Part shown: positions 1-64,000 of the stretch, in pieces
How positions within the stretch are numbered: position 1 is the stretch's first letter
How the letters are laid out: each line of letters begins with the position of its first letter
Assembly (NCBI GenBank): GCA_000708835.1
Contig: DF237336.1
Coordinates: 25,454 to 89,453, forward strand
DNA: 64,000 bases
Source: Klebsormidium nitens
Taxonomy: Eukaryota; Plantae; Klebsormidiophyceae
Direction of reading: 5' to 3'
Program-made: the position numbers and the translations under genes
The notes under the pieces: generated by a model
Database searches by the model: none
Seen by the model: the letters and a program-made list of their open reading frames with translations, nothing else
What the model was told of the DNA's origin: nothing

Positions 1-632
1 GTGCTAACCAACTGTCTAAGCTAGCTAGCTAGTGGGATCCCCGACTCGGACTGACTTGCAGATGCAATAGATCATAGTCGTGCTCAATTCGCTCCGTTCG
101 GCGTGATCCTCATTCACAGTCGATACCAATAATCACGTCCGGATTGCGCCCTGCCGGTCAGAACGTAGCACTGGCCGCTTCAATTTGCCCACCATTTTCT
201 ACCCAACTCGCGGCTGATAAGTAGCACGATTGTGCATAAGCTGCCCAACGATCAGCTCTTGGCGACCGACGAGCAGAGGCTGGACAAATGACCGGACTTA
301 TGTACCGGTCTCAATCGCATAACTGCGTCATCTGCAGCTTGACATGTTCCAAGATGCCCGATGGCCCCCACTGGACAAAGGCACCAGCATACGCGCTGGT
401 GCAGCCGCCCCTGCATCTGCTGGATGTCACCGGCGACCACACGGGGCCCGTGCATCGGCCAGGGGTCTTCGCGCCTCCACTCTGCGAACGCGCTCGCAGC
501 GGGCCCGAAGGTGGGCGTTTGCCACTGCGGATTCCTGCTCTTGACTGCCCAACCCTTCGGTACCGTGCCGGGAAGAGTGGCATGGCGGGTTGCGGAGAAT
601 GGGTCACGCCAGCCGCGCGTCCAGGGGCCGCG

Positions 633-3499
633 CTATCGCTCAGCAGCGGTCACGAGCACCACGTTATCCCCGCGGACAAACACCTGCATTGAAACCAATC
701 GAACATGATCGAGCCACGTGACCGACTTTGGCTTGTCGAGATGTCGACAGACCACAATAGCCTACATCACGATAGTTCATGTGACTGATCAGAAAACCAA
801 GATGTTCAGGTGGTAGGTGCGTGCGTTCTGGGACGAGCCAACCTGCTCAAATCTTGCCGGGACGAGAACTCGTCCCAATACTAGTACGGGCTGGAGCGAA
901 CGAAACGCTCCACTCTATGACGGCCATCTCTGCGCCTCAACCAGGACACAAGCAATTTGCAGTTAATGGGCGCAAGTATATCCAGGCCCAAGCTTCAGGC
1001 TCGCACTGCCATGCCGCAGGTTATTATTAACGAGCGGGCATTTTCTAGGGGCATTATTTTCTCTTTCCAGCCCCCTTCCTGTTCTCGAAGACCATCTGCT
1101 CCGCGTCCTTGCCACGCACTAGCTGCCCCCCGCCGTTCTCCTCAGAATTTACATGCCGCGTCCTGCACCCTCCTGCTCCCCTGCTCCCCTCTCTCCCCGC
1201 CTCACCTGGTTGAGGTGCCGCTTCCTGTGCTCCAGCTTGGGGAACAGCCGCTCCTCCTGCACGCGCGCCCCGCCGCCCGCTGCGCCGCTGCCGCGGCCCG
1301 CCCCGGCCTTCACCCACACCGTGCGCGGGGCCTCCGTCAACACTGCGCGCAGGCAGGAGGGCGGTCATTGGAGAAGCCAGCCACAAAGTGCACGGCTCCT
1401 CGCGGAGCCGAGACAAATGCAAGTAGCTCTGCCGGCAGTGACGTGCAGAGGCCGTTCGGTCGAGAGCACCCGGTTGTTGGGCGGGAGAGGGTAGGGCAGT
1501 CAGCCGCGTACCTGAGTAGCTCTCCTCGACGTCCTGCAGCACCTGCACACGCGGCCCGGACCAAATGTCAAGAGCCAAGCAGATTAAGGAGCGGAAGACG
1601 CCCGAAGTCTCCTGAAGCATGTCGAGCGACTAGAGAGTATCCTGGGGGGGAACTGCAATACCCTTTGTACAAACAAAGCAGGCAAACCGCCCAGAAAAGG
1701 CCACACCAGGAGTTTGAGTGCAGCAAGCCCGGGGGCGTATTTGGGGGCGGGGGACCGACGCACCAGGTTGCAGAACTTGTCGAAGGCCTTGAGGAAGCCA
1801 GTGGCGGTGCCGCGCAGGCCGCGCCGGTGCCGCGTGTACACCTGCACCGGCCGCCGCTGCGCGTAGCACCGCTGCAGCAAAGCCAGGGGGCCCTCGCCGC
1901 ACGAGGCTGGCAGGAGGCAGGGGGGACCGGCGATCAGCGGGTGATTCAGAGAACTCCGATTCAGGGACTAACATCGCCTGCTCAGGCAGCAATCCCCTCG
2001 TTCGTTTCCGNNNNNNNNNNNNNNNNNNNNNNNNNNNNNNNNNNNNNNNNNNNNNNNNNNNNNNNNNNNNNNNNNNNNNNNNNNNNNNNNNNNNNNNNNN
2101 NNNNNNNNNNNNNNNNNNNNNNNNNNNNNNNNNNNNNNNNNNNNNNNNNNNNNNNNNNNNNNNNNNNNNNNNNNNNNNNNNNNNNNNNNNNNNNNNNNNN
2201 NNNNNNNNNNNNNNNNNNNNNNNNNNNNNNNNNNNNNNNNNNNNNNNNNNNNNNNNNNNNNNNNNNNNNNNNNNNNNNNNNNNNNNNNNNNNNNNNNNNN
2301 NNNNNNNNNNNNNNNNNNNNNNNNNNNNNNNNNNNNNNNNNNNNNNNNNNNNNNNNNNNNNNNNNNNNNNNNNNNNNNNNNNNNNNNNNNNNNNNNNNNN
2401 NNNNNNNNNNNNNNNNNNNNNNNNNNNNNNNNNNNNNNNNNNNNNNNNNNNNNNNNNNNNNNNNNNNNNNNNNNNNNNNNNNNNNNNNNNNNNNNNNNNN
2501 NNNNNNNNNNNNNNNNNNNNNNNNNNNNNNNNNNNNNNNNNNNNNNNNNNNNNNNNNNNNNNNNNNNNNNNNNNNNNNNNGGAAGGGCAGCAGCCCAGTG
2601 ACCGTCAAATGCATCAGGGCAGAATGAGTCGACAACAGCCATCATCCCGAAGTTTAAAGTTTGGAGGGGATCCTGCGCCGTCCAAAAGCACAGCCATTTC
2701 TGGGTTGCCCGAATCGGCTTCAGTGGCTCACCTGCAATCTTGTCCAGGATCTTTTCCTTGCCGCGCTCCTTCTCTGCTGCTGCCGCCAGCCGAACACTCT
2801 TGTGCGCCTGCCACCAATGTACGAGCAGCTTGATAAACAGGTCTCGGGGCGGGAAGTGACCGACCTCAAAGTAACCAAATATGCCTCAAAGGATCCCATC
2901 AGAACATGCACTGGACGAGTGCCACGTGGCAGCCCGTAAAGAGAAATAACTGCGGTGTTGAGCAAGGATGCACCTTTCTGGGCTGGCTCTCTCCCACCAA
3001 CGCAGCACCGAGCGGCCAGGTCGCCTTCCAGAGAGGAGGCTGGTCGGTGGCTCACCTTGGCCCGTTGCTGCGCCGCAATGGATTCCTGAGAGCGGGGCAC
3101 CCGGGGCGCCACATTGGCCAGAGACTCAGGAACAACCTGCAGCATGGACGCAGCGAGCGCAAGCTGAGCCACATGTAACAAAAAGTGATCCATTTACATT
3201 AGAAGCCAGCCTGGCATTCAGAGAGCATGTAGGCGGACTCAAAGGCGTTGTCCAGAGTAGGCTGCACCTCTCAGAGCTCTGGTGAACAGACCGAACTTCC
3301 TCGCCGGCCAACTCAGATGAGGCGCGTGCTCTTTAACTCTGGACTGTTCCAGATGGAGGGGCCCGCTGCCTACAGTCGTTCAGTAGCTTACCTCGGGGAT
3401 GATCCTGCGGCACTTGTTGAGGTTGTCCAGCGGCTGCACGCGCGGCGCGGGCGGCTGCAGGCCCACCGTGTACAGCGCACACAGCGGGTCAAACAGCTC
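633..3499 (-). CDS. LSM11: U7 snRNP-specific Sm-like protein LSm11 (spliced; 5' end not resolved, part may lie in gap 2011-2580)
   Basis: Exons with GT-AG borders at 3392-3499 (ELFDPLCALY..PLDNLNKCRR), probably about 3054-3141, then 1764-1906 (GPLALLQRCYAQRRPVQVYTRHRRGLRGTATGFLKAFDKFCNL), 1512-1542 (VLQDVEESYS), 1206-1342 (..RHLNQ) and 633-683 (VFVRGDNVVLVTAAER*). The Sm1 and Sm2 motifs are split by an insert, and the N-terminal FDPxxALY motif is present; both are typical of Lsm11. Confidence 0.9.
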
Positions 3500-4860
3500 C
3501 TGCCACACCAGGCCACGCACCGGTCAGCATAATGTGGCCGTCATGGGGCAGTTTATCCTACTGTAGTCGATAGGCCACTTCCTCTGGTACAGTACCCAAA
3601 ACACATTTCCCCTGTTTGCCTCAGGAAGGCACCTCAAGAAGCGCCTTGAGGCTGTTCAATGCTGGTAGCGATCACTTGCTGCCGGGGCCTGTGTTCATTG
3701 TAAGGTCCCTACTTCCTTTTGAAGATTGCAATACCTTCCAAATGCAACCAATGCCGATTCCTGAGTTGACGTTCACTGGATGAAGGTTCAGATCGCTCAA
3801 GCGAGCCCGAATGGGCTTTGGCAGCTGGGGAGTCTTCTGACCCTGTTCATAATGGGAAATCACGTCACATCATAAGTGCAATTATGAACCACCAATCCTG
3901 CCAGCAACTTTCATCCAGGCAGGCTGCTTATAACCAAGAGTGGTTAGGGGGCATGGGGCAAGGAAAACTCACCGAGAAGAAGTCAAGCGCAGGATCCACT
4001 TCCGCAGCTCTGCCGCCTGAACCATCAATCCCCTCTCTTCTCCGCTCTCCTTCCATGCTTGTAATGCATAAATCTGAGAGCTAAATCAGACTAACTAGTG
4101 AGCCAAACTGGAGAAAGGACTGTCCCAAAGACCGCCCCTGAGTCATTGCAGCATTCTATGTCGTCTGGAGCGCAAGATGATTAGCAATGCCGTAAGGCTG
4201 GAAGCTGCACATAGGCAATCAGCTGACCTGAAGAAGTTGCTGGAGACAGCTCAGGCAAACAAACATTGGCTGGCTGGTGCACCGTGCACAAACGCCCACG
4301 TGATTCCTCAGTTGCAGGTGCGGTCGTACACTGATACTCTGACCTGGTTAAGACGAATCTAGAGGCCCCTGCGGCTGTCAAAAAGATACAGAGGCCGCAT
4401 TGTTTTGACCGGCCCCCCTTCAAAGCATTCTTTTGTCAGAGAGCGACAAGACATTGTTGTAGCAACCACTTGGAAAGCGGGAAAAAGTATTCTTGTGAAG
4501 AACCCTTCACTCCTCACACTTCCTTGGTTCTAACCGTCCTCCTCAAATAGGTACGCTATTGGCGGCCACCTGCGCGACCAGCTTGACAATGGGCTATATG
4601 AAGATTGCATGCAAAACATATAGATCTACATGTGAACGAGCCCATTGGGGCGCACCTTGAGCGTCTAACCGTTCGATGGCCCACCTTTAATACCGATCGA
4701 ACGATTCGTGTTTGCAGGCAGAGCTCTGAGTGGCGCATGACTTCAAGGGGATCCCTTCAATCTGCAACCGTCAAATACGACCTACTTACCTAGCACGTTC
4801 AGCAGCTAGCTGCAATTCCACGGTGCTCTTTGATAATTGTAGGGGCTGCTCTCACTATCT

Positions 4861-4940
4861 CTAGAGAGCGCCGACGCCAGGCTTGAAATTCTCCATGGCG
4901 ACGTCAAGCCGTCGGAGGATTTTAACGAGTCTCTGTAGAC
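4861..4940 (-). pseudogene. Possible remnant of a family III CoA-transferase (CaiB/BaiF) exon
   Basis: RLVKILRRLDVAMENFKPGV resembles the conserved DVxxENFxPG motif. No other exons were recognised and a stop follows directly. Confidence 0.2.
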
Positions 4941-6023
4941 TTTTTACAAACACTCGGTCACCCGCACCTCTCATGCATGTGCAGTCTGACATCGTAAGCT
5001 GCTCTGACGTCTGGCTTGTGCCCAAATCAATCATGTCTGCCACATGTTGTAGCGGCGTTGCTCCTTGACCACAAACTTTTTTTCCGTTTCGACAAGCCTG
5101 TAGGCGCACGCGCACTACTCGACCTGCAATTAGTCCATGCATGGCTCAATGGATGTAGAACGGGTGTATATAGAACGCCCGCAGTGTAAAATGGCCTTAT
5201 AGTACTACTTCCCGCAGCCAGCTCATGACATATAGTATATCATTTGTAGTATTCTACGTGTTGAACAACAAAGTCGGTAAGGAACCTGACTCCGAAAGCC
5301 GGCTTGCACATGCCACCTGGCTGCAGTGCAGGAGCGCCGGATCTGTGCTTTGATGCTTCAGTAGGTCTCCCGGCCATGCCACTTGTCCGGGTGGCGCCCC
5401 TGCCCCGCCGACGGGGACCTGCAGCCCCTCACGCGGCAGGACTCAGTCTCAGACGAGCTCGAGGCGTACCGTACGCGCGGACGGGGGCTTTGCTATTCAA
5501 TGATTTGTTGATTGGGGCTCAGCGGGGCCCATTGCCAGTTCGTATCAGCGGCTGGGCCCCAAAATCGCAAGACTTGGACAAACGCACATGCAAGATATGT
5601 AATCGGTGGTACCTGGCACCCGCATCTAATTTTGCCGCAGGCCCGGGCGCAATCAACTTGGACCATGCCAATTCATATGGCGTCCACAGATCTGTACAAT
5701 AAAGCTGCAGCAATGCTAGCAGGCCCGGCCGCAATTCGCACAATCTATACAAGACCGCTCGCAATATCTAATACTAGAGTCAAGCACAATGTACGGTGTA
5801 CCATAACGGCTGCCTAGAAATCTCATCTCAGTGTCCGACTGTAATGTAACTAGGCTACGCGCACAGTAGACCCAAGCACAGATTGTCGAATGCCAAAGCT
5901 CCCCTGAGTCTGCTTCATTGGGAATCTCGAAGTGGCCCGGCTGCATATTCTGTACTTTTTGACTAACCCAGCCAACTTCGACATTGAAACGGACCCGTGG
6001 TGCATGTGAATCCGCCTAGAGCT

Positions 6024-9000
6024 TCAAAACGCCCAGGTGCTCCTCAGCATGAACGCAGGCCCCGTCACCCGCTGCCCTTCTTTGATCATCACTGCTCCCG
6101 GTGTCAGCGTGAAGCCCTTGCCGGTGGTCAGATTCAAGAACGCCTCCATTTGCGTCTGCGACCCCTTGGGTTCCGCCTTCCCCACCCTGAGGTCGGCTGG
6201 CCGCACCCACGGTTCCGGCTGCGTGGACCCCACTGACAGCCCCCAGCCCACCCCGGGGGAGTCCGGCACGCCCGACAGCGTCACCCCCCACTGCACGCCA
6301 CGCTGAGGCCCCCGGCCCGAGGAGGTCTGGTCCATGTGGGCCCACCCCGAGAAGGTGGCCAGCTCGCCCGCCGCCACAGCCCCGGCAAAGCCGTACGACC
6401 GCAGCGAGTGGCCGTGCAGTCGAGGCAGCCCCACACCTGCAAAGTGGACAAACGCGTTCAGAGCCAACTTCTGGATTGGTGTAAATCAAGGCAGAAGTGC
6501 AACCACAAGTCAGGACCGGATAGGCCACCAGAAACCGAAGCTTTGTCCCTGCGACACTGCACGAAAGGAAACAACGGCAAGTCGTCCCCCCAGCCCGCAT
6601 TGCGACGGCTATCCAAACAAACTCTCAGACCGCTGGCTGGTCTTGTGTTGCGGGTGGCATCCTCACCGGCCCAGGTGTCCCCCGTGCCGTTCATGCTGGA
6701 GGACGACGACTCGTAGCTGTCGCGCATCGACTCGCCGTTGGTAGCAGGAGCCGGGGATGACGCGCGGATGCGCGGCACCAGGAGAGGGCCCAGCTCGCTC
6801 CAATGCAGGCCTGCACAGGGAAGGGAAGGCGCTGCTGAGGATGTGCTGAGGATTGGATTGCCGATGTCGACCTTGCCTCGAGTCGACGAATAAAACTGGA
6901 CGACGAACCTGACTCGCCGACCGCAACGGGCCAAGTCGACCCTCCAAACCTACAAGCTCATATTAGCAACGGTCTTTCCGGTCAGATTGTCCTAGATAAT
7001 CCATCGTATCCTTTTCCCCTCACCTGTCCCAGACGGCAGGCTGGGCGCCGGCCAGTGCCGGTTGAGTGCCACCACAGCGAGCGCGCACTCTGGCGCGGGC
7101 CGAAGCGTGACCTGCCCCAGCGTTGCGTGGCACAGCGGCTCCTCCGCGCTGCTGCCGGGGCCCCACCCGCTCACGAAGTGCCCCACCGTAAGCCAGCTCC
7201 AGTCGTTGGTCCGTGCCGTGGCCGCCACCGCCGCCCCCATGCACCGACGGTGCAGCGCGCTCCCCGCTGACGTCAGCGCCGTCAGGCCCTGCCCCTCCAG
7301 CGGGTTGAGCGCCTCCGCCATGTCAGCGCCCTGCGCGCCCGTGGCCGCCACGCGCAGGCACAGCCAATCCGTCAGCTGCGTCCGGTACATGACTTTCTTC
7401 ACCGCCAGCACGCTCCCCCCCGCCGCGCCGGCCCCGTGCGAGTCCCCCGCCGCAAGCTGCGTCATGAGCAGGTCTGTGGTGCGGAACGGCGTCTCCAGGT
7501 TGATGCGCACGTCGGTGCCGGTGCGCAGCGCAGCGTGGTCGAGGCTGCGCTTGGTGGGGCGGCTCTGGTCCTCGTCCAGCGCCAGCAGGCCCACCCCAAT
7601 GCTGACCTCGCCGCTGACCTTGGTCTTGCCGGACAGGTGGGACGCGAATGCGGGGAGGGCGGCCTTGCCGCGAGTGTGGCGCAGGCCCGTGTGGAACTCG
7701 AGCTTGCTCAAGCGGTCCCGCATCTCCAGAAGCTGCGCAAATGTCTCCCGCTGCAAGGAGGAGGATACTCTGCTGTTAGACAAGCCAACTGCATGCGCGC
7801 AGTGGTTTGCAAAGTTGCAAGATTACGTGGTAAAGTCTTATAATCTAAGTGAATTGCAAAAAGCCCCATACTCCTGAAGTACAGCTTCACCTGAGAACCT
7901 ACATATCTGACGATTGCCATGCGCTTGTAACAATTGTAACGCGAAAACAAATAGGGTGTCTTGGTGTCTTACGAAAATGGTACAGGAAGGTGTGTAATCC
8001 CTTACTTGCAATCGCCGCAGCGCATTGATATCTCCTCGCATGGCCAGGGAGTCGTCACCCTGTTGTGTTGTTAGCAGCTCAATCACTCTCTGTGCAGTGC
8101 TCTGCGCATCAAGCAGTTCTAGATCTGGTGCAGGCTGGGCCCCTGTTCGCCGTCCAAGCAAAGCTCCAAAGACCCCTGCGCAAACCGACACGTTGAGATT
8201 GTTATGACGCTGGTCCTTTGGTCCTCAACGAACTTGAGAATTGTGCAAAACGATGACCGCTTCACCTGCATTTGATCTGCACCGGTCACCGCAGTCGCCC
8301 CTCCTGGAAAGCATTGCTGAAATGCACGGTAAAGCAAATGGATTGAGAGTACTTTGTGCTTAGACATGCACGGCAGAAGTAGGGCCGCAGCCGCTCACCT
8401 GAGACCCAATTCTCCACAGCATGGGCAGGTGAGGAGCCTCTCCGCTCCAGCGGTTCCTCCTCCACCAGCGGCTCGTCTTTGGGGGCATCTGACACCAGCT
8501 TCAAAGTTCGTTTCTCCGGCGCAGGAGATGCTGAGGCAGGGGGAACAACTCTCACATCTACATTCTCCACAAAGCCCGCCGGAAAGTCGGACCCTTCAGT
8601 CCCCTCGCTCACAATATCTACATCATCCGCCCCATCTTCTCCGATTGCTTCCTCTGCCTCAGCATCTTTTCTCGCTGAAACTTCCACGAAGTTGGGTGGT
8701 AAGTCAGAGTATACTCTCTTTGGTCTCAACTTTGATTGTCTCGGCACCGCTGCCTCGCTCTCTCCCTCTATTTCCTTCTCTTTCCCTGTGCTCTTTTCTT
8801 CTACGTCAAAGTCTCCGTCAATGTCCTCTTCCCCCTCTTCCCCCTCGTCCTCATCACCGTCCTTCCCTTTTGGCTCGTATCCCCTGCCATGAACCCCGCC
8901 AATGTGTGCGAACGCAGGCTGCATTTTGGCCCAGCTCCCCACCCCCTCCTCCTCCTCTTCCTCCTCGTCTTCTTCCTGCTCCGCCACGCCCCCTTGTCCC

Positions 9001-9632
9001 TTGCCTGCCTCCCCGTTGTCCCCCGAGCTATCGTCCCTCCACCTCCATACAGGGCCACCCCATCCATCCCCTCCTGACGGTCCTCCTCCCCCACCCAATG
9101 CCTCCAGTTTCTCTTTCAGCGCCAGCACAGTTGCATTCAAGATTGCAGTGAGTGAGACAGTGCGCAGCAATTGCTGCCGAGACCCCGCCTGGGGGGCCAG
9201 GCAGGGCCACCACCGCTTGCCATGGGTGTGGCCAGTGTGTCTGCCAAACATGCTGCACTGAATAAGCAAGGCCAGTGCTTGGTGCTCAGCAGATCTGCCA
9301 CAGCCTCCATTCTTAGCCCCTGCCCGCGCCCGGCATCTTTGAAATTGGTCACTTTCACCGACATTCTGAACCAGAGTCACAAAAGTCCTTGCGAAACCAG
9401 GTCTGCCTTCTGATTTTGACTCTGGCTGATTGGTAGATTTGCTTCCGGCGGGACTGCTCAGCTTCCATGCTTGTCCTCCATGCAGAACAAGTGCAGGGCT
9501 ACAGCACCTGTATGAACGGCCATTGCAAGAACTTTCGCTGGTCCCAATTTGAGTGCCAGAAGCAGGCGCATGTTGGCTCTTAGTCAATGCCGCAGCTGGC
9601 TGCTGCAAGGTCAGAGTATGAGCAGTCTCCAT
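6024..9632 (-). CDS. Conserved plant protein of unknown function: acidic N-terminal region, coiled coil, and predicted beta-barrel resembling cyanobacterial OprB/SomA-type porins (5' end uncertain)
   Basis: Spliced exons within ORFs 8286-9632, 7838-8191, 6992-7783, 6458-6934 and 6024-6467. Motifs: LRRLQ|RETFAQLLEMRDRLSKLE, KTKVSGEV, RINLETPFRTTDLLMTQLAAG, VKKVMYR, EAFLNLTTGKGFTLTPG and C-terminal LRSTWAF*. Confidence 0.75.
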
Positions 9633-10415
9633 CTAGAAGAGTCCCCTTTCCAGAAGGTGTGCAGGATCCTGCCCTCACTGATTTCCGCAAGTGCTTCAGG
9701 GTGCGATGGTTTTAACTGAATGAGCACGAAGCTTGCAACCAAAGGTAGTGGGATGTGACGCCTCGAGCACATCCATCCATCTGCAGAAAGCTTCCAAACT
9801 CAGAGTGCATTGCAGCCACGAAAGAAGTAACCTTCCACTCCTTCTCTGTCGCTCTCCCCGCCTAGTCTGCCAGCGCTCTTGCTGAGAACAACATTTGATT
9901 CTTGCAAGGAAACCTGTTCAAAGTACTGAAGACTTAAAGTGAGCTGAGCAATGCGAGGCCCAGCCTGCTGCACTGCATGCATCGTGATCTAGAGCGAGAT
10001 CACCACATGACTGACGCTTTACTCCTACTGCGAAGAACCAGCCGCATCGAACGGTTCTAAACGGGTTGCGGGGGCACTGGCAGTGGCTGCAAATGTGGTC
10101 GTCCATGTTGTGGGATCCCTGGCTCGAACAGACACTGATAGCCGTCGATGTTGAAGGGTACTAATCGGATGTTTGTAGCATCGCCCAGGGCCCAGCTGAA
10201 TGGGCTTCCGACAAGTACCGTCGGTTCACTGCCTTCACTGAACAGCAATTTGCTGCATTCATGCATAATCTGTGTCCTTGCATTGCCATTACTGGCATTA
10301 GCATCGGAGTTTGGAGCTTGATTAGACTTACGCTCTTGGACATCCTGACAGTGGCAGTGCAAAGCGCTTTTCTCTTGATCTTCCTCGTTAAAAAGTTGAA
10401 GGGAAGGCGCCAAAT

Positions 10416-13400
10416 ATGGCCAATGGATCCGCCTGCCGCTCTCTTTCTGCTGTCGGATCCTTCATTGGCCAAACTGAAAGCTACACTTGCCAAGCAAACA
10501 GGCGCTCGTCGCTCGCATTCGCATTCCACTCGAAGAATCTCCAAGCAGTCTCCAGTGGAAGGTATTCGGAAGCCAATGCAGCCACTCTGCTGCCATCTTT
10601 GAACTCGTCTTTCAACGGCATCAGCAGCATTGCTCTGCACGCCACCCAGCGGCCGTGCACACCTGCTTCTCAGGCCAGACAAAGAGGTGGCGCCGTCACT
10701 GCCAGTGCTTCCAGGAAGGTACTGCTTGTCAACACACACGCGGGAGGCCATGCGGTGATTGGCTTCTGGCTGGCCAAGCAACTGCAGGAGGACGGCCATA
10801 AAGTGACGTTCTTCATTGCAGGTGAACAGAGGAATCCTACTGCAATTTGTGGAGCAATGTAGAGGTCCCGCAACCTAAGTCAATTCCAGCGCTTGCCAAC
10901 TGCTCCGCACGACAGAAGATGTCCACTCACCCAGTCGGTGCTCTACTTTTTTGGATCATGGAAAAACTAGGGTCTATCCTGGCGCCAAGCTGCCAACTCC
11001 ATGCCATGCTTGTTTTCATGCAGGAGATGAGTCATCCGACAAGAACAAGAAGGAACCCTTCACCAAGCTGGAGGCAAGTTCCTCCATGACCACTGAATAC
11101 TTGTCAATGTATGAGTTGCGACTCAACCATGTCTGCTTGGCAAGTGGTGGACCTTGAGAGGCGGAATGTGGCCTCATACGATATAGCAAGATCCAGGCGC
11201 GCTAGAGACTAAGTATATAGCAAGACAAACAAGTCACAACTCTCTTACCCTTGTTGTCCAAGGCCTAACATTGCTCTTCAATATTAACATTTCTGCAACG
11301 ACAATCTGGTTGACAAAGGCACATCCTGATAATGGACACTCAAGACCGCTGCTGTTATCTCTGCAGGAGTTGCGCTCAGCTGGCGTGAAAGTAGTGTGGG
11401 GCTCTCCTGCTAAAGTTGGCGGCGCTGTTGAGGGTAGCTTTGACACAGTCATCGACAACAATGGCAAGGACCTGGAGTCTGTCCAGTAAGTATGCTCTGG
11501 ATGATGCGGGACCGCTGTGATCAAAGATTCTCGCCACTTTTGTAGATCATGATGTTTTCCTATTTGAGGCTTCGCACAACCTGTTACCTTGTAATGGGTG
11601 TATACTTGTGTCAGCCAATGCTCAGGGTTGTGAACTGCTTGCCGGGAGCAACCCGCCTCAGACGTGGCGCTTGCTGTGCAGGCCTGTGGCGGAGTGGGCT
11701 CTGAGCAACGGCGCGTCGCAGTTCCTGTTTGTGAGCAGCGCAGGAATCTACAAGAACACCGAGGAGCCTCCTCATGTTGAGGGGGTAAGACTCTTTCTTG
11801 TCTCGATTTACTTTCAAGCTGGCCCTTAGAGGCCACAATGTCATCGTTCATGGCCAATTCCTGCCAAAACCAGTTGTGGGTTGAGTTGCTTCCCTCACTT
11901 TCGCAGCCACGTGATTTGAAACTTTGATGGAAGTACACGAGTCACAATCTCACTTTGAGTATTGCGTCCCAAGTCTTCACCGAACCTCGCACAAAAAACG
12001 GGATTGATAGAAGGAGCATGTCAGGGAGTCAAAAGCCAAGCCCAGCAGTCTCAGCCTTCCGAACAAACTCCTGCACAGACTCCCAAAATACTTGGCAGTT
12101 GGCTTGTGAGTTTGTCCATTCTAGATACCCATTGTCCATAGCAGATCCTCGACTCCCACCTTGTTTCGAGTCCACACTGTTGGGGTGCCCTTTGTGACAT
12201 GCGGCTGCGCGGTGGCCGTGCGTGCAGGACCCGGTGAAGGCGGACGCGGGCCACGTGCAGGTGGAGAAGTACCTGAACGAGGCCGGCTTCTCAAGCGGGG
12301 CCGCCTTCTTCCGGCCGCAGTACATCACTGGCAAGTACAACAACAAGGACTGCGAGGAGTGGTTCTTCGACAGTGAGTGCGCCCACACCCACCCTGTATC
12401 AAGTCCTGACATAAGCCGGCAGTCAGAAATTGTGGAAGCTTTCTAAGGCGCAGCCATAATGCAAGAAGACTGTGAACAGGACCAGACGAGGACATTCCAA
12501 ACGTGCCATGGAAGCGTGTTGCGTCCTTGACGACTGAGGTCTCTGCTGACGATCTGCTGCCTTCAATGCTCTTCGAGTTGGCCTGCTGATCTGGCTCGAC
12601 CAGTTTAAGGAAGGATTTCGAGGACGACCTCATGCATCTCATCAGTGCCCAGTGAGTATCTAATAGATGGGTTGGCCTAAGGCTGCCACAAGCCATTTGG
12701 AGGGGCTGATGCTGTTGATCCAACTCGTTTGGACCTCGTGCCTCAATCAAGACTCGATATAGCCGCAGGCGAGGCGTGGCATCAACTCCCTTGTGAATCT
12801 CCACTGTGCGATACTGCAATTTCTGCCGCTAGTTTATCACCAGCTCGAAGCTGTTGGTACCATTCACTGTTCGGACCATTCACCAGCTCGAAGCTGCAGA
12901 GGCACGTGCTAATAGTCGGGAATGGAACTGCATTCAGCGTCTCTCAGCGCGCGCACGCCGGTTGCTTGGTGCAGGGATTGCGCGTGACCGCGCTGTGCCT
13001 ATCCCTGGGTCGGGGATGCAGATCACCAACATCACCCCGGTCACGGACCTGGCGGCCATTCTGGCGGCGGCGGTGAACCAGCCGGAGAAGGCGGCGGGGC
13101 AGGTGTTCAACCTGGTTGGGGACAGGGGGGTCACCTTCGACGGGTGAGGCCACTCGCAGGCTGGGGCTGGAAACAAGGCAGAGCGGATTGGTGCTAACGC
13201 ACAACTTCGTGTAAAAGCTTCTTCCTGGAGTCCTGGTTACCTGGATTCTCGAGTCTGACCCCGGGGGCCCGCATCAAAAAGGGGTCTCTAAGAAGCATTT
13301 ACCGACGAGCGTGGTCAGCTTCGCACGTCACGGTGTAACCCTCCAACGCCTATTCTCTTCGCAGTTTTTGGACTTACGCCCGCATTCAAAAGCAATGAAC

Positions 13401-14109
13401 AGTGAACCCCGGCTTAGTTCCCTTTGTGCTCCCCTCTTTCCAGGCTGGTGCGCTTGGCGGCCAAGGCTGCGGGCAAGGACCCGAAGGAGGTCAAGATCGT
13501 GCACTACGACCCCAAGAAGGCCGACGTGGACGTCAAGAAGGCCTTCCCCTTCAGGAACGTGGTAAGGAAATGCACCCAGGGCTTTATCCTGTGTGCCAAG
13601 CTTGGCGTATGGTTTTCGAGCTACTCGGAAAGTTGTTCAAAAGGAGCTCTTGGTGCAATCGAAAGTTGTGCTACCCGATCCTTGGGAGAAAGTGCGCGAT
13701 GATGTACTTCTCAAGGTTTTTGATGCATTCTTTGAGAGATCAGACCTCCATTGCAAGCTCTATCGGTAATTTGCACTTCCTTGCGTTCTATCGAATGCTT
13801 TTTGATGCATCAGGCTTTCTGGGCATGGAGCTATTAACATTCTTCTGACCAGTTTCAAAATCCAGCGTTCCTTGCGAAAGGGATAGGAAATATATGAAGT
13901 AAATTCCCTAGTGCACGAGTCTTTTTCCTCTGCAGCACTTCTATGCTGAGCCGCGCGCCGCCAAGAAGCTGTTGGGGGTGACGCCCCAGGCCCAGCTGCT
14001 GGACGTGTTGACGGCGCGGTACCAGGATTACGTCGCGAGCGGGCGGAACAAGAAGGACCTCAAGGACAAGCTCGCGCTGGACGACAAGATCCTCAAGTCA
14101 GTCAAGTAA
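10416..14109 (+). CDS. CSP41A: Chloroplast stem-loop binding protein of 41 kDa a (NAD-dependent epimerase-like fold)
   Basis: About 100-aa transit-peptide-like N-terminus, then exons reading [100 protein letters not shown]|[16 protein letters not shown]. Stop TAA at 14107-14109. All junctions join in frame. Confidence 0.95.
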
Positions 14110-17100
14110 AGGGCGGCTCGTGAACACGCACGCACAGGTGTTGGCTGCGCGGCGTATGCCGGGCTCGATCTCGAATGAGCTGAGCATGAAACTCGAGTTG
14201 GAGATATGAATACTTGAGGAGAGGATTCAGGGTTGCCAACCTCTCAACATTGAGAACGATTTTGTACTTGGCAGCCTGATGTTCTTACATTTTGTTACGT
14301 CGGATCGGTAACGACCGTCCGGCCATGTTGCAATCCTGAATTCGTGGTCACCATCAAACGTTCAACACAAGGACCTACAGGATCCCGTACACGCGGTTGG
14401 ACAGTCGTACAGATTATTGGCAGATTGTCAAGTTGCTCCAATCATTGTAACCGGCCGAGCTTATTGGACGGTCGATCCGGTTGCATGGGCATTCGCTCGG
14501 TGGGCATGCGGCTTAACGTGCATCATAAGCATCGCGCATGTCGTCGATCTCGATGTCATATGGCGTGGCCGCCTGGCCCGCCCTCGAGTCCGCAATTAAG
14601 CATGCATATGTCAGCGAAAGCATGCTAATGTACATGAACTTATTCCAATTCGGATCTGTCTGTGGAACTGTCAACGCAAGGAAATTTTGAACTATTTTCG
14701 GATGTGTGTGTGCATGGAATTCTCGGTGCAAGGAAGTTCAGCTTTGCATGCCACCGTTGATATCTAAATCGCGCGATCTGGCCGTTGCCGCCGCTGCATC
14801 AACGTATCTGCTAAGTTTGCCCATAGCTGCGCACGTTAAGACGTTCACAGCTAAAAGTCTAGCTGATCGAGCACGTAGGAGAACCGTCACGGTCGACTAA
14901 TTAATCTTGTCTTCATGGCCCCTCGAAACAACTTTGATCAAACAATTACAATTACAATTATCTCGATCGATCAAACTCAAGTTAAGCCTGCGCGCTTCAT
15001 GCCGCATCCGATCTCATTGCGGTACGTCCATTTGAACGATGTATCCAAAACATTCGCCATGCCGTGAGTTTGCCGCCCACGTAATTGGCCACCGGCGCTG
15101 TGCATATTGTTAACGTACGTGCTGCATGCATCTGTCGATTCGGGCCGATTGCGCGCAAGAGATCGAGATGTGGGGACCTTGGTCAACTTCGTATAAGCTT
15201 CCAGTTATGAGAGGTTTGATTGTCTTATCTGCGGTACCTGAATGACCTGCAGTATCAACAGACTGAGTCACAGGAATCCAGTCACCTGGAAGCACGGGAA
15301 GAGGAAACAGCGCGGCCTTCTTACTTTTTGAATTGTTGCGTTTTTAGATTCTATGACTGTTCTTCTGTTTCACAGAATCGCCCACAGCCCAGAAATAGCC
15401 GCAGCCGTGATCGCGAAGCTCCAGAGACCTGGAAGCACAGCCGGAAAAAGACGGCATCAGCATCGGAACAATGACATCATCTTCGCGCCTGCATCTTCAC
15501 GAGACTGACATGAAACCTGCGCTTCAACCAAGCTCTCCATTTCACCAGCATATGCTGATCGCGAAGGACGGCGGCAGTCCAACGAGAGTAGATTGAGGCA
15601 TCGAATAACTCTCGGGGCACTCTCGGGGCCTTGCGCCAAACTGCTGAGACACCACTGTCAGAACAGCGAAGACCGCGTTCCATCCGGATGCACCCGATAA
15701 TGGATGCCCAAAAGACTTTTCCAAGCCGGCCTTTGTTGACACCTGGTGCTCACCCGGAGTAAAGACGGCTGCTGGCGAGCTTGGAGGCGGTGCGGTGGCG
15801 TTGACTCCTGCAGTGAGCATTAGTAAGGCCAGTGAGAGATCCAGCAATGCAAACCTAATGGACAAGCGAACACGCCTACGTCTTTGCAGCAATAGAAGGG
15901 CCTCAGTTCTTTCTTGACTGTCCAACCGTTTTCCCTGATAGTCATAATCCTGAGATCTTTTTGTTTTCAGCATTTTCTGGCGGGCAGAGACACTACGAAC
16001 TTCGCCAAGGCATTCCTGATGGATATGCGAGAAGAAGCAAGAATTTCTGCTCTGATATGGTCCCTACGAAGCTCGAGAAAGTGCGAGAAGAATGGGGGCT
16101 AACCTCCCGCCACGACCCCGACTTCTCTGGCCGCAGGGGCTGGTGCGGGAGCGGTCTCGGTCGCAGCTAGAGCGGGAGCCGGCGCGGGAGCGACCGCGGA
16201 AACCGGCGCTTGAGCGGGGGCCGGCGCTGCACAGATGGGGTTTGGGGGTTTAGGGCCAGGGGAACAGCGGGCGCGATCGCACTAGAAACAGACTCCAGTG
16301 ATTCGCACAGGTTGATCAGGAGTTCTAAAAGTGGATCAGGCACTCTCGCAAAAGACAAAAAGCAGGGAGGTGGTATGATCGGTATCATTGACCAGGTCCA
16401 TGCATAAGATTCTCTCGGGCGATTTTGCCGTGTTCGACGAGAGATAGGTTTACTTTGCAGCAAGCGGCTGCGCCTCAGATGACGACGAAGACTTGCATAC
16501 CGATGCTCGAGAGCGCTTCCACAATCACAGTGGAACTTGAGTTTAAAGAGACATTCTCTTTGACTGCAAAGAAAGCGGGCACTTTGAGTGCTTGAGGGTG
16601 AACGTTTTCCAATTGGATATCACTCCCTAAGACCAGCGAAAGGAGAAGCGGCATTGGTCTGACCTGACACGTTGGACGCGTTGGCCCCTCCGAGGAGGCC
16701 CGGCAGCACAGTCGAGATGTTGGGCCCTGCAATCATATGCAACGGCGGCCTCAGAGGGCTGAGCATCAGAGAGGCACTCCGAATACACGTTGCAGACCAG
16801 CCGAACCAGCCGACAATACGTTTAGAATTTAAGTCTCGAGACCAGCCAAGAGCTTTGTTTCTAAGGCATCCGATCTTTTCGAAGTGCACGTACCTGCGGT
16901 CACAGGAGCTGGGGCCGAAGCAGGGCCTGTTTCACACATTGGGAGGAAAAAGTTAGGGAGGGGCTGCCGTGCGTGCCGGTGCTTTAGAAGAACGAATGAC
17001 CAGCAAGCATCTCATGATGGGTTAAGCCGACGTTGCTACGCCTTGCTGCCCTAAACTCAGTGTTCTTGCATTGAATGGTCGAGAAAAAAGGAGGCATTGC

Positions 17101-19149
17101 TGACGTATATGGACCAATCCGGTCTGTGGCCTATAGTAAAATCAAAGTGACCAGGTGTTCAGAATAACAGCAAGACTCTGTACTAACAGTATTTTATTGT
17201 ATAGCAAAACCGTGGCAGCATTTGATCGAAAAGCAGGTTGAAAGAGCGGCATGCAGGCATCAAACTCTTGACCGACATTGGGAGGGTCGATACGGTATCA
17301 GATGTTTTCTGTGGTTGACCTTGCTTCTTAAAGCTCCTAAGCTTGGGCTCTCAAGGGACACCAAACCAGCGCAGTGCGAACGCACGTAATTCATAGCTGC
17401 ATCGCCCATTCTTTTCCATTTCTTCCATGTTTCTGTGCCATCGAGTCAAAGAGCTTCCAAAGAAGGGACCTCGTCACATGTGCCCTTGATTACACCAAAA
17501 AGAAACTGCAAGTGAAAAGCTGATGCACTTTCTGTAATTATTTACTATCAGAACCTCACGCAAGACCACAGACGCAGACGTCAAATCACACGGATCCGTG
17601 CCGGCTGCTTTTGAAGCCACGTACCTTGCGCAGACGTCCGCAGGAGGAGGGCCAAGAGGAGGACGGAGAAAAACGCGCCATGCGCCAGTGCGCGCCGGGG
17701 AGCCATCCTGGAACAAGGCTTAGCTATTGGCGCCGCAACCAGCAAAAGCTCGCGGAGGCTTTGAGGCCTTCCACTCTTGAGTACTAATCCGGGGCGTCAC
17801 TACTCGCTGGCGCGACGAGGACGAAACGAAAAAAATGGGCGTCTTCGAGAATACAGAGCGCTCATGTAGGTCCTAGCTCAATGCCCAAAAGTTGGCTTGT
17901 TGGAAAAGCTCTTTGAAAAGCTCGCGCGACGAGGGAAGCACAAAGAATCTAAAGACGGCCAGATCACATGCACGACGCAGCACAGTGCCCTCGCAAACGC
18001 TCATTACGAAAGTTGGTCAGAGCTGTTCGGCTGGGTAGACGTGGGCACTGCACGGCCAAGTTGTCAAGCGGTGGTCAGCATCTTCAAGACGGGCGCTTTT
18101 GCTGCTTTCACGGTCAACATATCATCTCCAGCGCACGTCTTCGTCTGGTGCGCAGAGCAAGTGTTGCGTCTTTGACAGTACCTGCGTTGACTGTTTTTCT
18201 TCTGTGACGAAGGGTACCAAGACCAGCACGGCAAGTCGTATCTAGCAATTGTCCACCTTATGGAACGCAAACTTGAAAGCTGCTAGCCTCAGGAACAGTG
18301 TAGGAAGTTGACGTACCGACCCAGCGTTACTGTAAAAGCCAGCCTGGTCCGGATACAAGCTAGGATCCTCGCAGCCTTGTGTTCATTGAATGTCTAATTT
18401 GGACAAGCCGCGCGGTCCGCAACCAGAATTGAGCATTAAGTCTGGCTGGCGCCTTGCAAAGAACGGACGGCCGCTATGTCACGACGATAAGCGCGAACCT
18501 TAAGCGACATCAGAATGGTAGTCTAGGCCAAGATCAAAGATAAGAGCTGACTAAACGGGGATGAAGCGTCGGGCCGCGCCCCACGCGCGCCAGCCTGTGA
18601 TCTGTCCGCTTTTGAGAATCCACCGTCGGCTTTAAGCGCTCGATCAGCCTCAAGAGCTTAATGACATTGATATCATTGCGGCGCAGCGGCCAGCAGGCTG
18701 ACATAAAATCTCGTCTCGTAAGTCATTGATTCAGATTGGGCGAGCTAGCTACAGTAGATATCGCGATCACGCGAGTGGCATGCATATGGTAAAATCAGTT
18801 GGCCTGCATATGGACCTACGGTGTACTGCAGCTCCTATGTCTTCGGTTTGCCAATGCAGGGCCGCCTGCAACCATCGCCCGCGGCCGGCCGCGCAGGCGC
18901 AAGTAAGTTGTACATGCCAATAGCGTTGTAGAAGAAGGTGACAGGTCCGCCCGTAACTGTGCCCGGTTGCTTGATGGAAAAGTGCTCGGGACTTTGGCCA
19001 AGATTCGCTCGAAGCGATAAGGCCAGTCAGAAGCTGCCAAGTGTCCAGGCCCGAAACATGGTGTTGGAGCCTCGGGAGGGCGGCGGTTGCCGAAGCTGCG
19101 CACTGAGGATGTATTGTTCTACCGGCACTACTACCGACCATTACGTGAG

Positions 19150-20036
19150 ACTAGCAGTGGGGCAGGTCGTGGTACCGGTTCAAAGTCTACCGCGCATTTT
19201 TGACCGGCCGAAGTGCCTTAGCTGCAGTCGCAGACCGAGTTGCAAGCTAGGTTTCAAATGATCCGGATCCTCTACACGTTCGCGTGACTTTTAATACCCG
19301 GTACGCGCAACGGCCAAAATAAGTTGCATGTACTGTAGAGGTTAATTGTCAGATAATAATTCCGTACCTTAGTTCCGTACNNNNNNNNNNNNNNNNNNNN
19401 NNNNNNNNNNNNNNNNNNNNNNNNNNNNNNNNNNNNNNNNNNNNNNNNNNNNNNNNNNNNNNNNNNNNNNNNNNNNNNNNNNNNNNNNNNNNNNNNNNNN
19501 NNNNNNNNNNNNNNNNNNNNNNNNNNNNNNNNNNNNNNNNNNNNNNNNNNNNNNNNNNNNNNNNNNNNNNNNNNNNNNNNNNNNNNNNNNNNNNNNNNNN
19601 NNNNNNNNNNNNNNNNNNNNNNNNNNNNNNNNNNNNNNNNNNNNNNNNNNNNNNNNNNNNNNNNNNNNNNNNNNNNNNNNNNNNNNNNNNNNNNNNNNNN
19701 NNNNNNNNNNNNNNNNNNNNNNNNNNNNNNNNNNNNNNNNNNNNNNNNNNNNNNNNNNNNNNNNNNNNNNNNNNNNNNNNNNNNNNNNNNNNNNNNNNNN
19801 NNNGTACTAGCAGTGTGGCCGGTCGTGGTACCGGTTCAAAGTCTACCGCGCTCTTTTGACCGGCCGAAGTGCCTTAGCTGCAGTCGCAGACCGAGTTGCA
19901 AGCTAGGATTCAAATGATCCGGATCCTCTACACGTTCGCGTGACTTTTAATACTCGGTACGCGCAACGGCCAAAATAAGTTGCATGTACTGTAGAGGTTA
20001 ATTGTCAGATAATAATTCCGTACCTTAGTTCCGTAC
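19150..20036. repeat. 231-bp near-identical direct duplication on either side of an assembly gap (19150-19380 and 19806-20036)
   Basis: The same sequence (actagcagtg..ggtaccggttcaaagtctaccgcg..ccttagttccgtac) occurs on both sides of the N run with only a few substitutions. Confidence 0.85.
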
Positions 20037-21106
20037 GTTGCGGTCGCGCTGGCTGACTTCACCGCGCGCCGCGTGTCAAAATATAAGTACCTACGTGCGC
20101 GGCGGTTCGATTTCCAAGTTTTGTACGGTCTAGGTCGAATGACACTGCAAATTGCCTCAATTTGCCTGAGGGCTGCGCGGACCGTCGATGATGAATTTGA
20201 CGGGCAAGATTACACTTTATCGCTTCGATCGAATCTTGAAATGTTAGAAAGATAGGGGCGGGTCCGCAAGCTTCTTCTACAACGCTATGATGTTGTATTG
20301 GACCTTGAATATTATGGAGTATAAGTGTCGCCGATTTCGACACAGGTATGCGATGAGCAGCGCAGGTCGTCAATGGTGGTAATAACTTCGTCACAAACAA
20401 TTGACCAGATGTTTGCGAAGTTTATTGGCAACAATACAGTTCACGTTATGCTAACGTGTATCATTAAGATGGCAACCGACACGGATTTTGACATGCGATT
20501 TGCAGGGCCAGGTTGGTTGTTTCTGGCAATAGATGTATGAACCTACGCTATTCCGGCTCATCATAGGGAAATCAAAGACACAAAGAAGATTTCTTCATTT
20601 CAAAGACAAAGTCGGAACACAAGTTGTATTCATTTTTGCAGTATGTAAATGAAAGATGCAAGTGGTAGACACTGTTTCGAGACCTGTTTGGATGCTGTTG
20701 AACATGCCATGTGACTTCGACGAAACTTCGAACGATTTAGCGAGCCGTTTCAAACCTACCTAAGCAAGCGGTAGCTAATGTTCCATTTATATGATGTACA
20801 GTGTATCATACACAACCGAGCCACTAAGACAGCTCGGCCACGCTCCTAAATTCTCTCTAGCTCAGTTTTTCCGGCAGCCTCGTCCTTACTACAACGTCCC
20901 TGCAAATGCTTCCTTTATCCGCCCACTCTCCGAGAGGCCTTCGCCTTCTTGGCTTCTGTGTTGGCCTGCAAACGCAATTAACGTCTGCCATGAAACCCTT
21001 GATCACATCCCTTAAATTAAAGAGCGTTTGACAGGATGATGGGCAGCTTCTGCAAACTACAAACTTGATACAAATGCGGAAAGGGACGCTTGCAACATGC
21101 ACAGCC

Positions 21107-23950
21107 TTATTCAGCCTGAACATTCAGAGTGCCAGCGTGTGTTGGAAAAAGCAGTGAAAGAGAAGCAGTGAAAGACATAACCATGCTCATAGCTTGAGAG
21201 GCCAAAGAGCTCTGGTCTTTGAAAATTCTCACCGCTGCAATGACCTGATCAAACGCCCCCGAACCATGCTCCGACACAAACTCAGCGATCCCAGACTTCG
21301 CGTCAGGGCTTAGCATTTGCAGGATCTGCTGCTGCACGACACGAAAGGGAAAGGAGGATCAGATAACACCGCAAAAGATTGTACTCTCGTCAGGAAAAGA
21401 AGCTTCTTCCCCCATGGGTGGGACTGGTGCATGGTCTTCTTCATTCCAACGGTTGGATTACAAATACATACCAAACAATTGGCGAAGATTAGAAGTGATC
21501 AACGTATCAGGCTGTGCCAGAGAAGGACGTGACATAGAACCACTGGAAATTGGGAATCGTTAAGCCAATAAGTCGTCTCAAATTACTTCGAGCATCCTGC
21601 AAATGCCCTATCCCTGGGCAAAGAACCCGCTGCTCCATAATGCGGAGAAGTTGCTCTTGACATTGGAATGCTGTGGACAACGTCCAATGCGAAAACTGCT
21701 CTGGTGCACTGGACATTGCAGTGCTCTCTAAAGATCAACCTCGGATTAATCTCAGTTAAAAGCGATGACAGGCAGTAGTAAAACTACATAATGAGAAGGT
21801 TCTATTGGGCGATAGACTGGGTTAGAGTGCTCCATGGAATTTGAGTAAGCAGGTCTCAGTAGCTTTGCTAGGCCTAGGACATTATGTTCCTAGAGGACAA
21901 GAGTATCTTCTCAGCGTCTGCTTACACTGTTGTTAGGACGTGGGGAGGTTTCAATGCCAAGCTTGTCACCATACTCGCGCAGCGCCGGGTCGATGAACTG
22001 ACGGTACATGTACGCAGCACCATTGAACTGCAACCAAACAGGGAGGCCAATCTTACAGTAGTTTGCTAAGCTTGTTTTGAAAATGTGCAAACTAAATCAA
22101 ACACCTCAAACAGTCGTCAGACAACAGGCAACCACTGCATTGTCTCATGTCGGGCAAACGGGTGCAGAGTGAAGGCAGGGTGCTGGACAAGTAGAAGCTG
22201 CTTCAGAATGCAAGACCAACATCCACTGAAGCCACCTGTGATTCTAACATCAGGGTGCACACCAGTCGCAAGAAACCCCAAGAGGAGCGCCCTGGCACAT
22301 GTAGATACCAAAATAGCAAGCGCTTACTTGCGGCATTACGAGCCAGAGGATGAGTGCCAGCTTGAGCTGGTTGTAAAGGGGAATCCTGCGCATATTAGCA
22401 GACTGTTCGTCAGGAGTGCTTTTAGACTTGTAATTTTGAATTTCAGTGCAAAGTAATCAGCAAGTCATTGTAAGTAAGAAGGCCACCAATGCGAGATTTT
22501 GGAAGCAGCATAACTCTTTGACATTGAAATTTATAGCCAGATTGCAAGAGCAGTTTGATCAGTACGGATGATCCATTCTAACGACAATTCTATGACTTCC
22601 TTGCTTGCAACTCTACTTCATACTGCAAAGGCATGGCCTCACCATGCAATGATGGGAGCAGCAACAGCCTCAAAGAAGGACAGCAGGGAGTAAATGACCT
22701 GCAATCACACACCGAGAAAATGATTGAGAGAAAGCTCTCAATACGCCACTGCTGAGAATGAGGCACTAGTTTCCAAGGTCGCCAACATTCAAACATACCT
22801 TTTATGTATCCACAAGCAAAACGTAACAGCCAGCCAGAGGGCGACTTTCGCCTAGATTTGTTGCACCAAGGCCGCATCATGTCAACCGTGCTGTTCCAAG
22901 TTCCTGCTTACCCAGTAGGTGAGCCAATTTTCATCGTCCTCTCTGTGAGGAGACTCGAGGGCCTTGAAGGACATGAGCCTGCAGAACAGCATAGTTTGCT
23001 CACTCGGACAGAGAGGGCGCAGTGGAATACTTGGAAAAAGGTGCATGTGCAAAGGAGTCTGCATTGGCCTGCCACTTATTCTGCCTCAACAAAAATAAAC
23101 CTTTTCCAAGAAAGAAGTAGTTGCAACAGCCTCAACAAATCAGTTGAAAGAGCAAGTGGTCAAGGAAGAGTAAATCATGCATGCAGCGTGCTCAAGCTCA
23201 ATCAAACTGAATTTACGCTGGTACAAGTGCAGAGCTGCAGACAAGTATACGAAACAGCGGAGTGGCAGCGGGAGTGATGACTCACAGAGGATAGGCCAGG
23301 CCTGCGCACGGCCTGCAAGGATATGGATCGCAGTCAGCGCCTGAGGCAAGGAGCATTCTGAAATGAGGAGGTCTAAAAGAAGGCCTCATGCAACGCAAAC
23401 TGACTGCTGATAAGGACTTGAACACTGTCTGAAAAGCTCTCAAACTCAATGGTCAACGAGCAGGAAAGGTACCACCTTCATCATCACAGATTCGAAACTC
23501 ACCCAACAAGGAAGGTGAGCTTGCTGATAAGGCCAGCCACGAGGCCCACGAACGTCACCATCTTGGCACAGCACAATCACAAAGCAAAGCGCGGGTCAGA
23601 GAGTAAGGGAGGTGCTAGGAAAACGGTACTAAGATAGGTACAATGATGCGCTTCAATCGCAGAAGTGGATCAAATTTTGCTTTGAAGAACAGCACCAGAA
23701 CTTTGAAAGATGTTGAAACTTCCAAGATCTTTTGCAGACGCAGCAGACGCGATCCTGCAAAGCAGCAACTTCAAGCTGCGCCATCATGCTGAAGTTTGGA
23801 GGCTCTGCGAAGCAGCTGCCAGCTGGCATGACAAGTCAGCTCACCAGCCCACTTGGCACTCCGAACTTGTGACGTCATGGAGCAGATACTCGACGCCGGC
23901 GGCCAGCCGCGCGGCACTCGCGCAATGTTTTCGCACTGGCAATACCTCGC
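21107..23950 (-). CDS. Possible multi-exon hypothetical gene divergent from the methyltransferase (structure unresolved)
   Basis: Several coding-looking segments with splice-like borders, e.g. cag|[28 protein letters not shown]|gt at about 21180-21335. I could not build a consistent frame or recognise a family. Confidence 0.25.
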
Positions 23951-24567
23951 TCTAGTTGCTAGAAACAGGCCCAGGGGGGCCCCAAGTCTGAGTACAGTAG
24001 ACGCACACAGGTTGTTCGCACTAGGGGGAAAATGTTGACGGCGGCGACGGCGTCGATTATTTCCCGTTAAAAACTTCGGAAGGCCCGTCGACGGAGCATC
24101 GACGGCGGCGACGGAAAGATTGGTAGGTCCCAACTCCCCGGCCGTCGACGGAGCAGTGTCCGTCNNNNNNNNNNNNNNNNNNNNNNNNNNNNNNNNNNNN
24201 NNNNNNNNNNNNNNNNNNNNNNNNNNNNNNNNNNNNNNNNNNNNNNNNNNNNNNNNNNNNNNNNNNNNNNNNNNNNNNNNNNNNNNNNNNNNNNNNNNNN
24301 NNNNNNNNNNNNNNNNNNNNNNNNNNNNNNNNNNNNNNNNNNNNNNNNNNNNNNNNNNNNNNNNNNNNNNNNNNNNNNNNNNNNNNNNNNNNNNNNNNNN
24401 NNNNNNNNNNNNNNNNNNNNNNNNNNNNNNNNNNNNNNNNNNNNNNNNNNNNNNNNNNNNNNNNNNNNNNNNNNNNNNNNNNNNNNNNNNNNNNNNNNNN
24501 NNNNNNNNNNNNNNNNNNNNNNGGTCCGTCGACGGCGTCAAAAAGAAACTTAGGTGCGAACAACCTA

Positions 24568-24612
24568 ACACACACACACACACACACTGTCACACACACA
24601 CACACACACACA
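24568..24612. repeat. Interrupted (CA)n microsatellite
   Basis: A CA run, then TGT, then a second CA run, about 115 bp upstream of the methyltransferase ATG. Confidence 0.95.
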
Positions 24613-24728
24613 GGAAAGGAAGAGCTCTGAAACCTGATTCAACGAAGAATACAAGTTCAAACAGAAGCCTGCTGAGCGCTTTCAATTCTTAATACTGGCC
24701 AATTGCAGCCCCATCAGTTTGGGAAGCC

Positions 24729-33307
<8,579 letters not shown>

Positions 33308-34971
33308 GGATCTGCATTCTTGTGAATTGTGCCGGGTATGGAAGGACGATCTGGATTGGCTCAATGATACGGTTCACGACATCCTCCCCGTGTCCAGCAA
33401 ATCAAAGTCAGTGTCCTGGACTCGAGGGTCCCACAAATGCTTGGTGAAGCAGTATGTCCATGGGCTCTCACCAAGCGCCTGCTGTCATCAAATGAATGAT
33501 ACGCATATTGCCGAATTGAAGGAACCACAAGATGTCCTCTGTCGCGACGCTGTGTATAGAACACCTTGCATGATACACTGAAGCCGCATATAGGCACACA
33601 TGTGATGTTCATGTCCACATCGTACGAGGTTTTGCTCGGTCGATGAACCGACATATACCATCTTCCTGTTTCGATGGTCTCTTTTCAAGTACGCCGTAGC
33701 CAAATATAGGCCATATGCTTCTCATGCAATGGGCGTACATGATTGGTGTCTTTGTGGCTGAATTATGGCCGTCAAATGCTAGTCTTCTATTGCGAAGATG
33801 CTCTAGCAGCCATACATGAGTCCGGCCTGATTATGCATCTGTGACTCATCTAGCTGTAGCTCTCATTTGAGGTCGGTTTCTGTACAACTCTGCTTACATG
33901 GGACTACATACGAGAATGACGCATTGAGACAGAGCACAGCTGTATAACATGCGGCTGTTCAACATTATTGCATCGATCCATCTGGCTCTATTCCTCAACA
34001 CTCGATGGCATGTTCAGAATTTAGTGATTATGAGAAAGAACAGATACGTGCATCCAAAAGAAACTCGTGAAGAACTTTTATCAAAGGACTAGCTATATTC
34101 GGATTGTATTATCAAGATCAATCAGATCAACAAACAAAGATCCCAACACCAGAACACGGCTCATGATCCAAATGCACGCGCAAGAACAACGAAGAAGTCT
34201 TCATTGCACAAGAGACTTATCTTCCATCATCAAGAAAATTGCGCATTGAAAGAGGTTTGCTGTGCAGCATTTCAGATCACTACATTGTAGTTGACTGGTA
34301 AATCTAATCTACAGAATGGCACCAGATTGGACTCGCGGCGAGCAAACATTGCCTGACAGGAAAACAAAGCAGCACCACCAACAGGCAACAATTGCCAGCA
34401 ATGCAGCAGACGCAAAGCCCAAGGCAAGGAGCCAGGCATCAGAATGTTCATTGATTTGCCACCATGACACGCAACCCGCATCCAAAAAACCCTTAATGTC
34501 CTCTTAGCCCAGCAGACAAAGGGAATTATGAAATGCCAAAATGAATGGACGCACATTGCATCAGAACATGAAACACCTGGAGTTACTGCATTAAGGCGTG
34601 CACCTGTTTATTGGCGTAAATTTTGTTTCTCAGACTAGTTCTCGTTCTAAGTCCACAAACACCGGGGCGCTCCTAGTTGTCCTAAAATTGGATGCCCCTG
34701 ATCATACATGTACACGCTGCTCTTTGAACAACTGCCTACTGATACACGAGAACCAAGACTGCTGCCCTCCAGAACCAACAGAGTCAACCGCGCTGCTGAT
34801 TTCCAGAGTGTCTGCACAGATCTTCCAACACGTCTACATTGCGCATCTGCCGCCTCGCCTAAGGCTACCCCCTTTCGCATTGCTTGATCAGGCACTGTGC
34901 TGCAGATTGAGTTGTTCCTGCACCCCTCCCTGTTTGACTGAAACCTAAATTGTCTTCAATAATTTGCTTGA

Positions 34972-35802
34972 TCAATCAAAGAACCCCGTCTGCTTGAGCA
35001 CGGCATTCCTGACCTTCTTCGCATCCCGCCCCTTCAGCGTCCTCCCTGCGCCTTCGTACACTGAAAACACCACCCCGCTCTCCGCATTCTGCCGAGCAAT
35101 CAGCTCGTGGGGAGGCACAATCCTTCCCAGCTCCTCATCATCTGAGTCATTATCATCCTTGACCTTTCCATTCTCGTCCCGCTCTGCCAGCCTTCCCCAC
35201 GCAGGGACATTCACAGGCGCCGACTGCTGCACCATTGGCTGGGAATGGTCCCCCCTGGTGGGGATCATGCGCATCCCCGTGCTTGGCTGGCCAAAAATAC
35301 GCTGCGGAGAGGCGTTTGCGTAGCTGCGGAAGGGGGAAAGCAGGGTCGTCCTGTGCTTGCTAACCGTATTCTCGTCGTTCCAGGAAGCCAATCCCAGGTC
35401 CCGTTCTCGTGCTCCCATCCACCGCGGCTGTCTAGAAACCAATCGCATGCCGGTCCGCTCATCTTTTGAAAAGTTCAGCCCCTTGGCAACGGGCCCTTCC
35501 TGCTGCCAATCCCGCGCCTCGGTCGCCCAAACATCTTCCTCCCTCAACTCCCCCCCACTAGAAGACTCCGCTGGACCGTCCATGTCAGAGGCCCCTGACA
35601 CGCTGGACGACGCCGAGTGGATCCCAACTGGTGCGCCTCCACCCAACAGCTTTTCCATCCTGGACGAGGCATAGGATTCTAGACCATTCCCAAAGTACGT
35701 GGATGAAGAGGACGCGCCTTTCCTCGAATGCAGGGCAGTCATTACCGCAGACCCCGCCACCCCCAAGGAGTTCCCAGGCATGGCCAACGCAGATGCCGAC
35801 AT
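34972..35802 (-). CDS. S40-like senescence regulator (DUF584/Senescence_reg), intronless, 276 aa
   Basis: ELREEDVW, QQSAPVNVPAW, IVPPHELIAR and FSVYEGAGRTLKGRDAKKVRNAVLKQTGFFD* are the family's hallmark motifs. Confidence 0.93.
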   Translation of the reverse strand: MSASALAMPGNSLGVAGSAVMTALHSRKGASSSSTYFGNGLESYASSRMEKLLGGGAPVGIHSASSSVSGASDMDGPAESSSGGELREEDVWATEARDWQQEGPVAKGLNFSKDERTGMRLVSRQPRWMGARERDLGLASWNDENTVSKHRTTLLSPFRSYANASPQRIFGQPSTGMRMIPTRGDHSQPMVQQSAPVNVPAWGRLAERDENGKVKDDNDSDDEELGRIVPPHELIARQNAESGVVFSVYEGAGRTLKGRDAKKVRNAVLKQTGFFD

Positions 35803-37629
35803 TCTACGGGACGCCGTTGCTTTATTGCCAGGGAAGCAGCCACCAAACAGCGTTCCTTCAACCTTGCAATCTCCAAACTTCAGAAGCTTCCCTTCGACAA
35901 ATCTTTCTCCTTTTGAGCAGATTGGCTGTGTCTGGAAGCAGGCTGGTACGTCACACGAGCGCCACGAGCGCCAGACTTGAGCTGCTTGGCTCCAAGCTTG
36001 TCTGCCTCGTCAAGATGGTGATCGTCTGCGTCAGGCATCCCCGACAGCGGGCACCTGGCACGGCGCCGCATACCTAGGCATGTTTTTGGTCGCCCCTATT
36101 TCTGCCCGGTTGATGATTCAATCTTTTGGCTTGACTTCGGAGTCGTACCTATGACGAAAAGACTGCGCTTCTGCGGGCTTCAACCGGGCCCACAGGCGGG
36201 TTCTGGCGCACTTGTAATCATTATAGACTTTCTTGAACCAAATAGGGTGAGCTGACCTACGGTAGCTGGTTACGAGTTGGCTGTCGGGACCACTAACCCA
36301 CCTACTTCTCCCTCGATTCCTTCCGGTGGTGGCTCACTGGTTAGAAGATAGGTTGAGAACATACCATTTTGGTTTGGGCATGGTCAACTACTGCTGAGAA
36401 TCTTGATTGGCAGGCTTTGCTCCAATCAAAGAATCCAAAACCGTTCCAGGCTCCAGAAACATCCACGTGGTGGCCATGTGACCCATAGAAGTTTGTCTGA
36501 CAGATACCCAAATCTTCGGAGGAGTAAAACTTTTGGAGCCGTCGGATTCGGATTGTCAGCAGAATATGGACGACGAAACGTATTTTCAGTAGCCCGCATG
36601 TTTGGCTGCCGGCATGTGCCCACGGCCCTGCCAAGGTCGTTTACGCGCGCACTAAATACACTCAGGCCGCGCTGGCAGCGGGCGCGCAAACCCCGGTGGG
36701 GCGCCGGGGCCGCAGGCGACTCGCCGAGGGCCGCGTCCGGCGCGGCCCGGACCGTGACAGCCAGTTGGCGCGACCTTGCATTTCCCCCCAACTCCTCCTG
36801 GGTGCTCGCCCGCCGGATAAGCTATCGGCCATAGGGCCCGGAGCTTCCAGGAAGGTCCCCAGCCCCGACCATTACCACGCAGAGCCAGACCGTTGCCGCC
36901 TTGTGACCATTTACGAGACCCCTGCCCGCCCGGAAATATTGTGTATTGGGTCTTGCATAGGCATCGAGCCTGCCGTTCCTGAATGAAACGCTTCTGTGAC
37001 GGTTTTTACCGATTTAGAGCAGCCTTTTGCACTCTTTCTAACCCACATAATCGAGCGCTACATCCCTCCGTTTTTCCACTTTCTCTGCTGACTTTCACAG
37101 AAAAGGAGCCTCCTCATGCTGGGCTCTTGCAGTTGAAAGCACTCCCTGGCGATCTCGGGCCTGGGCCTTCTATGCAATCTTGAGTCATGCATGGGCTCCA
37201 ACGACGGAAAACCTGGCGACCGGTACGAAAATACTCACGGGCAGATGGGCACCGGCGCACTGTACGTTATCGAAATCGAACGCAGCCAAAACCGGGCACG
37301 TGCGCGGGCCCCCCAAAGCGGCGCCATACGGCGGATTTGACCCCCAAATGATCACTGGTCACACATGCTTTTTGTAAGTCCACGCAGGACCCGGTCGCCG
37401 ATGGTAATTAATTTCGGCTGGAAAAGTTGGGTCGGTCACACTACCGGGTACCGGCCGGGGCTGCCAGTGGCCTGGTCGGGCAATTGCCACGTGACGCACT
37501 ACCTGCTGGGCTGGTCAGGCCGGCCAGGCTGCCAGGACAAACACCCGGCGGTGAATCCAGGCGGCTGGTGGCGGAGTTTTCTGGCGAACCGACCCGGCGG
37601 CCTGGCTAGCGATTATTGTTTAGTGTGAT

Positions 37630-37661
37630 ATTGTTTTATTGTTTTATTGTTTTATTGTTTT
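37630..37661. repeat. (ATTGTTTT)x4 short tandem repeat
   Basis: Four perfect 8-bp units directly after a GC-rich stretch. Confidence 0.9.
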
Positions 37662-38230
37662 GCCTACTTTTCAGGCATGTGTGACCAGTGTAGTCTGGCT
37701 GCGCCACCCCCCTACGGGGGGAGGCATAGTAGCCAATATGGATCATACACTTCTGAGAGAAAGCGAACATGAATTGGAATTTTCCAAGCTCCTATGCACT
37801 TATACCCCTAGCGCACCTCCAGCCAACAACGAGTGATCTACCTTATCTTCTTGCAGCTCACAACTATGCATGCATGCACGAGCTGCGGGCCACGTGCATA
37901 CATGTGAGATTTGTAGCAGCGCCGGGTATGCTCCTCGGGGTACCATCTGCGTACGCCCGGCCCGGCCGCGCAGTCACAGCCTGGCAGCACATTGCACATG
38001 CATCATGGCTGGCGGCATTGTGTGTTGCACATGCAATGAGTGTATATACTGATTGAGCCGATTGGCGCGACCTTACAACGACTCCCATCCAACTCACTGG
38101 CATGCGGAGACTCGCCTATCACATAAGCCATCCGCTTTAAAGGCCTGGCATGCGCGACTGAGGGCCAGGCACTAGATTTACCCTCACCGCGCTCTGACGT
38201 CCTGTTCCCATCCAATTCAGAGTTCAAGCC

Positions 38231-38286
38231 TGAGCCTTTCAATCAATCCGATCCTAAGTGAGCCTTTCAATCAATCCGATCCTAAG
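38231..38286. repeat. Perfect 28-bp tandem duplication
   Basis: TGAGCCTTTCAATCAATCCGATCCTAAG occurs twice, head to tail. Confidence 0.95.
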
Positions 38287-38877
38287 AATTACAAAGCAGT
38301 CCCTCATGCTGAGTATGGTGGAGCCAAGAGTGCAGACCCAAGAATGAGAAGGTACTTGATGGGATGACCCGAGCACTCAGTAAGTATTTGGTAATTGGCT
38401 GTAGCACGCCTAGTCGCAAGAATCGCTGGGGCAACATAATCACTGCATGGGACATACATCTGTATGCCAAACCGGACATGTGGTTGTTCCCCCGTTCGTG
38501 GGTTTCATCTTCATTTCGAAAACCAATTTGCACTGCTGAATCCTGTGCCTGTATTGAGGGCGCAAAGCGAGGCCCCTTGAGCATGTTCAATGCATCATTA
38601 CTACCAAGCTCGCTTCAATCTACTGCAATCCGACTGAGGTTGCTAGCGTGGCCCAGTAATCGACGCTAAGAATGGGCACCTATGCAAACGAAACTAGCAA
38701 AGAGCAGAAAGTGGTTTAAGCTGCTGTCTCGCTTGCATTGATGTATGGCAAGAGCTCGTGAAGCAGATTCTCACGACGTCCGGATGATTACCTTCAGCTT
38801 ACGAAGTACATGTTGCCGTACACGCAACTTGCGCTCTTGAATAATTGCTCTCCGCACTCCAAACTCCTTCAACTCGG

Positions 38878-41431
38878 TCAACACTCGTTAGAATACTCTT
38901 CCATGATGGAAGCTTCCAATCCCTTATCATCTAGCATGACCATCCTCTTCTTGATACTCCGCTCTACTTCCTCCTCCGCCGCCTCCAGCTTGCGCTTGAC
39001 GTCAGGCCAGGTCCATTCGCAAACCCTCTCACCAACCGCGCACCGCAAAAGGCCCTCAACCAATTGCAATGGCTCGATCCTGACCCCCGATTCATGCCCT
39101 GGGACGAATGTCCGCACCTGTAAGCAAGCAATATCTCTAGATCTAGAGTATTCAGTTGAATCTTGTCATAAGGAGTGCTACGCTCCCAAGTCTTATTGCT
39201 CAATCAACTTTATACCCCATATGTACTCTCCTCTAGCACAATCCCGTGTTCCTTCTTGAGTACCTTGCACTGAGAAAAAGTCATTGGGGTGACTGAACAT
39301 GACCTTCTTTGATCCAGCAATGAAGACAAGATTGGGTCACCTCTTGCATGCTGTAGAGCGTTCCCACCGGGTACACCTTCGCCTCGGGCTTCGCATCGTA
39401 CGTCTGGCGCAGCACTTGCCGCTGCCACTCGACTCTCTTCCTGATCCACGCCTTGTCGTCGGAACTGAAGTTGAGGAGGGACGCTTCGATGATGAAGCCG
39501 TCCTCCCCTATCTTGTATGTGCCTGCAGCGATTGTGGAGAAGTCAATGACGTGAGGGGAGAGCAGAAAACAGCCAGTGAAAAGCTCTACATTAAGCCAAG
39601 AGAACCATCTTCAATCTGGGCAACACTAGAACAAAAACTTAACCAGCTTTGCCAGTTCAGTGGTAACCTCATCAGAAACAACCATTGAAGGTTGCCTGAT
39701 CCTCCACAAATGTGAGGCTATCTAGTGCCGCCACATCAACACGACTCAAGATGCATGCATTCTGATCGTCGAAACATTGACCGAGTGAGCTAGGCAGAGC
39801 GACCTTGTGCTCAAGTGCCTGCCACACACACAATCCTGACTCTTGTAGCTTCCACATCATCCAGACCTGCGGCAGACCCATCTTGCGACATCAATTAGAG
39901 AAGACTGGCTGGAAGTCATCCAATGGCCTTACCCTTAAGCTGAAACACCTCCCCCGCCCACTCCTTTAGATTAAAGCACAGACCGTAGATTGCTGACAGT
40001 CTCGCTGGCACTTTCTGTCCGTTCAACAGCGCATGGATGACCATGTACTTCGTCAGCTGCCAACGTCCCCCCGGCCCGTCCGCCCAATTCTGCCATGATA
40101 TGACAGAAGGGGTTTCAAATCAGGGTACTTTAGCTTGCAGAATCCATATTGAGCAGAACAAAAGAACCCTTCAAAGCAAACCTTCTATTTTGCAACTAAG
40201 GCCCTGCATTCTCCCCTGCATCTTTTGCGGGGCCCATCCAAAGAACTGCAACATTGAGGTGCTAAGATACCTGCACCATATTGAAACTGCTGAGGGGTTG
40301 TCACACCTCAATTTCCATGCTCATCTGCATCACCCTGAACTTGTCCTTCACGAAAGAGCAAAGATCAGAAATCATAAGCCTCCAAATTCACCAAATGCAC
40401 ATGGCCAATACGCCGGAAAAGATGAACGCACCTTCAGAAGGAATGCTTTCATCTCCCAGATAAGCTTCGCACAGGTTGCATACTTGCGCGAACAGCCGGC
40501 TCGTCTGATCGCCTTGTCGATGACACTGGCGAGCCAGTCCATGCTCTGGCGTCCAATGCCTTCCGTCGATTCGTGTTCCCACTCCGGCCCCCTGGAGCTG
40601 CCGGGTGAGTCGTCCTTGCTTGCTGCTTGTTCCTCTGTTGTTCCAGCACCAGCAGCCGCAGGGGGTGTAGTTCGCTCCTCCTTTGCAGAGACCTGCGAAT
40701 GTTGGATCATGAACCACGACATTAGAGGAGGACATTAGACGTGGAAAGCACGGGCCCAACAAGCAATGAGCAGCTTCCAATCTGCCTGTAGGCCAGCCAA
40801 AGTGGTCAAAAAATCTAGAAACGCAAGCACAAGCGTGAGAAGCTCAGCTAAGGTGCGCAAGAGGTTGACTCAACAACGAGAATGACACGTTATGCGCTTG
40901 TTGAGAATTTTCACAACAGAACGTATCCAGCTTCCTTTCAAAGGGACGCTTGCGCACATGAATCCATGCGTCTTTCTGGAATGAATCTTTTCAATCCTTC
41001 GAAGAGAAGACAACGCCTCTACGCCAACCAAAAGAAACAAAGTCGTTGGAGAGCCTCTGAGCAAGCATATGAGTCACCTCTGGTGGCGCATCCACGCCTT
41101 CTTTGAAAGATGCACTGTCGTCTTCAGCGCCTTCAGCTTCGTCCACATCAGGCATGGCCAACTGACTCAGCAGAGTGACTAGCCCTTGAGTCCTGGTGCG
41201 ATTGTTCATCTCGCCCCCAGTCGTTTTGACCACGTTTGCTGACCGTTCTAAGTCCCTTTGCATGAGTCTGCAAATCTCTTTCAACAGTGTGAAGTCCTTG
41301 ACTCTGCCGCCCTCCCACGGGTTGTGTCGAAGATCCTTAGATCTCCTGAGCCGAATGCAGGGCCAATTCTGCTCAAAGATCTCCTGGTTCCAAGAGCTCG
41401 CTGGAACGTTGAAGGGCGACTTCAACGCCAT
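38878..41431 (-). CDS. Multi-exon hypothetical protein, family not recognised
   Basis: Phase-compatible exons: MALKSPFNV..GVDAPPE|, EERTTPP..WEMKAFLLK|, VWMMWKLQESG..DQATFN|, GTYKIGEDGFIIEASLL..LYSMQE|, CKVLKKEHGIVLEESTYG| and VRTFVPG..EEYSNEC*. Not every junction was verified. Confidence 0.55.
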
Positions 41432-41527
41432 CTTCTTACTTCAGGCGCAGACCAACTTGTGAAGCCTGAAGGTTCGGTACGGGTTGGGTATAGGAATGCT
41501 GGACCACATAGCCACCGCGGGAGGCTA

Positions 41528-41737
41528 CCGTAGTGGCACGACTCATTCACACCACCCTCCCTCGAATAATTATTTTTTCCACTTTTCAGTTTTCACACCT
41601 GCCAAAACTCGATTTTGAGATTTTCTTTTTTGGTTGTTAACCCGGTCAAAAAGGGTTTTTTGACGCTTGATCAAGCCGCTAGCCTCACACAAGGCTAAAA
41701 TAGCTATTTATGGTGTGAATGAGTCGTGCCACTACGG
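41528..41737. mobile_element. 210-bp MITE with 27-bp perfect TIRs and TA target-site duplication (Tc1/mariner/pogo-like)
   Basis: Left TIR CCGTAGTGGCACGACTCATTCACACCA (41528-41554) is the exact reverse complement of 41711-41737. TA flanks both ends (41526-27 and 41738-39). The interior is AT-rich and non-coding. Confidence 0.9.
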
Positions 41738-41921
41738 TACGTCCAGCATGCAGTGAGACTGGCAGTGAAGCTCAGCTGGCTCGATCGCGACGCGAACGCC
41801 GAAGGCCAAGGGACAGCAAGCCTGCTATATGAAGGTCGGTGGTAAATCTGGGCCACTCACAGGCCACAGGCCACTCTCAGCCTGAAGCTAATGAGAGTTT
41901 GCGCGGCGGACATCAAAAGGC

Positions 41922-44660
41922 ATGGTCAGCTTGCAAGTATGGCGTGAGGTGGCCGCAGCTCAAGGTGTTGGCAGAATGCTGGGTGCATTGCTGGCATGTG
42001 CCCTGTACTTTGCTTCTTCTAGAAACTTCGCAAGGCGACTCAGAAACCAGGTCACCAGTACAGGTGGCGCTGGCAAGATCTGGCGTTGTGCGGCGCCCTG
42101 CGGCAGAGCTTGTACCTGCTTCATATGCTGCCAGGTGTCCCAAGAAGCAAGAAGATGCTTCTATGAGTCAGCATCTAGTCAGCAGTTGGTGACTCAGCAC
42201 AATTGGCGGCGGCATCCAATGGCGCTCTCCGACGTCCTGTGGCAGAGTTCAGAGCTCTGTCTGATGGGGTTCCATGATCCCCAGTCTCAATTTCCAGATA
42301 GAGAAAGAGTTCACTTTCTGGAGGAGCATTGTCAGGAGCTCAGGAGCTGGCAGTCTGCGCTCGGCGCATCGCGCACTCTCACGCCTGGACATGCGCAGGT
42401 GAGTAACTTGTGTTTCGTGTATCTCTCTGACATGTGAAGGATGCACTTCTGGAAACGACCGCACGCTCAGAGAATGCTAGCCTGCATCAAAAATCATACT
42501 AGATGCTTGATTCTACACACGTTCACAGCCTCGCGCAAGTCAGGCTTGCACGTGCGATTCTCTGGCATGGGTTTGTCCTTGCACAAAAGTATACCGGGTC
42601 TTTGGTCTCAAGCAGGGACAGGTCATGAAGCTGATGTTGGCTTTGACTATGATCCATTGAATGCTTTTCTGTATGCAGGTTGATTGCCTGCGAAACGGAG
42701 AGTCTGTGGTCAGCCGCGCCGCGCATTGGGCTTCGAGGTAAGCCCCGTGCCTAAGCTTATCCGCTGATTTGACTGGCAGCCCTGCACAGTTGCAGGCTCA
42801 CAGGATTGTGCTGTCAGAGCGCGAGTCGCATTGCTGTCGTCCACCTTCATCAGAATGTTCACCCAAGATTGGTTGCTCGTCAATACGCCTTCAAACTCCG
42901 AGGGTCCCGCGGGAAATTGAATGGTCATACTTCTTGCAGATGGCAGAGACAAGTATACTGCTGCAGCACAAGTCAGCAGCCTCTCATGACAAGAAAGGCG
43001 CTCCTACCGCTGAAGTGCTGCCTTTCTCTGTGGTGAGCCCACCAGACTTGTTGGCTCGAGTTTGCTGCCTGGTTAGTCAAGTCCTGGGACAAGGCATGGA
43101 CCAAGAAAGACATACTTGCAGTGTTGACAAATTGCATTGCTGATATGCCTAAAGCAGTCCCTGTGCCAGGTACTTCCAAGGCTGTGTTCTGCTGCGGTGG
43201 TTGGCGAGAGGATCTTTAGTGTGGTTGAGGGAAGTGATGCAGAGACCAGTCTTTTGCATGCTTTTGCCGCTCTTCTGTCCTTATCTCTAACCCTCCTTCT
43301 GCAGGTTGGAAGCAGACCGGCGGAGGAAGCCGCTCAGTGCTCATCTGGCGTCTCGCCCAATTCGAGCAATCCCCCGGTCGCCCCCGTGCATGAGGTGGGG
43401 GGCGGCGCAGACGATGGCGCGGAAGTCAAGACAGGTCCTGCGAGCACTTGGGTAAGGCCAGGTTGATTGCAAGTCAAAAGTTCCGCCTTGAAAGTCCAAA
43501 GTGCTTATATCTACGAGGCAACTTTTGACTGCTAGCCGCCACTGCTCGCAACGTTCATCAGGATCATGGGTGGGATGGCCTTGAAGACAAGTCAAAAGTC
43601 TCTCTTTCGAAGGCTGATATGCTTAAATTTACGAGGGAAGTTTTGACTAGTGGGCGCCACCGCTGACACCATTTTCAGAAGACGGCTGGGCCGGGAGTCA
43701 ATTTTCCTATCCTGGAAGGCTGAGATGCTTGTATCTGCGAGGGGTGTTTTGTTTGGTGGGCGCTGCCGCTGAACACGTTCACCAAGGCTCATGGATGGAA
43801 TGGTTTTGGGGCTCTTGCAAGTCAGAAGTTCTCTTTTAGAAGACTCGAATGCTTATATCTGTAGGGCAACTTTGACTGATCAGCGACACCTCTTACAACA
43901 TTGATAGAATCGGTGGCCACAGGAGTCAAAAGCTCTATCGAGACATTCCTGAACATACTCATGAGTGCGGGGATTTTTTGACTCGTGGGCGCTGCCGCCC
44001 CAATTTTTTTCAGGTTCATGGGTGGTATGGCCATGAGCTCTGCCAGTCAGAAGTTCTGTCTTGATAGTCTGTGCTGCTTATACCTTCAAGGGGTGTTTTG
44101 ACTGCTGGGCGTTGTTTTCAAGGATCAGGGGCGGAATGGTTTGAAGCTCTGCAAGTCAAAAGTTCTCTCTTAGAAGACTCGAATGCTTACATCTGCGGGG
44201 CAAATTTTGACTGGTCAGTGCCATCGCTGCCGATGTTCTGTAGCATCGAGGGTAGGTTGGCCTTGGCCCTAATATGTCCCTACACCCTCTCTTTAGAGTT
44301 GTGCACCAACCTTCCACTCCACAATGAGTGCACGTTAGTTCCTTCGCTCATGACTTGAGATCTGACGCATCGTACCTCCGTTGGCCCCTTTGCAGGACAC
44401 ATCCGGCGCACCATGCTGCGCCGCTCACCCGCTGTCAGACATCAGAGCGCTCGTGGCGAGCGCGGCCAGAGGCTTCCTCACCAGCTCAAAGCGAGGCCAC
44501 CGCATCTTTCGGAAGGTGGCGGGAAGCCTGTGCCGCCGTGCTAAAAAGGAGCTCGGCTCTGCAGGCCTTCTTTGGTCGAAGGCTGCCTGGGATGGGGGCC
44601 TGCCCGATATCAATTTCGCACACCATCTCTGCTTCGGTAGAGTATTTGCCTCCTGTTGGT
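41922..44660 (+). CDS. Probable additional spliced exons, possibly the 5' part of the primase-helicase gene
   Basis: Coding-like segments ending in strong donors: ..TPGHAQ|gtgagt at about 42398 and ..GPASTW|gtaagg at about 43451. An acceptor ttgcag lies at about 44395. The link to the primase exon was not established. Confidence 0.35.
43469..44215. repeat. Repeat family A, array 1: about 7 degenerate 105-125-bp units, each with a dyad AGTCAAAAGTT..AACTTTTGACT
   Basis: Units start near 43469, 43587, 43693, 43817, 43922, 44043 and 44150. The first unit has a perfect 11-bp inverted repeat (43472-43482 / 43520-43530) with a 37-bp spacer containing TGCTTATA. Confidence 0.85.
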
Positions 44661-44857
44661 TAAGGGGCGGGAATTTCTCTCTCAACTTTAACCCTGGGTT
44701 GAGTGCGCTCCCGCCAAGAAGCGCAAACAGTTGAGCGACTCGTGGTGGTTCCTGAGAAGCAGGCTCACACGAATCCTTAGGCTAGCGTGCATGTGGAAGG
44801 CGATGCTGGTCCAGTTGCACAATCCGCTGATCGTTTCTCAAACTTTGAACTCTGCAG

Positions 44858-47800
44858 AGGCACACGACGACAATCTATGGCCAACACTGGTTCAAGAGCA
44901 AGGAGAGTCCGACCGGCCGGGGCCCGAAGGACCTCGCCGTGGCCTGGAAGACCCTCCACGGCCACGACATCCTCATCGCCGCTGACATCGCGCGAGATTC
45001 TGGTGCCAAGATGTTCACCAGCTTCCAGAACGTTCCTGAGCTGCTGGCGTACTGCGCACGTCTCGGGGGCCAGAGCAAGCACCTGTACGAGTGCCTGCTC
45101 GAAGAGACCCCCTCGCTGCTCTACTACGACCTGGACTACTACGTGCCATCAAGCCTGTGCGCGAGCGACTCCGAGGGGGTGATCAGGGCGCGGGACGCAG
45201 AGTTTGCTGAGCGGAAGCGGCACTTCAAGCGACTTAGGGACGGCTTTTTGGAGGCGGTTCTGGGGTTACCGGAAGAGGCGGTCCGGTTCGAGGAGAGCAC
45301 GGCACACGGAGAGGTCCCGGGGGGTTTCCGGTTCAGCGTCCATGGGGTGCTCAAGGGGTTCTGCCTTGAGGACCGCCGAGCGCGGGGCCTATTTGCAAAG
45401 GCATTCGACCACTTCCTAAAGAACCCGCCCCCGCAGCTGGCGCGCAGCGCCGAGTTCGTCTGGACGGAAGATCAGCGGGGCCGCCCAAAACTGATCTGGG
45501 ATGGCTCGGTCTACTCCAAGTTCCAGAACTGGCGCATGCTGCGTTCGAGTAAGAAGGGGAGCGGTCGCGTCCTCGAGCCAAGCGAGGGCAGCTCGGAGCT
45601 GATTGCGGACCATCTGGCGGGGCTCTACTCGGCAGCGGAGCGGCAGCGCTGCGCCCAGTTAGACGCGGCGCGCCTGGAGGCGTACCTCCAGCAGCATGCG
45701 CCCACCTTGTCTCGACCACCGCGTCCCACGATGCGGGTGAGAGATACGGGCCAGCCGGTAGATGGCGGGCAGAGTTTGGCGGACCTGTGTGAGCAGGAGC
45801 AGCGCGTGCTGGTGGAGTGCTATCAGCAGGAGCACCCCGGCGCTACGCCCGCGCGCGTTCACGTCGTCGGCGCGGGGGTCTTCACGGTCCACTTCGACGT
45901 GCCGGAGCCCATGTGTCTCCTCGCCGGCCGTCCGCACATGTCCCCGGGCAACAACAACACGTACCTGCTCTACCGGCGGTCCAGGCCCGGGGTGGCATTA
46001 TACAAGTGCCACTCCGCCTCGTGCAGGTGAGCGATTGCAGGCGACGGTGGTCATTTGGTTCGATATCGAGCTACCGAGCAGTCTGGTCCATGAAGCGTGT
46101 TTTTTATGGAGAGCCCAAGCTAGACGGTCGAATATTGGTTCAAGTCGCCAAAGTGTATGCGTTCGAATCAGCTGCTGTCAATAGCATTGTAGGGTGATGC
46201 TAGGATACTTCAGGGTCGATAGTCACAGGGTTCGTCCTGGCACTCTGTAATTCCGGCAGTCAGTCAAAACTTCCCGTCAAAGTATAAGCATTGCAGCTTT
46301 TCAGGGTGGAACTTTTGACTAGATTGGCCAAGCCCGGCCATACCTCGTCGTTCATGAGAATTTCGTGACTAACAGCATGGATCAGTCAAAACTTCCCGTC
46401 GAAGTATAAGCATTGCAGCGTTCTAGGTGGGAACTCTTGACTCGCAAGCAAGCCCGGCCATTCCTGGTCGTTCACGAGATTTCGGGACTAACAGCGTGGG
46501 TCAATCAAAACTTCCCGTCGAGACATAAGCATTGCAGCCTTCCACGGCGGAACTCTTGACTCGCAAGCAAGCCCGGCCATTCCTTGTCGCTCGTGAGACT
46601 CTGTGGCAGCGCGGACCAGTCAAAACTTCCCGTCCAGATATAAGCATTGCAGCCTTCCAGGTGGGAACTCTTGACTCGCAAGCAAGCCCGACCATACCTT
46701 GTCGCTCGTGAGCGTTCCAGGTGGACACTTTTGACTCGCAAGCAAGCCCGACCGTCCCTTCCGTTTGAGAATTACCCTTCGAGCTAAAGCGTGTACCCTC
46801 TCGTTGTGTAGCGGAGTTGCACGTCTTCTCCATTTGGAGACGGGGCAAATCACGGGCTGGACGGAGGACTACGTCAAGGTGGACGGCATGCGCCCCTATC
46901 CGCTCTTCTCCATCGACTCCCCCGCCAAAAACACGATCCTGGCGGCGGCCAACAAGGGAATTGGGAAGTCGAAGGAGGGGAACGGCTGGCTGGAGAGGCT
47001 GCTACAGAGATTCAAGTTTGCAAACTTCGTCATGGTCGCGGCCAACGTCACGCTCGCCCGCAAGTATGCGGAGGATCTGGCGCGGCACGGCATCGAGGCC
47101 ACGCTCTACCTCGATCTGCCTGGAAGGATTAACGACGAAAGGGTCGTTGTCTGCATAAACTCCCTCCCCAGGCTAGCTGCGAGCTTTGACGTGGTCATCA
47201 TGGACGAGATGGACATGATCCTGTCCAACATGAACTCGGACGTCATGGCCTGCAAAAAGAGGGTCTTCTTGGCGCTGGAAGGGGCGACGCGGCACGCCAA
47301 GATCGTGCTTGGCATGGACGCCAACATCGGCAGCCCCCGAGTCATGCAGTGGCTGCACATGGTACGGCCAGATGCTGCTCTGCACACGATTCGCAACCGC
47401 GGGGTGTACCCAGGTGAACGGAAGGCCACAATCAAGTACATCCCCGCGTCCATGCGCTTCCAGAAGGACCCCTACGGCCCGACCATTGCTGAGACGATGG
47501 CCTGCCTGCAGAGAGGCGAGCACGTAATAGTGAGTCTTTCCTAGCACCCACTGACCCCTTTGTGGCGCAAGAGCACAAACGAACTTTTACCCCGCTCCTC
47601 ACCTCTAGAGCCCGAGGAGGATTTGAATATGTGCTTCTAGTTCGTGCCAGTAGTCTACGCCCCATCCACCTTTGCTTATTTTAGATCGACGGGGGACTCT
47701 TGACGCTCGCTTCTGTTTCTCTCTTTCAAATGTTCTGGTGAAACTGAAAGCATTCGAAGTAGACGCCCAAAAAGACCATCAGGATTGCTCTACCCTCACG

Positions 47801-50222
47801 GCCTAATCGGAGTCTACTGACATGGCAGTTGCTGAATCCAGAAGGTTTTGATTCTGCAGAGCTTTAGCAAAAGGAACGGCAGGCCTGTATGCCCTTTTTG
47901 GTCAAAGTCAGCGAAGGCTTAGTCTGTTGCGCGACAGATTCCTGCAACGGAACCATTGTGCTGCCGTATGCGCAACAGGGTTCCGATTTACGCCACGGAT
48001 TTGCTCTCTTCCAGGAAATATACGTTAGACTGTCCCAAACCTTCTGAGAAGGGAGGATTTCTGGGGAGCAATTCGTTTGTGGTGACGTGGCAGCTCTCTG
48101 AAGTGGAGCAGCTGTCAGTTAGCGGAAAGGAGGCGTTGTCGAACCTTGATGGATCTCCAAATACTGATGCTGCGTCTAGCTTTCACCGACCTGAAATGAG
48201 TCTATCGATGCTAACGCTTGTAAGTGCCTTGTGTTTTCTTTTTATTTCATTCGAATGTCTTGGACCAGACGAACCACAAACAGGCCCGAGATGTTGTGAA
48301 TGTCGACAAGATTCTCAATCCGCACGTTACCTTTTTGCAGGCACCCTCGTCGAGCAAGACATACGTTCTCAAGCTTGAGGAAGCCTTCAAGCAGCGCTTC
48401 CCGAGCGACGGCCCGACCGCAAAGTCGGGGAAGTTCTTCTACTCCAAGCCGACGACGGAAGCGGCGAAAGACGCCCTCGAGCTGGCGGTTACTGACCCCG
48501 ACACTCACATGACGGCAGATCTGTGCGCCTCCTCGCCTGTGATCGGCCCTGGCATCTCGCGAGAGCGGCCGCACTTCGACAAGCTCATCGCTTTTGCGAT
48601 GAACAGCTTCGAGCGCGGTCCGACCGTCGAAACGTTCCTCCAGCAGCTCTTCCGCGATCGCACTGTCACCGACTTCACGATCTATGTGAAGGAAGGCGCG
48701 GGCCCCCAATGGCTTCCTTCCACCGTTGAGGACGTCTTCTGCGCGATCGAAGATGACGATCGCGAGCTTGCCAAGCTGCTTGGCAGCACCGAGCATCTGG
48801 ACTTTCTGTTGGCCCCCTCGGGAATGCGGCCAGTCTGTGACAGGAACTCCCCCAGCTGCGTTTTGTACGCGAACAACATCCTCACGGTCGCCAACAGCTT
48901 CCGGAATTACCGGGAGCTCCTGTGCGCTGACCTCATCAAGCAGGGCTTTGTCGTCAATGAGGTCTGTCTCGACGACAAAGCCCCATCCGTTCAGGTGCGC
49001 AGAGTGGCCAACGACGACGACAAAGATCTTGCCGACGATGTTTGGCGGGCCAGGTATGTGGTCGATGACGAGGCGTATGGCAAACTCCTCCAGAAAGATG
49101 AAATCGACACGCTGGATGAGGTGGAGGTGCGGCAGAAACATATCTATGAGTGCATCCGCAATGTGCACAAGGTTGATCCTCGTCGGGTCGACCACAACTA
49201 CGAGGTGGTGCACTGCGGCAAGGAGCTCGTTCCGTACCAGAACTACATCAGGTGAGGGCCGAATAGAAGCAAGCTGTGACTTGGTCGAATCGATTCTGCT
49301 CTGGTCTTTTCACCGTTTTGTCAGATCAAGTGCGAGATCTTTCTCTGCTTGTTCCAAGCAATCAACGCTTCTAAGCATTGCCTCTTTGCATTTTGGGCTT
49401 TCAATCGTCTCTGCCATCTTTCTCTGCGCCTTGCAAAAAGATGTCGGTTGCATTCTTCAGCTGTTGTAAGAGTGACGCCATATGACTGCTAAATGCAAGG
49501 AGTCAACTTGTCATCTGGCAAACACGAGGTGGACCAGACGCAAGCAGATTTCGTGATCAAGCTTTCTGCAGGCTCTAGTTCATACTGACGATATCATGTG
49601 CGTGCGCACAGGGAGAGGAACGGATGGTTTGGATGCGACCCAGCTGCTGTTGGAGTGTAACACCCTGTGTGACTCTTTAATGGCTTTCCTTGACAGGTTT
49701 CAAACGACCCCTTTCTTTGACATCATGGACGAGCTTACGAGAGCCTTGAAGGAAGGTGACATGGAGGGCGTCACAAAGGAGTACGTCGCTGCCAGGGGCG
49801 ACATGTCGCGTCGGGTGCCCTTTGCCGCGATGCTTCTGGCAGCTCTGTTGGGGTGCCAGCCAGGGGAAGTGGAAAGGTGTAAAGAGGATGGGTTTGCGGT
49901 GGAGGAGGATACATTGCAAGTGATCCACGACACGGTGCTCGGGCCAACGCCTGAGCGGCTCAGCTTCGTTCGCGACTTTTACGGGATAGACCAGCCGGCT
50001 CGGGACCTGTCAGCAACAATGAAGCGTAATGCCATCAAGAAGATTCTCCACGTAGGCCTCGGGCTCAACCATGTCGCACCAAAGAAGTCCAACGGGAAAT
50101 TTGTTGCTGGCCGGCCCCACCTTTTCAAGCCGCTATTGTGGCAGGAAGTGCGAGAGAAGTACGGTCAGCTCGATGAGTACGAGGCGGCACTACCGATAGA
50201 GAGATGCATGATACGCACGTAG
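44858..50222 (+). CDS. Spliced AEP primase (PrimPol/NCLDV-herpes type, with Zn finger) fused to a UL9-like SF2 origin-binding helicase
   Basis: Exon 44858-46026: LYYDLD (motif I), FSVHG (II), WDGSVYSK..WRMLRSSK (III) and C..H..N..C..C Zn finger. Phase-2 intron 46027-46811. Exon 46812-47529: ANKGIGKS, VIMDEMD and GMDA. Phase-0 intron. Exon 48341-49251: APSSSKT and SPVIGPGIS. Last exon about 49572-50222; that junction is unresolved. Confidence 0.8.
46257..46762. repeat. Repeat family A, array 2: about 4.5 units of 115-122 bp, inverted relative to array 1, lying inside the primase-helicase intron
   Basis: Units start at 46261, 46383, 46502 and 46617 (cagtcaaaacttcccgtc..tataagcattgcag..gaactcttgactcgcaagcaagcccggccat). 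The reverse complement aligns to array 1 units. Confidence 0.9.
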
Positions 50223-50709
50223 AAGTAGCTTCGGGTGCTGGTCGGTACGAGGAGGACCCTAGTGCAGAAGTGATAATCATGATTTATTGATTATTGAAGC
50301 AAAGGGTTGGCGCCGTTTTTTTCAGAACATTTTGAGGAGCTGTTGACTGTAGTGATACTTTTTTACTTACAAAGTAAAAAGTTGCACCATTGCTTGTGTT
50401 AAAAAGGGGATTCTGGATTCCGAGCATTGCGCCATTCAATATCACTGAAGACAGTGTACATCATGAAAATTGTCGTACTTGCATATGAGTGATCAGGAAT
50501 GTGTAAGCTTATGCTTGAAGGCAATCATCTTGACTGCTAGATGCCATCATGAGCCCGGACCACGGATTTGAATAAAGATGCAGGCTGTAATGGCCGACAT
50601 ACTCACATGCTAGTCAACACTTGCACCATTACTACTTGATTGTTCAATATTGAGAGGCAACTTTTGACTATTTGTCATAGTCGCTTACAACCCTTTCTAA
50701 AGATCATAG

Positions 50710-51237
50710 ATGACAACCGTGATGACCCCGACAGCCACGCCTTCTAGCTCGCGTGTCGCGCATGTACTTAGGGTGACAGTATGGGAGCTGGATATATCAA
50801 CGATGGAGCAACTTCCGGATGGGTGCATGCTTTTTCGAGCCGTAGGGGTCATCTTCGAAGGCCGTCAGGAATGCATTCGCAAGCTTCGACCCGGCCAGGA
50901 GCTTGTGCTTCGCAAGCATTTGGGGAACGGATATGCCATATACGCTATTGGAGTTTTTGACCCGGCGGATCGCGAGAATCCTTTGGGGTTCGTTGCGCGC
51001 AACATCAAGGATCATGGAGTGTTTGACACGGTCCGCCAAAGGTCGGAGATGCCGGCACGGGTGCATCGCATCAATCAAGGCAGAGGCCGACATGGGCTGT
51101 GGGGATTCATGGTTGCGATTGCGGCGGACCGCGCAGCGTCCCCTGTTGCGGCCTTTGGTACAAGCACCAACATGCCTCATGTTGATCATGTTTTCGATGA
51201 TAGAGTCTGCCAGATTGTGATCAACCGGCGAACTTGA
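50710..51237 (+). CDS. Stand-alone HIRAN-domain protein, copy 1 (175 aa, intronless)
   Basis: FRAVGVIFEGRQECIRKLRPGQELVLRKHLGNGYAIYAIGVF..LGFVAR fits the HIRAN pattern VxGVxFxGRQ..L.L.REPxNxYDxxAIxV..LGYVP. Confidence 0.7.
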   Translation: MTTVMTPTATPSSSRVAHVLRVTVWELDISTMEQLPDGCMLFRAVGVIFEGRQECIRKLRPGQELVLRKHLGNGYAIYAIGVFDPADRENPLGFVARNIKDHGVFDTVRQRSEMPARVHRINQGRGRHGLWGFMVAIAADRAASPVAAFGTSTNMPHVDHVFDDRVCQIVINRRT

Positions 51238-51300
51238 TTTGTAACACGTGACAGGTGGCAGCTCGAGAAGAAGCTGGTTCNNNNNNNNNNNNNNNNNNNN

Positions 51301-51590
51301 ATCTAATGGGCGTTTCTGGTATATCCTGCAGGGCATGGCCGGGCTGGCCCATCAAGCGCAGGGTACGGCCATCCGGCGCACAATGATGGTGTACCAAGAA
51401 ATGCTGTATTACTTTCTTTAGAATCTAATGGGCGTTTTCTGGTACAACCTGCAGGGCATGGCCGGGCTGGCCCATCAAGCGAGATTCCAGCCATCCAGCG
51501 CACAATCAGAGTGTACCAGAAAACGCTGTATTACTTTCTTTAGAACCTAATGGGCCTTTTCTGGTACATCCTGAAGGGCATGGCCGGGCC
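51301..51590. repeat. Repeat family B, array 1: 122-bp units with dyad TGTACCAGAAAA..TTTTCTGGTACA (left end hidden by a 20-N gap)
   Basis: The a(t/c)ctaatggg motif recurs at 51301, 51423 and 51545. A perfect 12-bp inverted repeat lies at 51512-51523 / 51557-51568 with a 33-bp spacer. Confidence 0.9.
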
Positions 51591-51672
51591 CTTCGAAAAG
51601 GTGTGCACCTCTGCAGCGCCGCGAGCATTTACTTTGTAAGGATATCGCAGTGTTTACTTTGTAAGATTCCGG

Positions 51673-52068
51673 GTGTCTGCAGGACCGCTGGTATCGTGGC
51701 AGGACTCTCGACGCTTATCTTCCACCATTCTGCTTGCGCAGGATCTGCAGCCTTTGGGGAACGGATATGATATATACGCTATTGGAGTTTTTGACCCGGC
51801 GGATTGCGAGAATCCTCTGGGGTTCGTTGCGCGCGACATCAAGGATCATAGAATGTTTGAGATGGTCCGCCAAAGGTCGGAGATGCCGGCACGGGTGCAC
51901 CGCGTCAATCAAGGAAGAGGCCGATATGGGCTGTGGGGATTCATGATTGCGATTGCGGACCGCGCATTGTCTCCTGTTGCGGCCTTTAGTACAAGCACCA
52001 ACATGCCTCATGTTGATCATGCTTTCGATGATAAGATCTGCCAGATTGTGATCAAATGGCGATTCTGA
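51673..52068 (+). pseudogene. HIRAN-domain protein, copy 2, 5'-truncated or diverged
   Basis: 51752-52110 closely matches 50920-51280, including the 3' flank tgatttgtaacacgtgacaggtggcagctcgagaagaagctgg. The N-terminal VGVIFEGRQ strand is missing. Confidence 0.7.
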
Positions 52069-52146
52069 TTTGTAACACGTGACAGGTGGCAGCTCGAGAA
52101 GAAGCTGGATTATTGGATTCTTTTGTGCGCCGTATTTAACAATTAA

Positions 52147-52698
52147 ATGGATACAATCCTTGGGTACCGCCCGCGGTCGCGCTCTGCAATTCTTGAGATG
52201 GATCGTTCTGTGCTACAGAGCGCTCGGTGTGCTATTATAAGAAGCTTTCAAGAATTTGGATTGCTTGAAACTGTTCTTGATGCTGCGGCTCTCGGCGGCA
52301 TGCGAGCGCTTACCGAACCGCATGACCCAAGTCACATAACCAGAGCGCTCGTGCGAGCATTGATTGCCGAGGGTTTTGATGCCTTCTGGGATAAGTCGGG
52401 GTTGAACGGGCCGTACGGTGTGAAAGTGAGTTGGCGAAGCGCCTTGCATCGCGCAACTCAAGCACGACGCCGTGCACGGAAGTTGCGAGTTAGAACGGCA
52501 CATACAAACGAGCATGATACAGGGGCGTCATCTCCCAAGATTCGCGCAACACCAAGAGCTGACTCCCCATCCTATTCGTGTCGTGCCCCAAGTATCATTT
52601 GGGACGACAGCGAGCCGGTTCTGGGGCTCGAGATGCTTGCAAATCCGCTTAAGGCTCGAGTGGCTCACGAAGCCTCTGTAAAAACGTCGCCCAGATAA
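52147..52698 (+). CDS. Hypothetical protein (183 aa, intronless)
   Basis: ATG-initiated ORF with a globular-looking N-terminal about 100 aa (..LIAEGFDAFWDKSGLNGPYGVKVSW). No family recognised. Confidence 0.45.
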   Translation: MDTILGYRPRSRSAILEMDRSVLQSARCAIIRSFQEFGLLETVLDAAALGGMRALTEPHDPSHITRALVRALIAEGFDAFWDKSGLNGPYGVKVSWRSALHRATQARRRARKLRVRTAHTNEHDTGASSPKIRATPRADSPSYSCRAPSIIWDDSEPVLGLEMLANPLKARVAHEASVKTSPR

Positions 52699-53069
52699 CG
52701 GGAATGTGCTATAAGTCCTCAATTCTCATTTTTGTACACCTCCAGTCACAGTATCCAGGGCTAGTGTATTTTGCTAGCAAAATGAACCGCCAGCTTGGAG
52801 ACCAAGTCGGGTTTTGGAGATCGTTATAACCGTTTTCACTGTTAAAAGCTGCTACCCATCTCAATTTCGTACGATCGATTTTGAACGTGGCCATTCATGG
52901 TATCCCGGATTGAGGACGTTCGGATGGTCAAAAAAATCTTAGCAGTATCCAGATAATGTGAAACATGCAAGGGCCCATATAAAGCACGAGACATATAACC
53001 ACCGTAACACAAGGGGAAAGGCTACTGCGCTCGGCATTCGAGGATGGCACTCGAAAGGGTATATATATA

Positions 53070-54032
53070 TTGTTGACGATTCAACAATATATCAATCATG
53101 TCATGCGCTTGTTTCAAGGGTTCAAACGACAACGAGACTTTACCAGCTTCGATTGGATCAAGGATGCCGACGGGATCATCAAGTATTTTCAAGAAGCGTA
53201 TCCCACAAAGCTATCGATGCGGGCCACTGGAATTAACCCGCTCCTTGTGATAGCGCGCAAAGCGTTTCCCGATGACAAACAGCTGTATGATACCTATTAC
53301 CAACGGTACTCGGATATTCGAAAGCTCATGGAAGATGCAAAACCTCCTCCCCAGCAGTTGACAGAGCGGGAAGCGGCCAATTGAAAAACCCTGGACCAAA
53401 TCAATGAACGCCGAAAGGAGCTGCAAAGGCACGTGAATCGCAAGATTCTACACAAGAGGCCCGGAGAATTAAGCGATGAGGACAAATTCGTGCTTTTTCG
53501 CCATCTCATACTGTGCCTTTATAGCTATCAACCAGCAATTCGAAATGACTACAGCAACTGTCCCATTGTGCGCTTGAAAGACACCAAAACTGCCGAGGCA
53601 CGTGAGATCATGTCTGGTTCCGGAAACTATCTCTTGGAGATTGCACAAGACCAATTCCGCCTAGTATTGAACGATTTCAAGACCGTCAAGCACCATGGGC
53701 CTACTTCAATCGACATGTCGACACGATGCAACAATGTAATTGCCGAAAGCCTTCAGGTCTTTCCCCGAAAGTTTCTCTTGTCTCACATCAAGTCGCCCGA
53801 CAAGCCCATGAGTCGAAACTATCTCACCAAGTTTTGCAGCACTGGCCTTTTTAAAGACGCAAGTGTGGGCTCGTGCCTCCTTCGCAAGATCTGTGTCAGC
53901 AACTTCTTCAAAGATGCTCCGAGCATTGCCGAGCGCGACGAGCTCGCGCGGAGCATGTTGCACACGGCAACTATGGCACAACGAACCTACGAGAAGAAGT
54001 TTAACCCGGATGGAAGTTGCATCCAATTTTGA
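53070..54032 (+). pseudogene. Divergent tyrosine recombinase/integrase of the virophage/Polinton-like-virus/NCLDV type, with one in-frame TGA (53382-53384)
   Basis: ORFs 53070-53384 and 53433-54032 share a frame. Catalytic pattern: LYSYQPAIRND (R), LVLNDFKT.K.HG (K), LLRKI (R), LARSMLHT (H) and TY (Y). Confidence 0.8.
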
Positions 54033-54410
54033 ACGATCCTGGACCTTCCTGTCCATCTGAGATACTTTGATGCTCGTGAATGCATCCAGAGGAAGGGTGG
54101 GTGCTTTGATCTCACTCTCCATGTCCATAGAGCTAGTCATCTGGGGCACCTTAAATCCGGCATCCAAAAGACGTCGTGCTGTAGATTTGTGGAGCTTTTT
54201 CGTTCGGCCATTTATGAATCTTTGATATGCTTTCCGTAACAGAATTTCGTCATGATGTCTGTAATGGTATGCCCTCATACTTGCGTTGTGCTTTTCTGGG
54301 TGAATCTTGGCATATTCTCTGTGTTTTTGACACGCTCGACACGGGCATGGGTTGTGCAATTGTGTTGCATAAGAGGCATCAAAGAAGCTCTCATTCATGT
54401 GGTGGACCAT
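53706..54410 (-). CDS. Small basic hypothetical protein convergent on the recombinase; only the N-terminal about 120 aa outside the overlap is convincing
   Basis: CPCRAC followed by the K/R/H/Y-rich helix KHREYAKIHPEKHNASMRAYHYRHHDEILLRKAYQRF, a composition common in small virus-like DNA-binding ORFs. Confidence 0.45.
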   Translation of the reverse strand: MVHHMNESFFDASYATQLHNPCPCRACQKHREYAKIHPEKHNASMRAYHYRHHDEILLRKAYQRFINGRTKKLHKSTARRLLDAGFKVPQMTSSMDMESEIKAPTLPLDAFTSIKVSQMDRKVQDRSKLDATSIRVKLLLVGSLCHSCRVQHAPRELVALGNARSIFEEVADTDLAKEARAHTCVFKKASAAKLGEIVSTHGLVGRLDVRQEKLSGKDLKAFGNYIVASCRHVD

Positions 54411-54522
54411 TTTGAGTCCTGATGATGTGTGAGATTATATTTGCGATGCTTCAACCGCAACTCGATTCAGGTGCGTTTCTCTGACGTGCTTTTATTTCCT
54501 TGTGTGACACAAGGACCTTGGC

Positions 54523-57417
54523 ATGTCTGCATCTGTGAGTGGCGCTCAACAAGCTGGCGGCTCTTGGGCCTCGGCCCCAGGATCTTTCAAAGCCCTAGGC
54601 CCTCATGATGTCGATGAGAGGCTTGTGCTTGTTACCCAAGATGGCCGACTTCATGTGCCTGCAGAGAATGCTCCGATTCAGCCTCATAACAAGCAAAAAT
54701 ATTGGTTGGTAGATGCGATGCGAGCTTTATACAAGCAAGGCATGTACACGGTCCCTCTACGGCTTCAGATGATCAGGGGCAAGAAGGATGCAAGCTTCAG
54801 CGGCGGCGCCTACACGCCCTTGATGGAGTCGTTGGATGGTTGGAAAGAGAATATCAATGCATACATTGCTCGAGCTTCAACAAAAGTGAATGCTTTGGCT
54901 GTACTATGCGGCATATCAGACATCTATGTCGTAGACGTAGACGCAAAGGGAGCTCCGGCCCAAGGGAATAAGCCTGCCAAAGAGGCTGGAATACAGCTCT
55001 GGGAGCGCTTGGTAGAGCAGTATGGTGATATTGAGACATTGAAGGCTCGCACCGGATCAAGAGCGGGATTGCATGTGTATTTTAGCGCAAGCAAAACCGT
55101 TGGTCTGGTGAAGAACGCCAACTTCTCAGGTGTTGCATATGATAACTTAAAGACATGGGCTATCGATGGCCGTGGGCAAGACGGGATTGCTTTCATCTCT
55201 CCATCCAAGTACTACGATGAAAAAAGGACGGAGTACGGCTACCATTGACTTGATTGTGACGAATCAGCACCTCGTGTTGGGATGCCGAGCTGGTTGGTTA
55301 GCTTTCTTAACGAGAGCGCATTCACGGAAGAGCCTCATGCTAAATTCCAATCGTCAAAGGCTTTGCCAACGCCTAGCATTGAAGCGAGCGCGCCCTCAAG
55401 CATTGTAGGGGGTCCTCCCGACACTAGATTGCCTGGATTGGACGCCGCGCTCAAGAGAATCAAGAAGCTCCTCCAAGATAAAGCGCCAGGGGATCGGAGT
55501 CGATTCAGGGGAGTTGGAAAAAGAAGCGCAACGGGCTGGCAAATTCTCAGGTTTAGAACAGTCGGCGTTCGTACATGTTTGAACGGTCACCAACACGACG
55601 CGAACCAGTTCAGCATCCTGAGCAACGGGTGCGTTCTCGTCTACCGCTGCCTGAGCCCTGGGTGCATTGATCGACCAAAGCCCCTGTTAGGCATACATTT
55701 TTGGCCCGAGTGTCTGCCGCTGAGGGTGGCCGGGGGGCTTTTCAGGGAATACGAACGCTATGTGCTCCCTTTTGAGCCACCCAAAGAAGATGGCAACAAG
55801 ACGAAGAAACAAAAGGAAGATGACCGCACAAAAAAGACGAAATTGGACCTGCTGAATCTCACAATGCACATCATGAACCACTACTTCGCTGTCATTCGCT
55901 CGACAAAGGCAATATACCTTGAGACAGTCTATTTGCGAAATCCAAACGGCCAGCTTCTGCCGGAGGAGACCATCATTCGATCTGGCCGTGACTTCCTCGA
56001 AGTATGCAAAAATCTCCAGCTTCAGTGTCTGCCGGGGAATTGCAAGGAGGTTGCCAGATTTTGGGAGAGCAGTTCAAAACGCCGGAAATACGATCAGCTA
56101 GTGTTCGAGCCGGATCCATCCAAAATGTCCTCACGGCACTTCAACCTGTTCAGCGGGTTGAAGTTCCAACCAATTGAAAGCAAATTGACGGAGTCAGAGC
56201 TCGTAGAGTGCGAGGAACACATGCCAAAGCTCATGTGGCACCTCCGCAACATCTTGTGCGATGGCTCAAGTGAGCGCTTTGACTACACCATCCATTGGAT
56301 GGCGCATGCCGTTCAAAAACCTTGGAAGAAGATGGGCGTTGCCCTAGTATTTCGAGGCGGGCAAGGGAGCGGAAAGTCGTCGTTGTGGAGATTCTTTGGA
56401 CGCATGATCCTCGGCGTCAGGTATTGTCTTTACTGCAACCAGATTGAAACGATGATTGGCAAATTCAATTCACTAGGAGCCAACAAGCTTCTCATTGTCT
56501 TTGACGAGGCGAGCAATTGGGGCGGAGCATTTCGAATGAACGATCGAATGAAGTCGCTAATCACTGAGGACGAGACGTGTTTAGAGCACAAAGGCCGCGA
56601 TCCAATCACAGTGCAGGACAAGAGCAACATTGTGTTCACTACGAACAACTACTGGCCTGTGAAACGGGATTCGGATGATCGCCGATATGCTTGCCAGCAG
56701 TGCTCTAATGCCAAGATGGGAGACAAGCCATACTTTGATGCACTCCTGGCAGAGTTGGAGAAACCTGAGACTCCATATCACCTCCATCGATACCTGTCAT
56801 CCATTGACATTTTCCACTGGGATCCCCAAAAAGTGCCGGTCACGGCTTGGGGAGAGGGTTTGAAGGAGCACTCAATCCCACCTCATGTCAATATGATGCA
56901 AGCGCTTCTTGAGAACGGCTGCTTCCATCCTTCTTTGGAGACGTGGGTTGCATCAACCGACATCAAGCGGACATTTGACACCTTCTTGCTTCAATTGGAT
57001 ATCAAGGAGGATCCACATACCGATGTCAACATCTTGATGCGCTCTCTCAACTCCATTTTTAATATGAGGCCGCAGGCTCGCTCGATCCAGGGGGTGCGGA
57101 CCCACAAGGGATGGTGGTTCTCCCCACAGGGCGCTATCTGCGAGGCCCTCCACAAAGGCAAGCTTCTGAGCACGACCGTGGAATGGGTGGACACCTGGCA
57201 ACGGCACGAATACACCGAAGATGAAGAGGGGCCGTGGATGACCAATCCAGAAGCTTTCAAGAAGCTGATTGGTGATCCAAAAGAGTTGCGGCAATCTGCT
57301 GCAGCGCAAAAGTGCTCGTTCTGCTTGAACATTCATCAGTGGGAGGTGAGGAGAGACGCAAATGGGAATGTTGTAACTCGAGACAGAACAAGAGATGATT
57401 CTTCTCAAGGCAATTGA
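54523..57417 (+). pseudogene. Bifunctional primase-polymerase (Prim-Pol) + Zn module + SF3 (D5/DUF5906-like) helicase, about 964 codons, with one in-frame TGA (55246-55248)
   Basis: Prim-Pol motifs IYVVDVD, RTGSRAGLHVYF and IDGRG..FISPS, then YH*LDCDESAPRVGMPSWL in frame into the 711-aa ORF. That ORF has CLNGHQH..YRCLSPGC, Walker A GGQGSGKS, Walker B IVFDE, motif C VFTTNN and DDRRY. Intronless. Confidence 0.88.
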
Positions 57418-57427
57418 GTACGAATCA

Positions 57428-57959
57428 GCTTATTACTCTCTTATTACCCTTGCCGCAACACACACACACATGAAAGTGCCCATGAAAGAAGCCTTAACCA
57501 CATATCACTATTACTCTATTACCCTATTACCCACTCAATTGGATATACAGATTGAGTTTTCTCATTACCTATATCACTACATGACAGATAGAACTTGAGG
57601 CGATGGGTAATGACAAATAGGGTAATACCAATGATCATCAACGACTCCGCATCATGATTGTACTCTTGTCTTAACGGTCATGTGTGATTGTGTAGGATGA
57701 AAAAGAGCATTGAACATGCAATGAAGGGAAATCAATGAAGTGATTCAAGAATGCTAAATAGCTTATTACTCTTTGATTACCCTTACACAACATGCACACA
57801 CATGACAGTATCCACGAAAGACGCCTTAACAACACATGATGTCTATTACTCTATTACCCTATTACCCACTCATTTTGGATATACAGAGTCTCCTCAACAC
57901 CCCCGTCACCACATGAAAGAATAGAACTTGAGGCGGTGGGTAATGAGTAATAGGGTAAT
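57428..57959. repeat. Two diverged about 200-bp direct copies (57428-57626 and 57760-57959), each with 8-bp CTATTAC(C/T) iterons and their inverted counterparts
   Basis: ctattactctattaccctattacccac ... gtgggtaatgagtaatagggtaat in copy 2, with a near-identical layout in copy 1 (offset 332 bp). Confidence 0.85.
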
Positions 57960-58042
57960 GAGGCCAATCAGCAGCCCCGTATCCTCTTTATCAGGTCTGT
58001 CAATGGACTGTTAGCCTCTCTCCAAAAGACCGCGTACTTTGA

Positions 58043-61000
58043 TCACTCGAACAATGTGTCCAGGATCGTTGTGACACGGCTCATCAACCTCTTGATGCTC
58101 GTGATCTGCTGGAGGCTAGCTGCGCATCTCTTTAACCCCGAATTGATGCCCTCCGAGGCTGTCGTGATTGTCCGCTCATGTTGCGGGAAAGAGTCGATGA
58201 AGAGTGTCGGAGCACACGTGTGCGTAGCGTAGCGCTTTGCCCCCGATGGCGCGCAGCTGATGGGCCCCGAATGGAAGCGGTCAACGACAAACAGGATGAA
58301 CTTCGCCAGCTGCGGCACCCGATTGAGGAACCACTCTTGCGCGTTGCACGAAGCGTCCTCCACGACGGTCATGCCTTGCAGCATCTTGAAGGGAAACCGT
58401 GTCAGAAGAATCGTTCCGAGGTCCGAGACCGACTCGCCGCCCTTGAGCCAGTGGTACCCAAAGGGCCCGGTCTTGGCAGCACGCAATGAAGATCCCGGCT
58501 CGCCCCTTGGAAGATCGTGGGTTGGGGGCGCTGCAGTGCTGGATGAGCCGCTCCTCCGTCGACTGTCTGCCGCGGCCTTCCTCACCTTCCCAATCAACGA
58601 ACCGAGGCCGGCCATACAGCAGGGGGTGGAAGGAATAGGTCGAGACAACGCCGACCCGCTCCGCGTAAGTCGTCGACGGCGCTCGAAGGAAGCCGCCCTC
58701 TTCGTAGCAATGGGGCTCACGAACCTCCAAGTCGAAGAGGAGGGAGTTGGCAGTGTAACGGTACGGAAGCCGACCGCCTTAGCCGCTCGGCTATGCATCC
58801 AAAAAGCTGTCGACTGGATGCACACTAAGGCGCTTCCGTAATTTATATATCGATTTCGCGTCGGCCGTCCGCGCGTCGCGGCCGGGTTATCGCGTCGATT
58901 TTCGTTCCGCTTCGGACNNNNNNNNNNNNNNNNNNNNNNNNNNNNNNNNNNNNNNNNNNNNNNNNNNNNNNNNNNNNNNNNNNNNNNNNNNNNNNNNNNN
59001 NNNNNNNNNNNNNNNNNNNNNNNNNNNNNNNNNNNNNNNNNNNNNNNNNNNNNNNNNNNNNNNNNNNNNNNNNNNNNNNNNNNNNNNNNNNNNNNNNNNN
59101 NNNNNNNNNNNNNNNNNNNNNNNNNNNNNNNNNNNNNNNNNNNNNNNNNNNNNNNNNNNNNNNNNNNNNNNNNNNNNNNNNNNNNNNNNNNNNNNNNNNN
59201 NNNNNNNNNNNNNNNNNNNNNNNNNNNNNNNNNNNNNNNNNNNNNNNNNNNNNNNNNNNNNNNNNNNNNNNNNNNNNNNNNNNNNNNNNNNNNNNNNNNN
59301 NNNNNNNNNNNNNNNNNNNNNTTCAATGCCGCTCCCCGTCGCTCGGCATACTCCATAGCAGCCCCTTCTAGCTGACCCGCAAGCCTCAGCTTCTCGCCTT
59401 CGATCGCCCATAGGTGCTCCGTTGCATCATGGAGGGCGGCTAGAGGCGATCGCAACGAGGGGCCCGCCGGCCGGTTTGCGCTCGGCTCGAAGCAGAGGAG
59501 GTTCGTGGCGTAGATGTCCCGGACGAGCGGACGCAGCGTTGCTGGAAAGGTGTACTGTCCGCCGGCAATTGGATGGAGGCGAAGGACGGCCGCCAGCATG
59601 GGGCCGTCGTTGGAGAGGTACGCCAGCCCACGCTCGTCGAGCGGCCCCTCGAGCAACGCGTGTCTCATGTAGCTTCAGCGTGACGATATGCCCAAAGACC
59701 CACGAATAGCGGGGGGTGAGCAACGCGTGAAGGAGGGCTCCGTACGGCTGGAAGTGAGTCGGACACCAGCCGGTCGGCCCCACCGGCCCCTCGTTGAAAA
59801 TCCTTTGCATCCAAGGTCGTCTCGGGACCGCCTGGCAAACGGCACACGTGGCAGGGTCCGCACACGCTCCCGCCTCCGTCACGAAGTCGATCAGGGCAGC
59901 AACGTTTGCCGGAAGCCCCTCCCGCATAGCAACAAACTCCTCCGGCTTCAAAGGTGCGTTGCTCCCTTGGGCCGGAGCTTTCCGAAAGTTGCACCAACGA
60001 AGCGCCAGCGCCCGCACGGCCGGCCGCAACTCGGACAGCCCGTTCCGATACTTCCAAGGGCAGTCGATTCCCTCCAGTGGCACGTCGGAGGGGCGCATTC
60101 CGCCTACGCTTAAAGGAGTGAAGCCCCCAGCAACCTTCGGCGCCTTTAGATCCGGCTCGCAGATGCTGTGCAAGGACGCCTCCATGCTAGAATCCCGCAT
60201 CGCGCTGGAGTTGGCGAAGAAGGTGCCGTCGAAGGTGATGACCTTGTCCCGCCCAAAAGCGTAGGTCGACAGCTCGGAGCTCGCCCCCTCTGCTTGCTCT
60301 GGCCTCAGGGGGTTGCCGGCCGCCCGGGCCTCCGCCTCGGCCGCCTTCACCTCGCTCGCATAGAGGTGGGAGCAATCCGAGCGCGAGCAGACGTGCTGGA
60401 TCCGAGGCCGGGCAGCCAGGTCGTTGAAGGCCTGCATGGCCGAGTGGAACACCCGGTCGTCAAGCCTAGGAGCGTCCGGCCCCTCGAGGCTCCTCGTCGC
60501 CATGTCACCGGCCTCAAAGTTGAGGCTGTGGGCTGCCCCCAGGGCCGCTGCAAAGTGGTTGCGAAGCAGAAGGCCGTGGGAGAAGAGATTGCTGCCGGAA
60601 AAGTTGAAGATGCCGTCCTCCTGTAAGCAAGTAGCAATTGAGAAGGTTAATCTCAAATGGAACGTAATTCTGAGAGCGCTTCAGAAGAATAACGGGCCAC
60701 AAGGTTTTGAAGAGGCCCGTGAAGTTAGAAGCCTTATAAGAGCGATGGCCCAATTGGAGAAGACAGAGAATTGCGAATGCAAATGATTTTGGATGTTGAT
60801 ACTCACCTGACCGTCGTACATAATCGAACAGCAAGCGGCCTCCCGTCCTGGGGCAATGCGGCAGACCCTCCGATAGGTAGTGACCTTGTAGCGCGCCCCC
60901 GCCATCGTCAACGCCCCCTTCCTGCTCTCCACCTGCCATGGGCGGCCGCAGGGAGACAACGCATCCAAAGGTCGAGGCGCGCAAAAGTGCTTTGCCTTAT

Positions 61001-62643
61001 TTCGCTGCCGCACCCCCTCTTCGCCCCATCGCTCACAGAGACTCGCGACGCTCCCTCCCCCCAGGCTCATGACAGTGTCGACCTTCTTGTGGCTGTGCCC
61101 CGTGTCAAGGGCTGCCGCCGAAAGGCACTCCCACGACTCCAGCGTCCTTCGGTGCGTGCGCGCAGCTTTTGAGTCTGGCCGTCGGCAAAAGGGGTCGTTG
61201 CAGACCAAAAGCCTCCTCGCCGCCGCTTCCCGCTGCGCAACCCTCTCGGCGCGTCTCTCAGCAAGAACCCGAGTCGCCTCGCTCCTGCCTTCATCAGTTG
61301 CTCGCTCAATCAGAGGCAAGTTTTGCTTTGAGAGCGCACTCAACAGGTGCCAGCACCGCTCAGGACCCGTGCAGTTGATACTGCTACAGTGCGCAACCTC
61401 TCCTCCAAGCACGCAAACCACGGGCTCCTCTCCGGGGTTGCTCGCAACAATCACTCGGAGGTGCGGCCCCCCTTTCCAAGCCTCCGCGTCTAGTCCACGA
61501 AGGACAACCCCCACGCACCCCCCTTGGTCCAACGGCAACACCCAAGGCACGCCGTCAGTGACCTCCCGCGCGAACGGACGGCTGTCGATCAAGGGCTGCG
61601 AAGATGGCCGCGCCTCCCTGCCACCAGCCGCTCATGAGTTGGGTCGCTTCCAGGAACCTCATGTCGTGGTCACGGCACGCCTTCTGACCACAGAGGCATC
61701 TGAAGCTGCCCATGTGGTCGACCTTGACGAGCCGTGGAACGTTACTGAGGCTCCGTCCCGTTGCAGAGACTTCCAAAAGGCGCCCACTGGAGGCGTCAAG
61801 CTGTGGGAGGAGAAAAAGGCCGGGAGCAACAGCAATCGGAGGGATCTTGCTCCGATTGAGCTCCGAGAGGAGGGCCGCCGTGCCGAGCTCCCGTGGACTC
61901 GCCCCCTGCTCGAGCGCTCTCTTGACACCGCGCCTCAAAAGGGCGGCCGCCTTGGGCTCGCGGCAGTACGGACATGGGGCGAGGTCCCTCCTCTGGACAA
62001 AGAACTGGTAGGCATCCTCGCTTGCCTCCTCTCCTGACCGTACTTCTCGAAGCTCTTTCGTGCTGAGGAACGCTTCATACTTGGTGAAGAGGTCTTGCTG
62101 AGGAACAGGGCACCCACTCGCGCTCGAAACAAAGGGGTGCCCCTCCTCGTACTGAGCCCCCACGCACCGCAAGCACAAGAGGTGCCCCCCGCCGCCTCGG
62201 CAGATGAGTGCCCCACCCCGGTTTCGTTTCCGCTCCCAGATGAAGGGCTCGCTCCCTCGAGCGTAGACCGTCCCTTTCCCGCCACACGTGCGCCCAATAC
62301 ACGTCGAGCCGAATCCGCCCCGAGCAAAAACTCCAGCAGGCCGCAGGCTGAAGGCGAGCCCATAGTCGAACATGAAGTCGGCGCCCCCCTGCTTGGCCGC
62401 ATAGGAGGGGCGGCCCCCTCGCACGCCTCCAGCATTTGGTAGGGGCGGGACGGCAGCCGGGACGCTCTTGATGTCGCTGAAGACCAGAGCCGAGCCTTCG
62501 AAGTGGACCACCGCACAACTCCTGACGGCTTGACCGGCCTTCAGGTTCTCGTGCAGGCTCGCCGAGGCCGCCGGGATGGTCGAGGCAATGAGCACGAAGC
62601 CGGAGGGTCGTTTCTCATCACGGGGCGCCGTCGCAAGATTCAT
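58043..62643 (-). pseudogene. KDZ (Kyakuja-Dileera-Zisupton/HMGXB3-like) transposase with SWIM-like and CxC modules; frameshifted, one intron (60621-60806), gap 58918-59320
   Basis: Cys/His clusters (CLCGQKACRDH, CSSINC..CWH), YDGQ|EDGIFNFS..LFSHGLL across a phase-0 GT-AG intron, VITFDGT, YSFHPLLYGRPRF, GIFIACC, GESVSD, VEDASC..LNR, FVVDRFH and TTASEGINS. Frame breaks near 61590, 59680-59720 and 58470. Confidence 0.8.
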
Positions 62644-62983
62644 CCTGGGACCGGAGAGAAACGCTTGAGTTTCTGCCACTTTCGATGGCCCTAAGTCTCG
62701 GCGATCCCCTTGAGATTGTAAAGGGGGCGACTTCTGGTTTGGAAAAAACGGTCGCCCTTCATGACCTAAGTTCTGCCAATATGCGAGCCATGCTTGTAGC
62801 TTGCCGTTTATTGGCAAGATCTGTACCACAGTGGCAGTACGTGACTCCGAAGTGGCAAGGGGCGGCGAGGTCTGGCAGCGACGTCCTAAGCGGGAAAAAA
62901 AGGGGCCTTGCTGGCAATTCAGCGCTCTCCCATAGAAACTCTCGTAGGCGATAAGTCCGGCTCCACCCTGCAACTTGCACGGG

Positions 62984-64000
62984 TACCAGAAGAGTCCTAC
63001 TCGTTTATATTCTTTAGACCTTGGATACATGTAATACAACGTTTCCTGGTACAGGCCCATCGTGCCCCGGACGATTGGAAGTCGGATGCCGGCCATACTC
63101 TGCAATTTTAAGGTGTACCAGAAAAAGACCCATAAAATTCTTGGAAAGTAACACATCGTTTCTTGGTATACGTTCACAGCTTTCTCTGAGCTTGCCATTC
63201 CTTGGATGGAAAGCTCACAGCGTTTTGAGAGGCCGGGTGGCATGCCTGCCAATATGTTCTAGATAATAACCCATTACGTTCTTTAGAAGTGATACAGTGT
63301 TTCCTAGTACAGACGGCCCGTTGTGCACTGGACGGTCGGAAGTCGAGGGTGGCCATACCCTGCAACTCGGAGGTGTACCAGAAAAACGCCCATTAGATTC
63401 TAAAGAAGTAACACATCGTTTCTTGGTACGCGTTTGCGACTCCCTCTGAGTTGTCTCCCAAATGAAACGCTCACACCGTTTAAGGGGCCGGCCATGCCTG
63501 CCAAGATGTATCAAGAAATGGCCATTAGATTTTTTAAAAGAAGTGCAATATAGCTTGGTACACACGGTCGTTCCCCGACTAGAAAGAATTTGGCAGTACG
63601 TCACCGAGTGTCCCGCCGCCAGAAAGCTGCAGCGGCCTCAAAGCTTGTGCAGACCCGGCCATGTCCTGCGGGATGTATCAGAAATCGCCCATTAGGTTAT
63701 TAAGAAGTAATACAGCGTTTCTTGGTACACTCTGATTGTGTGTTGGATGGTCGTTCCATGCGCTTGAGGGGCGAGCCCGGCCATGCCCCGCAAGTTGTAC
63801 CAGAAAACGTCCATTAGATTCTTGCGAAGTAATACAGCCTTTCTTGGTACACTCTTGATTGCGCGCTGGATGGTCGTACCATGCGCTTGAGGGGCGAGCC
63901 TGGCCATGCCCTGCACGTTGTACCAAAAAACGTCCATTAGATTCTTAAGAAGTAATACAGCGTTTCTTGGTACACTCTGATTGTGTGTTGGATGGCCGTA
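62984..64000. repeat. Repeat family B, array 2: at least 8 units of about 122-123 bp, inverted relative to array 1, degenerate at the left and homogeneous toward the window end
   Basis: cttggtacac recurs at 63721, 63843 and 63966. The unit gtaccagaaaacgtccattagattct..gaagtaatacagc.tttcttggtacac is the reverse complement of the 51301-51590 units. Confidence 0.92.

Follow-up and report, generated by a model that had tools for sequence, protein, structure and literature searches.

Within a 64,000-nucleotide stretch of Klebsormidium nitens DNA (here called the window), replication genes of viral type lie close to a KDZ transposase and to inverted arrays of dyad repeats. An earlier note proposed that these features belong to a capsid-less, self-replicating mobile element, which raises the question of whether the genes form one mobile unit and, if so, of what kind. 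The answer differs between the two halves of the locus. The block bracketed by the B arrays, which extends from 51301 to beyond 64000 (at least 12.7 kb), is a disrupted member of a multi-copy family. In our assessment that family is probably, though with moderate confidence, a giant KDZ transposon carrying a capsid-less replication/integration module captured from a virophage or Polinton-like virus (PLV). The adjoining AEP+UL9 gene and its A arrays most likely represent an independent but related insertion at lower copy number, or else older cargo.

Genes of the B-bracketed block

In order, the B block holds a truncated HIRAN-like gene, a 183-aa open reading frame (ORF), the tyrosine recombinase, a small ORF, the Prim-Pol+SF3 helicase gene, and the KDZ transposase in convergent orientation (Table 1). 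Exactly between the block and the AEP-UL9 side is a 20-N gap (51281-51300). No end of the block, terminal inverted repeat tip, or target-site duplication is in view, as the N gap bounds it on the left and the window end on the right.

Table 1. Positions of genes and repeats at the K. nitens locus, in window coordinates
Feature	Position	Strand	Remarks
Left A array	43446..44238	-	7 degenerate ∼115-bp dyad units
Spliced AEP primase + UL9-like SF2 helicase gene	44849..50222	+	Exons 44849-46026, 46812-∼47529, ∼48341-49251, 49697-50222; further 5' exons possible
Right A array	46259..46763	+	4.5 units, in intron between primase and helicase exons of the AEP+UL9-like gene
HIRAN-like ORF	50710..51237	+	Pfam E 0.12; PHROG 18569 E 0.0016; weak
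Left B array	51301..51590	-	Two complete dyad units of ∼122 bp and a partial one; probable terminal repeat array on the left; starts at 20-N gap edge
HIRAN-like 3' part	51749..52108	+	363-bp, 91% identical duplicate of 50915-51277
Open frame, 183 aa	52147..52698	+	Multi-copy DNA; no family match
Virophage/PLV-type (OLV11-like) tyrosine recombinase	52983..54032	+	In-frame stop 53382-53384
Small basic ORF	54100..54434	-	Weakly resembles a small ORF next to the helicase on virophage contig L057
Intronless Prim-Pol + SF3 helicase gene	54508..57417	+	In-frame stop 55246-55248; 3' part annotated KFL_003870150
Iteron-like hairpin, duplicated	57427-57626 / 57760-57959 (span 57427..57959)	.	∼200-bp copies, 81% identical, TATTACCC/TATTACTC iterations
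KDZ-type transposase pseudogene (KFL_003870160)	57971..62643	-	One intron ∼60624-60806
Right B array	62955..64000	+	8 units; runs off window; likely right terminal repeat array

The recombinase had been described as PLV/virophage type. Pfam gave no match for it; it is homologous to a virophage gene (23 to 26% identity) and its nearest Atlas clusters belong to Preplasmiviricota (0.98), so the identity stands, with the correction that the gene is disrupted. The catalytic-type residues R187, K233, R301, and Y336 are present and are conserved in 148/150 relatives. In the helicase gene, Prim-Pol (PF09250; E = 1.6e-8) and SF3/DUF5906 (E = 4e-20) domains share a single frame; together with a Herpes_ori_bp match (E = 7e-12) in the neighboring AEP+UL9-like gene, they confirm that the locus encodes two different primase-helicases. 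An alignment of the helicase found 137 distant relatives in viral contigs, 80 of which were kept (∼24 to 35% identical), and its clade meets virophage helicases at an unresolved fork. Scans of viral contigs with the window's helicase alone or recombinase alone retrieved no relative, nor did scans of metagenome contigs with the helicase and transposase alignments. The block carries both a viral-type recombinase and a primase-SF3 helicase; small DNA viruses of eukaryotes are reported to combine a recombinase with an AEP-type replicase repeatedly (10.64898/2026.10.13.758929), and the recombinase and SF3 helicase are neighbors on virophage contig L057. The likeness of the small ORF to its counterpart on that contig is weak (34% over 41 aa; pairwise E = 3e-4). 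The two iteron hairpins, which bear out in duplicate the single hairpin first reported, fold with z scores of -3.7 and -2.7 and lie between the convergent ends of the helicase and transposase genes.

For the transposase, residues 600 to 1282 of paralog P0086 scored 0.93 in Atlas with 181 shared features, and 10/10 best family matches were to KDZ/CxC. Pfam KDZ (PF18758) did not match the transposases, and CxC4 reached E values of 0.003 to 0.04 in 6/7 of them, under the cutoff. D..D..E-type motifs (DGTF, EDA[AS]C, DRFH, and [SL]E) are conserved wherever an aligned copy extends far enough to include them; they may hold the three acidic catalytic residues of a KDZ transposase. Structure predictions gave pLDDT values of 38 and 31, the latter for the transposase, too low for use. 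The KDZ assignment holds as to identity, but the gene is a pseudogene: its frame is broken three times, it stops prematurely near 58043, and it carries an insertion at ∼58752-59327.

All three of these genes (recombinase, Prim-Pol-SF3, and transposase) are disrupted in the window copy of the block, which is dead. The two TGA stops of the recombinase and helicase fall where 10/11 and 11/11 relatives have Trp in the standard code; an alternative genetic code was rejected, and the stops represent nonsense changes or assembly errors. Relatives of 924 to 929 aa are uninterrupted. Differences from the window were rarer on conserved columns in 8/8 recombinase comparisons (P < 0.05 in 6) and 14/14 helicase comparisons (P < 0.05 in 12), the comparisons not being independent. 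Because the copies have diverged with conserved sites spared, both genes were once functional.

Rfam had no matches across 36-64 kb, and the B block showed no CpG depletion beyond the host level. A cDNA-like run (X10) did not cover 52005-63343 and no RNA record was found for 51301-58900; neither observation shows that the region is silent. In run X5 there was a C>T/G>A excess resembling that of a converted library, and this run was left out as paralog evidence.

Repeat arrays and copies elsewhere in the genome

The two A arrays are mutually inverted, as are the two B arrays. A profile of the two outer right B units scored both full left B units at 91 to 107 bits (8.5 in shuffles), confirming that inverted B arrays bracket the recombinase-PrimPol-KDZ block. 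Bracketing of the AEP exon by the inverted A arrays was likewise corroborated, with a right-A-array-only profile scoring six left A units at 19.6 to 41.5 bits against a shuffle maximum of 7.2 (10 shuffles). A faint A-like unit at 50588-50690 (12.6 to 13.5 bits; shuffle maxima, 9.6 and 16.2) was not counted. The outer units of the right B array are homogeneous and the inner ones degenerate. Dyads within array units are mostly 53 to 61 bp across. A and B units share both their length and the layout of their dyads. They also have in common the motif CCGGCCATRCC, which points outward in both pairs and has 12/15 of its window matches in the right A and B arrays (2.1 expected). The B-array pattern had no matches in viral and prokaryote collections. 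The earlier note knew of no described element that combines such genes with 120-bp dyad arrays; given that tandem-repeat inverted ends have been described for KDZ elements of Ectocarpus (PMC12477816), the arrays are probably better read as KDZ-type repeat termini than as something new.

Other K. nitens copies were seen through annotated proteins and contigs, the helicase search covering annotated proteins of 397 to 1,264 aa. A recombinase piece is fused upstream into the gene model in 6/9 other K. nitens helicase genes. On four of the nine scaffolds (892, 1136, 1383, and 1457), recombinase piece, helicase, and transposase occur together, answering the concern that these genes might never co-occur elsewhere. 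Protein identity at these four loci is ∼75 to 91%. The transposase sits at the locus tag adjoining the helicase model on the first three; on scaffold 1457, the one other locus with known orientation, its C terminus lies antisense inside the helicase gene model, which implies the same convergent order as in the window. A recombinase piece, a helicase, and a transposase were also each found on a 9,907-bp JGI contig, taken as a single contig from its equal size and possibly from the same strain.

Read depth agrees with a multi-copy block. In DNA run X1, median depth was 245 over 51338-62676 and 60 over 44001-51337, whereas single-copy contigs had 14 to 22. By this rough measure, the summed depth of contigs, the B block stands at ∼11 to 17 times single copy. 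Only ∼37 remains at 62677-63343, and the depth therefore does not show that other copies have B arrays next to their transposase. Taken together, the recurrence of three genes at four other loci and the multi-copy block indicate that this composite mobile family is real. At least 17 transposase genes occur on different K. nitens scaffolds, versus 10 helicase genes seen, and 13/16 other transposase genes had no helicase gene seen on their scaffold among annotated proteins of 397 to 1,264 aa; many copies may thus lack the module. Helicase and transposase distances at six paired loci did not covary (rho = -0.04; Mantel P = 0.42), which points to module shuffling or wrong pairing.

On the reading of a giant KDZ transposon with viral cargo, which draws on these gene identities, recurrences, depths, inverted arrays, and disruptions, we infer movement as follows. 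The transposase would bind repeated sites in the B arrays, with the outward CCGGCCATRCC motif or the dyads as candidates, and would excise and reinsert the block by cut-and-paste between the inverted arrays; dead copies such as that in the window could be mobilized in trans. At about even odds, the primase-helicase and recombinase would be retained because they amplify or circularize the excised element, or would instead form a nested element swapping between copies. A bolder version, possible but doubtful, is a self-synthesizing KDZ transposon, stably fused from a cut-and-paste KDZ element and a capsid-less virophage replicon. In it, the recombinase would circularize the element, Prim-Pol-SF3 would amplify it with the iteron hairpins or the dyad arrays as starting points, and the transposase would reinsert it, with larger members carrying AEP+UL9 as a second replicase.

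The absent codivergence of helicase and transposase would also suit a capsid-less virophage-derived replicon as the real unit, with the recombinase integrating and excising, Prim-Pol-SF3 copying from the dyad arrays or iteron hairpins, and the transposase a later passenger. The near-universal retention of the recombinase catalytic-type residues fits this view, as do the recombinase piece being found with the helicase at more of the other loci (6/9) than the transposase (4/9) and the existence of intact, more distant helicase subfamilies; capsid-less PLV derivatives are also known (PMC5499653). We nonetheless consider it rather unlikely, as the transposase also lies between the arrays, which resemble described KDZ termini, folding of array units gave z scores of only -0.8 to -2.4, and transposase genes outnumber the helicase genes seen.

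The AEP+UL9 neighborhood and the search for structural genes

Besides Herpes_ori_bp, the AEP+UL9-like gene matched a PHROG replication family (E = 2e-9). Its AEP part has PrimPol-like motifs, with a weak match to human PrimPol (E = 0.49), and its UL9 exon matched neither GenBank phages nor viral contigs. Spliced at canonical sites, it has an open frame of ∼1,110 aa ending at the 50222 stop in our model, and the gene is transcribed, with poly(A) at 50405. It has ∼3 to 4 copies, about a quarter of the B-block depth. Two other annotated AEP copies lie at scaffold ends with unrelated upstream sequence; no transposase or SF3 gene was seen on either scaffold, both being cut by the scaffold end. The two HIRAN genes reported earlier were instead one weak HIRAN-like ORF, whose source was probably a different copy or some related element, and a duplicate of its 3' part.

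The earlier note allowed for either one large element or nested insertions. In the first case the whole 20 kb would be one element or composite transposon, A and B being four related ends whose outer pair (43446 and beyond 64000) mobilizes both primase-helicases. The shared unit length, dyad layout, and outward motif of A and B speak for this, as do the HIRAN-like sequence on either side of the gap and the multi-copy state of the AEP-UL9 part. A-B cross-profile scores, however, reached only 7.2 bits, inside shuffle noise. No target-site duplication was found around the A pair. The introns of paralogous AEP copies are unalignable, which suggests that this part may be older. A single element including AEP+UL9 is not demonstrated, and we judge it unlikely because of the quarter depth, introns, transcription, assembly gap at the junction, and other AEP copies without B-block genes seen; adjacent or nested related elements fit the whole 20 kb better.

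Virophage relatives of the recombinase and helicase could also be explained by an ordinary endogenous virophage, PLV, or giant-virus remnant, its capsid genes beyond 64000 or deleted, into which an unrelated KDZ element inserted. Giant-virus core genes are reported in K. flaccidum/nitens (PMC5294986), and the scaffold continues to 89,453 bp, with the sequence beyond the window unseen. However, in line with the earlier note, which recognized none of these genes, Pfam searches of open frames of ≥85 aa in 41.4-64 kb found no capsid, penton, or packaging ATPase, although very divergent capsids could escape, and Pfam found no protein-primed PolB or Tlr1-like SF1 helicase there. Among 3,522 ORFs from 86 viral loci (virophages included), matches in this region were only to the recombinase and to the Prim-Pol and helicase parts. 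That helicase and transposase also adjoin at four further loci argues against a single chance insertion, and the nearest viral helicases are only ∼25 to 35% identical, making this explanation improbable. A chance pile-up or assembly artifact at a repeat-rich scaffold end, to which the two N gaps and the HIRAN piece duplicated around one of them might point, is highly improbable and for the B block largely refuted by recurrence on other scaffolds and unbroken high depth.

Relation to known elements

We found no paper on a KDZ element with a recombinase plus primase-helicase; Repbase, the original KDZ paper, and bioRxiv supplements were outside the search and could affect novelty. The closest likeness is to giant algal KDZ elements (KDZ-1 to -5_Ec32 of Ectocarpus, PMC12477816; the 31.7-kb Zisupton-3_cRei, 10.1101/2022.05.23.493040), which share a ∼1,300-aa KDZ transposase that is frequently pseudogenized, a length of >10 kb, and additional genes, and whose inverted ends made of tandem repeats the B arrays probably match. 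In contrast, the Ectocarpus family table (PMC12477816) has no primase, recombinase, or Polinton term, whereas the K. nitens cargo is a virophage-type recombinase and primase-helicase; the ends and the target-site duplication (7 to 8 bp in KDZ transposons; PMC12730594) are out of view in the K. nitens block. Even if the cargo were a mere passenger, the block would represent an undescribed giant KDZ family accounting for several virus-like genes in the K. nitens genome.

With virophages and PLVs (PMC4642659; contig L057), the block shares a homologous OLV11-like recombinase, a nearby SF3 helicase, and a small basic ORF. It differs in that no major capsid protein, penton, or packaging ATPase was found, in its KDZ-group DDE transposase and repeat arrays, and in its N-terminal replicase, which is Prim-Pol (PF09250). 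Transpovirons and Tlr1 (PMC5499653) are PLV related with terminal inverted repeats, and transpovirons lack structural genes; they carry an SF1 helicase and inactive PolB domain rather than Prim-Pol-SF3, recombinase, and KDZ. Plavaka-associated giant repeats of Amoebidium are up to 50 kb and transposase flanked, with intron-poor genes and many tyrosine recombinases, and no primase is named in the available part of that source (PMC11244446); Plavaka is related to CMC, not KDZ (PMC12730594).

Teratorn, a piggyBac-herpesvirus fusion (PMC10175614), likewise joins a cut-and-paste transposase to DNA-virus genes and is multi-copy. If our preferred reading of captured viral cargo in a giant KDZ transposon is true, small-DNA-virus replication/integration modules as autonomous mobile units become testable, as does the idea that giant KDZ elements may be replicative, and the block would exemplify how the replication module of a virophage can persist capsid-less inside a host transposon. 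Fusions of transposons with DNA viruses, known from Teratorn, would then include a second kind, this one from an alga closely related to land plants: Teratorn retains a whole 180-kb herpesvirus including capsid genes, whereas the K. nitens block has only the replication/integration module, from another virus group and with another transposase.

Genes of the B block and their relatives

The helicase and transposase ORFs of the window are identical (100%) to KFL_003870150 and KFL_003870160 of K. nitens, both located on an 89,453-bp scaffold. Ordinary host genes occupy the left part of the window, e.g., a senescence-regulator gene and an RsmB/F methyltransferase gene. A 214-bp element at 41526-41739, with perfect 29-bp inverted ends and TA at both extremities, resembles a Tc1/mariner-type MITE. 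A 231-bp repeat (19150-19380 and 19806-20036; 97% identical), with one copy on each side of an N gap, is either an assembly overlap or a small LTR-like element.

The AEP+UL9, Prim-Pol-SF3, tyrosine recombinase, and KDZ calls of the earlier note were upheld; its second "HIRAN gene" proved to be a duplicate of the 3' part and not a separate gene. Within the B block (51301 to beyond 64000), the recombinase and Prim-Pol-SF3 genes each contain one in-frame stop, and the transposase gene, its frame broken at three points, also has a late stop and carries an insertion absent from other copies. The insertion (58752-59327) is partly N, shows summed depths of 516 in DNA run X1 and 1309 in X5 (a run resembling a converted library), and is a separate high-copy repeat. 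By the Atlas assignment, the transposase belongs to KDZ; acidic motifs are present, and the CxC4 match is weak.

The recombinase had no Pfam match. A two-sequence profile retrieved 3738 relatives, with R187, K233, R301, and Y336 kept in 148 of the best 150. The Atlas placed the protein in Preplasmiviricota clusters and Phage_integrase, and a tree of 76 rows (a subset of the best 150) united five close recombinases in one well-supported group. The protein is called "OLV11-like" here, a name that partly follows usage in PMC4642659. The nearest viral context is contig L057, which has a matching gene (E value of 2e-8; 80 loci searched). L057 carries tandem genes for two minor capsid proteins of the Sputnik type, together with genes for an ATPase-like protein, an SF3 helicase, the recombinase, and a GIY-YIG nuclease, a gene set that identifies it as a virophage.

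A quick tree of 130 sequences (11 duplicates dropped) groups the helicase family into a single clade of 23 members, which sits with virophage helicases in a fork without resolved branching. Five proteins (P0013, P0070, P0072, P0104, and P0105) have unbroken frames and belong, as more distant members, to the families of the helicase (42-45% identity) and the recombinase (58%).

Recurrence of the B block

The evidence largely favors reading the B block as one mobile unit. Of nine further K. nitens helicases, six carry an upstream fusion to a recombinase piece within their gene models (KFL_013830020, 014570010, 002740170, 008920020, 003240020, and 011360030), and four have the recombinase piece, helicase, and transposase together (KFL_013830010/020, 008920020/030, 011360030/040, and 014570010). 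The KFL_014570010 model extends into the antisense strand of a transposase end, which places the two genes tail to tail as in the window. Equal sizes in base pairs suggest the same association on three JGI contigs (9907, 6407, and 77436 bp), which may come from the same strain. In X1, the summed depth of contigs, which is not an exact copy number, had a median of 245 over the B block versus 14-22 for single-copy contigs, and was 60 over the AEP-UL9 side. Substitutions among copies spare conserved columns in all helicase (14/14) and recombinase (8/8) comparisons, and long reading frames stay open in copies that differ by 20-55%; thus, the viral genes were functional while the family diversified.

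Several observations speak against a single unit. Helicase and transposase distances do not covary over six loci, for 13 of the 16 further transposase genes no helicase was detected on the same scaffold (annotated proteins of 397-1264 aa searched), and the region separating the transposase start from the outer B units has a lower depth. Neither a tip nor a target duplication is in view, the left edge lying at the 20-N gap and the right array running past 64000.

Repeat arrays and the AEP-UL9 side

The inverted dyad-repeat arrays described in the earlier note are real.

Tandem dyad-repeat arrays, with orientation and score relative to shuffled sequence
Array	Position	Orientation	Score
Left A	43446-44238	Inverted relative to right A	Far above shuffles
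Right A	46259-46763	Inverted relative to left A	Far above shuffles
Left B	51301-51590	Inverted relative to right B	Far above shuffles
Right B	62955-64000+	Inverted relative to left B	Far above shuffles

Units measure 115-123 bp, with a dyad mostly 53-61 bp across. Because folding is only modest (z of -0.8 to -2.4; 7 units), they resemble paired sites for protein binding more than hairpins. Beside the left A array, a short stretch (44400-44650) common to other transcripts and contigs, with loose ends at 44547 and 44603 and a depth of ~220 at 44497, is either a small dispersed repeat or a conserved exon.

The AEP+UL9 gene (44849-50405) encodes a virus-type primase-helicase, has spliceosomal introns, and is open in its spliced frame. 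In the cDNA-like run X10, several contigs are identical to the window, the last intron is spliced out (49248>49694, GT..AG), and a poly(A) tail is present at 50405. The gene is therefore transcribed; it is a candidate domesticated or element-borne replicase. Its paralogs have diverged introns and also occur as two scaffold-end models with differing N termini. In two other K. nitens AEP copies, P0090 and P0091, a motif that ends in NPGP precedes an acidic region and the primase and resembles a 2A ribosome-skipping peptide; no counterpart of this region was found upstream in the window.

Since the right A array sits in the intron separating the primase and helicase exons, the A pair cannot just mark the two termini of a unit with the complete gene, and its flanks show no 7-9-bp duplication. 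We read the AEP-UL9 side, which a 20-N gap separates from the B block, as an older insertion or cargo that is related but separate. A composite of both with four related ends is possible: CCGGCCATRCC matches 15 times in the window at ≤1 mismatch (2.1 expected), with 12 matches within the right A and B arrays and outward orientation in both pairs. A-versus-B profile cross-scores are within noise and thus give no sign of homology between the two families.

Movement and comparison with known systems

PMC12477816 describes Ectocarpus KDZ elements as 9-30 kb in size and ending in tandem repeats, with long TIRs of low identity and duplications of 8 bp. Target duplications are 8 bp for Zisupton and Dileera and 7 bp for Kyakuja (PMC12730594), and excision of a 31.7-kb Zisupton in Chlamydomonas is noted in 10.1101/2022.05.23.493040. 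The B arrays are thus consistent with ends bound by the transposase. The B block would have moved by cut-and-paste through these putative ends, with dead copies mobilized in trans, a route that we infer, with moderate confidence, to be the most likely. The recombinase and primase-helicase were most likely acquired together from a virophage or PLV; such recombinase/replicase pairs recur in these groups, and TIR-bracketed replication modules are noted (10.64898/2026.10.13.758929). The two genes may either drive amplification of the KDZ element or make up a nested unit swapping between copies, and the iteron hairpin, duplicated beside the helicase end, is a candidate origin or recombination site. 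That the B block is a self-synthesizing KDZ element is a less likely reading.

By its lack of capsid genes within the window, the B-block element is not a virophage or PLV. It probably belongs to KDZ and works like a giant KDZ transposon, having the transposase and a multi-copy family. In the literature searched, no published description of the KDZ, recombinase, and primase-helicase combination was found. Precedents exist for its parts: Teratorn (PMC10175614) for transposon-virus fusion, and the Amoebidium Plavaka repeats (PMC11244446) for recombinase clusters flanked by transposase.
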